Assembly (NCBI GenBank): GCA_053919585.1
Contig: CM132799.1
Source of the DNA: Euprymna scolopes
Taxonomy: Eukaryota
DNA length: 64,000 nt
Strand: one strand, 5' to 3'
Shown here: in pieces, positions 1 through 64,000 of the stretch
Layout of the letters: each line of letters opens with the position of its first letter
Position numbering within the stretch: position 1 is the first letter of the stretch
The notes under the pieces: model-generated
What the model was told of the DNA's origin: nothing
The model's database searches: none
The model's input: the letters and a program-made list of their open reading frames with translations, nothing else
Program-made: the position numbers and the translations under genes

Positions 1-497
1 TTGGTATTGCGAACCTAGTAAACTGTTAGCATTAAAATATTTGTGGAATATCGCAACGGTTGGTGAGAAATTGTAACGTACGCATTTTAATGGCCCGTTG
101 TGAGAAACGACTTCACTGCATCAAGCATATTAATTAAGAAATTATGCTATTTTTACTTGTTAACGTATTTTGGTTTTGACAACGTTTCTTTTAGACTTTA
201 ATTAAAATGGTAATACTGATACATCTCTTAAACAAGGCTGAATACTCTATTATTAGGTATGTTCCGGAAATTTTTGTAAGAAAATAAACAACTTGAAGTG
301 GTTCGTAAATTAGAAGAGTGTAAAAGCAGACGATACTATTACAATTTTTTTTTTTTTAATGAAAAGAAACAAACAATTCCTGGAAAATTGTTTTTAGTAG
401 TCTTGTACTGGAAAAAAACGAAACTGTTTCTATTATTCTTATTTATTCTTTACTAAGCAAATATGGCAGAATTGTGGATAATCAGAAAATTACAATT

Positions 498-962
498 AAT
501 TTATTGATTGTAGACTATTATCCTCATCTTCCGTATGTGGTTTTCCACGACGCTTCGGCCAACTATTCCTCTGTCCTTCGTCAAATGGAAACCGCGAGGG
601 GATAGGAACTGAATCTCCTTACTGCATTCTTAGCAATTACTGCCATCCATAGTTGTTGTCTTCTCACCAAGTTTTTGGCCAAGTAAACATCTGGCCGGCT
701 TTGGGTAGGATTGAAACCGCTATCTTCAGACAATTCTCACCTTGAATCGTAGAGATTAAACGTCTCTATCGACTGCACCACAGGCCACATGGTGAGACGA
801 CAACACCTATGGATGGCAGTAATTACTGAGAATGCAGTTAGGATATTCGGAGTTCCTATCCCGTCGCGCTTACAACCTAACGAAGCCAGGGAATTAATTG
901 GTCTAAACGTCGTGAAACAGCATCTAAGAAAGATGAGAATAACAGTCTGCAGAAAATAAATT
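498..962. mobile_element. Long imperfect inverted repeat (arms ~498-669 and ~790-962), probably Penelope-like element (PLE)-derived or a foldback/MITE remnant
   Basis: The left arm agactattatcctcatcttcc...gggataggaactgaatctccttactgcattcttagcaattactgccatccatagttgttgtcttctcacca aligns with the reverse complement of 790-962 (tggtgagacgacaacacctatggatggcagtaattactgagaatgcag...gatgagaataacagtct). Each arm has a decayed (C)TGACGAAGG...GGCCGAAACGTC motif like the minimal hammerhead in PLE repeats. The inverted repeat is directly visible; the PLE assignment is inference. Confidence 0.7.
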
Positions 963-1174
963 GATAAATAATACCCATCTCAATAATGAATTCAAATTTA
1001 AAAATACATACAAAAAACTACATTTTAAAATAAATAACATTGAAAACATCACGTGGCATTTTCTTAGAAATTATAATTATTCATTTTTATCACAATTAAT
1101 ACTGAAATGTTATGTCGTGCCTTCTGTATATAACTGCTATAAATGTTTGTCCGTGTACATCGGGTTCTAACGTA

Positions 1175-2300
1175 GGAAGTGATTCAACTCTTGCATGTTA
1201 AGGCAGAACCGCCAACAGCTAGCACGCTTTTAAAGCAAGGAAGCAAATGGCATATGTCGAGCGTCACTTGTCTCAACTGTTTCGAGCAAAGCATACGTTT
1301 GCACCACCCTCATGAAAAAATGTCAAGAAAACGGGTTTTTTTATTGTCAATTATATCTAGTCAAATTGATGCCGATAACGGAAAGGGCAGTGTAGAAGAT
1401 ACTGTTTTTATCGAGCAGGACACGAGCTATCAGAATATTGTTCTCGAACAGTTGAGAAGATCTGCATCCATTACTGGTGTTGTTTGCTTTCCTGCACACT
1501 GAACAAGTCTTACCCCAGACGGGCCAATATGCATGGCTAGGAAGCCGGATAAATATAGCATGGACAATAATAATTACACACTTTACAGGTTGGTGATTTG
1601 AGTTTTCGAGAATTGTTACGGCGATGGCTGGATACTGGTCTAACAGTACAAATATCAGATGACTAGCTGAGCTGAGACTAATCTCTGAGCATTGCTTCAA
1701 AGACCTCTGAGTGTTTGACAACATCTTCGATGGCTGCTAACTGACTAGACTTAAAGAAAATATCTTTGAAGAGTTGCATTGTTGATTCCACATATTAACT
1801 GGCTCTTGATGTTGATCGTAGAAATTTCAAAATGGCAACTAGGACAAGCGAATTCGCAATCAACCGCAAGTGATCGCATACGAAGTAAAAAGTCGTTCAA
1901 AGGTTCATTTTCAGCTTGAATGACGTTGCCGAAACAGATGCGATGGACAGCAAGGTTAATGTGTACGTAACCAAGGATTAAATTGCCTGAAGGATTTCAT
2001 CTGGCATGCTGAAAAATGCCGGATACGAACTAATGGCACTGTTCTGTACAGAATCCTGACAACAACATTTTACAATGTTCTAACCATGTGTTGGGGGTAT
2101 GTTGGTAACGTTCTTGTACACTCCACATCAATGACGAACTTTCGGAACCGAGGATGGATCGTGTTCACCACGAAAGTAGGGAGTTTGATTGAGTCAGCCA
2201 AAGGTTTGAAATCTGTGGAGTTGGCACCTATGGACGGCTCTATCTTCGGAGAATATGTTTAGTCGGGAGCAAGGATAGCAAGTCTGTCGCCAAGATCATG
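1175..2300 (-). pseudogene. gag: Degenerate Ty3/Gypsy-type LTR retrotransposon gag plus aspartic protease fragment
   Basis: Manual minus-strand translation across frameshifts gives KLPTFVVNTIHPRFRKFVID, NLAVHRICFGNVIQAENEPLNDFLLRMRSLAVDCEFACPSCHFEISTINIKSQLICG and a decayed zinc knuckle WPVWGKTCSVCRKANNTSNGCRS (inside ORF 1347..1724; compare CPAWGKxCxxCxKxNHFAxVCRS). It then gives FFHEGGANVCFA (decayed DSGA protease site, ~1285-1320) and KSVLAVGGSALTCKS*I (flap). Stops and frameshifts are present, and no RT or integrase follows. Confidence 0.8.
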
Positions 2301-3435
2301 ATATCGAGACTGTTAAAATGGGAATCAGTTTGTGTTTGAACGGTTTTCTCAGTGATACGGGTGTTTACGAATGCTTGATCGTATTGGGTACAGTCAATGC
2401 CCGTGATATCAGCCTCATTAAAAAAAAACCCTCACCCAACATCCTTCCTGCACCGTAGCACCGTATCAAATGCAGGAACACAGGTTCGACCAAAGGTACT
2501 TAGATGGTTAAAACCCATGCAGCTGCTGAAATGAAAGAAACACTCATTAGCAACAATGAAGGAACTGAGGAGTATATACTCTATATCCAATCACACCTGC
2601 CTAACTAGCAAGCGTCCTCCAAACGGGAATGTTTACTCTCAAAATATCTTATGTGAGTTTTTATTTATATAAAGGTGTATGTTTGTAGGGTGTAACCCCT
2701 ATACACCGACCTGCACCCAAAACGCAACCTTCTAGCACCATAAGCAACAGTAGTGCACACTTTTCAATGAAAATAACTTTTATATGTGCCATCGGCAAAC
2801 CTTAACCTATCTGCACTTACTTGACGCAATTGAGATCAAATCAGTCCCGCGTAAACCGCGTTATTGACACACAACAATGCGACGGTCTGTTATCATTTAT
2901 TTACTTGTTTTCAGAACAACAGCACCTTTTCTTGAAGAATGGCATGCCATTTGAAATATTGAACTATAAAAATATATTTATAACAATACACAGACTCACC
3001 TCCATTATGAAAATATAACTCAGGAAACTTATGTTGAATAACAAATTTGTAAGTGAAATAATTACTATTATTTAAACACCGAAAACAATATTGTCTGATT
3101 ATTAATAATGTTAACTTATTGTTATTTCTTAAAAGTAGATAATTGGAAATAAGAAGATTAGTAAATAAATCTGGTGAGTACACAGAGTTTAAATCTCATA
3201 GCTATAGCCGTCGGGTATCGTTGAGTTCTCTCCCCTGTACGACATGAAACTTAAATCGGAGACAGACCTGGATAGATCTAGAGGTATCGAGTGGTTTATA
3301 CGTACTTTCAATCACCAGACTTATATTTAACGTTGCAGTCTCGGATCGATGGCATCGTGCATTCTATACACCATCACCCGCTTCTATCCCCGCTCAGTGT
3401 TGTCTGTAAGCAGCGAAAAAGTGTGTGGGGGTTTG

Positions 3436-3442
<7 letters not shown>

Positions 3443-3474
<32 letters not shown>
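3443..3474. repeat. (GA)n microsatellite
   Basis: Directly visible AG dinucleotide run. Confidence 0.95.
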
Positions 3475-3478
<4 letters not shown>

Positions 3479-3743
3479 TCGGTGAAGGTAATTTTCCAAG
3501 AGATGAGCGGACGCAGATGTTTGAAAAAAGGAAACATCTTATGTATGTGTTTTGCGTTGTATTTTTTCCTTGTTACTATTCTTTTTTACAATTTCCATTC
3601 AATAATGTTAATCTCGTTTAAAATAGGTTAAATTATTTCTTGGTAAATCTAGAGTTTAATGATCAGAAGCCAAGGTTGTTGTAAACTGATAGTTTTTTTC
3701 TAGTGAATTCTCAACAAAAGTATATGTGCTGCATTAAGCAATA

Positions 3744-3746
<3 letters not shown>

Positions 3747-3794
<48 letters not shown>

Positions 3795-4111
3795 GAGAGA
3801 GAAAGCGAAAGGAAAGAGAGAAGGAGAGAAACATGTGAGCATCTATACATACATCACACGTTATAAATATCCATAGATCTATACCCTAGACTTGTATAAA
3901 TATATGGAAAAATAAAAATAAGGAATGCCTGACAATAAATAAAAACATAACTAGTTTTGGATTTACCGTTTCTTTCAATATAGATGTACGTCTTCCTAGA
4001 ATCACAGTACCCTTTTATATTTACATCTACTATAATAAATTCGTCTTCCCTTTTGTTTGCTTGTTCATCATTTGAGTAATATTAAGACAAGTTACACTTT
4101 CTCACAAATTA

Positions 4112-4182
<71 letters not shown>

Positions 4183-4390
4183 AAGTCAGCCAATGAATTT
4201 AAAAATTTATGATGTGAAATGTTTGAGTTTCGGATACAAGATTTTTTTTATTATTCTATGTAAGACAAAGATTATATTAGAAATATTTTTACTCCTTATC
4301 CTATAATATTTCGATGTCTACTATCTCTTCAGAGGATAAATCGCAGGTTTCCATATCAGCTGATTGTTTGATAATTTTATTCTGAAAAAG

Positions 4391-4471
<81 letters not shown>

Positions 4472-4677
4472 GTGAAAATATATATGCCAATTAAACTATT
4501 CCGAATATTCCGTGTGTTATTCTCGCGGAATATTCTGATAGCTTAATTGACATATATATTTTCACAACTTAATACGTAACGCTACATATGTATTGCGACC
4601 TGTCGAAGTAAATACTGAAAATCCACGCATAAAATCATATCTTCGTGTATTAATTTTTGGAATTAAATGAAGTTATC

Positions 4678-4730
<53 letters not shown>
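3747..4730. repeat. Cluster of four (TA)n microsatellites (~3747-3794, 4115-4178, 4391-4460, 4684-4730)
   Basis: Directly visible TA runs. Confidence 0.95.
4468..4569. repeat. ~100-bp palindrome/hairpin with ~46-bp arms
   Basis: agttgtgaaaatatatatgccaattaaactattccgaatattccgtg matches the reverse complement of cgcggaatattctgatagcttaattgacatatatattttcacaact with few mismatches and a short loop. Confidence 0.85.
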
Positions 4731-4732
<2 letters not shown>

Positions 4733-5819
4733 GGAGGGGGTTGTAAAGAGATAGGTTTTTATACTAAAAATTTTACCATAAGCAAAAGATGATGAAAGTA
4801 AAGATACTTTTCGCGAAAATATATTTTTTTATATCAACTTCTTTTTTCCATTCGAAAAGAGAAAATGTTATATATATAATAATATAAATATACAAGAAAT
4901 AAATGTTACTTTTATGGTAGAAAACTCATTGGTTTTTATATTTATGTAGCATGTAAAAAAAAAAACAATAATCCACGAACAGGTTTTAAAAAAAAATCAA
5001 AATGGCAGCGATTTTCAAATGGAGAGCCCCGTTGTCAATTTGAAGGAGACGAACCTTAGCATTCTGTGTTTACAATTTCAGAGAGTTCCGTCATCGTAAG
5101 GCATATTTATAGACATATTTTTATGTTTTCCGTTATTTTGTGCTTGAGGAATATCCGAGTATGGCATGTGTAGTTTATATAAAAATTAATTTATGTAGTT
5201 ATCGTCTCAAATTTCGTTATAATTTCGGTTCGCTGAAATTATTTCAAGTAAAGAGCATTAAAAACTATTTCAAAACAAGCAAAAAACATGAACTGAACTT
5301 TTATTGACTATGGGAACATTTATTTCTTGTATATTTATTTTTTCGGGTAGTCGTTTGTTGGCTTTTTCTACTAAACACTCTTATTAAATAATATCGACGA
5401 AATATCGAAAAACAAAGAAACAAAAACAGTTTTAAAAAATAATGAAGGTTTACTTATTTTAGTAAAATAATCTGAAACAGCAAAATGGGATATTAAAAAA
5501 GTAAACCCGTAATTACTATAGTTTTTTTAAGCAAAGTATCGATATAAATATCAATAAGAAGAGAATGGCGCCTTTTTAAAGCAGAACAGCTTCGTTTCAG
5601 TTTTACAGTATTTAACGGTGTAGTATTGCGCCAGACTTATGCAAAATTTGTGTCGAGAATTGTCTAAGGTTCCGACTTTTTTTTTGGGGGGGGCTTTCAC
5701 TTTAATAAGAGCGTGAATTTATGAGGTGAATTTATTCGACACGATATGATTCAACTAAAAAAAAAGAATCCAACGTGAATTAAGATTAAAGTTAAGGTGT
5801 TATTGTGGACCTTCTCCCC

Positions 5820-6190
5820 TTTACAAAAAAAACCTTGGTGAACTTTGAGACATATTTCCATTCTATGGAGGGCAGGCGCGTACGAACACCCAATACTTTT
5901 ATTATACCATATTTCTTCAAACTGAAACATAATTATTAAAGTATACTTACGCAAATAGATATAAAATGTCTTTGTTAAAGTTTGATCCATATTTCCATGG
6001 AGTACAGGCGCGAACGCAGACCCCATAATTTTATTATTCCATCTCTATTTAAGTTGAAACATACTTAACAAAGTATTCTGATGTACGTCTATATAAAAAA
6101 CCCTTGCAAACGTTTTTTTTTATTTTTTATTTTTTTTATTTCCATACTTTGAGGGCCAGGTACGAACGCAGACCCCACAATTTTAATAAA
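5820..6190. repeat. Degenerate ~135-150-bp tandem repeat, about 3 copies
   Basis: The motif tttccat...ggag(g/t)(g/a)caggcgcg(a/t)acg(c/a)a(g/c)acccc(a)..ttttatta recurs at ~5856, ~5991 and ~6139; aaaaaa(a/c)ccttg recurs at ~5825 and ~6095. Confidence 0.7.
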
Positions 6191-6254
6191 CTACCGTTCT
6201 GCCAGATCAAACATACCCATTCCTGATCCTCGATACATCTATCATTATATTATA

Positions 6255-6393
6255 NNNNNNNNNNNNNNNNNNNNNNNNNNNNNNNNNNNNNNNNNNNNNN
6301 NNNNNNNNNNNNNNNNNNNNNNNNNNNNNNNNNNNNNNNNNNNNNNNNNNNNNNNNNNNNNNNNNNNNNNNNNNNNNNNNNNNNNNNNNNNNN
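6255..6393. other. Assembly gap or masked run (139 N)
   Basis: Run of n. Confidence 1.
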
Positions 6394-6859
6394 TTTTTTT
6401 TTTTTGATTCTGCGAGAATTACGGAAACTGCTTTAAAATCCAGATGCCTATTCAAGTACTGATATCTATTCTATTAAAATGTCTTATCTTTCGGTGTAAT
6501 ATCTGCATATATTTTTTGCACTAGGGAGGAGGCGTAAAATGTAGATTTTGGAAATAATTTACTCTAATTTTTCAACAAAGACAAGATTTATTAGTCTTTT
6601 AGAAGAAATCGCTTTTGCATTTGGTGGTTCATTCATACTATTTGCAATTTCCATGAAAGTTTTAATAGAATCAAGGATTTGTATAAAAAATAAATAAACC
6701 GTTTAAGCACACAATTGCTAACAACCCCCCACGTGTCAAGAATGGGTTTCTACATTATACTGATACTATTGAGAAATCTTTCCCAACATTGTAATGGTTC
6801 TGTGTATACTATTATCTATATCCCATCTCAATAAATGTTTGTTTGTTTTTTCTCGCAAT

Positions 6860-9800
6860 TATGCAGTAGTCTCTGGTGGGGCCTCTCAATGCCATACTAG
6901 TGGGTAACTGTTACGGCTTTACCTTATCATGTGCTACAAAAAAAATCCTGTCTTTCCTCTCTTACTTTCCCTCTCTGTTCTGCTTTAACCAAGTATGCTG
7001 ACCTCTTCCACAAACCCCAAAATCATCAACATGAAATATCTCAAAAAAGAAAACACGAATAAACCTAGAACCCCATACTCCTACGCAGACCCCTACTGCC
7101 ATATCTCCTTCTCCAACCTCAGGAGTCTACGTTCTAACCTGCCAGAGGTTGAAACCCAATTACAGGAGACGAAACCTGACATATTCTTTCTAAGCGAAAC
7201 TGGAATAGGGCCGACCACCTCCCTAGATGAGTTCATAATTAAAGGATACTCTAACTTAACATCTAAATCTGACCCCCAAGATCTCCCACAGGCATGGAAT
7301 ATGTGCCTACATCAAAGATGACTTCCCATGTGGCAGGGATATCTCCAGAGAAGACCCTAATCTTCCTTGTATGTGCTTCCAGGTTGCACCACCGCATTTA
7401 TATTTGCCCTCTATCGCCCCCACAACAGCGGAGTTACTGTCTTTAAGAGTATATCAGAAAAGATTAACCACATCCTGTCTGCTCATCCCTCGGCTAACAT
7501 TCACATTTGCAGTGACTTCAATGTCTATAATGTGGAATGGCTGACCCACTCAAATAAGACTGATAATGAGGGGAGGTTCTGTCATGATTTTGCCATTGCT
7601 TATGACCTCACTTAGATTGCCTGCGATCCCACCCGTATGCCCGCTAGTACCGGTCAGTTCGCAAGCCTCCCAGACCTTTTTTCTATCCACTTCCCCTGAG
7701 CTATGCTCATGTTCCGTTCTATCTCCTCTGGGATCCTCCGACCACTGCGTCGTTTCAGATAAGATAAAAATGAAATATAATAAATCTACAGACGTACCTC
7801 CCCACCGTACTGTATATCGATACTCTATAGCGGACTGGGATACTTCCGTACATTCATATCTGATCTCCCTCTCCATTCCATGTTTAAAAAGGATGTGCCC
7901 TCTATAGTATCAGACCTAACCGAATGGTTACTCATAGGCATAGACCAATTCATACCATCAAAAAAATTCCAACAAAAACCTAACAGCCAGACATGGTTCT
8001 CCCCCGAATGTGCTGCTGCCATCGCACACAGAAATCACTTTTTCCATAGCGGCCAACGTAATAGATGCACTGAAACTAAAGCAACCACTGTAAAAGAGTA
8101 ATAAAAAATGCAAGAGGGCTATATGCGCAATCCGTTAAGCCCAAAGTAGCTGAGGAGAGGCTTGGTTCCCACCAGTTCTGGCAAATAGCAAATAGGATCC
8201 TGAACAGAAACGTGCGTTCTATCCCAACCATTATCAATGGACCAGAGGTCATCTCGACAGCATCAGACAAGGCCAAACTTATTGCCAAAAACTTTGCGGC
8301 AAATTCTACCCTGTGTGACGAAGGCCATCAACTCCCCATATTCCCTCCTATAACAGACAACACGCAAGGCAACATACAAATATCTGTGCGTGAGGTCGTC
8401 AAGCTAATCAAGAACCAGTAAAGTAACTGGTCCCGACAGTATTCCAATTATAGTGTTAAAAGAATTACAACCAGAACTTGCCCCCATACTTTCCAAACTG
8501 TTTAAGCGTTGCCTTAAGGAGAAGTGCTTCCCAACACCCTGCAAAACCTCATCAGTATGCCGTGTTTAAGAATTCAGGTGATAAGTCATCCCCCTCTCAG
8601 TGCAGACCAATAAGTCTCCTGTGAATCCACAATAAACAGAGAAGTGGTCAACCACCTCAGCAGAAATAACCTTCTTAGCGACACGCAATATGGTTTCCGC
8701 TCTGCTAGGTCTACAACATATGTGCTAACGGTTATATCTCATAGGATTAGCGAATCTCTCGACAAATGCTTCATTTCTAGGGCAATTGCTCTCGACATAT
8801 CAAAGGCCTTCGATAAGGTTTGGCATGAAGGCCTACTACACAAGATTTCCAGCTACGGTATAACTGGAAATGTTTTCTATATCATTAAGACATTTCTCTC
8901 GGATAGGCTCATAAGAGTAGTTGTTTATGGGCAGAAATCAGAGGCCCACAGTATTAATGCTGGAGTCCCTCAGGGGTCCATACTGGGCCCAACTCTCTTC
9001 CTGATCTACATCAATGATCTCCCAAAACACATACTAAAATCTTTCGTTGTCATCTATGCTGATGACACGACCATCTATTGCAACACATCAAAGGGCGTAA
9101 ATGATGATATTCTCTCTGATTCTCTCTCCTCTGATCTTAAGTGCTTGGTACAGCGGGGGAAGAGGTGTCTGGTTACCTTTAATGCATCTAAAACCAAGCT
9201 CCTATCTCTACATCATAAATGCTCTGATCCCCATCTGGCATCAATTGAAATGGATGGCTCTCGTCTAAGGGAGGGCACAGGCTTTGATAAGCTCCTGGGT
9301 GTGACCTTTACACCTGATCTGAAATGGAACACATACATCAAGTCTGTGGCCAAGGTCGCTGTGAAAATGGTGGGATCCTTCTACCGCCACAGAAGATATC
9401 TCACTAATGATGCAATTCTCTATCTATATAAGAGCCAAGTACGTCCAAAGATGGAGTACTGCTGCCACATCTGGGCGGGGGCTGCTAAAAACAGCCTATA
9501 CTGCCTTGACAGAGTACAAAATAGACTCCGTGGCTTGGTGGGGGATGCCCTTTTTTCTACCCTGCAACCTCTTTCCCACAGAAGAGACGTAGCGAGCCTG
9601 TCATTGTTCTATCGTTATTTCCATGGCAGGTGTTCGTCTGAGCTCCATTCTCTGGTCCCCTTTCGCCAATCTTTCTCAAAAAACACCCGGCTAGCTGAAA
9701 CCACCGTCAATAATTTTCCCCACTCCCTATCTGTGCCTAAATCAAAATGTAGATACCATGAACAAAGCTTCTTTCTTAGAACAGCACGCCTATGGAACTC

Positions 9801-10007
9801 TGTTCCGCTTGCCTGTTTCCCTCCCGACTTCAACCTGGATGCCTTCAAGTCTAACACAAACAAATTCCTGATGAACCACCCTCCCTAAGTAATGAAACCT
9901 TACCAATTCTCCAATACTATTGCTACACTATCTCGTTTGATTACTGTAAATGCAATAACTCTTATCCCTGAGTGGCCATTGGGCCTTGATAAGTGGTGAA
10001 CTCCATG

Positions 10008-10010
<3 letters not shown>
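6860..10010 (+). mobile_element. CR1/Jockey-group non-LTR retrotransposon (LINE), APE endonuclease + reverse transcriptase ORF2, inactivated
   Basis: APE motifs are spread over broken ORFs: ISFSNLRSLRSN and PDIFFLSET (6995..7321), IHICSDFNV (7367..7615), LGSSDHCVV (7566..7907). The linker has WFSPECAAAIAHRN (7880..8101). RT lies in 8644..9888, followed by a short 3' UTR ending ...gtggtgaactccatgtaaat and (TA)n. The 5' boundary is approximate. Confidence 0.93.
8644..9888 (+). pseudogene. Reverse transcriptase and C-terminal part of the LINE ORF2 (open 414-codon segment)
   Basis: Motifs QYGFRSARST, ALDISKAFDKVWH, GVPQGSILGPTLFLIYINDL, YADDTT, FNASKTK, MEYCCHIWAG and LQPLSHRRDVASLSLFYRYFHG. The upstream part of the same ORF2 is frameshifted, so this is not an independent gene. 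Confidence 0.92.
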
Positions 10011-10067
<57 letters not shown>

Positions 10068-10122
10068 GCAGTTATTATATTGATGTGTGTTACTGAAAAA
10101 TAAAACCGAAATAATGATGGTG

Positions 10123-10169
<47 letters not shown>
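10011..10169. repeat. (TA)n tract 10011-10064 and (AAT)n tract 10123-10169
   Basis: Directly visible. Confidence 0.95.
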
Positions 10170-10470
10170 TTAGCAAGAAAGAAAAACCGTGTCAAATTGT
10201 AGACTTTGCTGCTACAGCTGACCAAAGGGTGAATATCAAAGAAAAAGAGAAATGGAACAAATACATATAGATAACCAGAGAGCTGAAAGGGATATGGAAG
10301 ATGAAGAAAATCAAATAATACTTATAACAGTAGGAGCACTAGGAACCTCCCGAAAAACTTTGAAAAAAGAATGGGAGAAATTGGAATCAAAGGAATGACT
10401 GGAAAAATACAACGAACAACAGCAACATGAAAACAGCTGAAATATTAAGAGAACCCCTTGAATGTGGAAA
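10170..10470 (+). mobile_element. 5'-truncated R4/Dong-type (restriction-like endonuclease) non-LTR retrotransposon fragment
   Basis: The plus strand translates to SKKEKPCQIVDFAATADQRVNIKEKEKWNKYI*ITRELKGIWKMK, then after a frameshift IILITVGALGTSRKTLKKEWEKL. This matches the RLE C-terminal pattern KKxxTCxIVDFAVPADxRVxxKExEKxxKYxDLARELxxLWxM...IPIVIGALGT. It starts immediately after the (AAT)n tract. Confidence 0.8.
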
Positions 10471-11521
10471 CTAACACACAGGAGCAACACGTGCGGTCCA
10501 GACAAACTGCTGCAAGGGAAAAAAATGAAACACTACATGGAACCAAGAACACTGAAACCGCATATCTATAAGTTCTCTAACTCAATCTTACCCCCATTGC
10601 CACATCACTACCCCCACCAAAAAATAATGAGACCAAACGGTTTTAGCTATATATAGATAATATTATAAGAAAGTTTTCGTAGGTTTATATTACTGTGATT
10701 TTTGAAATTTATCTCACAGATGTAGTATATATGTAGAATAGCACGCCAGTATGCTGAAATTACATATTTTATTGTTTAATTTAGTTAAACACATAGTACA
10801 GGAAATATTAAGATACTTATGTACAAATGATTTTCAGCATACCGTACGGCTCTATACTTTAACAAATTTATATGCATGATCGCTGATTGTTGTGTATATG
10901 AATTTAACGTTAAAATTTTTTGCTTTATTCTTTTTCTTGGGAATGGTAAATAAGGACTTTCCGTTTCCATAAACCGTATGCATCTACTCTCTTTTCAATG
11001 CCGTTTAGTCAAAATTACGAATTTTTCAGTTATTGATTTGTTTTTTCTGTCAGGGATTAATATCCATTCGGCACTTTCCCCGATTGAATTGCTCCCGTTC
11101 CTTATCTCTCGCTTCAACAGACATTGTTTTGTAAGAAGTGCGCGTGTTTTGCAATTGTATTAGTTTTACATATAAGAAGAGTTGAATATCTGATCAGTTC
11201 ATTACTCGACCAGTTTGCACTCTCGAGGCTATATTTTTTTAAAAATGTTCTCTACTGCGCGAGAATAACTTAGCTACTGTTGTTATATCAAGGTAGGCGG
11301 TATGGCTGTACCTATGGCCGTGAGATGCGAATCAAAGCTAACCAGCCAATTACTTGTTTTGTGATCTTGGTTTAATCCCCAATTACAACAGGCAACGATG
11401 ACATTATGATCACCGTAGATTAATCAGATACCTAACATGATGGGGTTTTGTCAAAATTACAATTTTAAACTGACAACCGTCTTTCTGACATTCCCGGTAG
11501 CTTGACCGAAGACAATGTGTG

Positions 11522-11523
<2 letters not shown>

Positions 11524-11612
<89 letters not shown>

Positions 11613-12002
11613 CAATACTAATTTTTTATACCTACAGACACAAGTGTTTCATCCTTCAGTGCAGGGTGACACGATTACTACCGGTCGGTAGATTTGAACC
11701 CGACCATGAAGCCAACTGTGACTCCATTAGCAAGCAACGTACCTCACGTGCAATCTAAACCGCGAGAAATATGCGTTTAAATTTTAGCATTTAATTTTTA
11801 AATGTCGTAATATCCAGCCATAGTGATCTAATGGTTATAGCACAATGATCTGCCGACGACTATATGTTTAAACATTTAAAATCTCAACAGTTAGAAACTG
11901 ATTTTCTTAAAAGGGCTGACATAATTATTACAATAATACTTTTAATACCTACGGACACTAGTTTCATTTCAGGGCTCATCTATCTATCTATCTATCTATC
12001 TA

Positions 12003-12051
<49 letters not shown>
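11524..12051. repeat. (TA)n 11524-11610 and (TATC)n(TA)n ~11978-12051 microsatellites
   Basis: Directly visible. Confidence 0.95.
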
Positions 12052-12055
<4 letters not shown>

Positions 12056-12958
12056 CTATATAATAGATTCTATGAAATAAACAATCGACAATAATATATT
12101 TAACTATAAAATATGAAAGTGTGGGAAAAATTGCCCACTTTTTTAGTTGTTTTCTGTCAGTTCATAGATCCAAAGGGCGATAATTTTACTTTACCTGCTA
12201 AGTTGTACGTCTGTCATGCTTTACTTGGTCGACAAAGTCACAATAAATATGTATCAGTTATTAAACAGCAAACATAGGCAACAGTACTAAGTAAGATTAG
12301 TTTTATAAAACATAACTGGTAGACAGTCTATTATTATAGTGGACTGATATATATAGCAAATATATGGAAACTGCCATGAATAATTTTATTTAGAAGTCGA
12401 CGATATAATTAAATTGAAAAGTGTGGTCATACCTTCATATTCATATTAAATATGCATAAAATAATTTTTAGTAATAACATATAAATATAGTAATCAAAAT
12501 ATTATTTATTTAATGAAAACCATTGTTGAAATCGTTTGTTTATAAATACATAGCCGGGTCCTAAGGCAGAACCAAACTCTAAAGACTTAATGGGAAATTT
12601 AATGACTTTTATTAATTGAGTGTCTCAACGCTGTATTTCAATCTTGTTGATGCTAAAAGCAAGATATCACTAAGCCGGTTTTTAGTCAATTTTTTTCCAC
12701 AGTGTTCCTGCTATAAGAATTTTTTACAAGGCTAGATACCAAGTGTATATATGTAAGGTCTACATATTGACTCCCTTATTTTTTAACGTGTCGTTTATTT
12801 AATGTATGACGTATTCCAATATGTTATCCTCTGGCGGATAAATGTTTATCTTGTTTATATGTGTGTATAATTGGTATTTGTGTGTCGACATACTAAAAAG
12901 TTTATAGGCAGAAGGATGGATCAGCATCTTTTTACATCTGTGTTATAGACTGTTCAAC

Positions 12959-13235
12959 GTTGGTTGGTTGGTTGCTTTTGTTTTACGGCATATCAACCCT
13001 TTTCGGGTTATTTAATGCCGAATCCAGTTATTTTGAAGAACATTTTTTTAACAGAATATATTTTTTTCAAGTCGGTTTCTATTTAATCCATAGTCGGGAC
13101 CCTAACAGGTATTACCACTCTGGGTCAGAGTGGGCCTTGGAGCAATGACAATTAAAGGGTGGCTCCACACTCCCCAAAGACTCCTGGCTGGGGCCTCACC
13201 ATCGCATATAATTTAATATCATATCCAGGACACTC
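12959..13235. mobile_element. Probable non-coding interspersed repeat (SINE/MITE-like) fragment
   Basis: It starts with (GTTG)n and contains a GC-richer block (accactctgggtcagagtgggccttggagcaatg...ctccacactccccaaag...tcatatccaggacactc) with the hairpin ccactctg-ggt-cagagtgg. It ends shortly before a (TA)n tract. Only one copy is in the window, so repeat status is inferred. Confidence 0.35.
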
Positions 13236-13254
13236 AACCTTTGGTACCATAAAG

Positions 13255-13256
<2 letters not shown>

Positions 13257-13323
<67 letters not shown>
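13257..13323. repeat. (TA)n microsatellite
   Basis: Directly visible. Confidence 0.95.
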
Positions 13324-13324
<1 letters not shown>

Positions 13325-13626
13325 GACCAAACAGTTCATAAAACATGTTAAAACCCGTTGAAACGAGTTAAAAACATATTTAATCTGAAAAGGAAACACT
13401 AGATAATTGGATAGTCCTTAATCCGCGGAATTTCGAAGAAATACTTTCCTTCTCATCAGAGGGTAGGAATTAGAAAAATGTGGGATCGGATTTTGCATGC
13501 AAAAGTATTTGATGAAACAACAAGTAAGTCAAAGATCTTACTTGATAACAAAAAAGTGAAGCAGAGGGAATATAGGTAAGAAAAAGGTGATTACACGTTA
13601 ATGGATAGTCTGGTGGAAGATAATAT

Positions 13627-13839
13627 NNNNNNNNNNNNNNNNNNNNNNNNNNNNNNNNNNNNNNNNNNNNNNNNNNNNNNNNNNNNNNNNNNNNNNNNNN
13701 NNNNNNNNNNNNNNNNNNNNNNNNNNNNNNNNNNNNNNNNNNNNNNNNNNNNNNNNNNNNNNNNNNNNNNNNNNNNNNNNNNNNNNNNNNNNNNNNNNNN
13801 NNNNNNNNNNNNNNNNNNNNNNNNNNNNNNNNNNNNNNN
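13627..13839. other. Assembly gap or masked run (213 N)
   Basis: Run of n. Confidence 1.
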
Positions 13840-15860
13840 ATTAAAAATAGAAGAGACAGAAGGAGAGCTAAAAATATAAAGAGCATATAATTTATTTATT
13901 TATACACCCCCGTATATATGCATGCGTGTGATGTGCGTACATGACATATTAAGATGAAATTATTTACAATTATTCAAACAAAAGAAAAGTATCGTTATAT
14001 ATTTTTTTTAAATCGGCGTCGAATTGATATCGGAATAAGTTTTTTAGGAAATCTATAGAATATATTGGATTCTAGCAAAAAAAAAATAAAAAAATTGGCA
14101 AAAATATTTTTAGTTCACCCTGAGGATTTGACGAATCTGATGCTTTTGGTGCCTGCGAAGGAAAAGTTCTAATTTCATATGAATGGAAAAACTCATGAAA
14201 TCCGAGTGGATATAAAAGGGTACAGTTAAATCGTTTAATTCGCTCAATACGTTTTCCTCCTTTAAAATAAAGGCGACTAGATTCTTGCGTCTTCTATATA
14301 GATAGGTGTATAAAAGGTTATGGCAGAAAATCAGTCTCGATAACTAAATGTAACCAGTATATTTTTATGTGAAAGAGGCTGGTAAGTTATATGCATATGA
14401 AAGCAAACAAAATAATCGTTTCCATCAAGCTTTGAATCACGTGCATACTCCGGAGGTCTTAGCCACATGCTTAAGAATAATATTCCAACACGTTATCGCG
14501 GTGTTTAGTTATTACTTGAGTTGCCAGATCTATTTTTCTGATCAATAACATTCTACAGAAACTCGTAGCCTAACACGTTGTAGCAAACTACCTCGCAAAG
14601 GAGACTAAGACAAAGATTAACTCGACTCACTTTTTCACGTTGTAACAATGACATTTATTTTAGTGTACAACCGTGATCTTTCTCTCTAACCTCTGTTCAC
14701 TTTTCGAACACCATCGTCGGTCTGCGCACACGTTCTTTTTATAGTTCTTTTTTTCCCTTGCTATGACGTCACTTAGCACACAGCTCGGCATTTGCATACA
14801 GCCGTCATCCGCTCTGTGTTACAAATGTATTTAGAACGAGCTCGGTAAAAGTTAGGTTATTAAAGAAGATGGCTCGACAGACATTGTTAAACATGTGAGT
14901 ATAAAACATGCAGTAAGTGTCGATGGCGAAGGAGCTCCGCGGTATTGCGTTAAACACATAAGTAGTTGGCTAAAATTCCATGCTCATAGAAGTTCCGTTT
15001 AATTATAAACAGAGAAATAGAAGAAAAATAATGGCAGAGATTTTAGGAAAACTGGCTTAAGCTGTTAGTACTTTTCAGAGGGCAAATATAGATTAGAACT
15101 CACCCGAGACTCTTGTATTAAACTTACTGTATGCAAATATACTTTATGAAAGGAAAGAATAGATGCGCTTATATGTGAGAAAAGAGAAAGGATATTGTAA
15201 GTGAATGACCTCTCTATGTTTCGCAGTCTTTATTGTACTTTAAAGACAAGAAAATGGGCTCTAATCGCCATTACTTTAAACGCCGTTTTAATAATTGTTC
15301 GGCTATATCTGGTGGTAGTTCTATGTCTTTCCTTTATATAATCTTCCATACATAAGATTTTAATCTAATATTATCATAACTTATTTTCGTTTTTTTTTCT
15401 TTTTCAATAAATACTTGAAAAAATATGGAGTCTAAAAAAATTATGCGCTAAAATGTAGTTACCTTAGTTAAACATTATACTGCGGGACAACGGTAAACAT
15501 TTTTACATTGATACTAATAATAGAAATATAGATATTCGACATGCAAGTGTTTTTAATGTGTTTAGTAAATTTTCTAGTATGTTCGTTTTCGTATATAGAC
15601 ATGAAAAAAATAAATGAAAGTAAGCATTTAAATCACGTTTTAGAAAAAAGAATTGTTGTTCACAGGGAATAGTTCTAAGCAACTAATATAGTGAATTCTG
15701 TTTAAACACTTAATTCTTATATATGTTCATAGTTATTCGTAAATGGAAAGCAAAAATTAAAAAAAAAGATGAAGCGCTAAGAACCAATGTATTTTATGTT
15801 TCAAAAAAAAAAAAATTCTTTGCAAGCGTCAAAAATCTACTTAAAATATGTACAGCTGTG

Positions 15861-16085
15861 CAGTGTAAGCCGGATATGAGAGACTTCTTCTCCTGTTCCT
15901 ACAACTCTCTTATCTACGGGTTACACTTATATCAGAGGTTCTCATACCCGGTTTACATTATATCAGGGTTTTTTTTATATCCAGGATACACTGCACATAA
16001 ACACAGGCTCAAATTTGGGACCAAAGACGGGCTCTCTTATATTTGTTTAACTTATATTCGAATCTCTTATATCCGGGTAAGACTA
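15861..16085. mobile_element. Probable pogo/Tigger-like MITE (decayed)
   Basis: The left end cagtgtaagccggatatgagaga matches the reverse complement of tctcttatatccgggtaagacta (16062-16085) and also of ttttatatccaggatacactg (~15973-15993). There are about 8 internal copies of a cttatatccgg-like motif. The CAGT start and repeated subterminal motifs are typical of this class. Confidence 0.6.
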
Positions 16086-16895
16086 TTTCTTCATTGCAAC
16101 GCAACACAGTTACAGAACGCATACGCAGCAGAGATTTCGAATGGCAGAATAACATTTCGTTAATCAACGAAAAGATTGGATCGTTGTTTAAATTTATAAT
16201 CTATTGGATTTCTTATAAGAAGGACAAAATTAAATAATTTAATTTATTCAACAATTTTTTTCTTCTATTTAATAATGACTGTCTTTCTTGTATCTGTAAA
16301 TTTTTATTAATTGTAGAGTGTTCAAATTTTATTAAGGTCACACGGTTTTAATATGATGAATATATGCAGAAGGCGAAACGAATTTTAAACTCAGTAAGGG
16401 ATTATCCTACTTACATTAAGGGGCAGTATAGCATAGACTATTTTGATTCTCTTATTTCTAAATTCAGACGGAGAAAATCTATTCCAGTTTATTATATAGA
16501 TATTTAAGTATTATAAATCTCCGAAGTCAATTAAATTTTCATTGTAATTTTTGTATAATCTCAACAAAATAAACAATCCTGGGGGAATAAATAGTTAGGA
16601 AAATCTCATAGGAACATATTGCTAAGACTTCAAAAAAACGTCCTCCCCCCTTTTATACCTAAAATCACACAGAACTTTCCTGACAAAAGTTTTTGTTCTG
16701 AGAATGTCATACTTGTGTACGCATTTTATATACATGATAAAATTTTCATCAAATCGTGTTATACGAATTGTTTTAGAAATGGCCAATTAATATCAATCAA
16801 TTATATATATTTGGTAGCAATTAAAAAATCCGAACGAGTTGCATTGTCCCTCCCCATAAAAATATCATACCTAGTATTTAAATTGTATTAAAATA

Positions 16896-17315
16896 CTAGC
16901 ACGGGTGTCCGGCGTTTCCCAGATGTTTGGAGGTGTGTGTTGAGCAAAAAAAAAATATGTGGTAGTAGGAAGACAGGCTCGAACCTGTACCGTGAGGGAG
17001 GAAGACACGGGAAAAAAACATGTCGTCTTTGCTGTTACGACCATCGTCAAACTGCAAGTGTCGTTTTACATTACGGCTAGACAATCGAAAAAAGAGGATG
17101 ACCTTCGAAAATATCGGCGAAAAAAAAGCCACCCCTTCCTGTACCAAAAGTCCCCAGTTCAGAGTGAAGACATTAATGGTTTTAGCCAATTCTTCGGTAT
17201 TTATCGTCTGAAGGATCGAGCTTAAAAACGATACTAATTTTGTGAAAATCCGTTGCCTCTATCGAAAGTTTTAGGCTGACATGCAAACATACATACATAT
17301 ATACATTTACATATT
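16896..17315 (-). mobile_element. Probable non-autonomous Helitron-like element (Lep1/DINE-1-style architecture)
   Basis: The minus strand ends ...ctgggaaacgccggacacccgtgCTAG|T, i.e. a decayed GC hairpin ~10 nt before CTAG followed by host T. The opposite end has aaaatccgttg...aaagttttagg plus a short (ACAT)n microsatellite (~17286-17306). The 5' TC terminus was not identified. Confidence 0.55.
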
Positions 17316-17797
17316 GGTACCTCAAATTTTCGACCCAAGCTGATTACAAAGCTCGCCCAGTCTTTGAATACACTTTATGTAAAATTTCAAATGCTTAGAC
17401 TAGAAATTATCTGAGTAATTTGGTAGATACCGTGGAGGTCAATTTTTATTTTAAATTAACCCCTATTATGACCTTTTAAAGATTTATTGTTTTGGTTTCA
17501 AATCAAGTTATTAAGTAAAATGCATGTCCTAGGAACCTATATCAAAAATATCAAGTGTTTAGACCCAAAAATGGCGGAGGAGCTTGATAGAGTTTTCAAA
17601 GGTCAACTCCGTAACACTTTTATGATTAGCCTTTTTGGTTTAGATGAAAGGTGTGTTGTTAATAGATGCTGCTCTTAGCTTTTGAATCTTTTCTTGGCTT
17701 TTTTGGCAAAGATTTACTTTTTTAAATGTTTTAATTTTATATTGGAATTTTTTTTAATTGTAAGTTTTTCTTTAAACAAAATAAATTAAATATGAAT

Positions 17798-19201
17798 ATC
17801 AAAGTGTAGTATCTGTTCCGGCAGATACTGCAAGCAAAGACCTTATGTGGGGGCGACACCACAGATAAGACCTTGGTCAATGTAGGGGCAACTCTTCATA
17901 CCAATTGTCACTATCCAGCTCCCCTACTCCCCGGGGAGCTGGTCCCCATTTCCCCTTCACTCCTCACTTTAAAAATCGGCCTTGAGCCTAATTTGCTCAG
18001 TGGGGGAGCAAAGGAATACGCTATTCTTTGCTTATTGGCCAAGATCAAAGTGTTGTATCTGCTCCGGCAGATACTGGAAGAAAAGACAATGTGTGGGGCA
18101 ACCCCAAATATCATACCTTGATCAATGTAGGGGCAAGCCTTCATACCAATTGTAACTATCCAGCTCCCATTTCCCACCCGACGGGAGCTGGTCTCCTTTT
18201 CTCTCTCCACTCTCTCACATTACAAAACTGCCTTGTGCCTTATTTGCTCAGCGGGGAAGCAAATAAATACATACTCAAAGCAAAGACCATATGTGGGGGA
18301 AACCTCACATATAAGACCTTGGTCAATGTACGGGCAACCCTTCATACCAATTGTCACTAGCAACCTCCCTTACTCCCCGCGGAGCTGGCCCCCATTTCCC
18401 CTTCATTCCTCACATTAAAAATCGGCCTTGTGCATAATTTGCTCGGTGGGGGAGCAAATAAATACCAAACACATATAAGACCTTGGTCGATGTAGGGGCA
18501 TCCTTCACCTAATTGTCACTATCCAGCTCGCCTACTCCAACCCCACATATAAGAGCTTGGACAATGTAAGGGCAACCTTCCATACAAATTGCCACTATCG
18601 AGCTCCCCTACTCTCAGGGAAGTTGGTCGCCATTTCCCATTCACTCCTCACATTAAAAATCGGCCTTGTGTCTGATTTGCTCGGTGGGGGAGCAAATAAA
18701 TACTATTTTCTTGCCATTTTGGCCAAGATCAAAGTGTATTATCTGTTCCGGCAGATACTGCAAGTAACGACTATATATGGGGGAAACCACACATTTAAGA
18801 CCTTGGTCAATTAAGGGCCAACCCTTGATAGCAATTATCACTATCCAGCGCTCCCCTACTCCCTTGGGAGTTGGTCCCCATTTCCCCTTCACTCCTCACG
18901 TTAAAAATCGGCCTTGTGGTTTATTTTGTCGGAGAGCAAATAAATATCATTTTCTTTGCTTTTTGGCTAAGATTAAAGTGTAGTATCTGTTCCGGCAGAT
19001 ACTGCAAGCAAAGACCATATGTTGAGACAACCCCATACAAATTTTCACTATCCAAGTCCCCTACCCCCCAGGGAGTTGGTCTCCATTTCCCTTACACTCC
19101 TCTTATTTAAAATCGGCCTTGTGCCTAATTTGCTCCGCGGTGGGCAAATAAATACTCATTTCTTGGCCTTTTTGGCTAAGATCAAAGGGTAGTATCTGTT
19201 C
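17798..19201. repeat. ~246-bp degenerate tandem repeat (about 7 full or partial units), each unit with three stem-loops
   Basis: The unit start atcaaagtgtagtatctgttccggcagatactg recurs at 17798, 18044, 18728, ~18972 and 19181. The block cacatataagaccttggtcaatgtaggggcaac recurs at ~17862, ~18110, 18306, 18470, 18544 and 18790. Several units carry internal deletions. Confidence 0.92.
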
Positions 19202-19289
19202 TTACAACATGGTTTACTTATTGTGATATAAATTGGGTGATCACTTTTGTGTATTAATTTAATAGAAAAATGATCACCCACTTTAAAAC

Positions 19290-19500
19290 CAGTCAGTCTC
19301 AAAGCTATTCATGTCAGTATTCAGATCATTCAAGTTGTATTTGAAGGATTCCAGTTATTTTTAAGCATTCAAATCATTCTTAAGTTCATTCAATTAATCT
19401 TTACGGTCATTTAAGTCATTCTAAGTCAGTTACTTTTTATTATTTAAGTTATTTCAGCTAATTTTTCGGTCATATTAGTTTATCTTTAAGAATTTCATAT
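19290..19500. repeat. Degenerate ~9-10-bp low-complexity repeat (AGTCATTCA-like)
   Basis: Recurrent words tcattcaag, gcattcaaat, tcattcttaag, tcatttaag and tcattctaag. Confidence 0.5.
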
Positions 19501-20420
19501 CAATCCTACATTCACTTATTCATTCATTACACGAGATCACGGGACTAATGGCTATCGGCCTTGTTCTATCTGCACGGAATTATTTTTTCAAGCATAACAC
19601 GTATTGAGATTACCAAATTATTTTATTTAGTGTATAGTCTGTTTAAACAAACAAAGTAGGGACACATAACTCCTAAAAGTTTCTTTTTTAAGTCGATGTC
19701 GGAATAACAATTCCACATAAATTAAATTAAATATGTTATCAATATTATTATTGTTCAAATATTTATTAAATCACAATTTTACATTGAACACTTAAAACAA
19801 TTTTCTCGCAAGGACAATTAACTAAGATACAGCTACTTAATAAAATCAATTTTTCTGAATGTAATATGAAAATGAGATGGTCCCTTCATTGTATAGTTTG
19901 CAAGAATAATATTATATATAGACATAAATGAAAGATTAAAGTAAGGCAACTTTTGTATATATCAATCAAATTGTGAACAAACAAAAAACACACAGGAATA
20001 CTAATTTATATATATTTGACCAAATATGTAACAATGATTTAAAAAGTTAAAAATAAATTACTCGTGCGCTACGAACGAAAACCGAAAAAGAAAACGTTTA
20101 GTTTACGATTTAATTTTTCTCTTTGACGTTAATGCCTGAGTTATAAATACATATTTGCTGCAAGGCTAAAAATTACAACATTATCCAATAGTTATTACGC
20201 TACGCAAACATAGTGGTAATGCCGTCGTTCGATTTTCACCTAACAAATTATTTTCTTTTAAATTTTCACACTTGTGCACTGATTATCCTCGGCAAAAATA
20301 CATGTATAAAATTTCGCATGAATTCCAAATTCAATATATTAGGTTGCATGCGTATATACCAAACAGTTACAGAGGGGTTGAGTAGGCGAAATTTTTTGAA
20401 AAAATATATTTACGCATACA

Positions 20421-20423
<3 letters not shown>

Positions 20424-20487
<64 letters not shown>

Positions 20488-20748
20488 ATATTTATGTTTA
20501 CTATAAACTTTTTACGCAAATATTACGCAATTATGAATCATGTAGAATATTTGCAATCATATAATTACACGAAAGAGTTAACTAAAGATGATGATCTCAT
20601 AGAAAAACAGAAAATTTCATAGAATATTATTTAAAATGAACGTTTAAAATAATATGCATATTAGCTAGATAGTTTTGCAGATGAATGCAATTCCACAACC
20701 CATATATAACAACATTGTATTCTCTGTTTTAATAAATATAAAAAGGGG

Positions 20749-20815
<67 letters not shown>
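20424..20815. repeat. Two (TA)n microsatellites (20424-20484, 20754-20815)
   Basis: Directly visible. Confidence 0.95.
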
Positions 20816-20817
<2 letters not shown>

Positions 20818-21246
20818 TCTGTTTGAAGGCCCGTCAATGCAGAAATGATTCACTCGATGGGAATAAATAAATAATAATAAACTATTTAAAAAGTTCAATG
20901 ATTTTTAATTAGTATTTATTTACTTTGAATGTAGATGGTATACTCCCTTAAATATTTCTGGGGTATCCCCATTTGCAAAATTTTCTTTTTTGTGGTATTT
21001 CATTTGATTAAAATCGTCCGTAAAATTTTTGGGGTTACAAACGCATATTTAATGTTTCCAAATATTACGTTAATGTATGAAGCAATTCTGTTATACTGTT
21101 ATACTGTCCAAGGAAGAGAATAAATTTATTTGTTTCTGGATGTATAAGGAAACTGTTTGATATCTCTGCTCTATTGTTAATTTCTGGTTGAAATATTTCT
21201 ATCAGAAACTATTCCTTTATTTTAAGTTTTCTTTGGTCTCTCTCTC

Positions 21247-24200
21247 AAAGGCGAGGAATATAGTAGACAAAGGTAACAGGCAAGAAATATAGTAGACAAA
21301 GTTAAAAGATGAGAAATATAGTAGACAAAGTTAAAAGATGAGAAATATAGTAGGCAAAGTTAAAAGATGAGAAATATAGTAGACAAAGTTAAAAGATGAG
21401 AAATATAGTAGACAAAGTTAAAAGATGAGAAATATAGTAGACAAAGTTAAAAGATAGGAAATATAGTAGGCAAAGTTAAAAGATGAGAAATATAGAAGAC
21501 AAAGTTAAAAGATGAGAAATATAGTAGACAAAGTTAAAAGAGGAGAAATATAGTAGACAAAGTTAAAAGATGAGAAATATAGTAGACAAAGTTAAAAGAT
21601 GAGAAATATAGTAGGCAAAGTTAAAAGATGAGAAATATAGTAGACAAAGTTAAAAGATGAGAAATATAGTAGACAAAGTTAAAAGATGAGAAATATAGTA
21701 GACAAAGTTAAAAGATGAGAAATATAGTAGACAAAGTTAAAAGATGAGAAATATAGTAGGCAAAGTTAAAAGATGAGAAATATAGAAGACAAAGTTAAAA
21801 GATGAGAAATATAGTAGACAAAGTTAAAAGATGAGAAATATAGTAGACAAAGTTAAAAGATGAGAAAAATAGAAGACAAAGTTAAAAGATGAGAAATATA
21901 GTAGGCAAAGTTAAATGATGAGAAATATAGTAGGCAAAGTAAAAAGGCAAGAAATATAGTAGACAAAAATAAAAGGCAAGAAATATAGTAGACAAAAATA
22001 AAAGGCAAGAAATATAGTGGCCAAATGTAACAGGCAAGAAATATAGTAGACAAAATTAAAAGATGAGAAATATAGTAGACAAAGTTAAAAGATGAGAAAT
22101 ATAGTAGACAAAGTTAAAAGATGAGAAATATAGAAGACAAAGTTAAAAGATGAGAAATATAGTAGGCAAAGTTAAAAGATGAGAAATATAGTAGACAAAG
22201 TTAAAAGATGAGAAATATAGTAGACAAAGTTAAAAGATGAGAAATATAGTAGGCAAAGTTAAAAGATGAGAAATATAGTAGACAAAGTTAAAAGATGAGA
22301 AATATAGTAGACAAAGTTAAAAGATGAGAAATATAGAAGACAAAGTTAAAAGATGAGAAATATAGTAGACAAAGTTAAAAGATGAGAAATATAGAAGACA
22401 AAGTTAAAAGATGAGAAATATAGTAGACAAAGTTAAAAGATGAGAAATATAGTAGGCAAAGTTAAATGATGAGAAATATAGTAGACAAAGTTAAAAGATG
22501 AGAAATATAGTAGGCAAAGTAAAAAGGCAAGAAATATAGTAGACAAAAATAAAAGGCAAGACATATAGTAGACAAAAATAAAAGGCAAGAAATATAGTAG
22601 ACAAAGGTAACAGGCAAGAAATATAGTAGACAAAGTTAAAAGATGAGAAATATAGTAGACAAAGTTAAAAGATGAGAAATATAGTAGACAAAGTTAAAAG
22701 ATGAGAAATATAGTAGGCAAAGTTAAAAGATGAGAAATATAGTAGACAAAGTTAAAAGATGAGAAATATAGTAGACAAAGTTAAAAGATGAGAAATATAG
22801 TAGACAAAGTTAAAAGATGAGAAATATAGTAGACAAAGTTAAAAGATGAGAAATATAGAAGACAAAGTTAAAAGATGAGAAATATAGTAGGCAAAGTTAA
22901 AAGATGAAAAATATAGTAGACAAAGTTAAAAGATGAGAAATATAGTAGACAAAGTTAAAAGATGAGAAATATAGTAGGCAAAGTTAAAAGATGAGAAATA
23001 TAGTAGACAAAGTTAAAAGATGAGAAATATAGTAGGCAAAGTTAAAAGATGAGAAATATGGAAGACAAAGTTAAAAGATGAGAAATATAGTAGACAAAGT
23101 TAAAAGATGAGAAATATAGAAGACAAAGTTAAAAGATGAGAAATATAGTAGACAAAGTTAAAAGATGAGAAATATAGTAGACAAAGTTAAAAGATGAGAA
23201 ATATAGTAGACAAAGTTAAAAGATGAGAAATATAGTAGGCAAAGTTAAAAGATGAGAAATATAGTAGACAAAGTTAAAAGATGAGAAATATAGTAGACAA
23301 AGTTAAAAGATGAGAAATATAGAAGACAAAGTTAAAAGATGAGAAATATAGTAGACAAAGTTAAAAGATGAGAAATATAGTAGACAAAGTTAAAAGATGA
23401 GAAATATAGTAGACAAAGTTAAAAGATGAGAAATATAGAAGACAAAGTTAAAAGATGAGAAATATAGTAGACAAAGTTAAAAGATGAGAAATATAGTAGT
23501 CAAAGTTAAAAGATGAGAAATATAGTAGGCAAAGTTAAATGATGAGAAATATAGTAGACAAAGTTAAAAGATGAGAAATATAGTAGGCAAAGTAAAAAGG
23601 CAAGAAATATAGTAGACAAAAATAAAAGGCAAGAAATATAGTAGACAAAAATAAAAGGCAAGAAATATAGTAGACAAAGGTAACAGGCAAGAAATATAGT
23701 AGACAAAGTTAAAAGATGAGAAATATAGTAGACAAAGTTAAAAGATGAGAAATATAGTAGACAAAGTTAAAAGATGAGAAATATAGAAGACAAAGTTAAA
23801 AGATGAGAAATATAGTAGGCAAAGTTAAAAGATGAGAAATATAGTAGACAAAGTTAAAAGATGAGAAATATAGAAGACAAAGTTAAAAGATGAGAAATAT
23901 AGAAGACAAAGTTAAAAGATGAGAAATATAGTAGACAAAGTTAAAAGATGAGAAATATAGAAGACAAAGTTAAAAGATGAGAAATATAGTAGACAAAGTT
24001 AAAAGATGAGAAATATAGAAGACAAAGTTAAAAGATGAGAAATATAGTAGACAAAGTTAAAAGATGAGAAATATAGAAGAAAAATTAAAAGATCAGAAAT
24101 ATAGTAGACAAAGGTAAAAGATGAGAAATATAGTAGACAAAGTTAAAAGATGAGAAATATAGAAGACAAAGTTAAAAGATGAGAAATATAGAAGACAAAG

Positions 24201-27200
24201 TTAAAAAATGAGAAATATAGTAGGCAAAGTTAAATGATGAGAAATATAGTAGGCAAAGTAAAAAGGCAAGAAATATAGTAGACAAAAATAAAAGGCAAGA
24301 AATATAGTAGACAAAAATAAAAGGCAAGAAATATAGTAGACAAAGGTAACAGGCAGGAAATATAGTAGACAAAGTTAAAAGATGAGAAATATAGTAGACA
24401 AAGTTAAAAGATGAGAAATATAGTAGACAAAGTTAAAAGATGAGAAATATAGAAGACAAAGTTAAAAGATGAGAAATATAGTAGGCAAAGTTAAAAGATG
24501 AGAAATATAGTAGACAAAGTTAAAAGATGAGAAATATAGTAGACAAAGTTAAAAGATGAGAAATATAGTAGACAAAGTTAAAAGATGAGAAATATAGTAG
24601 ACAAAGTTAAAAGATGAGAAATATAGTAGGCAAAGTTAAAAGATGAGAAATATAGTAGACAAAGTTAAAAGATGAGAAATATAGTAGGCAAAGTTAAAAG
24701 ATGAGAAATATAGTAGACAAAGTTAAAAGATGAGAAATATAGTAGACAAAGTTAAAAGATGAGAAATATAGAAGACAAAGTTAAAAGATGAGAAATATAG
24801 TAGACAAAGTTAAAAGATGAGAAATATAGTAGACAAAGTTAAAAGATGAGAAATATAGTAGACAAAGTTAAAAGATGAGAAATATAGTAGGCAAAGTTAA
24901 AAGATGAGAAATATAGTAGACAAAGTTAAAAGATGAGAAATATAGTAGACAAAGTTAAAAGATGAGAAATATAGAAGACAAAGTTAAAAGATGAGAAATA
25001 TAGTAGACAAAGTTAAAAGATGAGAAATATAGTAGACAAAGTTAAAAGATGAGAAATATAGTAGACAAAGTTAAAAGATGAGAAATATAGAAGACAAAGT
25101 TAAAAGATGAGAAATATAGTAGACAAAGTTAAAAGATGAGAAATATAGTAGTCAAAGTTAAAAGATGAGAAATATAGTAGGCAAAGTTAAATGATGAGAA
25201 ATATAGTAGACAAAGTTAAAAGATGAGAAATATAGTAGGCAAAGTAAAAAGGCAAGAAATATAGTAGACAAAAATAAAAGGCAAGAAATATAGTAGACAA
25301 AAATAAAAGGCAAGAAATATAGTAGACAAAGGTAACAGGCAAGAAATATAGTAGACAAAGTTAAAAGATGAGAAATATAGTAGACAAAGTTAAAAGATGA
25401 GAAATATAGTAGACAAAGTTAAAAGATGAGAAATATAGAAGACAAAGTTAAAAGATGAGAAATATAGTAGGCAAAGTTAAAAGATGAGAAATATAGTAGA
25501 CAAAGTTAAAAGATGAGAAATATAGAAGACAAAGTTAAAAGATGAGAAATATAGAAGACAAAGTTAAAAGATGAGAAATATAGTAGACAAAGTTAAAAGA
25601 TGAGAAATATAGAAGACAAAGTTAAAAGATGAGAAATATAGTAGACAAAGTTAAAAGATGAGAAATATAGAAGACAAAGTTAAAAGATGAGAAATATAGT
25701 AGACAAAGTTAAAAGATGAGAAATATAGAAGAAAAATTAAAAGATCAGAAATATAGTAGACAAAGGTAAAAGATGAGAAATATAGTAGACAAAGTTAAAA
25801 GATGAGAAATATAGAAGACAAAGTTAAAAGATGAGAAATATAGAAGACAAAGTTAAAAAATGAGAAATATAGTAGGCAAAGTTAAATGATGAGAAATATA
25901 GTAGGCAAAGTAAAAAGGCAAGAAATATAGTAGACAAAAATAAAAGGCAAGAAATATAGTAGACAAAAATAAAAGGCAAGAAATATAGTAGACAAAGGTA
26001 ACAGGCAGGAAATATAGTAGACAAAGTTAAAAGATGAGAAATATAGTAGACAAAGTTAAAAGATGAGAAATATAGTAGACAAAGTTAAAAGATGAGAAAT
26101 ATAGAAGACAAAGTTAAAAGATGAGAAATATAGTAGGCAAAGTTAAAAGATGAGAAATATAGTAGACAAAGTTAAAAGATGAGAAATATAGTAGACAAAG
26201 TTAAAAGATGAGAAATATAGTAGACAAAGTTAAAAGATGAGAAATATAGTAGACAAAGTTAAAAGATGAGAAATATAGTAGGCAAAGTTAAAAGATGAGA
26301 AATATAGTAGACAAAGTTAAAAGATGAGAAATATAGTAGGCAAAGTTAAAAGATGAGAAATATAGTAGACAAAGTTAAAAGATGAGAAATATAGTAGACA
26401 AAGTTAAAAGATGAGAAATATAGAAGACAAAGTTAAAAGATGAGAAATATAGTAGACAAAGTTAAAAGATGAGAAATATAGTAGACAAAGTTAAAAGATG
26501 AGAAATATAGTAGACAAAGTAAAAAGATGAGAAATATAGAAGACAAAGTTAAAAGATGAGAAATATAGTAGGCAAAGTTAAATGATGAGAAATATAGTAG
26601 GCAAAGTTAAAAGATGAGAAAAATAGTAGACAAAAATAAAAGGCAAGAAATATAGTAGACAAAAATAAAAGGCAAGAAATATAGTAGACAAAGGTAACAG
26701 GCAAGAAATATAGTAGACCAAGTTAAAAGATGAAAAATATAGTAGACAAAGTTAAAAGATGAGAAATATAGTAGACAAAGTTAAAAGATGAGAAATATAG
26801 TAGGCAAAGTTAAAAGATGAGAAATATAGCAGACAAAGTTAAAAGATGAGAAATATAGTAGACAAAGTTAAAAGATGAGAAATATAGAAGACAAAGTTAA
26901 AAGATGAGAAATATAGTAGACAAAGTTAAAAGATGAGAAATATAGAAGACAAAATTAAAAGATGAGAAATATAGTAGACAATGGTAAAAGATGAGAATTA
27001 TAGTAGACAAAGTTAAAAGATGAGAAATATAGAAGACAAAGTTAAAAGATGAGAAATATAGAAGACAAAGTAAAAAGATGAGAAATATAGTAGGCAAAGT
27101 TAAATGATGAGAAATATAGTAGGCAAAGTAAAAAGGCAAGAAATATAGTAGACAAAAATAAAAGGCAAGAAATATAGTAGACAAAAATAAAAGGCAAGAA

Positions 27201-30200
27201 ATATAGTAGACAAAAATAAAAGGCAAGAAATATAGTAGACAAAGGTAACAGGCAAGAAATATAGTAGGCAAAGTTAAAAGATGAGAAATATAGTAGACAA
27301 AGTTAAAAGATGAGAAATATAGTAGACAAAGTTAAAAGATGAGAAATATAGTAGACAAAGTTAAAAGATGAGAAATATAGTAGGCAAAGTTAAAAGATGA
27401 GAAATATAGTAGACAAAGTTAAAAGATGAGAAATATAGTAGACAATGTTAAAAGATGAGAAATATAGAAGACAAAGTTAAAAGATGAGAAATATAGTAGA
27501 CAAAGTTAAAAGATGAGAAATATAGAAGACAAAGTTAAAAGATGAGAAATATAGTAGACAAAGTTAAAAGATGAGAAATATTGTAGGCAAAGTTAAATGA
27601 TGAGAAATATAGTAGACAAAGTTAAAAGATGAGAAATATAGTAGGCAAAGTAAAAAGGCAAGAAATATAGTAGACAAAAATAAAAGGCAAGACATATAGT
27701 AGACAAAAATAAAAGGCAAGAAATATAGTAGACAAAGGTAACAGGCCAGAAATATAGTAGACAAAGTTAAAAGATGAGAAATATAGTAGACAAAGTTAAA
27801 AGATGAGAAATATAGTAGACAAAGTTAAAAGATGAGAAATATAGTAGGCAAAGTTAAAAGATGAGAAATATAGTAGACAAAGTTAAAAGATGAGAAATAT
27901 AGTAGACAAAGTTAAAAGATGAGAAATATAGACGACAAAGTTAAAAGATGAGAAATATAGTAGACAAAGTTAAAAGATGAGAAATATAGAAGACAAAGTT
28001 AAAAGATGAGAAATATAGAAGACAAAGTTAAAAGATGAGAAATATAGTAGACAAAGTTAAAAGTTGAGAAATATAGAAGACAAAGTTAAAAGATGAGAAA
28101 TATAGTAGGCAAAGTTAAAAGATGACAAATATAGTAGACAAAGTTAAAAGATGAGAAATATAGAAGACAAAGTTAAAAGATGAGAATATAGTAGGCAAAG
28201 TTAAAAGATGAGAAATATAGTAGACAAAGTTAAAAGATGAGAAATATAGTAGGCAAAGTTAAAAGATGAGAAATATAGAAGACAAAGTTAAAAGATGAGA
28301 AATATAGTAGACAAAGTTAAAAGATGAGAAATATAGAAGACAAAGTTAAAAGATGAGAAATATAGTAGACAAAGTTAAAAGATGAGAAATATAGTAGACA
28401 AAGTTAAAAGATGAGAAATATAGTAGACAAAGTTAAAAGATGAGAAATATAGTAGGCAAAGTTAAAAGATGAGAAATATAGTAGACAAAGTTAAAAGATG
28501 AGAAATATAGTAGACAAAGTTAAAAGATGAGAAATATAGTAGACAAAGTAAAAAGATGAGAAATATAGTAGACAAAGTTAAAAGATGATAAATATAGAAG
28601 ACAAAGTTAAAAGATGAGAAATATAGTAGACAAAGTTAAAAGATGAGAAATATAGTAGTCAAAGTTAAAAGATGAGAAATATAGTAGGCAAAGTTAAATG
28701 ATGAGAAATATAGTAGACAATGTTAAAAGATGAGAAATATAGTAGGCAAAGTAAAAAGGCAAGAAATATAGTAGACAAAAATAAAAGGCAAGAAATATAG
28801 TAGACAAAAATAAAAGGCAAGAAATATAGTAGACAAAGGAAACAGGCAAGAAATATAGTAGACAAAGTTAAAAGATGAGAAATATAGTAGACAAAGTTAA
28901 AAGATGAGAAATATAGTAGACAAAGTTAAAAGATGAGAAATATAGAAGACAAAGTTAAAAGATGAGAAATATAGTAGGCAAAGTTAAAAGATGAGAAATA
29001 TAGTAGACAAAGTTAAAAGATGAGAAATATAGAAGACACAGTTAAAAGATGAGAAATATAGAAGACAAAGTTAAAAGATGAGAAATATAGTAGCCAAAGT
29101 TAAAAGATGAGAAATATAGAAGACAAAGTTAAAAGATGAGAAATATAGTAGACAAAGTTAAAAGATGAGAAATATAGAAGACAAAGTTAAAAGATGAGAA
29201 ATATAGTAGACAAAGTAAAAAGATGAGAAATATAGAAGACAAAATTAAAAGATGAGAAATATAGTAGACAAAGTTAAAAGATGAGAAATATAGTAGACAA
29301 AGTTAAAAGATGAGAAATATAGAAGACAAAGTTAAAAGATGAGAAATATAGAAGTCAAAGTAAAAAGATGAGAAATATAGTAGGCAAAGTTAAATGATGA
29401 GAAATATAGTAGGCAAAGTAAAAAGGCAAGAAATATAGTAGACAAAAATAAAAGGCAAGAAATATAGTAGACAAAAATAAAAGGCAAGAAATATAGTAGA
29501 CAAAGGTAACAGGCAAGAAATATAGTAGACAAAGTTAAAAGATGAGAAATATAGTAGACAAAGTATAAAGATGAGAAATATAGTAGACAAAGTTAAAAGA
29601 TGAGAAATATAGAAGACAAAGTCAAAAGATGAGAAATATAGTAGGCAAAGTTAAAAGATGAGATATATAGTAGACAAAGTTAAAAGATGAGAAATATAGT
29701 AGACAAAGTTAAAAGATGAGAAATATAGAAGACAAAGTTAAAAGATGAGAAATATAGTAGACAAAGTTAAAAGATGAGAAATATAGTAGACAAAGTTAAA
29801 AGATGAGAAATATAGTAGACAAAGTTAAAAGATGAGAAATATAGAAGACAAAGTTAAAAGATGAGAAATATAGTAAACAAAGTTAAATGATGAGAAATAT
29901 AGTAGGCAAAGTTAAAAGATGAGAAATATAGTAGACAAAAATAAAAGGCAAGAAATATAGTAGACAAAAATAAAAGGCAAGAAATATAGTAGACAAAGGT
30001 AACAGGCAAGAAATATAGTAGACCAAGTTAAAAGATAAAAAATATAGTAGACAAAGTTAAAAGATGAGAAATATAGTAGACAAAGTTAAAAGATGAGAAA
30101 TATAGTAGGCAAAGTTAAAAGATGAGAAATATAGCAGACAAAGTTAAAAGATGAGAAATATAGTAGACAAAGTTAAAAGATGAGAAATATAGAAGACAAA

Positions 30201-33200
30201 GTTAAAAGATGAGAAATATAGTAGACAAAGTTAAAAGATGAGAAATATAGAAGACAAAATTAAAAGATGAGAAATATAGTAGACAAAGGTAAAAGATGAG
30301 AAATATAGTAGACAAAGTTAAAAGATGAGAAATATAGAAGACAAAGTAAAAAGATGAGAAATATAGAAGACAAAGTAAAAAGATGAGAAATATAGTAGGC
30401 AAAGTTAAATGATGAGAAATATAGTAGGCAAAGTAAAAAGGCAAGAAATATAGTAGACAAAAATAAAAGGCAAGAAATATAGTAGACAAAAATAAAAGGC
30501 AAGAAATATAGTAGACAAAAATAAAAGGCAAGAAATATAGTAGACAAAGGTAACAGGCAAGAAATATAGTAGGCAAAGTTAAAAGATGAGAAATATAGTA
30601 GACAAAGTTAAAAGATGAGAAATATAGTAGACAAAGTTAAAAGATGAGAAATATAGAAGACAAAGTTAAAAGATGAGAAATATAGTAGGCAAAGTTAAAA
30701 GATGAGAAATATAGTAGACAAAGTTAAAAGATGAGAAATATAGTAGACAAAGTTAAAAGATGAGAAATATAGAAGACAAAGTTAAAAGATGAGAAATATA
30801 GTAGACAAAGTCAAAAGATGAGAAATATAGTAGACAAAGTTAAAAGATGAGAAATATAGTAGACAAAGTTAAAAGATGAGAAATATAATAGACAAAGTTA
30901 AAAGATGAGAAATATAGTAGGCAAAGTTAACTGATGAGAAATATAGTAGGCAAAGTAAAAAGGCAAGAAATATAGTAGACAAAAATAAAAGGCAAGAAAT
31001 ATAGTAGACAAAAATAAAAGGCAAGAAATATAGTAGACAAAGGTAACAGGCAAGAAATATAGTAGACAAAGTTAAAAGTTGAGAAATATAGAAGACAAAG
31101 TTAAAAGATGAGAAATATAGTAGGCAAAGTTAAAAGATGACAAATATAGTAGACAAAGTTAAAAGATGAGAAATATAGAAGACAAAGTTAAAAGATGAGA
31201 ATATAGTAGGCAAAGTTAAAAGATGAGAAATATAGTAGACAAAGTTAAAAGATGAGAAATATAGTAGGCAAAGTTAAAAGATGAGAAATATAGAAGACAA
31301 AGTTAAAAGATGAGAAATATAGTAGACAAAGTTAAAAGATGAGAAATATAGAAGACAAAGTTAAAAGATGAGAAATATAGTAGACAAAGTTAAAAGATGA
31401 GAAATATAGTAGACAAAGTTAAAAGATGAGAAATATAGTAGACAAAGTTAAAAGATGAGAAATATAGTAGGCAAAGTTAAAAGATGAGAAATATAGTAGA
31501 CAAAGTTAAAAGATGAGAAATATAGTAGACAAAGTTAAAAGATGAGAAATATAGTAGACAAAGTAAAAAGATGAGAAATATAGTAGACAAAGTTAAAAGA
31601 TGATAAATATAGAAGACAAAGTTAAAAGATGAGAAATATAGTAGACAAAGTTAAAAGATGAGAAATATAGTAGTCAAAGTTAAAAGATGAGAAATATAGT
31701 AGGCAAAGTTAAATGATGAGAAATATAGTAGACAAAGTTAAAAGATGAGAAATATAGTAGGCAAAGTAAAAAGGCAAGAAATATAGTAGACAAAAATAAA
31801 AGGCAAGAAATATAGTAGACAAAAATAAAAGGCAAGAAATATAGTAGACAAAGGTAACAGGCAAGAAATATAGTAGACAAAGTTAAAAGATGAGAAATAT
31901 AGTAGACAAAGTTAAAAGATGAGAAATATAGTAGACAAAGTTAAAAGATGAGAAATATAGAAGACAAAGTTAAAAGATGAGAAATATAGTAGGCAAAGTT
32001 AAAAGATGAGAAATATAGTAGACAAAGTTAAAAGATGAGAAATATAGAAGACACAGTTAAAAGATGAGAAATATAGAAGACAAAGTTAAAAGATGAGAAA
32101 TATAGTAGCCAAAGTTAAAAGATGAGAAATATAGAAGACAAAGTTAAAAGATGAGAAATATAGTAGACAAAGTTAAAAGATGAGAAATATAGAAGACAAA
32201 GTTAAAAGATGAGAAATATAGTAGACAAAGTAAAAAGATGAGAAATATAGAAGACAAAATTAAAAGATGAGAAATATAGTAGACAAAGTTAAAAGATGAG
32301 AAATATAGTAGACAAAGTTAAAAGATGAGAAATATAGAAGACAAAGTTAAAAGATGAGAAATATAGAAGACAAAGTAAAAAGATGAGAAATATAGTAGGC
32401 AAAGTTAAAAGATGAGAAATATAGTAGGCAAAGTAAAAAGGCAAGAAATATAGTAGACAAAAATAAAAGGCAAGAAATATAGTAGACAAAAATAAAAGGC
32501 AAGAAATATAGTAGACAAAGGTAACAGGCAAGAAATATAGTAGACAAAGTTAAAAGATGAGAAATATAGTAGACAAAGTTAAAAGATGAGAAATATAGTA
32601 GACAAAGTTAAAAGATGAGAAATATAGAAGACAAAGTCAAAAGATGAGAAATATAGTAGGCAAAGTTAAAAGATGAGAAATATAGTAGACAAAGTTAAAA
32701 GATGAGAAATATAGTAGACAAAGTTAAAAGATGAGAAATATAGAAGACAAAGTTAAAAGATGAGAAATATAGTAGACAAAGTTAAAAGATGAGAAATATA
32801 GTAGACAAAGTTAAAAGATGAGAAATATAGTAGACAAAGTTAAAAGATGAGAAATATAGAAGACAAAGTTAAAAGATGAGAAATATAGAAGACAAAGTTA
32901 AAAGATGAGAAATATAGTAGACAAAGTTAAAAGATGAGAAATATAGTAGACAAAAATAAAAGGCAAGAAATATAGTAGACAAAACAAAAAGGCAAGAAAT
33001 ATAGTAGACAAAGGTAACAGGCAAGAAATATAGTAGACCAAGTTAAAAGATGAAAAATATAGTAGACAAAGTTAAAAGATGAGAAATATAGTAGACAAAG
33101 TTAAAAGATGAGAAATATAGTAGGCAAAGTTAAAAGATGAGAAATATAGCAGACAAAGTTAAAAGATGAGAAATATAGTAGACAAAGTTAAAAGATGAGA

Positions 33201-36200
33201 AATATAGAAGACAAAGTTAAAAGATGAGAAATATAGTAGACAAAGTTAAAAGATGAGAAATATAGAAGACAAAATTAAAAGATGAGAAATATAGTAGACA
33301 AAGGTAAAAGATGAGAAATATAGTAGACAAAGTTAAAAGATGAGAAATATAGAAGACAAAGTTAAAAGATGAGAAATATAGAAGACAAAGTAAAAAGATG
33401 AGAAATATAGTAGGCAAAGTTAAATGATGAGAAATATAGTAGGCAAAGTAAAAAGGCAAGAAATATAGTAGACAAAAAAAAAGGCAAGAAATATAGTAGA
33501 CAAAAATAAAAGGCAAGAAATATAGTAGACAAAAATAAAAGGCAAGAAATATAGTAGACAAAGGTAACAGGCAAGAAATATAGTAGGCAAAGTTAAAAGA
33601 TGAGAAATATAGTAGACAAAGTTAAAAGATGAGAAATATATTAGACAAAGTTAAAAGATGAGAAATATAGAAGACAAAGTTAAAAGATGAGAAATATAGT
33701 AGGCAAAGTTAAAAGATGAGAAATATAGTAGACAAAGTTAAAAGATGAGAAATATAGTAGACAACGTTAAAAGATGAGAAATATAGAAGACAAAGTTAAA
33801 AGATGAGAAATATAGTAGACAAAGTTAAAAGATGAGAAATATAGTAGACAAAGTTAAAAGATGAGAAATATAGTAGACAAAGTTAAAAGATGAGAAATAT
33901 AATAGACAAAGTTAAAAGATGAGAAATATAGTAGGCAAAGTTAAATGATGAGAAATATAGTAGGCAAAGTAAAAAGGCAAGAAATATAGTAGACAAAAAT
34001 AAAAGGCAAGAAATATAGTAGACAAAAATAAAAGGCAAGAAATATAGTAGACAAAGGTAACAGGCAAGAAATATAGTAGACAAAGTTAAAAGATGAGAAA
34101 TATAGTAGACAAAGTTAAAAGATGAGAAATATAGTAGGCAAAGTTAAAAGATGAGAAATATAGAAGACAAAGTTAAAAGATGAGAAATATAGAAGACAAA
34201 GTTAAAAGATGAGAAATATAGTAGGCAAAGTTAAAAGATGAGAAATATAGAAGACAAAGTTAAAAGATGAGAAATATAGTAGACAAAATTAAAAGATGAG
34301 AAATATAGTAGACAAAGTTAAAAGATGAGAAATATAGTAGACAAAGTTAAAAGATGAGAAATATAGTAGGCAAAGTTAAAAGATGAGAAATATAGAAGAC
34401 AAAGTTAAAAGATGAGAAATATAGAAGACAAAGTTAAAAGATGAGAAATATAGTAGGCAAAGTTAAAAGATGAGAAATATAGAAGACAAAGTTAAAAGAT
34501 GAGAAATATAGTAGACAAAGTTAAAAGATGAGAAATATAGTAGGCAAAGTTAAAAGATGAGAAATATAGTAGGCAAAGTTAAAAGATGAGAAATATAGAA
34601 GACAAAGTTAAAAGATGAGAAATATAGTAGACAAAGTTAAAAGATGAGAAATATAGTAGACAAAGTTAAAAGATGAGAAATATAGAAGACAATGTTAAAA
34701 GATGAGAAATATAGTAGGCAAAGTTAAATGATGAGAAATATAGTAGGCAAAGTAAAAAGGCAAGAAATATAGTAGACAAAAATAAAAGGCAAGAAATATA
34801 GTAGACAAAAATAAATAGCAAGAAATATAGTAGACGAAGGTAACAGGCAAGAAATATAGTAGACCAAGTTAAAAGATGAGAAATATAGTAGACAAAGTTA
34901 AAAGATGAGAAATATAGTAGACAAAGTTAAAAGATGAGAAATATAGAAGACAAAGTTAAAAGATGAGAAATATAGTAGGCAAAGTTAAAAGATGAGAAAT
35001 ATAGTAGGCAAAGTTAAAAGATGAGAAATATAGTAGACAAAGTTAAAAGATGAGTAATATAGTAGAATAAGTTAAAAGATGAGAAATATAGTAGGCAAAG
35101 TTAAAAGATGAGAAATATAGTAGACAAAGTTAAAAGATGAGAAATATAGTAGGCAAAGTTAAAAGATGAGAAATATAGTAGGCAAAGTTAAAAGATGAGA
35201 AATATAGTAGACAAAGTTAAAAGATGAGAAATATAGTAGGCAAAGTTAAAAGATGAGAAATATAGTAGACAAAGTTAAAAGATGAGAAATATAGTAGGCA
35301 AAGTTAAATGATGAGAAATATAGTAGGCAAAGTTAAATGATGAGAAATATAGTAGACAAAGTTAAAAGATGATAAATATAGTAGACAAAGTTAAAAGATG
35401 AGAAATATAGTAGACAAAGTTAAAAGATGAGAAATATAATAGACAAAGTTAAAAGATGAGAAATATAGTAGGCAAAGTTAAATGATGAGAAATATAGTAG
35501 GCAAAGTAAAAAGGCAAGAAATATAGTAGACAAAAATAAAAGGCAAGAAATATAGTAGACAAAAATAAAAGGCAAGAAATATAGTAGACAAAGGTAACAG
35601 GCAAGAAATATAGTAGACAAAGTTAAAAGATGAGAAATATAGTAGACAAAGTTAAAAGATGAGAAATATAGTAGGCAAAGTTAAAAGATGAGAAATATAG
35701 AAGACAAAGTTAAAAGATGAGAAATATAGTAGACAAAGTTAAAAGATGAGAAATATAGTAGGCAAAGTTAAAAGATGAGAAATATAGAAGACAAAGTTAA
35801 AAGATGAGAAATATAGTAGACAAAGTTAAAAGATGAGAAATATAGTAGACAAAGTTAAAAGATGAGAAATATAGTAGACAAAGTTAAAAGATGAGAAATA
35901 TAGTAGGCAAAGTTAAAAGATGAGAAATATAGAAGACAAAGTTAAAAGATGAGAAATATAGAAGACAAAGTTAAAAGATGAGAAATATAGTAGGCAAAGT
36001 TAAAAGATGAGAAATATAGAAGACAAAGTTAAAAGATGAGAAATATAGTAGACAAAGTTAAAAGATGAGAAATATAGTAGGCAAAGTTAAAAGATGAGAA
36101 ATATAGTAGGCAAAGTTAAAATATGAGAAATATAGAAGACAAAGTTAAAAGATGAGAAATATAGTAGACAAAGTTAAAAGATGAGAAATATAGTAGACAA

Positions 36201-39200
36201 AGTTAAAAGATGAGAAATATAGAAGACAATGTTAAAAGATGAGAAATATAGTAGGCAAAGTTAAATGATGAGAAATATAGTAGGCAAAGTAAAAAGGCAA
36301 GAAATATAGTAGACAAAAATAAAAGGCAAGAAATATAGTAGACAAAAATAAAAGGCAAGAAATATAGTAGACAAAGGTAACAGGCAAGAAATATAGTAGA
36401 CCAAGTTAAAAGATGAGAAATATAGTAGACAAAGTTAAAAGATGAGAAATATAGTAGACACAGTTAAAAGATGAGAAATATAGTAGACAAAGTTAAAAGA
36501 TGAGAAATATAGTAGGCAAAGTTAAATGATGAGAAATATAGTAGACAAAGTTAAAAGATGAGAAATATAGTAGGCAAAGTTAAAAGATGAGAAATATAGT
36601 AGACAAAGTTAAAAGATGAGAAACATAGTAGACAAAGTTAAAAGATGAGAAATATAGAAGACAAAGTTAAAAGATGAGAAATATAGTAGGCAAAGTTAAA
36701 AGATGAGAAATATAGTAGACAAAGTTAAAGGATGAGAAATATAGAAGACAACGTTAAAAGATGAGAAATATAGTAGGCAAAGTTAAAAGATGAGAAATAT
36801 AGTAGAAAAAGTTAAAAGATGAGAAATATAGAAGACAAAGTTAAAAGATGAGAAATATAGTAGGCAAAGTTAAAAGATGAGAAATATAGAAGACAACGTT
36901 AAAAGATGAGAAATATAGTAGGCAAATGTAAAAGATGAGAAATATAGTAGACAAAGTTAAAATATGAGAAATATAGTAGGCAAAGTTAAAAGATGAGAAA
37001 TATAGTAGACAAAGTTAAAAGATGAGAAATATAGTAGACAAAGTTAAAAGATGAGAAATATAGTAGGCAAAGTTAAAAGATGAGAAATATAGAAGACAAA
37101 GTTAAAAGATGAGAAATATAGTAGGCAAAGTTAAATGATGAGAAATATAGTAGACAAAGTTAAAAGATGAGAAATATAGTAGGCAAAGTTAAAAGATGAG
37201 AAATATAGTAGACAAAGTTAAAAGATGAGAAATATAGTAGACAAAGTTAAAAGATGAGAAATATAGTAGGCAAAGTTAAAAGATTAGAAATATAGTAGAC
37301 AAAGTTAAAAGATGAGAAATATAGTAGACAAAGTTAAAAGATGAGAAATATAGTAGACAAAGTTAAAAGATGAGAAATATAGTAGACAAAGTTAAAAGAT
37401 GAGAAATATAGTAGACAAAGTTAAAAGATGAGAAATATAGTAGACAAAGTTAAAAGATGAGAAATATAGTAGACAAAGTTAAAAGATGAGAAATATAGAA
37501 GACAAAGTTAAAAGATGAGTAATATAGTAGGCAAAGTAAAAAGATGAGAAATATAGAAGACAAAGTTAAAAGATGAGAAATATAGTAGGCAAAGTTAAAA
37601 GATGAGAAATATAGTAGACAAAGTTAAAAGATGAGAAATATAGTAGGCAAAGTTAAAAGATGAGAAATATAGTAGACAAAGTTAAAAGATGAGAAATATA
37701 GTAGACAAAGTTAAAAGATGAGAAATATAGTAGACAAAGTTAAAAGATGAGAAATATAGTAGGAAAAGTTAAAAGATGAGAAATATAGTAGACAAAGTTA
37801 AAAGATGAGAAATATAGTAGACAAAGTTAAAAGATGAGAAATATAGTAGACAAAGTTAAAAGATGAGAAATATAGTAGACAAAGTTAAAAGATGAGAAAT
37901 ATAGTAGACAAAGTTAAAAGATGAGAAATATAGTAGACAAAGTTAAAAGATGAGCAATATAGTAGACAAAGTTAAAAGATGAGAAATATAGAAGACAAAG
38001 TTAAAAGATGAGAAATATAGAAGACAAAGTTAAAAGATGAGAAATATAGTAGGCAAAGTTAAAAGATGAGAAATATAGTAGACAACGTTAAAAGATGAGA
38101 AATATAGTAGACAAAGTTAAAAGATGAGAAATATAGTAGGCAAAGTTAAATGAGCAGAAATATAGTAGAAAAAGTTAAAAGATGAGAAATATAGTAGGCA
38201 AAGTTAAAAGATGAGAAATATAGTAGACAAAGTTAAAAGATGAGAAATATAGTAGACAAAGTTAAAAGATGAGAAATATAGAAGACAAAGTTAAAAGATG
38301 AGAAATATAGTAGGCAAAGTTAAAAGATGAGAAATATAGTAGACAAAGTTAAAAGATGAGAAATATAGAAGACAACGTTAAAAGATGAGAAATATAGTAG
38401 GCAAAGTTAAAAGATGAGAAATATAGTAGACAACGTTAAAAGATGAGAAATATAGTAGACAAAGTTAAAAGATGACAAATATAGAAGACAAAGTTAAAAG
38501 ATGACAAATATAGTAGACAAAGTTAAAAGATGAGAAATATAGAAGACAACGTTAAAAGATGAGAAATATAGTAGACAAAGTTAAAAGATGAGAAATATAG
38601 TAGACAAAGTTAAAAGATGAGAAATATAGAAGACAAAGTTAAAAGATGAGAAATATAGTAGGCAAAGTTAAAAGATTAGAAATATAGAAGACAAAGTTAA
38701 AAGATGAGAAATATAGTAGGCAAAGTTAAAAGATGAGAAATATAGTAGACAAAGTTAAAAGATGAGAACTATAGTAGGCAAAGTTAAAAGATGAGAAATA
38801 AAGTAGACAAAGTTAAAAGATGAGAAATATAGTAGACAAAGTTAAAAGATGAGAAATATAGTAGGTGAAGTTAAAAGATGAGAAATATAGAAGACAAAGT
38901 TAAAAGATGAGAAATATAGTAGGCAAAGTTAAATGATGAGAAATATAGTAGACAAAGTTAAAAGATGAGAAATATAGTAGGCAAAGTTAAAAGATGAGAA
39001 ATATAGTAGACAAAGTTAAAAGATGAGAAATATAGTAGGCAAAGTTAAAAGATGAGAAATATAGAAGACGAAGTTAAAAGATGAGAAATATAGTAGGCAA
39101 AGTTAAAAGATGAGAAATATAGTAGACAAAGTTAAAAGATGAGAAATATAGTAGACAACGTTAAAAGATGAGAAATATAGTAGACAAAGTTAATAGATGA

Positions 39201-41550
39201 GAAATATAGTAGGCAAAGTTAAATGATGAGAAATATAGTAGACAAAGTTAAAAGATGAGAAATATAGTAGACAAAGTTAAAAGATGAGAAATATAGAAGA
39301 CAACGTTAAAAGATGAGAAATATAGTAGGCAAAGTTAAAAGATGAGAAATATAGAAGACAAAGTTAAATGATGAGAAATATAGTAGACAAAGTTAAAAGA
39401 TGAGAAATATAGTAGGCAAAGTTAAAAGATGAGAAATATAGTAGACAAAGTTAAAAGATGAGAAATATAGTAGACAAAGTTAAAAGATGAGAAATATAGT
39501 AGACAAAGTTAAAAGATGAGAAATATAGTAGACAAAGTTAAAAGATGAGAAATATAGTAGACAAAGTTAAAAGATGAGAAATATAGAAGACAAAGTTAAA
39601 AGATTAGACATATAGAAGACAAAGTTAAAAGATGAGAAATATAGTAGGCGAAGTTAAAAGATGAGAAATATAGTAGACAAAGTTAAAAGATGAGAAATAT
39701 AGTAGACAACGTTAAAAGATGAGAAATATAGTAGACAAAGTTAAAAGATGAGAAATATAGTAGGCAAAGTTAAATGATGAGAAATATAGTAGACAAAGTT
39801 AAAAGATGAGAAATATAGTAGGCAAAGTTAAAAGATGAGAAATATAGTAGACAAAGTTAAAAGATTAGAAATATAGTAGACAAAGTTAAAAGATGAGAAA
39901 TATAGAAGACAAAGTTAAAAGATGAGAAATATAGTAGGCAAAGTTAAAAGATGAGAAATATAGTAGACAAAGTTAAAGATGAGAAATATAGAAGACAACG
40001 TTAAAAGATGAGAAATATAGTAGGCAAAGTTAAAAGATGAGAAATATAGTAGACAAAGTTAAAAGATGACAAATATAGTAGACAAAGTTAAAAGATGAGA
40101 AATATAGAAGACAAAGTTAAAAGATGAGAAATATAGTAGGCAAAGTTAAAAGATGAGAAATATAGTAGGCAAAGTTAAAAGATGAGAAATATAGTAGACA
40201 AAGTTAAAAGATGAGTAATATAGTAGAATAAGTTAAAAGATGAGAAATATAGTAGGCAAAGTTAAAAGATGAGAAATATAGTAGACAAAGTTAAAAGATG
40301 AGAAATATAGTAGGCAAAGTTAAAAGATGAGAAATATAGTAGGCAAAGTTAAAAGATGAGAAATATAGTAGACAAAGTTAAAAGATGAGAAATATAGTAG
40401 GCAAAGTTAAAAGATGAGAAATATAGTAGACAAAGTTAAAAGATGAGAAATATAGTAGGCAAAGTTAAATGATGAGAAATATAGTAGGCAAAGTTAAATG
40501 ATGAGAAATATAGTAGACAAAGTTAAAAGATGATAAATATAGTAGACAAAGTTAAAAGATGAGAAATATAGTAGACAAAGTTAAAAGATGAGAAATATAA
40601 TAGACAAAGTTAAAAGATGAGAAATATAGTAGGCAAAGTTAAATGATGAGAAATATAGTAGGCAAAGTAAAAAGGCAAGAAATATAGTAGACAAAAATAA
40701 AAGGCAAGAAATATAGTAGACAAAAATAAAAGGCAAGAAATATAGTAGACAAAGGTAACAGGCAAGAAATATAGTAGACAAAGTTAAAAGATGAGAAATA
40801 TAGTAGACAAAGTTAAAAGATGAGAAATATAGTAGGCAAAGTTAAAAGATGAGAAATATAGAAGACAAAGTTAAAAGATGAGAAATATAGAAGACAAAGT
40901 TAAAAGATGAGAAATATAGTAGGCAAAGTTAAAAGATGAGAAATATAGAAGACAAAGTTAAAAGATGAGAAATATAGTAGACAAAGTTAAAAGATGAGAA
41001 ATATAGTAGACAAAGTTAAAAGATGAGAAATATAGTAGACAAAGTTAAAAGATGAGAAATATAGTAGGCAAAGTTAAAAGATGAGAAATATAGAAGACAA
41101 AGTTAAAAGATGAGAAATATAGAAGACAAAGTTAAAAGATGAGAAATATAGTAGGCAAAGTTAAAAGATGAGAAATATAGAAGACAAAGTTAAAAGATGA
41201 GAAATATAGTAGACAAAGTTAAAAGATGAGAAATATAGTAGGCAAAGTTAAAAGATGAGAAATATAGTAGGCAAAGTTAAAATATGAGAAATATAGAAGA
41301 CAAAGTTAAAAGATGAGAAATATAGTAGACAAAGTTAAAAGATGAGAAATATAGTAGACAAAGTTAAAAGATGAGAAATATAGAAGACAATGTTAAAAGA
41401 TGAGAAATATAGTAGGCAAAGTTAAATGATGAGAAATATAGTAGGCAAAGTAAAAAGGCAAGAAATATAGTAGACAAAAATAAAAGGCAAGAAATATAGT
41501 AGACAAAAATAAAAGGCAAGAAATATAGTAGACAAAGGTAACAGGCAAGA
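21247..41550. repeat. Proximal satellite domain carrying ~25 copies of an ordered divergent-monomer cassette (higher-order structure)
   Basis: The variable segments occur in the order GTTAAATGATG > (GTTAAAAGATG) > GTAAAAAGGCA > AATAAAAGGCA x2-3 > GGTAACAGGCA. The last monomer of the cassette is seen at ~21272, 22026, 22606, 23679, 24345, 25331, 25997, 26693, 27244, 27737, 28838, 29505, 29998, 30549, 31042, 31853, 32520, 33013, 33563, 34056, 34839, 35593, 36376, 40754 and 41537, and never afterwards. Confidence 0.93.
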
Positions 41551-44500
41551 AATATAGTAGACCAAGTTAAAAGATGAGAAATATAGTAGACAAAGTTAAA
41601 AGATGAGAAATATAGTAGACACAGTTAAAAGATGAAAAATATAGTAGACAAAGTTAAAAGATGAGAAATATAGTAGGCAAAGTTAAATGATGAGAAATAT
41701 AGTAGACAAAGTTAAAAGATGAGAAATATAGTAGGCAAAGTTAAAAGATGAGAAATATAGTAGACAAAGTTAAAAGATGAGAAACATAGTAGACAAAGTT
41801 AAAAGATGAGAAATATAGAAGACAAAGTTAAAAGATGAGAAATATAGTAGGCAAAGTTAAAAGATGAGAAATATAGTAGACAAAGTTAAAGGATGAGAAA
41901 TATAGAAGACAACGTTAAAAGATGAGAAATATAGTAGGCAAAGTTAAAAGATGAGAAATATAGTAGAAAAAGTTAAAAGATGAGAAATATAGAAGACAAA
42001 GTTAAAAGATGAGAAATATAGTAGGCAAAGTTAAAAGATGAGAAATATAGAAGACAAAGTTAAAAGATAAGAAATATAGTAGGCAAATGTAAAAGATGAG
42101 AAATATAGTAGACAAAGTTAAAATATGAGAAATATAGTAGGCAAAGTTAAAAGATGAGAAATATAGTAGACAAAGTTAAAAGATGAGAAATATAGTAGAC
42201 AAAGTTAAAAGATGAGAAATATAGTAGGCAAAGTTAAAAGATGAGAAATATAGAAGACAAAGTTAAAAGATGAGAAATATAGTAGGCAAAGTTAAATGAT
42301 GAGAAATATAGTAGACAAAGTTAAAAGATGAGAAATATAGTAGGCAAAGTTAAAAGATGAGAAATATAGTAGACAAAGTTAAAAGATGAGAAATATAGTA
42401 GACAAAGTTAAAAGATGAGAAATATAGTAGGCAAAGTTAAAAGATTAGAAATATAGTAGACAAAGTTAAAAGATGAGAAATATAGTAGACAAAGTTAAAA
42501 GATGAGAAATATAGTAGACAAAGTTAAAAGATGAGAAATATAGTAGACAAAGTTAAAAGATGAGAAATATAGTAGACAAAGTTAAAAGATGAGAAATATA
42601 GTAGACAAAGTTAAAAGATGAGAAATATAGTAGACAAAGTTAAAAGATGAGAAATATAGAAGACAAAGTTAAAAGATGAGTAATATAGTAGGCAAAGTAA
42701 AAAGATGAGAAATATAGAAGACAAAGTTAAAAGATGAGAAATATAGTAGGCAAAGTTAAAAGATGAGAAATATAGTAGACAAAGTTAAAAGATGAGAAAT
42801 ATAGTAGGCAAAGTTAAAAGATGAGAAATATAGTAGACAAAGTTAAAAGATGAGAAATATAGTAGACAAAGTTAAAAGATGAGAAATATAGTAGACAAAG
42901 TTAAAAGATGAGAAATATAGTAGACAAAGTTAAAAGATGAGAAATATAGTAGACAAAGTTAAAAGATGAGAAATATAGTAGACAAAGTTAAAAGATGAGA
43001 AATATAGTAGACAAAGTTAAAAGATGAGAAATATAGTAGACAAAGTTAAAAGATGAGAAATATAGTAGACAAAGTTAAAAGATGAGAAATATAGTAGACA
43101 AAGTTAAAAGATGAGCAATATAGTAGACAAAGTTAAAAGATGAGAAATATAGAAGACAAAGTTAAAAGATGAGAAATATAGAAGACAAAGTTAAAAGATG
43201 AGAAATATAGTAGGCAAAGTTAAAAGATGAGAAATATAGTAGACAACGTTAAAAGATGAGAAATATAGTAGACAAAGTTAAAAGATGAGAAATATAGTAG
43301 GCAAAGTTAAATGAGCAGAAATATAGTAGAAAAAGTTAAAAGATGAGAAATATAGTAGGCAAAGTTAAAAGATGAGAAATATAGTAGAAAAAGTTAAAAG
43401 ATGAGAAATATAGTAGACAAAGTTAAAAGATGAGAAATATAGAAGACAAAGTTAAAAGATGAGAAATATAGTAGGCAAAGTTAAAAGATGAGAAATATAG
43501 TAGACAAAGTTAAAAGATGAGAAATATAGAAGACAACGTTAAAAGATGAGAAATATAGTAGGCAAAGTTAAAAGATGAGAAATATAGTAGACAAAGTTAA
43601 AAGATGACAAATATAGTAGACAAAGTTTAAAGATGACAAATATAGAAGACAAAGTTAAAAGATGACAAATATAGTAGACAAAGTTAAAAGATGAGAAATA
43701 TAGAAGACAACGTTAAAAGATGAGAAATATAGTAGGCAAAGTTAAAAGATGAGAAATATAGTAGACAAAGTTAAAAGATGAGAAATATAGAAGACAAAGT
43801 TAAAAGATGAGAAATATAGTAGGCAAAGTTAAAAGATTAGAAATATAGAAGACAAAGTTAAAAGATGAGAAATATAGTAGGCAAAGTTAAAAGATGAGAA
43901 ATATAGTAGACAAAGTTAAAAGATGAGAACTATAGTAGGCAAAGTTAAAAGATGAGAAATAAAGTAGACAAAGTTAAAAGATGAGAAATATAGTAGACAA
44001 AGTTAAAAGATGAGAAATATAGTAGGTGAAGTTAAAAGATGAGAAATATAGAAGACAAAGTTAAAAGATGAGAAATATAGTAGGCAAAGTTAAATGATGA
44101 GAAATATAGTAGACAAAGTTAAAAGATGAGAAATATAGTAGGCAAAGTTAAAAGATGAGAAATATAGTAGACAAAGTTAAAAGATGAGAAATATAGTAGA
44201 CAAAGTTAAAAGATGAGAAATATAGTAGGCAAAGTTAAAAGATGAGAAATATAGTAGACAAAGTTAAAAGATGAGAAATATAGTAGACAAAGTTAAAAGA
44301 TGAGAAATATAGTAGACAAAGTTAAAAGATGAGAAATATAGTAGGCAAAGTTAAAAGATGAGAAATATAGAAGACGAAGTTAAAAGATGAGAAATATAGT
44401 AGGCAAAGTTAAAAGATGAGAAATATAGTAGACAAAGTTAAAAGATGAGAAATATAGTAGACAACGTTAAAAGATGAGAAATATAGTAGACAAAGTTAAT

Positions 44501-47500
44501 AGATGAGAAATATAGTAGGCAAAGTTAAATGATGAGAAATATAGTAGACAAAGTTAAAAGATGAGAAATATAGTAGACAAAGTTAAAAGATGAGAAATAT
44601 AGAAGACAACGTTAAAAGATGAGAAATATAGTAGGCAAAGTTAAAAGATGAGAAATATAGAAGACAAAGTTAAATGATGAGAAATATAGTAGACAAAGTT
44701 AAAAGATGAGAAATATAGTAGGCAAAGTTAAAAGATGAGAAATATAGTAGACAAAGTTAAAAGATGAGAAATATAGTAGACAAAGTTAAAAGATGAGAAA
44801 TATAGTAGACAAAGTTAAAAGATGAGAAATATAGTAGACAAAGTTAAAAGATGAGAAATATAGAAGACAAAGTTAAAAGATTAGACATATAGAAGACAAA
44901 GTTAAAAGATGAGAAATATAGTAGGCGAAGTTAAAAGATGAGAAATATAGTAGACAAAGTTAAAAGATGAGAAATATAGTAGACAACGTTAAAAGATGAG
45001 AAATATAGTAGACAAAGTTAAAAGATGAGAAATATAGTAGGCAAAGTTAAATGATGAGAAATATAGTAGACAAAGTTAAAAGATGAGAAATATAGTAGGC
45101 AAAGTTAAAAGATGAGAAATATAGTAGACAAAGTTAAAAGATTAGAAATATAGTAGACAAAGTTAAAAGATGAGAAATATAGAAGACAAAGTTAAAAGAT
45201 GAGAAATATAGTAGGCAAAGTTAAAAGATGAGAAATATAGTAGACAAAGTTAAAAGATGAGAAATATAGAAGACAACGTTAAAAGATGAGAAATATAGTA
45301 GGCAAAGTTAAAAGATGAGAAATATAGTAGACAAAGTTAAAAGATGACAAATATAGTAGACAAAGTTAAAAGATGAGAAATATAGAAGACAAAGTTAAAA
45401 GATGAGAAATATAGTAGACAAAGTTAAAAGATGAGAAATATAGAAGACAACGTTAAAAGATGAGAAATATAGTAGGCAAAGTTAAAAGATGAGAAATATA
45501 GTAGACAAAGTTAAAAGATGAGAAATATAGAAGACAAAGTTAAAAGATGAGAAATATAGTAGGCAAAGTTAAAAGATTAGAAATATAGAAGACAAAGTTA
45601 AAAGATGAGAAATATAGTAGGCAAAGTTAAAAGATGAGAAATATAGTAGACAAAGTTAAAAGATGAGAACTATAGTAGGCAAAGTTAAAAGATGAGAAAT
45701 ATAGTAGACAATGTTAAAAGATGAGAAATATAGTAGACAAAGTTAAAAGATGAGAAATATGGTAGGCGAAGTTAAAAGATGAGAAATATAGTAGACAAAG
45801 TTAAAAGATGAGAAATATAGTAGGCAAAGTTAAATGATGAGAAATATAGTAGACAAAGTTAAAAGATGAGAAACATAGTAGGCAAAGTTAAAAGATGAGA
45901 AATATAGTAGACAAAGTTAAAAGATGAGAAATATAGTAGACAAAGTTAAAAGATGAGAAATATAGTAGGCAAAGTTAAAAGATGAGAAATATAGTAGACA
46001 AAGTTAAAAGATGAGAAATATAGTAGACAAAATTAAAAGATGAGAAATATAGTAGACAAAGTTAAAAGATGAGAAATATAGTAGGCAAAGTTAAAAGATG
46101 AGAAATATAGAAGACAAAGTTAAAAGATGAGAAATATAGTAGGCAAAGTTAAAAGATGAGAAATATAGTAGACAAAGTTAAAAGATGAGAAATATAGTAG
46201 ACAACGTTAAAAGATGAGAAATATAGTAGACAAAGTTAAAAGATGAGAAAAATAGTAGGCAAATTTAAATGATGAGAAATATAGTAGACAAAGTTAAAAG
46301 ATGAGAAATATAGTAGACAAAGTTAAAAGATGAGAAATATAGAAGACAACGTTAAAAGATGAGAAATATAGTAGGCAAAGTTAAAAGATGAGAAATATAG
46401 AAGACAAAGTTAAATGATGAGAAATATAGTAGACAAAGTTAAAAGATGAGAAATATAGTAGGCAAAGTTAAAAGATGAGAAATATAGTAGACAAAGTTAA
46501 AGGATGAGAAATATAGAAGACAACGTTAAAAGATGAGAAATATAGTAGGCAAAGTTAAAAGATGAGAAATATAGTAGACAAAGTTAAAAGATGAGAAATA
46601 TAGAAGACAAAGTTAAAAGATGAGAAATATAGTAGGCAAAGTTAAAAGATGAGAAATATAGAAGACAAAGTTAAAAGATGAGAAATATAGTAGGCAAAGG
46701 TAAAAGATGAGAAATATAGTAGACAAAGTTAAAATATGAGAAATATAGTAGGCAAAGTTAAAAGATGAGAAATATAGTAGACAAAGTTAAAAGATGAGAA
46801 ATATAGTAGACAAAGTTAAAAGATGAGAAATATAGTAGGCAAAGTTAAAAGATGAGAAATATAGAAGACAAAGTTAAAAGATGAGAAATATAGTAGGCAA
46901 AGTTAAATGATGAGAAATATAGTAGACAAAGTTAAAAGATGAGAAATATAGTAGGCAAAGTTAAAAGATGAGAAATATAGTAGACAAAGTTAAGAGATGA
47001 GAAATATAGTAGACAAAGTTAAAAGATGAGAAATATAGTAGGCAAAGTTAAAAGATTAGAAATATAGTAGACAAAGTTAAAAGATGAGAAATATAGTAGA
47101 CAAAGTTAAAAGATGAGAAATATAGTAGACAAAGTTAAAAGATGAGAAATATAGTAGACAAAGTTAAAAGATGAGAAATATAGTAGACAAAGTTAAAAGA
47201 TGAGAAATATAGTAGACAAAGTTAAAAGATGAGAAATATAGTAGACAAAGTTAAAAGATGAGAAATATAGAAGACAAAGTTAAAAGATGAGTAATATAGT
47301 AGGCAAAGTAAAAAGATGAGAAATATAGAAGACAAAGTTAAAAGATGAGAAATATAGTAGGCAAAGTTAAAAGATGAGAAATATAGTAGACAAAGTTAAA
47401 AGATGAGAAATATAGTAGGCAAAGTTAAAAGATGAGAAATATAGTAGACAAAGTTAAAAGATGAGAAATATAGTAGACAAAGTTAAAAGATGAGAAATAT

Positions 47501-50500
47501 AGTAGACAAAGTTAAAAGATGAGAAATATAGTAGGAAAAGTTAAAAGATGAGAAATATAGTAGACAAAGTTAAAAGATGAGAAATATAGTAGACAAAGTT
47601 AAAAGATGAGAAATATAGTAGACAAAGTTAAAAGATGAGAAATATAGTAGACAAAGTTAAAAGATGAGAAATATAGTAGACAAAGTTAAAAGATGAGAAA
47701 TATAGTAGACAAAGTTAAAAGATGAGCAATATAGTAGACAAAGTTAAAAGATGAGAAATATAGAAGACAAAGTTAAAAGATGAGAAATATAGAAGACAAA
47801 GTTAAAAGATGAGAAATATAGTAGGCAAAGTTAAAAGATGAGAAATATAGTAGACAACGTTAAAAGATGAGAAATATAGTAGACAAAGTTAAAAGATGAG
47901 AAATATAGTAGGCAAAGTTAAGTGAGCAGAAATATAGTAGACAAAGTTAAAAGATGAGAAATATAGTAGGCAAAGTTAAAAGATGAGAAATATAGTAGAC
48001 AAAGTTAAAAGATGAGAAATATAGTAGACAAAGTTAAAAGATGAGAAATATAGAAGACAAAGTTAAAAGATGAGAAATATAGTAGGCAAAGTTAAAAGAT
48101 GAGAAATATAGTAGACAAAGTTAAAAGATGAGAAATATAGAAGACAACGTTAAAAGATGAGAAATATAGTAGGCAAAGTTAAAAGATGAGAAATATAGTA
48201 GACAAAGTTAAAAGATGACAAATATAGTAGACAAAGTTAAAAGATGACAAATATAGAAGACAAAGTTAAAAGATGACAAATATAGTAGACAAAGTTAAAA
48301 GATGAGAAATATAGAAGACAACGTTAAAAGATGAGAAATATAGTAGGCAAAGTTAAAAGATGAGAAATATAGTAGACAAAGTTAAAAGATGAGAAATATA
48401 GAAGACAAAGTTAAAAGATGAGAAATATAGTAGGCAAAGTTAAAAGATTAGAAATATAGAAGACAAAGTTAAAAGATGAGAAATATAGTAGGCAAAGTTA
48501 AAAGATGAGAAATATAGTAGACAAAGTTAAAAGATGAGAACTATAGTAGGCAAAGTTAAAAGATGAGAAATAAAGTAGACAAAGTTAAAAGATGAGAAAT
48601 ATAGTAGACAAAGTTAAAAGATGAGAAATATAGTAGGTGAAGTTAAAAGATGAGAAATATAGAAGACAAAGTTAAAAGATGAGAAATATAGTAGGCAAAG
48701 TTAAATGATGAGAAATATAGTAGACAAAGTTAAAAGATGAGAAATATAGTAGGCAAAGTTAAAAGATGAGAAATATAGTAGACAAAGTTAAAAGATGAGA
48801 AATATAGTAGACAAAGTTAAAAGATGAGAAATATAGTAGGCAAAGTTAAAAGATGAGAAATATAGTAGACAAAGTTAAAAGATGAGAAATATAGTAGACA
48901 AAGTTAAAAGATGAGAAATATAGTAGACAAAGTTAAAAGATGAGAAATATAGTAGGCAAAGTTAAAAGATGAGAAATATAGAAGACGAAGTTAAAAGATG
49001 AGAAATATAGTAGGCAAAGTTAAAAGATGAGAAATATAGTAGACAAAGTTAAAAGATGAGAAATATAGTAGACAACGTTAAAAGATGAGAAATATAGTAG
49101 ACAAAGTTAAAAGATGAGAAATATAGTAGGCAAAGTTAAATGATGAGAAATATAGTAGACAAAGTTAAAAGATGAGAAATATAGTAGACAAAGTTAAAAG
49201 ATGAGAAATATAGAAGACAACGTTAAAAGATGAGAAATATAGTAGGCAAAGTTAAAAGATGAGAAATATAGAAGACAAAGTTAAATGATGAGAAATATAG
49301 TAGACAAAGTTAAAAGATGAGAAATATAGTAGACAACGTTAAAAGATGAGAAATATAGTAGACAAAGTTAAAAGATGAGAAATATAGTAGGCAAAGTTAA
49401 ATGATGAGAAATATAGTAGACAAAGTTAAAAGATGAGAAATATAGTAGGCAAAGTTAAAAGATGAGAAATATAGTAGACAAAGTTAAAAGATTAGAAATA
49501 TAGTAGACAAAGTTAAAAGATGAGAAATATAGAAGACAAAGTTAAAAGATGAGAAATATAGTAGGCAAAGTTAAAAGATGAGAAATATAGTAGACAAAGT
49601 TAAAAGATGAGAAATATAGAAGACAACGTTAAAAGATGAGAAATATAGTAGGCAAAGTTAAAAGATGAGAAATATAGTAGACAAAGTTAAAAGATGACAA
49701 ATATAGTAGACAAAGTTAAAAGATGAGAAATATAGAAGACAAAGTTAAAAGATGAGAAATATAGTAGACAAAGTTAAAAGATGAGAAATATAGAAGACAA
49801 CGTTAAAAGATGAGAAATATAGTAGGCAAAGTTAAAAGATGAGAAATATAGTAGACAAAGTTAAAAGATGAGAAATATAGAAGACAAAGTTAAAAGATGA
49901 GAAATATAGTAGGCAAAGTTAAAAGATTAGAAATATAGAAGACAAAGTTAAAAGATGAGAAATATAGTAGGCAAATTTAAAAGATGAGAAATATAGTAGA
50001 CAAAGTTAAAAGATGAGAACTATAGTAGGCAAAGTTAAAAGATGAGAAATATAGTAGACAAAGTTAAAAGATGAGAAATATAGTAGACAAAGTTAAAAGA
50101 TGAGAAATATAGTAGGCGAAGTTAAAAGATGAGAAATATAGTAGACAAAGTTAAAAGATGAGAAATATAGTAGGCAAAGTTAAATGATGAGAAATATAGT
50201 AGACAAAGTTAAAAGATGAGAAATATAGTAGGCAAAGTTAAAAGATGAGAAATATAGTAGACAAAGTTAAAAGATGAGAAATATAGTAGACAAAGTTAAA
50301 AGATGAGAAATATAGTAGGCAAAGTTAAAAGATGAGAAATATAGTAGACAAAGTTAAAAGATGAGAAATATAGTAGACAAAATTAAAAGATGAGAAATAT
50401 AGTAGACAAAGTTAAAAGATGAGAAATATAGTAGGCAAAGTTAAAAGATGAGAAATATAGAAGACAAAGTTAAAAGATGAGAAATATAGTAGGCAAAGTT

Positions 50501-53500
50501 AAAAGATGAGAAATATAGTAGACAAAGTTAAAAGATGAGAAATATAGTAGACAACGTTAAAAGATGAGAAATATAGTAGACAAAGTTAAAAGATGAGAAA
50601 AATAGTAGGCAAATTTAAATGATGAGAAATATAGTAGACAAAGTTAAAAGATGAGAAATATAGTAGACAAAGTTAAAAGATGAGAAATATAGAAGACAAC
50701 GTTAAAAGATGAGAAATATAGTAGGCAAAGTTAAAAGATGAGAAATATAGAAGACAAAGTTAAATGATGAGAAATATAGTAGACAAAGTTAAAAGATGAG
50801 AAATATAGTAGGCAAAGTTAAAAGATGAGAAATATAGTAGACAAAGTTAAAGGATGAGAAATATAGAAGACAACGTTAAAAGATGAGAAATATAGTAGGC
50901 AAAGTTAAAAGATGAGAAATATAGTAGACAAAGTTAAAAGATGAGAAATATAGAAGACAAAGTTAAAAGATGAGAAATATAGTAGGCAAAGTTAAAAGAT
51001 GAGAAATATAGAAGACAAAGTTAAAAGATGAGAAATATAGTAGGCAAAGGTAAAAGATGAGAAATATAGTAGACAAAGTTAAAATATGAGAAATATAGTA
51101 GGCAAAGTTAAAAGATGAGAAATATAGTAGACAAAGTTAAAAGATGAGAAATATAGTAGACAAAGTTAAAAGATGAGAAATATAGTAGGCAAAGTTAAAA
51201 GATGAGAAATATAGAAGACAAAGTTAAAAGATGAGTAATATAGTAGGCAAAGTTAAATGATGAGAAATATAGTAGACAAAGTTAAAAGATGAGAAATATA
51301 GTAGGCAAAGTTAAAAGATGAGAAATATAGTAGACAAAGTTAAGAGATGAGAAATATAGTAGACAAAGTTAAAAGATGAGAAATATAGTAGGCAAAGTTA
51401 AAAGATTAGAAATATAGTAGACAAAGTTAAAAGATGAGAAATATAGTAGACAAAGTTAAAAGATGAGAAATATAGTAGACAAAGTTAAAAGATGAGAAAT
51501 ATAGTAGACAAAGTTAAAAGATGAGAAATATAGTAGACAAAGTTAAAAGATGAGAAATATAGTAGACAAAGTTAAAAGATGAGAAATATAGTAGACAAAG
51601 TTAAAAGATGAGAAATATAGAAGACAAAGTTAAAAGATGAGTAATATAGTAGGCAAAGTAAAAAGATGAGAAATATAGAAGACAAAGTTAAAAGATGAGA
51701 AATATAGTAGGCAAAGTTAAAAGATGAGAAATATAGTAGACAAAGTTAAAAGATGAGAAATATAGTAGGCAAAGTTAAAAGATGAGAAATATAGTAGACA
51801 AAGTTAAAAGATGAGAAATATAGTAGACAAAGTTAAAAGATGAGAAATATAGTAGACAAAGTTAAAAGATGAGAAATATAGTAGGAAAAGTTAAAAGATG
51901 AGAAATATAGTAGACAAAGTTAAAAGATGAGAAATATAGTAGACAAAGTTAAAAGATGAGAAATATAGTAGACAAAGTTAAAAGATGAGAAATATAGTAG
52001 ACAAAGTTAAAAGATGAGAAATATAGTAGACAAAGTTAAAAGATGAGAAATATAGTAGACAAAGTTAAAAGATGAGCAATATAGTAGACAAAGTTAAAAG
52101 ATGAGAAATATAGAAGACAAAGTTAAAAGATGAGAAATATAGAAGACAAAGTTAAAAGATGAGAAATATAGTAGGCAAAGTTAAAAGATGAGAAATATAG
52201 TAGACAACGTTAAAAGATGAGAAATATAGTAGACAAAGTTAAAAGATGAGAAATATAGTAGGCAAAGTTAAATGAGCAGAAATATAGTAGGCAAAGTTAA
52301 AAGATGAGAAATATAGTAGGCAAAGTTAAAAGATGAGAAATATAGTAGACAAAGTTAAAAGATGAGAAATATAGTAGACAAAGTTAAAAGATGAGAAATA
52401 TAGAAGACAAAGTTAAAAGATGAGAAATATAGTAGGCAAAGTTAAAAGATGAGAAATATAGTAGACAAAGTTAAAAGATGAGAAATATAGTAGACAAAGT
52501 TAAAAGATGAGAAATATAGTAGGCAAAGTTAAAAGATGAGAAATATAGTAGACAAAGTTAAAAGATGACAAATATAGTAGACAAAGTTAAAAGATGACAA
52601 ATATAGAAGACAAAGTTAAAAGATGACAAATATAGTAGACAAAGTTAAAAGATGAGAAATATAGAAGACAACGTTAAAAGATGAGAAATATAGTAGGCAA
52701 AGTTAAAAGATGAGAAATATAGTAGACAAAGTTAAAAGATGAGAAATATAGAAGACAAAGTTAAAAGATGAGAAATATAGTAGGCAAAGTTAAAAGATTA
52801 GAAATATAGAAGACAAAGTTAAAAGATGAGAAATATAGTAGGCAAAGTTAAAAGATGAGAAATATAGTAGACAAAGTTAAAAGATGAGAACTATAGTAGG
52901 CAAAGTTAAAAGATGAGAAATAAAGTAGACAAAGTTAAAAGATGAGAAATATAGTAGACAAAGTTAAAAGATGAGAAATATAGTAGGTGAAGTTAAAAGA
53001 TGAGAAATATAGAAGACAAAGTTAAAAGATGAGAAATATAGTAGGCAAAGTTAAATGATGAGAAATATAGTAGACAAAGTTAAAAGATGAGAAATATAGT
53101 AGGCAAAGTTAAAAGATGAGAAATATAGTAGACAAAGTTAAAAGATGAGAAATATAGTAGACAAAGTTAAAAGATGAGAAATATAGTAGGCAAAGTTAAA
53201 AGATGAGAAATATAGTAGACAAAGTTAAAAGATGAGAAATATAGTAGACAAAGTTAAAAGATGAGAAATATAGTAGACAAAGTTAAAAGATGAGAAATAT
53301 AGTAGGCAAAGTTAAAAGATGAGAAATATAGAAGACGAAGTTAAAAGATGAGAAATATAGTAGGCAAAGTTAAAAGATGAGAAATATAGTAGACAAAGTT
53401 AAAAGATGAGAAATATAGTAGACAACGTTAAAAGATGAGAAATATAGTAGACAAAGTTAAAAGATGAGAAATATAGTAGGCAAAGTTAAATGATGAGAAA

Positions 53501-56500
53501 TATAGTAGACAAAGTTAAAAGATGAGAAATATAGTAGACAAAGTTAAAAGATGAGAAATATAGAAGACAACGTTAAAAGATGAGAAATATAGTAGGCAAA
53601 GTTAAAAGATGAGAAATATAGAAGACAAAGTTAAATGATGAGAAATATAGTAGACAAAGTTAAAAGATGAGAAATATAGTAGGCAAAGTTAAAAGATGAG
53701 AAATATAGTAGACAAAGTTAAAAGATGAGAAATATAGTAGACAAAGTTAAAAGATGAGAAATATAGTAGACAAAGTTAAAAGATGAGAAATATAGTAGAC
53801 AAAGTTAAAAGATGAGAAATATAGTAGACAAAGTTAAAAGATGAGAAATATAAAAGACAAAGTTAAAAGATGAGACATATAGAAGACAAAGTTAAAAGAT
53901 GAGAAATATAGTAGGCGAAGTTAAAAGATGAGAAATATAGTAGACAAAGTTAAAAGATGAGAAATATAGTAGACAACGTTAAAAGATGAGAAATATAGTA
54001 GACAAAGTTAAAAGATGAGAAATATAGTAGGCAAAGTTAAATGATGAGAAATATAGTAGACAAAGTTAAAAGATGAGAAATATAGTAGGCAAAGTTAAAA
54101 GATGAGAAATATAGTAGACAAAGTTAAAAGATGAGAAATATAGTAGACAAAGTTAAAAGATGAGAAATATAGAAGACAAAGTTAAAAGATGAGAAATATA
54201 GTAGGCAAAGTTAAAAGATGAGAAATATAGTAGACAAAGTTAAAAGATGAGAAATATAGAAGACAACGTTAAAAGATGAGAAATATAGTAGGCAAAGTTA
54301 AAAGATGAGAAATATAGTAGACAAAGTTAAAAGATGACAAATATAGTAGACAAAGTTAAAAGATGAGAAATATAGAAGACAAAGTTAAAAGATGAGAAAT
54401 ATAGTAGACAAAGTTAAAAGATGAGAAATATAGAAGACAACGTTAAAAGATGAGAAATATAGTAGGCAAAGTTAAAAGATGAGAAATATAGTAGACAAAG
54501 TTAAAAGATGAGAAATATAGAAGACAAAGTTAAAAGATGAGAAATATAGTAGGCAAAGTTAAAAGATTAGAAATATAGAAGACAAAGTTAAAAGATGAGA
54601 AATATAGTAGGCAAAGTTAAAAGATGAGAAATATAGTAGACAAAGTTAAAAGATGAGAACTATAGTAGGCAAAGTTAAAAGATGAGAAATATAGTAGACA
54701 AAGTTAAAAGATGAGAAATATAGTAGACAAAGTTAAAAGATGAGAAATATAGTAGGCGAAGTTAAAAGATGAGAAATATAGTAGACAAAGTTAAAAGATG
54801 AGAAATATAGTAGGCAAAGTTAAATGATGAGAAATATAGTAGACAAAGTTAAAAGATGAGAAATATAGTAGGCAAAGTTAAAAGATGAGAAATATAGTAG
54901 ACAAAGTTAAAAGATGAGAAATATAGTAGACAAAGTTAAAAGATGAGAAATATAGTAGGCAAAGTTAAAAGATGAGAAATATAGTAGACAAAGTTAAAAG
55001 ATGAGAAATATAGTAGACAAAGTTAAAAGATGAGAAATATAGTAGACAAAGTTAAAAGATGAGAAATATAGTAGGCAAAGTTAAAAGATGAGAAATATAG
55101 AAGACAAAGTTAAAAGATGAGAAATATAGTAGGCAAAGTTAAATGATGAGAAATATAGTAGACAAAGTTAAAAGATGAGAAATATAGTAGACAACGTTAA
55201 AAGATGAGAAATATAGTAGACAAAGTTAAAAGATGAGAAAAATAGTAGGCAAAGTTAAATGATGAGAAATATAGTAGACAAAGTTAAAAGATGAGAAATA
55301 TAGTAGACAAAGTTAAAAGATGAGAAATATAGAAGACAACGTTAAAAGATGAGAAATATAGTAGGCAAAGTTAAAAGATGAGAAATATAGAAGACAAAGT
55401 TAAATGATGAGAAATATAGTAGACAAAGTTAAAAGATGAGAAATATAGTAGGAATAGTTAAAAGATGAGAAATATAGTAGACAAAGTTAAAAGATGAGAA
55501 ATATAGAAGACAAAGTTAAAAGATGAGAAATATAGTAGACAAAGTTAAAAGATGAGAAATATAGAAGACAACGTTAAAAGATGAGAAATATAGTAGGCAA
55601 AGTTAAAAGATGAGAAATATAGTAGACAAAGTTAAAAGATGAGAAATATAGTAGACAAAGTTAAAAGATGAGAAATATAGTAGGCAAAGTTAAATGATGA
55701 GAAATATAGTAGACAAAGTTAAAAGATGAGAAATATAGTAGGCAAAGTTAAAAGATGAGAAATATAGTAGGCAAAGTTAAAAGATGAGAAATATAGTAGG
55801 CAAAGTTAAAATATGAGAAATATAGTAGGCAAAGTTAAAAGATGAGAAATATAGTAGGCAAAGTTAAAAGATGAGAAATATAGTAGACAAAGTTAAAAGA
55901 TGAGAAATATAGTAGGCAAAGTTAAATGATGAGAAATATAGTAGGCAAAGTTAAATGATGAGAAATATAGTAGACAAAGTTAAAAGATGAGAAATATAGA
56001 AGACAAAGTTAAAAGATGAGAAATATAGTAGACAAAGTTAAAAGATGAGAAATATAGTAGACAAAGTTAAAAGATGAGAAATATAGTAGGCAAAGTTAAA
56101 AGATGAGAAATATAGTAGACAAAGTTAAAAGATGAGAAATATAGTAGACAATGTTAAAAGATGAGAAATATAGTAGGCAAAGTTAAATGATGAGAAATAT
56201 AGTAGACAAAGTTAAAAGATGAGAAATATAGTAGACAAAGTTAAAAGATGAGAAATATAGTAGACAAAGTTAAAAGATGAGAAATATAGTAGACAAAGTT
56301 AAAAGATGAGAAATATAGAAGACAAAGTTAAAAGATGAGAAATATAGTAGACAAAGTTAAAAGATGAGAAATATAGTAGACAAAGTTAAAAGATGAGAAA
56401 TATAGTAGACAAAGTTAAAAGATGAGAAATATAGTAGGCAAAGTTAAATGATGAGAAATATAGTAGACAAAGTTAAAAGATGAGAAATATAGTAGGCAAA

Positions 56501-59500
56501 GTTAAAAGATGAGAAATATAGTAGACAAAGTTAAAAGATGAGAAATATAGTAGGAAAAGTTAAATGATGAGAAATATAGTAGGCAAAGTTAAATGATGAG
56601 AAATATAGTAGACAAAGTTAAAAGATGAGAAATATAGTAGGCAAAGTTAAAAGATTAGAAATATAGTAGACAAAGTTAAAAGATGAGAAATATAGTAGAC
56701 AAAGTTAAAAGATGAGAAATATAGTAGGCAAAGTTAAATGATGAGAAATATAGTAGACAAAGTTAAAAGATGAGAAATATAGTAGGCAAAGTTAAAAGAT
56801 GAGAAATATAGTAGACAAAGTTAAAAGATGAGAAATATAGTAGACAAAGTTAAAAGATGAGAAATATAGAAGACAAAGTTAAAAGATGAGAAATATAGTA
56901 GGCAAAGTTAAAAGATGAGAAATATAGTAGACAAAGTTAAAGGATGAGAAATATAGAAGACAACGTTAAAAGATGAGAAATATAGTAGGCAAAGTTAAAA
57001 GATGAGAAATATAGTAGACAAAGTTAAAAGATGAGAAATATAGAAGACAAAGTTAAAAGATGAGAAATATAGTAGGCAAAGTTAAAAGATGAGAAATATA
57101 GAAGACAAAGTTAAAAGATGAGAAATATAGTAGGCAAAGGTAAAAGATGAGAAATATAGTAGACAAAGTTAAAATATGAGAAATATAGTAGGCAAAGTTA
57201 AAAGATGAGAAATATAGTAGACAAAGTTAAAAGATGAGAAATATAGTAGACAAAGTTAAAAGATGAGAAATATAGTAGGCAAAGTTAAAAGATGAGAAAT
57301 ATAGAAGACAAAGTTAAAAGATGAGAAATATAGTAGGCAAAGTTAAATGATGAGAAATATAGTAGACAAAGTTAAAAGATGAGAAATATAGTAGGCAAAG
57401 TTAAAAGATGAGAAATATAGTAGACAAAGTTAAAAGATGAGAAATATAGTAGACAAAGTTAAAAGATGAGAAATATAGTAGGCAAAGTTAAAAGATTAGA
57501 AATATAGTAGACAAAGTTAAAAGATGAGAAATATAGTAGACAAAGTTAAAAGATGAGAAATATAGTAGACAAAGTTAAAAGATGAGAAATATAGTAGACA
57601 AAGTTAAAAGATGAGAAATATAGTAGACAAAGTTAAAAGATGAGAAATATAGTAGACAAAGTTAAAAGATGAGAAATATAGTGGACAAAGTTAAAAGATG
57701 AGAAATATAGAAGACAAAGTTAAAAGATGAGTAATATAGTAGGCAAAGTAAAAAGATGAGAAATATAGAAGACAAAGTTAAAAGATGAGAAATATAGTAG
57801 GCAAAGTTAAAAGATGAGAAATATAGTAGACAAAGTTAAAAGATGAGAAATATAGTAGGCAAAGTTAAAAGATGAGAAATATAGTAGACAAAGTTAAAAG
57901 ATGAGAAATATAGTAGACAAAGTTAAAAGATGAGAAATATAGTAGACAAAGTTAAAAGATGAGAAATATAGTAGGAAAAGTTAAAAGAGGAGAAATATAG
58001 TAGACAAAGTTAAAAGATGAGAAATATAGTAGACAAAGTTAAAAGATGAGAAATATAGTAGACAAAGTTAAAAGATGAGAAATATAGTAGACAAAGTTAA
58101 AAGATGAGAAATATAGTAGACAAAGTTAAAAGATGAGAAATATAGTAGACAAAGTTAAAAGATGAGCAATATAGTAGACAAAGTTAAAAGATGAGAAATA
58201 TAGTAGACAAAGTTAAAAGATGAGAAATATAGAAGACAAAGTTAAAAGATGAGAAATATAGTAGGCAAAGTTAAAAGATGAGAAATATAGTAGACAAAGT
58301 TAAAAGATGAGAAATATAGTAGACAACGTTAAAAGATGAGAAATATAGTCACAAAGTTAAAAGATGAGAAATATAGTAGGCAAAGTTAAATGATGAGAAA
58401 TATAGTAGACAAAGTTAAAAGATGAGAAATATAGTAGGCAAAGTTAAAAGATGAGAAATATAGTAGACAAAGTTAAAAGATGAGAAATATAGTAGACAAA
58501 GTTAAAAGATGAGAAATATAGAAGACAAAGTTAAAAGATGAGAAATATAGTAGGCAAAATTAAAAGATGAGAAATATAGTAGACAAAGTTAAAAGATGAG
58601 AAATATAGAAGACAACGTTAAAAGATGAGAAATATAGTAGGCAAAGTTAAAAGATGAGAAATATAGTAGACAAAGTTAAAAGATGACAAATATAGTAGAC
58701 AAAGTTAAAAGATGAGAAATATAGAAGACAAAGTTAAAAGATGAGAAATATAGTAGACAAAGTTAAAAGATGAGAAATATAGAAGACAACGTTAAAAGAT
58801 GAGAAATATAGTAAGCAAAGTTAAAAGATGAGAAATATAGTAGACAAAGTTAAAAGATGAGAAATATAGAAGACAAAGTTAAAAGATGAGAAATATAGTA
58901 GGCAAAGTTAAAAGATTAGAAATATAGAAGACAAAGTTAAAAGATGAGAAATATAGTAGGCAAAGTTAAAAGATGAGAAATATAGTAGACAAAGTTAAAA
59001 GATGAGAACTATAGTAGGCAAAGTTAAAAGATGAGAAATATAGTAGACAAAGTTAAAAGATGAGAAATATAGTAGACAAAGTTAAAAGATGAGAAATATA
59101 GTAGGCGAAGTTAAAAGATGAGAAATATAGAAGACAATGTTAAAAGATGAGAAATATAGTAGGCAAAGTAAAATCATGAGAAATATAGTAGACAAAGTTA
59201 AAAGATGAGAAATATAGTAGGCAAAGTTAAAAGATGAGAAATATAGTAGACAAAGTTAAAAGATGAGAAATATAGTAGACAAAGTTAAAAGATGAGAAAT
59301 ATAGTAGGCAAAGTTAAAAGATGAGAAATATAGTAGACAAAGTTAAAAGATGAGAAATATAGTAGACAAAGTTAAAAGATGAGAAATATAGTAGACAAAG
59401 TTAAAAGATGAGAAATATAGTAGGCAAAGTTAAAAGATGAGAAATATAGAAGACAAAGTTAAAAGATGAGAAATATAGTAGGCAAAGTTAAAAGATGAGA

Positions 59501-62500
59501 AATATAGTAGACAAAGTTAAAAGATGAGAAATATAGTAGACAACGTTAAAAGATGAGAAATATAGTAGACAAAGTTAAAAGATGAGAAATATAGTAGGCA
59601 AAGTTAAATGATGAGAAATATAGTAGACAAAGTTAAAAGATGAGAAATATAGTAGACAAAGTTAAAAGATGAGAAATATAGAAGACAACGTTAAATGATG
59701 AGAAATATAGTAGGCAAAGTTAAAAGATGAGAAATATAGAAGACAAAGTTAAATGATGAGAAATATAGTAGACAAAGTTAAAAGATGAGAAATATAGTAG
59801 GCAAAGTTAAAAGATGAGAAATATAGTAGACAAAGTTAAAAGATGAGAAATATAGTAGACAAAGTTAAAAGATGAGAAATATAGTAGACAAAGTTAAAAG
59901 ATGAGAAATATAGAAGACAACGTTAAAAGATGAGAAATATAGTAGGTAAAGTTAAAAGATGAGAAATATAGTAGACAAAGTTAAAAGATGACAAATATAG
60001 TAGACAAAGTTAAAAGATGAGAAATATAGAAGACAAAGTTAAAAGATGAGAAATATAGTAGACAAAGTTAAAAGATGAGAAATATAGAAGACAACGTTAA
60101 AAGATGAGAAATATAGTAAGCAAAGTTAAAAGATGAGAAATATAGTAGACAAAGTTAAAAGATGAGAAATATAGAAGACAAAGTTAAAAGATGAGAAATA
60201 TAGTAGGCAAAGTTAAAAGATTAGAAATATAGAAGACAAAGTTAAAAGATGAGAAATATAGTAGGCAAAGTTAAAAGATGAGAAATATAGTAGACAAAGT
60301 TAAAAGATGAGAACTATAGTAGGCAAAGTTAAAAGATGAGAAATATAGTAGACAAAGTTAAAAGATGAGAAATATAGTAGACAAAGTTAAAAGATGAGAA
60401 ATATAGTAGACAAAGTTAAAAGATGAGAAATATAGAAGACAAAGTTAAAAGATGAGAAATATAGTAGGCAAAGTTAAAAGATGAGAAATATAGAAGACAA
60501 AGTTAAAAGATGAGAAATATAGTAGACAAAGTTAAAAGATGAGAAATATAGAAGACAAAGTTAAATGATGAGAAATATAGTAGACAAAGTTAAAAGATGA
60601 GAAATATAGTAGGCAAAGTTAAAAGATGAGAAATATAGTAGACAAAGTTAAAAGATGAGAAATATAGTAGACAAAGTTAAAAGATGAGAAATATAGTAGA
60701 CAAAGTTAAAAGATGAGAAATATAGTAGGCGAAGTTAAAAGATGAGAAATATAGAAGACAAAGTTAAAAGATGAGAAATATAGTAGGCAAAGTTAAAAGA
60801 TGAGAAATATAGTAGGCAAAGTTAAAAGATGAGAAATATAGTAGACAAAGTTAAAAGATGAGAAATATAGTAGACAACGTTAAAAGATGAGAAATATAGT
60901 AGACACAGTTAAAAGATGAGAAATATAGTAGGCAAAGTTAAATGATGAGAAATATAGTAGACAAAGTTAAAAGATGAGAAATATAGTAGACAAAGTTAAA
61001 AGATGAGAAATATAGAAGACAACGTTAAATGATGAGAAATATAGTAGGCAAAGTTAAAAGATGAGAAATATAGAAGACAAAGTTAAATGATGAGAAATAT
61101 AGTAGACAAAGTTAAAAGATGAGAAATATAGTAGGCAAAGTTAAAAGATGAGAAATATAGTAGACAAAGTTAAAAGATGAGAAATATAGTAGACAAAGTT
61201 AAAAGATGAGAAATATAGTAGACAAAGTTAAAAGATGAGAAATATAGTAGACAAAGTTAAAAGATGAGAAATATAGTAGACAAAGTTAAAAGATGAGAAA
61301 TATAGTAGGCAAAGTTAAATGATGAGAAATATAGTAGACAAAGTTAAAAGATGAGAAATATAGTAGGCGAAGTTAAAAGATGAGAAATATAGTAGACAAA
61401 GTTAAAAGATTAGAAATATAGTAGACAAAGTTAAAAGATGAGAAATATAGAAGACAAAGTTAAAAGATGAGAAATATAGTAGGCAAAGTTAAAAGATGAG
61501 AAATATAGTAGACAAAGTTAAAAGATGAGAAATATAGAAGACAACGTTAAAAGATGAGAAATATAGTAGGCAAAGTTAAAAGATGAGAAATATAGTAGAC
61601 AAAGTTAAAAGATGACAAATATAGTAGACAAAGTTAAAAGATGAGAAATATAGAAGACAAAGTTAAAAGATGAGAAATATAGTAGACAAAGTTAAAAGAT
61701 GAGAAATATAGAAGACAACGTTAAAAGATGAGAAATATAGTAGGCAAAGTTAAAAGATGAGAAATATAGTAGGCAAAGTTAAAAGATGAGAAATATAGAA
61801 GACAAAGTTAAAAGATGAGAAATATAGTAGGCAAAGTTAAAAGATTAGAAATATAGTAGACAAAGTTAAAAGATGAGAAATATAGTAGGCAAAGTTAAAA
61901 GATTAGAAATATAGTAGACTAAGTTAAAAGATGAGAACTATAGTAGGCAAAGTTAAAAGATGAGAAATATAGTAGACAAAGTTAAAAGATGAGAAATATA
62001 GTAGACAAAGTTAAAAGATGAGAAATATAGTAGGCGAAGTTAAAAGATGAGAAATATAGTAGACAAAGTTAAAAGATGAGAAATATAGTAGGCAAAGTTA
62101 AAAGATGAGAAATATAGTAGACAAAGTTAAAAGATGAGAAATATAGTAGGCAAAGTTAAAAGATGAGAAATATAGTAGACAAAGTTAAAAGATGAGAAAT
62201 ATAGTAGACAAAGTTAAAAGATGAGAAATATAGTAGGCAAAGTTAAAAGATGAGAAATATAGTAGACAAAGTTAAAAGATGAGAAATATAGTAGACAAAG
62301 TTAAAAGATGAGAAATATAGTAGACAAAGTTAAAAGATGAGAAATATAGTAGGCAAAGTTAAAAGATGAGAAATATAGAAGACAAAGTTAAAAGATGAGA
62401 AATATAGTAGGCAAAGTTAAAAGATGAGAAATATAGTAGACAAAGTTAAAAGATGAGAAATATAGTAGACAACGTTAAAAGATGAGAAATATAGTAGACA

Positions 62501-64000
62501 AAGTTAAAAGATGAGAAATATAGTAGGCAAAGTTAAATGATGAGAAATATAGTAGACAAAGTTAAAAGATGAGAAATATAGTAGGCAAAGTTAAAAGATG
62601 AGAAATATAGTAGACAAAGTTAAAAGATGAGAAATATAGTAGACAAAGTTAAAAGATGAGAAATATAGAAGACAAAGTTAAAAGATGAGAAATATAGTGG
62701 GCAAAATTAAAAGATGAGAAATATAGTAGACAAAGTTAAAAGATGAGAAATATAGAAGACAACGTTAAAAGATGAGAAATATAGTAGGCAAAGTTAAAAG
62801 ATGAGAAATATAGTAGACAAAGTTAAAAGATGACAAATATAGTAGACAAAGTTAAAAGATGAGAAATATAGAAGACAAAGTTAAAAGATGAGAAATATAG
62901 TAGACAAAGTTAAAAGATGAGAAATATAGAAGACAACGTTAAAAGATGAGAAATATAGTAGGCAAAGTTAAAAGATGAGAAATATAGTAGACAAAGTTAA
63001 AAGATGACAAATATAGTAGACAAAGTTAAAAGATGAGAAATATAGAAGACAAAGTTAAAAGATGAGAAATATAGTAGACAAAGTTAAAAGATGAGAAATA
63101 TAGAAGACAACGTTAAAAGATGAGAAATATAGTAGGCAAAGTTAAAAGATGAGAAATATAGTAGACAAAGTTAAAAGATGACAAATATAGTAGACAAAGT
63201 TAAAAGATGAGAAATATTGAAGACAAAGTTAAAAGATGAGAAATATAGTAGACAAAGTTAAAAGATGAGAAATATAGAAGACAAAGTTAAAAGATGAGAA
63301 ATATAGTAGGCAAAGTTAAAAGATTAGAAATATAGAAGACAAAGTTAAAAGATGAGAAATATAGTAGGCAAAGTTAAAAGATGAGAAATATAGTAGACAA
63401 AGTTAAAAGATGAGAACTATAGTAGGCAAAGTTAAAAGATGAGAAATATAGTAGACAAAGTTAAAAGATGAGAAATATAGTAGAAAAAGTTAAAAGATGA
63501 GAAATATAGTAGGCGAAGTTAAAAGATGAGAAATATAGAAGACAAAGTTAAAAGATGAGAAATATAGTAGGCAAAGTTAAATGATGAGAAATATAGTAGA
63601 CAAAGTTAAAAGATGAGAAATATAGTAGGCAAAGTTAAAAGATAAGAAATATAGTAGACAAAGTTAAAAGATGAGAAATATAGTAGACAAAGTTAAAAGA
63701 TGAGAAATATAGTAGGCAAAGTTAAAAGATGAGAAATATAGTAGACAAAGTTAAAAGATGAGAAATATAGTAGACAAAGTTAAAAGATGAGAAATATAGT
63801 AGACAAAGTTAAAAGATGAGAAATATAGTAGACAAAGTTAAAAGATGAGAAATATAGTAGACAAAGTTAAAAGATGAGAAATATAGTAGACAAAGTTAAA
63901 AGATGAGAAATATAGTAGACAAAGTTAAAAGATGAGAAATATAGTAGACAAAGTTAAAAGATGAGAAATATAGTAGACAAAGTTAAAAGATGAGCAATAT
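21247..64000. repeat. 29-bp satellite DNA array, consensus AGAAATATAGTAGACAAAGTTAAAAGATG, ~1,470 monomers, open-ended at the window edge
   Basis: A continuous head-to-tail 29-bp period with no inversion or insertion seen. The consensus is 16 A, 6 G, 6 T, 1 C (24% GC, 76% purine on the + strand). Only rare 1-bp deletions occur (e.g. ~24080, ~28187, ~39977, ~58350). Confidence 0.99.

What the first reader, a model, noticed from the sequence alone, without database searches (positions are those of the whole stretch)
21247..41550. Constant-core/variable-segment design with a fixed-order cassette of divergent monomers punctuating the array
Monomers share an ~18-bp core (AGAAATATAGTAGACAAA), while the other 11 bp switch between discrete classes. 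The rare classes (GTAAAAAGGCA, AATAAAAGGCA, GGTAACAGGCA) are never scattered. They appear as one ordered block about 25 times, separated by a variable number of ordinary monomers (spacing ~490-1100 bp, once ~4.4 kb). A subset of blocks (e.g. ~26640, 29940, 32955) lacks the GTAAAAAGGCA monomer. Length stays at 29 bp despite 4-5 substitutions in 11 positions. Inference: the cassette is a relic of an older HOR whose major monomer expanded between cassettes, or a periodic protein-binding landmark analogous to CENP-B boxes.
Basis: partly seen in the sequence, partly recalled or inferred. Interest (0 to 1): 0.75.

Follow-up and report, generated by a model that had tools for sequence, protein, structure and literature searches.

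The report
Nested repeat blocks at a satellite's edge
The ordered four-monomer "cassette" is real, but it is best read as a passive marker copied along with large blocks of a 29-base satellite DNA array as its edge grew by repeated tandem duplication, an ordinary way for such arrays to evolve rather than a built-in protein landmark.

Summary
Observation confirmed and sharpened. A 29-bp satellite runs unbroken from 21254 to the window end (1473 monomers). Monomers with a GGCA-type tail occur only in 21254-41547. They form 25 runs (97 monomers), always in the order 1-2-2-3. Spacing is 493-1101 bp, once 4378 bp. None occur in the inner 22.4 kb.

The "constant core / variable segment" design holds only between classes. 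Among the 94% ordinary monomers, the "core" (positions 11, 14, 18) varies more than the 11-bp "variable" tail.

The cassette closes a repeat unit of 17-38 monomers (once 151). These units are themselves copied in larger blocks:
- a two-unit pair;
- a five-unit super-repeat of 104-121 monomers, present about three times;
- a 178-monomer duplication.

Block copies are 99.4-99.9% identical.

Cassette monomers are not significantly better conserved than ordinary ones. Spacing has no fixed period, and there is no CENP-B box. Short-read contigs from two independent studies contain the cassette junctions. The long-range order could not be checked against long reads.

Verdict: an ordinary nested higher-order repeat at an array edge, in a satellite family not found in the searched literature. 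Unchecked notes of this scan describe similar nested designs in other satellites of this genome.

The parts
21254..64000 (+). Uninterrupted 29-bp satellite array of 1473 monomers. The + strand is purine-rich (A 55%, G 21%, T 20%, C 4%). The array runs off the window end.
21247..21282 (+). Array start. The 7-bp stretch AAAGGCG resembles a GGCA-type monomer tail and is followed by one class-3 monomer, so the array begins inside a cassette.
21254..41547 (+). Cassette-bearing edge domain: 24 full units of 17-38 monomers (one of 151), each ending in (G)(a)-1-2-2-3.
23574..23689 (+). Representative canonical cassette of 116 bp, monomers 1-2-2-3. Its junction words were found in contigs of three public runs.
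22617..26007 (+). Two-unit block present twice (22617-24355 and 24356-26007). The core duplication 22936-24848 vs 24588-26500 is 99.9% identical, with 65 of 66 monomers identical.
25342..34066 (+). Five-unit super-repeat present about three times: 25342-28848, 28849-31863, and 31864-34066 (this last copy lacks the fifth unit). It carries the '223' cassettes at 26617, 29922 and 32937 and the '12223' cassettes at 27110, 30415 and 33430 at corresponding places.
34937..44186 (+). Duplication at a lag of 178 monomers (5.16 kb): 34937-39025 vs 40098-44186, 99.7% identical. It copied the cassettes at 35488 and 36271 to 40649 and 41432. It also copied inner-type sequence, which explains the 4.4-kb cassette-free gap.
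41548..64000 (+). Cassette-free inner domain of 773 monomers, with its own long-period duplications at lags of 150, 159 and 309 monomers. For example, 44941-49319 vs 49291-53669 is 99.8% identical.

Best explanation
This is non-coding satellite DNA. The outer ~20 kb of a 29-bp array of at least 42.7 kb is a nested higher-order repeat. One ancestral unit consisted of a run of ordinary monomers closed by a short run of diverged, GGCA-tailed monomers in the order 1-2-2-3.

That unit was multiplied by tandem duplication of ever larger blocks, through unequal exchange or replication-based duplication. The levels are single units, then a two-unit pair, then a five-unit super-repeat, then a 5-kb block. 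The cassette hitch-hikes in each copy. This explains three things: it is never scattered, it always keeps its order, and its rare variants recur at about 3-kb intervals.

The variable spacing comes from gains and losses of ordinary monomers inside units. The interior of the array is a different, cassette-free repeat domain of the same satellite, homogenised by its own duplications of about 150 monomers.

Shown: the anatomy, the block copies and the inheritance of variants. Inferred: the recombination mechanism and the absence of function.
For: - All 25 cassette runs lie in 21254-41547, and all keep the order 1*2*3*.
- The 24 units fall into 15 sequence clusters. Their order along the array repeats as 9-(10/4)-7-(6/5)-(2/14), about three times, as (1/3)-9 twice, and as 11-(13/15).
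- Long diagonals of identical monomers: 65 of 66, 88 of 104 and 133 of 141 in the edge, and 143 of 151 in the interior. Base identity is 99.36-99.90%. Any two ordinary monomers are only about 95.7% alike.
- The cassette variants '223' and '12223' each occur three times at 3305 and 3015 bp spacing, so each is one event copied with the super-repeat.
- One-base deletions (28-bp monomers) recur as the pairs 24067/25719 and 28154/31169 at exactly these lags.
- No sign of constraint. Rare substitutions are 0.47% per bp in the cassette against 0.69% in edge ordinary monomers (p = 0.07) and 0.45% in the interior.
- Rare substitutions per position: core 6.9, tail 8.7 (p = 0.08).
- A toy neutral model of random block duplication and deletion keeps the order 1*2*3* in 96-99% of runs. 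With blocks of up to 60-120 monomers it leaves the intact cassette in 0-83% and 0-96% of runs (5th-95th percentile); 75% is observed.
- Weaker homogenisation at array ends, leaving divergent variants there, is established knowledge (review PMC5615363, section 3.4.3.1).
Against: - Monomers 1 and 2a are strikingly uniform: 21 of 21 and 23 of 24 copies identical. Flanking offsets differ by 1.5-9.5%. Much of that difference reflects whole-monomer register shifts and mixing of common variants, not point mutation.
- In the toy model with only small blocks (up to 30 monomers), the observed 75% intact cassettes lies above the 95th percentile of 48%. Neutrality therefore depends on duplications being mostly large. 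Large blocks are what is seen, but the model is crude.
- The large-scale order rests on one assembly. No long reads could be laid.
Confidence: 0.8

Rival explanations
1. The cassette is a functional landmark. It would be a sequence-specific protein-binding or boundary element kept by selection, marking the array edge or phasing chromatin, in the manner of CENP-B boxes.
For: Strict order and high uniformity of cassette monomers, with monomer 1 identical in 21 of 21 copies. Class-defining differences are concentrated in an 11-bp tail (p = 0.027). The intact fraction of 75% is above the small-block neutral expectation.
Against: - There is no constant period: 17 to 38 monomers, once 151.
- The cassette is absent from the inner 22.4 kb.
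- Its rare-substitution rate does not differ significantly from ordinary monomers.
- The variants '223' and '12223' were tolerated and copied.
- No CENP-B box core motif occurs anywhere in the window.
- Only one CpG lies inside cassettes, so there is no substrate for a CpG-methylation contrast.
- The uniformity is fully explained by recent block copying.
Confidence: 0.05
2. Polarity reversed. The GGCA-type cassette is not an old relic but a young variant that arose in the edge zone and is being amplified there. The ordinary monomer would be the ancestral form.
For: Cassette copies are almost undiverged. Cassette-bearing blocks are as young as the interior ones, 99.4-99.9% against 99.6-99.8%. 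Monomer 1 shares its TAGGC core with a common ordinary type, and a hybrid tail GTAAAAAGATG exists in 16 copies.
Against: The outermost monomer of the array is class 3, preceded by a GGCA-like tail. Edge ordinary monomers carry more rare substitutions than interior ones, 17.2% against 11.2% of monomers (p = 0.0015), as expected for an older, less homogenised layer.
Confidence: 0.2
3. The long-range pattern is partly an assembly artefact. Near-identical blocks of 2-5 kb would have been mis-joined, collapsed or over-expanded, so the number and spacing of cassettes would not be the true ones.
For: Blocks are 99.4-99.9% identical over 1.9-4.4 kb, which is hard to assemble. No long-read run was offered. 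Reads could only be laid on 319 bp.
Against: Cassette junctions a-1-2, 2-3 and 3-a are present in contigs of X1 and X2 (study P1) and X5 (study P2), with 0-2 differences. Cassette words are about 1/60 as deep as ordinary words. That is compatible with the window's own ratio of about 24 copies of a cassette word among 1473 monomers. Paralogous blocks differ by consistent private variants, which would anchor an assembler.
Confidence: 0.1

Closest known systems
Higher-order repeat (HOR) organisation of satellite DNA, as in primate alpha satellite, especially 'cascade' HORs in which a monomer type recurs within one unit (PMC5615363; PMC11276891)
   Same: Distinct monomer types stand in fixed order and are amplified together. 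Unit copies (99.4-99.9% identical) are far more alike than neighbouring monomers (about 94-96%). Repeat levels are nested.
   Different: The monomer is 29 bp, not about 171 bp. Unit length is not fixed (17-38 monomers, once 151). Most of the unit consists of one monomer class with minor variants. A centromeric location is unknown.
Edge heterogeneity and 'layered expansion' of satellite arrays: divergent variants persist at array ends while the centre is homogenised (PMC5615363 section 3.4.3.1; model named in PMC10910784 and PMC11276891)
   Same: Diverged monomer classes are confined to the outer 20 kb and reach the very first monomer. The interior is a cassette-free domain. Edge ordinary monomers carry 1.5-fold more rare substitutions.
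   Different: The edge domain is itself recently and actively duplicating, not decayed. Only one edge is visible, so symmetry of layers cannot be judged.
CENP-B box in alpha satellite and mouse minor satellite (PMC5615363 section 3.4.3.4)
   Same: A short sequence feature present in a subset of monomers of a satellite.
   Different: There is no match to the box motif. Spacing is not regular. The cassette is absent from half of the visible array. No extra conservation was found. No protein partner is known.

Membership tests
Satellite DNA with higher-order repeat organisation | Long head-to-tail array of monomers of one length | tested here: met
   1465 of 1473 monomers are 29 bp. One array runs from 21253 to 64000.
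Satellite DNA with higher-order repeat organisation | Distinct monomer types recur in a fixed order as a multi-monomer unit | tested here: met
   24 units end in (G)(a)-1-2-2-3. There are 18 exact 1223 strings against at most 1 in 20000 shuffles.
Satellite DNA with higher-order repeat organisation | Copies of the unit are more alike than monomers within a unit | tested here: met
   Blocks are 99.36-99.90% identical. Ordinary monomers differ pairwise by 4.3%. Identity at a lag of 29 bp is 93.6-94.6%.
Satellite DNA with higher-order repeat organisation | Constant unit length (regular HOR period) | tested here: not met
   Units are 17, 19, 20, 23, 24, 26, 27, 28, 34, 37, 38 and 151 monomers long. 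The regular period exists only at the level of the block copies.
Willard-type HOR (each monomer type once per unit) | One monomer of each type per canonical unit | tested here: not met
   Monomer 2 occurs twice, and ordinary types occur many times per unit. This fits the 'cascade' description of PMC11276891.
CENP-B-box-like binding landmark | Match to the CENP-B box core (TTCG N4 A N2 CGGG) | tested here: not met
   0 matches with up to 1 mismatch on both strands of the window.
CENP-B-box-like binding landmark | Regular recurrence throughout the array | tested here: not met
   Spacing is 493-1101 bp, once 4378 bp. There are none in 41548-64000.
CENP-B-box-like binding landmark | Conservation above that of neighbouring satellite sequence | tested here: inconclusive
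   Rare substitutions are 0.47% against 0.69% per bp, Fisher p = 0.07. The copies are not independent.
CENP-B-box-like binding landmark | Bound by a sequence-specific protein; centromeric location | not testable with these tools
   No chromatin, binding or cytogenetic data were available.
Layered-expansion array | Older, more diverged layers outside and a younger homogeneous core inside | tested here: inconclusive
   Monomers with a rare substitution: edge ordinary 17.2%, interior 11.2% (p = 0.0015). Block identities are similar in both zones.
Layered-expansion array | Matching layers on both sides of the core | not testable with these tools
   The array runs off the window at 64000.

The most novel reading that the evidence does not exclude
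The TTAA-free, GGCA-tailed cassette is a selected edge element of this satellite. It would be a sequence-specific binding or boundary site that marks and stabilises the transition between the array and the flanking unique DNA, kept in order because its monomers act together.
Probability: 0.04. Interest if true: 0.6.

Novelty: new member of a known kind. Interest (0 to 1): 0.2.

Why it matters
It is a clean, fully readable example of how a short-monomer satellite grows at its edge. At least three nested levels of tandem block duplication can be read from marker monomers and inherited private variants. A sharp switch to a different repeat domain follows inside the array.

The satellite family itself was not found in the searchable literature. 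The principle (higher-order repeats, weaker homogenisation at array ends) is well established, so the case has mainly illustrative and annotation value. The cassette also gives a practical marker for checking the assembly and for sizing the edge domain.

Tried and rejected
- Seed in the flank. Local alignment of ordinary and cassette monomers against 1-21246 gave scores at shuffle level. The best was 32 against a shuffled maximum of 28, at 4011-4064 on the minus strand, which is marginal. The 13-mer core has no match upstream of 21259.
- Base-level autocorrelation was blurred by the six 28-bp monomers. I replaced it with monomer-level diagonals.
- Coding. Read directly from the consensus, the + strand has stops in all three frames. 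Because 29 is not a multiple of 3, every frame rotates through them. I did not pursue this further.
Only 319 bp around one cassette could be laid, so long-range order was not tested. The polyA RNA run X18 gave 0 reads, which is no evidence either way.
- Metagenome contig scan for an ordinary dimer junction: 0 hits.
- Full-text paper searches for four 16-17-mers of the monomer, both strands: 0 papers.
- Scan-notes look-up by sequence: nothing.
- I re-ran it in two parts.
- The N stretches at 6255-6393 and 13627-13839 were left untouched.
Full report
**What is there**

Tandem Repeats Finder reports a single 29-bp array from 21253 to the window end, with 1474 copies and 94% matches. Anchoring on the 18-bp core gives 1473 monomers. 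Of these, 1465 are exactly 29 bp, six are 28 bp and one is a 57-bp unit. No foreign insertion interrupts the array. The + strand is A 55%, G 21%, T 20% and C 4%, with only 77 CpG in 42.7 kb. The left flank (1-21246) is AT-rich unique or dispersed-repeat DNA. It holds many (AT)n tracts, a reverse-transcriptase ORF at 8644-9888 (RVT_1, E = 1.7e-28) and a 201/244-bp tandem repeat at 18071-19020. Unchecked notes of earlier agents call the genome a 5.9-Gb mollusc. The sequencing runs that hold the stretch carry a coded species label, or 'mollusc metagenome' and 'invertebrate metagenome'.

**Check of the observation**

They form 25 runs totalling 97 monomers, all between 21254 and 41547. Start-to-start distances are 493-1101 bp, once 4378 bp. 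The order 1-2-2-3 cannot be chance: 18 exact 1223 strings against a mean of 0.0045 and a maximum of 1 in 20000 shuffles. The three blocks without monomer 1 are at 26617, 29922 and 32937.

- Three cassettes have an extra monomer 2, at 27110, 30415 and 33430.
- The first monomer of the whole array is class 3, preceded by a GGCA-like tail, so the array starts inside a cassette.
- A GTTAAATGATG monomer sits one or two places before almost every cassette.
- The array goes on, cassette-free, for another 773 monomers to the window end.

**The 'constant core / variable segment' claim**

This holds only between classes. The exact core is present in 701 of 1465 monomers. The commonest polymorphisms of the array lie in the core: position 11 T/A at 18%, position 14 A/G at 27%, and position 18 A/C at 5%. 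Among ordinary monomers, mean entropy is 0.156 in the core and 0.092 in the tail. Rare substitutions per position are 6.9 in the core and 8.7 in the tail (p = 0.08). Class-defining positions are enriched in the tail: 8 of 11 against 5 of 18 (p = 0.027). However, three of those positions (GATG to GGCA) are shared by all three cassette classes and so count as one ancestry.

**What it is**

Cutting the array after each cassette gives 24 units of 17-38 monomers, one of 151. All have the same context before and after the cassette. Clustering the units by sequence gives 15 types. Their order along the array is 12, 8, 1, 9, 3, 9, 10, 7, 6, 2, 9, 4, 7, 5, 14, 9, 4, 7, 5, 11, 13, 11, 15, 11.

This order resolves into three patterns:
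- a two-unit block present twice (22617-24355 and 24356-26007);
- a five-unit super-repeat present about three times (25342-28848, 28849-31863, 31864-34066);
- an 11-x alternation.

Monomer-level diagonals show the same structure without any prior cutting.

| Block pair | Identical monomers | Base identity |
|---|---|---|
| 22936-24848 vs 24588-26500 | 65 of 66 | 99.90% |
| 28038-31052 vs 31053-34066 | 88 of 104 | 99.36% |
| 34937-39025 vs 40098-44186 | 133 of 141 | 99.73% |
| 44941-49319 vs 49291-53669 (interior) | 143 of 151 | 99.79% |

Two ordinary monomers taken at random differ by 4.3%. The '223' and '12223' cassette variants sit at corresponding places of the super-repeat, 3305 and 3015 bp apart, so each is a single event that was then copied. 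In '223' the place of monomer 1 is taken by an ordinary monomer with the same TAGGC core, which indicates a tail conversion rather than a deletion. One-base deletions recur as the pairs 24067/25719 and 28154/31169 at the same lags. The 4.4-kb 'gap' is a piece of interior-type sequence. The last two cassettes (40649, 41432) are copies of those at 35488 and 36271, made by the 5.16-kb duplication.

**Is there any sign of function?**

- Spacing has no constant period.
- The cassette is absent from the inner 22.4 kb.
- Rare substitutions are 0.47% per bp in cassette monomers, 0.69% in edge ordinary monomers (Fisher p = 0.07) and 0.45% in interior monomers.
- At least nine length-changing events are needed for the ordinary parts of the units (about 20 monomers each). 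One copy-number change and one conversion are needed in the four cassette monomers. The per-monomer rates are therefore similar (my count).
- No CENP-B box core motif occurs in the window.
- Only one CpG lies inside cassettes.

A toy neutral model of random tandem block duplication and deletion keeps the order 1*2*3* in 96-99% of runs. The fraction of fully intact cassettes depends on block size. Its mean is 0.13, 0.31 and 0.54 for maximum blocks of 30, 60 and 120 monomers. The observed 0.75 lies inside the 5th-95th percentile range for 60 and 120 but above it for 30. With the large blocks actually seen (57-178 monomers), neutrality is sufficient. The model is crude, and this is the one place where a small doubt remains.

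**Independent data**

On 319 bp around the cassette at 23574, contigs cover the junctions a-1-2, 2-3 and 3-a with 0-2 differences. The contigs come from X1 and X2 (study P1) and X5 (study P2). Cassette words are about 1/60 as deep as ordinary words in X1 and X2. That fits the window's own proportions and argues that cassettes are not commoner elsewhere. The cassette is thus not an error of this assembly, but the long-range order remains untested. A polyA RNA run gave no reads. Three RNA-labelled runs hold 5-8% of the sampled words, which could not be followed up. The very high satellite depth in X1 and X2, about 2% of all letters, against X5 is unexplained (notebook).

**Comparison with what is known**

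The structure meets the defining features of a higher-order repeat, except for a constant unit length. It is of the 'cascade' kind, in which monomer types recur within a unit (PMC11276891). Divergent variants surviving at array ends while the centre is homogenised is textbook behaviour of satellites (PMC5615363). The same idea underlies the 'layered expansion' model of centromeric arrays (PMC10910784). Here the edge position, the class-3 first monomer and a 1.5-fold excess of rare substitutions in the edge zone (p = 0.0015) fit an older outer layer. The edge blocks are as young as the interior ones, however, so 'relic' is not demonstrated.

No paper in the searched library prints the monomer sequence, and no metagenome contig holds it. 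Unchecked first-reader notes of this scan describe similar nested higher-order designs in other satellites of this genome.

**Verdict**

The design is an ordinary consequence of nested tandem duplication at the edge of a satellite array. The functional reading has no support. It is a new member of a known kind, of low to moderate interest.

Noticed in passing
window:21254-64000: Every ordinary monomer holds a TTAA (MseI) site. The 116-145-bp cassettes hold none, so cassettes are TTAA-free islands that could be counted by restriction digest.
   Followed up: partly
window:23487-23805 in runs X1, X2 and X5: Ordinary monomer words reach a summed depth of 1-3x10^5 in two small runs of unknown library type, about 2% of their letters. 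In a larger run labelled 'DNA?' they reach only 10^2-7x10^2. This points to an enrichment, transcription or filtering effect that I could not resolve.
   Followed up: no
window:4011-4064 (-): A lone stretch weakly resembles a GGCA-type monomer with its neighbour's core. Its local score is 32 against a shuffled maximum of 28. This is marginal and not a demonstrated seed.
   Followed up: partly
window:8644-9888 (+): A 414-aa ORF with a reverse-transcriptase domain (RVT_1, E = 1.7e-28). It is a retroelement remnant in the left flank.
   Followed up: partly
window:18071-19020: Two adjacent tandem repeats of 201 and 244 bp, two copies each at 80-82% identity, about 2.2 kb before the satellite. Another first-reader note covers this stretch.
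   Followed up: no
window:3437-20815: There are many long (AT)n/(TA)n microsatellites, 13 tracts of up to 43 repeats, in the 21 kb left of the array.
   Followed up: no
window:41548-64000: The cassette-free interior has its own long-period code of core variants (T/A at position 11, A/G at 14, A/C at 18, and GTTAAATGATG monomers). Duplications occur at lags of 150, 159, 210, 309 and 360 monomers.
   Followed up: partly

What the first reader, a model, noticed from the sequence alone, without database searches (positions are those of the whole stretch)
21247..64000. Resolved edge of a large 29-bp satellite that I do not recognise: candidate centromeric or (sub)telomeric array
Seen: more than 42 kb of single-orientation 29-mers with no transposon insertion, starting abruptly next to a transposon-littered flank, with strong strand asymmetry (22/29 purines, one C). 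Established: insertion-free homogeneous arrays next to decayed TE-rich DNA are typical of centromeres and pericentromeres, and some telomerase-lacking dipterans (Chironomus, Anopheles) have complex terminal satellites. Inference: this is a young, actively homogenised structural array. Five monomers span 145 bp, close to the 147-bp nucleosome core, which could allow nucleosome phasing. Function cannot be established from sequence alone.
Basis: partly seen in the sequence, partly recalled or inferred. Interest (0 to 1): 0.75.

Follow-up and report, generated by a model that had tools for sequence, protein, structure and literature searches.

The report
Single-locus 64-kb array of 29-bp repeats
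This is a real, uninterrupted 64-kb run of about 2,200 copies of a 29-base unit at one place in the middle of one chromosome of a 5.9-Gb mollusc genome; it is best read as an overgrown local minisatellite, it is certainly not telomeric, and nothing here marks it as a centromere.

Summary
It runs from window 21247 to G000:C17:45,965,148. That is 63.9 kb, or 2,203 head-to-tail units of GAGAAATATAGTAGACAAAGTTAAAAGAT, all in one orientation, with no insertion. Both edges are resolved and more diverged than the core.

It is the only copy in the 5.9-Gb assembly. Two pattern searches gave 2,073 and 906 genome-wide hits, and every hit lies inside this array.

C17 is 129.4 Mb long and has (CCCTAA)n at its start and (TTAGGG)n at its end. 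The array lies 45.9 Mb from the nearer end, so the (sub)telomeric reading is refuted.

The centromeric reading is not excluded but has no support:
- there is one 64-kb locus and no related array on any other contig;
- sampled DNA within 0.5 Mb on either side is ordinary;
- another single-locus array with a 30-bp unit lies 485 kb away.

"Young and homogenised" is supported. Multi-kb blocks are duplicated, one with 123 units identical.

The origin of the unit is unknown. It is not derived from the truncated repeat at its left edge. Two polyA RNA runs showed no reads on the array. A contig from another sample bridges the left junction.

The scan has noted many comparable single-locus arrays with other units in this genome. 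My verdict is a new member of a known kind, of modest interest.

The parts
21247..64000 (+). The part of the 29-bp tandem array that lies in the window. The whole array is G000:C17:45,901,247-45,965,148: 63.9 kb, 2,203 units, consensus GAGAAATATAGTAGACAAAGTTAAAAGAT.
21247..21281 (+). Diverged left-edge units carrying GGCGAGG (a CpG) and GGTAACAGGC. Similar GGCGAGG units close the right edge at L016:~1060-1148. They are likely relics of the older form of the unit.
   Evidence: The last three units differ from the consensus by 6-8 edits.
20862..21244 (+). Copy of an interspersed repeat, 70-81% identical to copies on C41, C37, C14 and C43. It is cut off at 21244, where the array starts. The other copies continue with sequence unrelated to the array.
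23080..26500 (+). Local block duplication. A run of 61 consecutive units starting at 23080 recurs unchanged 57 units (1,652 bp) downstream, starting at 24732.
34936..42900 (+). Domain with block periodicity of 178 units (about 5.16 kb).
43635..53700 (+). Domain with block periodicity of 150-159 units (about 4.35-4.6 kb), with at least three block copies. The marker pair of a 28-bp unit followed by a 30-bp unit recurs at 38126, 43287, 47898 and 52248.

Best explanation
This is a locus-specific, AT-rich, strand-asymmetric minisatellite that has grown to satellite size: 2,203 units, 63.9 kb. I infer that a 29-bp stretch at this site was first duplicated by replication slippage. The array then grew and kept itself uniform through repeated unequal exchange or gene conversion between misaligned copies, first unit by unit and later in blocks of 57 to 178 units. 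The edges take little part in such exchange, so they keep older, more diverged units that contain a CpG. The amplified core carries the CpG-decayed forms GATGAG and GGCAAG. Nothing in the sequence points to a sequence-specific function. It has no coding capacity and no single-strand structure, and no polyA transcripts were seen. I read it as a neutral or selfish by-product of tandem-repeat dynamics, one of many such single-locus arrays in this very large, repeat-rich genome. Shown here: its extent, uniqueness, position, orientation, block structure, edge gradient, and the same junction in a second sample. Inferred: the growth mechanism, the lack of function and the recent age.
For: The array is a single locus. 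A 37-nt pattern with up to 3 mismatches gave 2,073 forward and 0 reverse hits in the genome, and all 2,073 fall in the array. A 26-nt edge-unit pattern gave 906 hits, all in the array. Both edges are resolved inside continuous sequence without N. Edge units are diverged and the core is uniform: 0.8 edits per unit across the right two thirds, 1.2-1.7 in the left third, and 6-8 for the last three units. There is no global higher-order repeat. Instead there are local block duplications, including 123 identical units (3.57 kb) at a lag of 116 units. The longest stop-free run is 31 codons on the + strand. A 144-codon run on the - strand falls where variant units lack TTAA. The minimum folding energy is 0 kcal/mol on both strands. 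Raw polyA RNA reads from two runs gave 0 reads on the array and its unique flank. A contig from another sample (X1, record 2) bridges the flank-array junction at 20893-21308. Another unrelated single-locus array with a 30-bp unit lies 485 kb away. Earlier notes of this scan list many other single-locus arrays of tens of kb in the same genome (unverified leads).
Against: No progenitor single-copy unit was found, so birth in place is inferred and not shown. At 64 kb the array is longer than typical minisatellites. In run X1 the array words are far more abundant than the flank depth would predict. This could mean more copies than were assembled, or enrichment in a chromatin or RNA library, either of which would hint at a special state. 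No raw DNA reads were available to check copy number or length polymorphism. The two polyA runs cover only certain tissues, and some RNA-labelled runs do hold a few array words.
Confidence: 0.75

Rival explanations
1. It is a chromosome-specific centromeric satellite: the array is, or lies within, the CENP-A domain of chromosome scaffold C17.
For: It is long, homogeneous, insertion-free, in one orientation and AT-rich (74.6%). It lies at 35.5% of a telomere-to-telomere scaffold, which would suit a submetacentric chromosome. Block duplications resemble those of centromeric arrays. The one decapodiform genome paper I read (Sepia officinalis, PMC13218726) gives no centromeric sequence, so there is no competing candidate. 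The unexplained over-representation in run X1 could reflect a chromatin-enriched library.
Against: No related array exists on any other contig. It is only 64 kb on a 129-Mb chromosome. Twenty 10-kb samples within 0.5 Mb on either side look like ordinary interspersed DNA with microsatellites, not a satellite-rich pericentromere. A second, unrelated single-locus array lies 485 kb away, and the scan lists many more with other units, far more kinds than one per chromosome would need. The unit shows no dyad or protein-box feature.
Confidence: 0.08
2. It is a transposon-derived or transposon-carried array. The unit was amplified from a piece of the flanking mobile element, or the array is the internal tandem region of a Helentron-like element, like other arrays noted in this genome.
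For: The array starts exactly where a copy of an interspersed repeat is cut off, at 21244. A U2-module tandem, noted elsewhere in this scan as part of a mobile element, lies 2 kb upstream. Earlier notes describe several transposon-born arrays in this genome.
Against: The unit has no significant similarity to the 400 nt that follow the break in four other copies of the repeat, on either strand (p 0.1-0.99 against shuffles). The rest of that repeat is not in the 19 kb to the right of the array. No seed better than chance exists in either flank. No 29-mer-like copy exists anywhere else in 5.9 Gb, which a mobile carrier would have spread. The right flank is unique.
Confidence: 0.07
3. The array is real, but its assembled length or internal block structure is an assembly artefact: collapsed, inflated, or with falsely duplicated blocks.
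For: Perfect 3.57-kb duplicates inside a tandem array are the kind of structure assemblers can create or collapse. Array-to-flank depth ratios differ wildly between runs X1 and X5.
Against: Both junctions lie in continuous sequence without N. The left junction is bridged by a contig from an independent sample. Array words occur in runs from several studies. Block copies carry distinguishing variants, which allows long accurate reads to be placed. The tool states that summed contig depth is not a copy number.
Confidence: 0.05

Closest known systems
Expanded AT-rich minisatellites at human rare fragile sites (FRA16B, 33-bp unit; FRA10B, about 42-bp unit). Recalled from my own knowledge, not tested against their sequences.
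   Same: A single interstitial locus, a unit of about 30-40 bp, AT-rich, head-to-tail, and expanded to thousands of copies and tens of kb by slippage and unequal exchange.
   Different: Those units are almost pure AT and form hairpins or cruciforms. This unit is 76% purine on one strand and folds to 0 kcal/mol on both strands. Fragility and length polymorphism are untested here. There is no sequence relationship.
Single-locus tandem arrays of short units noted elsewhere in this genome by this scan (13-, 26-, 27-, 36-, 39-, 41-, 42-, 43-, 47-, 74- and 84-bp units, 10-100 kb).
   Same: Same genome, same size class, one locus each, homogeneous, and built from copied kb-sized blocks (unverified notes). 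I verified one further example myself: a 30-bp unit in 94 copies at C17:46.449-46.452 Mb.
   Different: Several of those were traced to a transposon or gene fragment still attached at the edge. For this array no parent sequence could be found.
Centromeric satellites with short units, such as the chicken 41-42-bp CNM repeat and chromosome-specific centromeric repeats of chicken and potato. Recalled from my own knowledge.
   Same: A short unit, long homogeneous one-orientation arrays, block or higher-order structure, and AT richness.
   Different: Those are defined by CENP-A binding and position at the primary constriction. Neither is known here. The array is small for the chromosome, and its neighbourhood does not look pericentromeric.
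   Same: Only that both are tandem arrays of non-telomerase-type units.
   Different: This genome has canonical TTAGGG-type telomeres on the same scaffold, and the array is 45.9 Mb from the nearest end.

Membership tests
Telomeric or subtelomeric satellite | Lies at or next to a chromosome end. | tested here: not met
   The array is at 45.90-45.97 Mb of a 129.37-Mb scaffold. That scaffold starts with (CCCTAA)n at 1-2847 and ends with about 3 kb of (TTAGGG)n.
Telomeric or subtelomeric satellite | Occurs at several chromosome ends. | tested here: not met
   All 2,073 and all 906 genome-wide pattern hits lie in this one array.
Centromeric satellite | Bound by CENP-A/CenH3 and located at the primary constriction. 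| not testable with these tools
   No chromatin or cytological data could be identified. The library type of runs X1-X4 is unknown.
Centromeric satellite | The same or a related repeat family at one site on most chromosomes (the shared-family type). | tested here: not met
   No copy was found outside C17:45.90-45.97 Mb in 925 contigs.
Centromeric satellite | Embedded in satellite- or transposon-rich pericentromeric heterochromatin distinct from the chromosome arms. | tested here: inconclusive
   Twenty 10-kb samples within 0.5 Mb on either side show interspersed DNA with 1-42% tandem-repeat cover, mostly AT microsatellites and two small arrays.
Minisatellite / VNTR (expanded) | A unit of about 10-100 bp repeated head to tail at one locus. 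| tested here: met
   29-bp unit, 2,203 copies, one orientation, single locus.
Minisatellite / VNTR (expanded) | Interspersed unit variants, and growth by unequal exchange shown by internal duplications. | tested here: met
   There are 149 unit variants, and three of them make up 68% of units. Block duplications occur at lags of 57, 104, 116, 150-159 and 178 units.
Minisatellite / VNTR (expanded) | Length polymorphism between individuals. | not testable with these tools
   Only contigs of other DNA samples were available, and summed contig depth is not a copy number.
Transposon-derived satellite | The unit is homologous to a segment of a mobile element, with the parent attached or dispersed copies present. 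| tested here: not met
   There is no similarity to the continuation of the truncated flank repeat, no seed in the flanks and no dispersed copy.
Hairpin-forming AT-rich fragile-site minisatellite (FRA16B type) | The unit can form a stable hairpin or cruciform. | tested here: not met
   The minimum free energy is 0 kcal/mol for 145 nt of either strand, no better than shuffles.

The most novel reading that the evidence does not exclude
The array is the functional, chromosome-specific centromere of this chromosome (or its core). The many different single-locus short-unit arrays seen across this cephalopod genome would then include one private centromeric satellite per chromosome. That would give the first sequence-level handle on cephalopod centromeres. 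The strong over-representation of the 29-mer in runs X1-X4 would then reflect chromatin enrichment.
Probability: 0.07. Interest if true: 0.75.

Novelty: new member of a known kind. Interest (0 to 1): 0.25.

Why it matters
As it stands, this is one more private tandem array in a repeat-rich 5.9-Gb genome, and ordinary as a kind. It is useful in three small ways. First, it is a fully resolved array with both edges, a clear edge-to-core gradient and datable block duplications, so it is a clean case for studying how short-unit arrays grow. Second, it gives a ready chromosome-specific FISH or PCR marker for one chromosome pair in a group whose karyotypes are still disputed (PMC13218726). Third, together with the other arrays the scan has noted, it suggests that decapodiform cephalopod genomes spawn tens-of-kb arrays of 13-84-bp units at many single loci. 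That deserves a systematic census and a test against centromere positions, which are still unknown in cephalopods.

Tried and rejected
1. Telomeric reading: rejected after reading both ends of C17.

2. Birth from the truncated left-flank repeat: I fetched four other copies and compared the 400 nt after their break with edge and core units on both strands against shuffles. Nothing was significant.

3. The remainder of that repeat on the far side of the array: absent.

4. A seed copy in 21 kb of left flank or 19 kb of right flank: the best match was 20-21 of 29 positions, the same as in shuffled flanks.

5. Diverged relatives elsewhere in the genome: two patterns with 3 mismatches allowed gave no hit outside the array.

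6. A global higher-order repeat: none. Only local block lags were found.

7. Coding or structured-RNA readings:
   - no meaningful ORF;
   - no Rfam family in the first ~1.75 kb of the array scanned, window 21247-23000;
   - no fold.

8. Copy number from public runs: only contigs were available for DNA, and the depth ratios contradict each other. I did not use them.

10. Literature:
   - none of four 15-18-nt pieces of the unit, on either strand, appears in any held paper;
   - three word searches on cephalopod satellites, tandem repeats and centromeres turned up no description of cephalopod satellite or centromere sequence;
   - a fourth word search, on mollusc satellitomes, listed only non-cephalopod papers, judged by their titles.

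The N runs in the window were left alone. Telomere-type repeats seen at the scaffold ends were not sent to any search tool.
Full report
**What is there.** Tandem Repeats Finder finds a single array from window 21253 to the window's end: period 29, 1,474 copies, 94% matches and no indels at its resolution. The sequence shows a sharp start. The consensus is GAGAAATATAGTAGACAAAGTTAAAAGAT. GC is about 0.25 and GC skew about +0.65 to +0.73 throughout.

**Full extent.** The window is G000:C17:45,880,001-45,944,000 in a 5.9-Gb assembly of 925 contigs. I fetched the DNA beyond the window. The array continues for another 21.1 kb and ends at L016:~1148, which is C17:45,965,148. A dynamic-programming segmentation of the whole array gives 2,203 units. 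Of these, 2,179 are 29 bp and the rest 27-31 bp. The mean is 0.035 edits per base.
- Every unit is within 8 edits of the consensus.
- 39% of units are identical to the consensus, and three variants make up 68% of all units.
- The main variable positions are 12 (T/A), 15 (A/G), 19 (A/C) and 26 (A/T).
- There is no interruption by foreign sequence and no reverse-oriented unit.
- AT content is 74.6% and purines are 76.1% on the + strand.

**Where it is and how many copies there are.** C17 is 129,369,499 bases long. Its first 2,847 bases are (CCCTAA)n and its last 3 kb are (TTAGGG)n. The scaffold therefore runs from telomere to telomere, with the canonical motif that PMC13218726 reports as the only experimentally determined cephalopod telomere motif. 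The array lies at 35.5% of the scaffold, 45.9 Mb from the nearer end.

A 37-nt pattern spanning a unit boundary, with up to three mismatches, has 2,073 forward and 0 reverse matches in the whole genome and none for the reversed control. I counted exactly 2,073 matches in the array sequence I hold. A 26-nt pattern built on the diverged edge unit gives 906 genome-wide matches and 906 in the array. The repeat therefore exists at one locus only in this assembly, unplaced contigs included.

**Internal structure.** There is no array-wide higher-order repeat. Identity of units at a given lag never exceeds 0.27, against a mean of 0.20. Locally the array is a mosaic of duplicated blocks:
- 61 consecutive units recur unchanged 57 units downstream;
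- runs of 23-40 units recur at a lag of 150-159 units;
- runs of 25-28 units recur at a lag of 178 units;
- 123 consecutive units (3.57 kb) recur unchanged at a lag of 116 units.

Marker indels recur at the matching spacings. The left third is less uniform (1.2-1.7 edits per unit) than the rest (about 0.8). The outermost units are the most diverged, at 6-8 edits at the right end.

Both edges carry units with GGCGAGG, which contains a CpG. The core has GATGAG or GGCAAG at that place, which are the two deamination products of that CpG (the decay reading is my inference). The consensus has no CpG. Most of the 147 CpGs in the array come from the A19C variant.

Two neighbouring blocks show zero differences over 3.57 kb. 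At animal mutation rates of 1e-9 to 1e-8 per site per generation (my own knowledge), this places the last duplication within roughly 1e4-1e5 generations (inference).

**Flanks and origin.** The left flank is full of repeats:
- a 414-aa ORF with a reverse-transcriptase domain (RVT_1, 1.7e-28);
- a 201-246-bp tandem followed by a weak U2 snRNA match;
- a very high-copy element at 20504-20743 bracketed by (AT)n;
- directly at the array, a copy of an interspersed repeat (20862-21244) that is 70-81% identical to copies on four other chromosomes.

All four other copies continue past the point that corresponds to 21244, with sequence conserved among themselves. So the copy here is cut off exactly where the array starts. 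I tested whether the unit was amplified from that continuation, as earlier scan notes report for other arrays in this genome. Local alignments of edge and core units to the 400 nt after the break, on both strands, are no better than against shuffles. The missing part of the repeat is not in the 19 kb to the right of the array. Neither flank holds a seed better than chance.

The first 600 bases of the right flank are unique in the genome, and the first ~9 kb of the right flank hold no ORF of 100 aa or more. The parent of the unit is therefore unknown. Birth in place from now-unrecognisable local sequence is the simplest reading, but it is not shown.

**Neighbourhood.** Twenty 10-kb samples at 50-kb steps within 0.5 Mb on either side look like ordinary interspersed DNA. 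GC is 0.26-0.38, and tandem-repeat cover is 1-42%, mostly AT-type microsatellites. Two samples hold other arrays with units of about 30 bp. One of them is a 30-bp unit at 99% identity, and it is again confined to one locus: 94 copies at C17:46,448,861-46,451,800.

**Other samples and RNA.** Words of the stretch occur in runs of at least ten studies. Most are labelled with one coded organism, and some are labelled "mollusc metagenome". I laid four runs on window 20300-21500.
- A 428-nt contig from run X1 bridges the flank-array junction (20893-21308). The junction therefore exists in an independent sample.
- The X1 and X5 flank contigs differ from the assembly by about 4-5% and share nine of those differences. 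This suggests a common alternative haplotype.
- Raw polyA RNA reads from two runs (1.8 and 1.5 billion letters read) put no read on the array or its unique flank. Reads from all 2,203 units would have piled onto the 250 bases offered. Other tissues and non-polyA RNA remain untested.
- Summed contig depth on the array is enormous in X1 and modest in X5 relative to the flank. The tool warns that this is not a copy number, and I drew no conclusion from it. It is recorded as unexplained.

**Other properties.** The longest stop-free run is 31 codons on the + strand and 144 on the - strand, the latter where variant units lack TTAA. Neither strand folds: the minimum free energy is 0 kcal/mol, no better than shuffles. 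The AA/TT signal has power only at 29 bp and its harmonics (14.5 and 9.66 bp), with nothing at 10.2-10.5 bp. That five units make 145 bp is arithmetic, and nucleosome spacing depends on linker length as well (inference).

**Comparison with known kinds.** In kind this is an expanded minisatellite or small satellite. It is closest in form to the expanded AT-rich minisatellites of human rare fragile sites (my own knowledge), but it lacks their hairpin potential. It also resembles the many single-locus arrays this scan has already noted on other DNA of this genome (unverified leads, one further case verified here). It fails both defining tests for a telomeric satellite. For a centromeric satellite, the shared-family criterion fails, the neighbourhood criterion is inconclusive, and CENP-A binding is untestable here. 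Four 15-18-nt pieces of the unit, on either strand, appear in no held paper. Dfam, Repbase and nt were not available.

**Verdict.** The telomeric reading is refuted. The centromeric reading is unsupported but not excluded (about 0.08). The best reading is a locus-specific array grown by slippage and unequal exchange, with no evident function (0.75). It is an undescribed member of a known kind. Interest 0.25.

Noticed in passing
window 19155-19282 (+), next to the tandem at 18071-19020: A weak Rfam U2 snRNA match (48.5 bits against a gathering score of 46) directly follows a 201-246-bp tandem repeat. This fits an earlier scan note about U2-module chains carried in a mobile element.
   Followed up: partly
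window 20504-20743, bracketed by (AT)n at 20424-20495 and 20753-20815: A very high-copy interspersed element. The genome search gave 809 first-look candidates, and summed word depth in a DNA run was up to 3.6e5 against about 19 for unique DNA. PolyA RNA reads there mostly run on into unlike sequence, so they come from other copies.
   Followed up: partly
window 8644-9888 (+): A 414-aa ORF with a reverse-transcriptase domain (RVT_1, E 1.7e-28). It is a retroelement remnant in the left flank.
   Followed up: partly
G000:C17:46,448,861-46,451,800 (L044:1-1848 holds its right part): Another single-locus tandem array 485 kb to the right of this one. It has a 30-bp unit and 94 copies that are about 99% alike, and it is found nowhere else in the genome.
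   Followed up: yes
L041:133-1523 (C17:46,300,133-46,301,523): CT-rich arrays with units of 30, 22 and 42 bp. The 30-bp part has 26.5 copies at 97% matches.
   Followed up: no
L023:2845-2995 (C17:2845-2995): A 51-bp GC-rich repeat (3 copies within the 3 kb fetched) directly inside the (CCCTAA)n telomere tract. It is a candidate subtelomeric repeat of this chromosome end.
   Followed up: no
window 20893-21308, as seen in runs X1 and X5: Flank contigs from two other samples differ from the assembly by about 4-5% and share nine differences, which suggests a common divergent haplotype at this locus. In X1 the array words are over-represented by orders of magnitude relative to the flank.
   Followed up: partly
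window 6255-6393 and 13627-13839: Two runs of N (139 and 213 bases) in the left flank.
   Followed up: no

What the first reader, a model, noticed from the sequence alone, without database searches (positions are those of the whole stretch)
23100..64000. Nested multi-kb duplications whose period changes along the array, recording its expansion history
Private variants recur at offsets that are multiples of 29 (minus known 1-bp deletions). The offset is 1652 bp (57 monomers -1; gatcagaa at 24091/25743), 3015 bp (104 monomers -1; deletion monomer tgagaatata at 28181/31196), 1537 bp (53 monomers; ORF-track copies 33883/35420) and 5161 bp (178 monomers -1; gagtaatatagtagaataag at 35052/40213). The marker gagcaatat occurs at 37952, 43113, 47724, 52074, 58164 and 63992 (steps 5161, 4611, 4350, 6090, 5828). 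There is therefore no single HOR: duplication units are ~1.5-3 kb near the edge and ~4-6 kb inward, and copies gain or lose whole monomers. This fits unequal exchange, break-induced replication or rolling-circle reinsertion (inference).
Basis: seen in the sequence. Interest (0 to 1): 0.7.

Follow-up and report, generated by a model that had tools for sequence, protein, structure and literature searches.

The report
Single-locus 29-bp satellite with nested duplications
A 64-kb run of a 29-base repeat, found at only one place in a 5.9-Gb animal genome, grew by repeatedly copying and trimming kilobase-sized blocks of whole repeat units; the pattern is real and clear but is the ordinary behaviour of tandem DNA.

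Summary
The duplicated blocks are far beyond chance: monomer shuffles give exact runs of at most 12 monomers, while the array has 16 diagonals with runs of 20 or more and one of 123.

The array runs from window 21253 to 21,150 bp past the window end. It holds 2202 monomers of 141 types, with only eight 1-bp deletions. It contains all 860 exact consensus 29-mers of the 5.9-Gb genome, so it is a single-locus satellite.

No single higher-order period exists. No offset explains more than 25% of rare-monomer matches. Blocks of 36 to 210 monomers (1.0-6.1 kb) were duplicated in tandem, in register, at 99.1-100% identity. Copies then differ mainly by whole-monomer block indels.

The period does not simply grow inward. 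The unseen right part has 3.4-kb and 2.3-2.5-kb duplications. An old monomer type sits on both edges around a homogenised centre. That is layered expansion by homology-directed, periodicity-preserving duplication, which is a known process.

No long reads were available, so over-expansion of the two near-perfect pairs is untested. The scan has already reported the same kind of nested structure on other single-locus arrays of this genome.

The parts
21253..64000 (+). 29-bp satellite array with consensus GAGAAATATAGTAGACAAAGTTAAAAGAT. It continues to G000:C17:45965150, which is 21,150 bp past the window. In all it has 2202 monomers and about 63.9 kb, all in one orientation.
   Evidence: TRF gives period 29, 1474 copies in the window and 94% matches. 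Extension and right end. Monomer parse: 2194 monomers of 29 bp and 8 of 28 bp, 141 types. All 860 exact consensus 29-mers of the genome lie here, none on the reverse strand.
20830..21244 (+). Copy of a dispersed repeat that abuts the left edge of the array.
   Evidence: Copies at 70-85% identity lie on many contigs, most ending at query position 415, which is window 21244. Two copies inspected (L022, L023) run on with shared, non-satellite sequence; none of the three inspected carries the 29-mer. The right flank is unique in the genome.
21253..36620 (+). Older left domain, monomers 0 to about 530. It is marked by recurring clusters of GGCAAG-type monomers every 17-57 monomers and diverges more from the consensus.
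   Evidence: Monomer map. Mean distance to consensus is 1.25-1.8 nt per monomer against 0.73-0.9 in the centre. GGCAAG-type monomers occur only at indices 0-530, at 669-699 (a duplicated copy) and at 2140-2201 on the right edge.
22911..26504 (+). Tandem duplication of 57 monomers (1652 bp). Copy 1 is 22911-24852 and copy 2 is 24563-26504. They differ by 2 nt over 67 monomers, with an exact run of 61 monomers.
28042..34070 (+). Tandem duplication of 104 monomers (3015 bp). The copies are 28042-31056 and 31057-34070, at 99.14% identity (26 nt differences). This is the oldest of the clean pairs. A 114-monomer relation (26650-27345 and 29955-30650) overlaps it.
33839..36332 (+). 53-monomer (1537 bp) duplicate, 33839-34795 and 35376-36332. 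Its second copy was later carried along by the 178-monomer duplication, giving a third copy at offset 231 monomers.
34912..45408 (+). 178-monomer (5161 bp) duplication, 34912-39029 and 40073-44190, at 99.73% identity. It continues on offsets of 183 and 182 monomers after whole-monomer indels.
41842..58197 (+). Series of further copies of the same large unit at steps of 159, 150, 160 and 210 monomers (4611, 4350, 4640, 6090 bp). Pairs are 41842-44712 with 46453-49323, 44945-49323 with 49295-53673, 49295-50802 with 53935-55442, and 50803-52107 with 56893-58197. Identity is 99.6-99.8%.

Best explanation
This is a non-coding, single-locus satellite: a 29-bp unit, 2202 copies, about 64 kb, in a large animal genome. 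It grew from within. Repeated in-register misalignment between monomers during homology-directed repair or exchange duplicated blocks of 36-210 whole monomers in tandem; the process could be unequal sister-chromatid exchange, or replication-coupled template switching or break-induced replication. The same process later added or removed blocks of 1-50 monomers inside the copies. Point mutation, and probably short gene conversion, then diversified them. Each event picks its own endpoints, so the local period differs from place to place and no fixed higher-order repeat forms. Newer variants expanded in the middle and left the oldest monomer type on both edges. Shown here: the structure, its significance, the single-locus status, the in-register offsets and the edge-versus-centre asymmetry. 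Inferred: the molecular pathway and the order of events.
For: Offsets are whole numbers of monomers. Block length is about equal to the offset for the cleanest events (57/67, 104/104, 116/123, 150/151 monomers), as expected for single tandem duplications. All copies are direct, with no reverse-strand monomer. Successive large units differ mainly by whole-monomer block indels. The structure is far beyond the shuffle nulls. GGCAAG-type monomers sit only on the two edges, and the centre is more homogeneous. About one third of the differences between copies (19 of 57) swap between common monomer types and two thirds create rare types. Independent runs hold the satellite at high multiplicity: a perfect-match consensus unitig has k-mer depth 300 in a run of about 0.76x coverage of the same species, against about 770 assembly copies of those words. 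That is the same order of magnitude, so there is no gross over-expansion. Arabidopsis mutation-accumulation lines directly showed kb-scale tandem duplications and deletions that add or remove only whole satellite units. Simulations with that spectrum reproduce homogenised blocks (10.1101/2025.06.02.657473).
Against: No long read spans any duplication, so the two near-perfect pairs rest on the assembly alone: 1652 bp in the window and 3364 bp beyond it. The copy-number check from unitig depth is rough, about 550 against 770, with assumed read length and coverage. Sequence alone cannot separate unequal exchange from replication-based duplication. The six-copy series of 150-210-monomer units could also be a short burst of another kind.
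Confidence: 0.8

Rival explanations
1. Assembly over-expansion. Some of the near-identical pairs are artefacts of assembling a highly repetitive array, and the real locus has one copy. The main candidates are the 1652-bp pair with 2 differences and the 3364-bp pair with none.
For: Identity is 100% over 1.8 kb and 3.6 kb. No long-read run was offered. The read tool cannot lay reads inside the array. The unitig-depth estimate is somewhat lower than the assembly count, about 550 against 770.
Against: Most duplicated pairs carry 3-26 private differences, so they cannot be one sequence assembled twice. The duplicated units (1.6-3.4 kb) are shorter than typical long reads (own knowledge). [quoted passage not shown] The depth estimate is within a factor of 1.5 and comes from another individual.
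Confidence: 0.1
2. Rolling-circle amplification of an excised circle (eccDNA) and reinsertion created the multi-copy series of 4-6-kb units.
For: The same large unit occurs six times in a row, with markers at steps of 178, 159, 150, 210 and 201 monomers. The first four copies are all within about 0.2-0.5% of each other.
Against: The copies have unequal lengths and different internal block indels. Most other events are strictly two-copy with block length about equal to offset. No shared sharp junction was found.
Confidence: 0.05
3. The higher-order pattern is kept by selection because the array has a function such as a centromere, a regulatory element or a small-RNA source.
For: The phase is very strict, with eight 1-bp deletions in 2202 monomers. 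The monomer family is present in runs of a second species label. The plus strand is strongly purine-rich, with GC skew about 0.69 and AT skew about 0.45.
Against: The array is single-locus and only 64 kb on a 129-Mb contig. The consensus has stop codons in all six frames (read directly from it). No period is conserved. Strict phase is what homology-directed indels produce without selection. Expression and chromatin were not testable here.
Confidence: 0.04

Closest known systems
Arabidopsis CEN178 centromeric arrays: periodicity-preserving kb-scale tandem duplications and deletions seen in mutation-accumulation lines (10.1101/2025.06.02.657473)
   Same: Indels add or remove only whole repeat units. 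Inserted sequence is identical to adjacent units or a mosaic of them. Event sizes in bp are similar (mean insertion 1.9 kb, up to 31 units, about 5.5 kb). Homogenised blocks emerge from many such events.
   Different: Here the unit is 29 bp, not 178 bp. The array is 64 kb at one locus, not megabases at every centromere. Events span 36-210 units. No pedigree or mutant evidence exists for this genome.
Layered expansion of human alpha-satellite arrays, where young homogeneous cores are flanked on both sides by older diverged layers (own knowledge; named as a model)
   Same: The older monomer type lies on both edges, and a younger, more homogeneous domain lies in the middle.
   Different: There is no fixed n-mer HOR, no evidence of centromere function, and the scale is about 1000 times smaller.
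Other single-locus satellites with nested higher-order structure reported by this scan in the same genome (s1-272079 13-bp, s1-244913 51-bp, s1-288492, s1-247365)
   Same: Tens-of-kb arrays of a short unit at a single locus, built from kilobase blocks copied and trimmed (those notes were not re-tested here).
   Different: The monomer is different and unrelated. Here no transposon origin could be shown: the array abuts a dispersed repeat, but other copies of that repeat lack the 29-mer.
Classical minisatellites (10-60-bp units)
   Same: Unit length, internal variant-repeat maps, and in-register gain and loss of units.
   Different: At about 64 kb and 2200 units it is several-fold larger than typical minisatellites (own knowledge). 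Polymorphism was not measured.

Membership tests
Satellite DNA / tandem repeat array | Head-to-tail copies of one monomer in one orientation over a long stretch | tested here: met
   Period 29, 2202 monomers, 94% matches, no reverse-strand copy.
Classical higher-order repeat (fixed n-mer HOR, as in human alpha satellite) | One multimeric unit of fixed length, repeated many times, dominating the array | tested here: not met
   The best offset explains only 17-25% of rare-monomer matches in any domain. Observed offsets include 36, 53, 57, 81, 88, 104, 116, 150, 159, 160, 178 and 210 monomers.
Layered-expansion satellite array | A central domain more homogeneous than the edges, with the same old variant type on both flanks | tested here: met
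   Distance to consensus is 0.82 nt per monomer in the centre, against 1.1-1.8 on the left and 1.4-2.0 in the last 70 monomers. GGCAAG-type monomers occur only at indices 0-530, 669-699 and 2140-2201.
Periodicity-preserving tandem duplication/deletion by homology-directed repair | Offsets and indels are whole numbers of monomers, and duplicated sequence is adjacent and direct | tested here: met
   All offsets are n x 29 bp minus the intervening 28-bp monomers. Block length is about equal to offset for the clean events. Block indels are 1-50 monomers.
Periodicity-preserving tandem duplication/deletion by homology-directed repair | Dependence on recombination or repair factors, or direct observation of new events | not testable with these tools
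   This needs pedigrees, mutation-accumulation lines or mutants.
Centromeric satellite | The same family forms large arrays on many or all chromosomes, or binds centromeric histone | tested here: not met
   All 860 exact consensus copies lie in this one 64-kb array. The other genome hits are unrelated 13-, 14/26- and 25-bp repeats at 65-72% identity. Histone binding is not testable here.
Rolling-circle / eccDNA-derived amplification | Three or more equal-length copies with identical junctions | tested here: not met
   The multi-copy series has units of 178, 159, 150, 210 and 201 monomers with different internal indels. Other events are two-copy.
Transposon-borne tandem repeat expanded into a satellite | The monomer is present as a short array inside other copies of a mobile element | tested here: not met
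   The left flank is a dispersed repeat, but the copies inspected lack the 29-mer and two of the three inspected (L022, L023) continue with different sequence that the two share. The right flank is unique.

The most novel reading that the evidence does not exclude
This genome may be unusually prone to making locus-specific 'mega-minisatellites': tens of kb of a private short unit, each with layered, nested kb-scale duplications. This array and several others noted by the scan would then reflect a lineage-specific replication or repair bias rather than generic satellite turnover. Arrays like this one could then serve as natural recorders for measuring that process, for example by comparing the same locus between the two species labels that both carry the monomer.
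Probability: 0.1. Interest if true: 0.45.

Novelty: new member of a known kind. Interest (0 to 1): 0.2.

Why it matters
The finding gives a clean, fully phased example of how a short-unit satellite outside any evident centromere grows by whole-unit block duplication and trimming. The phase is strict (only eight 1-bp deletions in 2202 units), and old units are left on both edges. It adds no new mechanism. Its value is as a well-resolved locus for comparing individuals or sister species, and as a caution that 'higher-order repeat' callers expecting one period will mis-describe such arrays.

Tried and rejected
As the tool itself suggested, I laid the left junction plus 11 monomers.
   - Only short collapsed unitigs (40-67 nt) were laid on the array, none crossing the flank-array junction, so the call tests abundance and not arrangement.
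   - The two raw-read runs gave 8 and 0 reads. In X4 a palindromic loose end that looks like a library linker (in 3 reads) points to a special library; X5 gave no reads at all. They are uninformative.
3. Relatives of the monomer elsewhere in the genome. BLAST-type hits at 65-72% identity turned out to be unrelated AT-rich 13-, 14/26- and 25-bp repeats.
4. Transposon origin. The dispersed repeat on the left flank does not carry the monomer in its other copies, and the right flank does not continue it.
5. Coding potential. The consensus has stops in all six frames. There is no ORF of 100 aa or more in the 10-kb locus that holds the right flank.
6. Taxon from the LINE reverse transcriptase. Only 'Eukaryota, animal phyla' came back. 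The cephalopod label comes from earlier notes and was not tested.
7. Literature search for the monomer sequence found no paper.
8. Greedy reversal of clean tandem duplications recovers only 4-9 events, covering 16-37% of the array. A full history cannot be read off.
9. The N stretches at 6255-6393 and 13627-13839 were left untouched.
Full report
**What is there**

TRF finds one 29-bp tandem repeat from window 21253 to the window end, with 1474 copies and 94% matches. Its plus strand is strongly purine-rich, with GC skew about 0.69 and AT skew about 0.45. The window is G000:C17:45880001-45944000 of a 5.9-Gb, 925-contig genome.

I fetched the next 100 kb. The array ends 21,150 bp beyond the window, at extended coordinate about 85150. 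Anchoring on ATATAG splits it into 2202 monomers: 2194 of 29 bp and eight of 28 bp, with no other length, in 141 sequence types.

A whole-genome pattern search finds 860 exact consensus 29-mers, all on the plus strand. All 860 lie inside this array: 576 in the window and the rest in the extension. BLAST-type hits elsewhere in the genome, at 65-72% identity, are unrelated AT-rich repeats of 13, 14/26 and 25 bp. The array is therefore a single-locus satellite of about 64 kb.

**Checking the observation**

The steps equal 57, 104, 53, 178, 159, 150, 210 and 201 monomers, less 1 bp where one of the eight 28-bp monomers lies between the copies.

- A scan of every shift with 580-bp windows shows best matches of 99.5-100% at those same offsets.
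- Diagonal segments of 1-3.6 kb have at most 12 mismatches.
- At the monomer level, the longest exact runs between shifted copies are 123, 61 and 40 monomers, and 16 diagonals have runs of 20 or more.
- Shuffling monomer order, either globally or within 100- or 30-monomer blocks, gives longest runs of only 9-12 and no diagonal of 20 or more.

**Anatomy**

The monomer map and segment table give these main events in the window.

| Offset (monomers) | Offset (bp) | Copy 1 | Copy 2 | Identity or differences |
|---|---|---|---|---|
| 57 | 1652 | 22911-24852 | 24563-26504 | 2 nt differences |
| 104 | 3015 | 28042-31056 | 31057-34070 | 99.14% |
| 53 | 1537 | 33839-34795 | 35376-36332 | 99.69% (3 nt) |
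| 178 | 5161 | 34912-39029 | 40073-44190 | 99.73% |
| 159 | 4611 | 41842-44712 | 46453-49323 | 99.6-99.8% |
| 150 | 4350 | 44945-49323 | 49295-53673 | 99.6-99.8% |
| 160 | 4640 | 49295-50802 | 53935-55442 | 99.6-99.8% |
| 210 | 6090 | 50803-52107 | 56893-58197 | 99.6-99.8% |

The 178-monomer pair continues on offsets of 183 and 182 monomers after small whole-monomer indels. Beyond the window there is a perfect 116-monomer (3364 bp) pair with no difference over 3567 bp, plus pairs at 36, 81 and 88 monomers.

For the cleanest events, block length is about equal to the offset: 67 for 57, 104 for 104, 123 for 116 and 151 for 150. That is the signature of single tandem duplications.

Gapped monomer-level alignment of six successive large units (starts at monomers 560, 738, 897, 1047, 1257, 1458) shows 120-139 identical monomers per pair. 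The differences are dominated by block indels of 1-50 whole monomers.

Inside the centre, an irregular 45-61-monomer sub-unit recurs 19-26 times. The 4-6-kb units are themselves composites of it.

No offset accounts for more than 25% (left), 17% (centre) or 19% (right) of rare-monomer matches. There is truly no single higher-order period.

**Edges and centre**

A distinctive cluster of GGCAAG-type monomers, 107 in all, occurs only at three places:

- monomers 0-530;
- monomers 669-699, which is a copy carried by the 178-monomer duplication;
- monomers 2140-2201 at the right edge.

It is absent from about 1440 monomers in between. Mean distance to the consensus is 1.1-1.8 nt per monomer on the left and 1.4-2.0 in the last 70 monomers, but 0.82 in the centre. 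The first and last monomers share a GGCGAGG variant. An old array type was therefore split by a younger, homogenised expansion in its interior.

**Limits of the 'history' reading**

Greedily undoing clean, ungapped tandem duplications gives the following.

| Minimum monomer identity | Events found | Monomers remaining (from 2202) |
|---|---|---|
| 90% | 4 | 1843 |
| 80% | 6 | 1690 |
| 70% | 9 | 1390 |

Roughly a third of the array is explained by a handful of recent events. The remainder is older and scrambled by indels.

Of 57 monomer differences between duplicate copies, 19 swap between common types, which fits gene conversion or recurrent change. The other 38 create rare types, which fits point mutation.

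**Surroundings**

- The 415 bp left of the array are a copy of a dispersed repeat, with 70-85% identical copies on many contigs, most ending at window 21244.
- Two inspected copies of that repeat (L022, L023) continue with a shared sequence that is not the satellite. None of the three inspected carries the 29-mer. The right flank is unique and does not continue the element.
- The origin of the monomer is therefore unknown.
- The consensus has stop codons in all six frames (read directly). There is no ORF of 100 aa or more in the 10-kb locus that holds the right flank.
- The left 21 kb holds a decayed non-LTR retrotransposon with a reverse transcriptase, RVT_1 at E 1.7e-28. It also holds a marginal U2 snRNA-like match and many (TA)n runs.

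**Read evidence**

- Only short-read runs and Logan contigs were offered, with no long reads.
Following the tool's own advice, I laid the left junction plus 11 monomers.
- The result is limited to short collapsed unitigs.
- In an independent 2019 run of the same species label (4.5 Gb, about 0.76x), a perfect-match consensus unitig has k-mer depth 300. Those 31-mers occur about 770 times in the assembly. At an assumed k-mer coverage of about 0.55x, this implies roughly 550 copies.
- That is the same order of magnitude, so the array is not grossly over-expanded, but individual duplications remain untested.
- A run of a second species label also holds the monomers at high depth, 143 in a 0.9-Gb run.
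- The two raw-read runs gave 8 and 0 reads. In X4 a palindromic loose end that looks like a library linker (in 3 reads) points to a special library; X5 gave nothing to judge. They are uninformative.

**Mechanism**

Four features fit homology-directed, periodicity-preserving duplication and deletion:

- direct, in-register, adjacent duplications of variable size;
- block length about equal to the offset;
- later whole-monomer indels;
- near-absence of out-of-phase indels.

This process was observed directly in Arabidopsis mutation-accumulation lines. All 56 large centromeric indels added or removed only complete units. Insertions were tandem or mosaic copies of adjacent units, averaging 1.9 kb. 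Simulations with that spectrum regenerated homogenised blocks (10.1101/2025.06.02.657473).

Break-induced replication has experimental support for human arrays (10.1101/2023.11.11.566714). Sequence alone cannot separate unequal sister-chromatid exchange from replication-based routes.

Rolling-circle reinsertion is disfavoured by the unequal unit lengths and the mostly two-copy events. Assembly artefact is excluded for the pairs that carry private differences. It stays possible, at about 10%, for the two near-perfect pairs.

**Comparison and novelty**

The pattern matches what is known for satellites: layered expansion, nested duplications and variable local periods. It differs only in scale and setting, with a 29-bp unit, one locus and no sign of a centromere.

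The monomer sequence was not found in the searchable literature. Earlier notes of this scan describe the same kind of structure in other single-locus arrays of this genome and judged them ordinary. I did not re-test those, and I did not test their 'cephalopod' label; my own evidence reaches only 'animal'.

Verdict: a correct and careful observation of an ordinary process, a new member of a known kind, and of low interest.

Noticed in passing
G000:C17:45949274-45956204 (extended coordinates 69274-76204, in L011-L012): A perfect 116-monomer (3364 bp) tandem duplication lies just outside the window, with no difference over 3567 bp. It is the youngest event in the array, or the best candidate for an assembly artefact.
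   Followed up: partly
window 17798-19282: Tandem repeats of about 201 and 244 bp (80-82% matches) are followed directly by a marginal U2 snRNA match at 19155-19282 (48.5 bits against a gathering score of 46). This may be a U2-derived SINE-like repeat, as earlier notes of the scan suggest for this genome.
   Followed up: no
window 6995-9888: A decayed non-LTR retrotransposon. It has a 414-aa ORF with a reverse-transcriptase domain (RVT_1, E 1.7e-28) and short upstream ORF fragments.
   Followed up: partly
L005 (G000:C22:32746588-32747644): A 1-kb array of a 25-bp unit, ACAAAGTTAAGATTGAGTACAAAAG. It shares ACAAAGTTAA and a GAT(T)GAG motif with the 29-mer, so it may be a distant relative or a chance match in AT-rich repeats.
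   Followed up: no
G000:C12:54460000-54517400: A region of at least 57 kb gives dozens of 66%-identity hits to the 29-bp array. It is probably another large AT-rich, purine-skewed tandem array.
   Followed up: no
window 21270-21570 in runs X1 and X2: The 29-bp monomers are present at high k-mer depth in a run filed under a second organism label. The satellite family is therefore shared by at least two species labels.
   Followed up: partly
window 3437-20815: The 21-kb left flank holds about ten (TA)n or (AT)n microsatellites of 19-44 units. Two N stretches (6255-6393, 13627-13839) were left untouched.
   Followed up: no
run X4, loose ends at window 21278: Reads carry a palindromic sequence, GGTTCGTCCATCGATCGATGGACGAACC. 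It looks like a library linker, so these 'GENOMIC OTHER' runs are not plain shotgun data.
   Followed up: no
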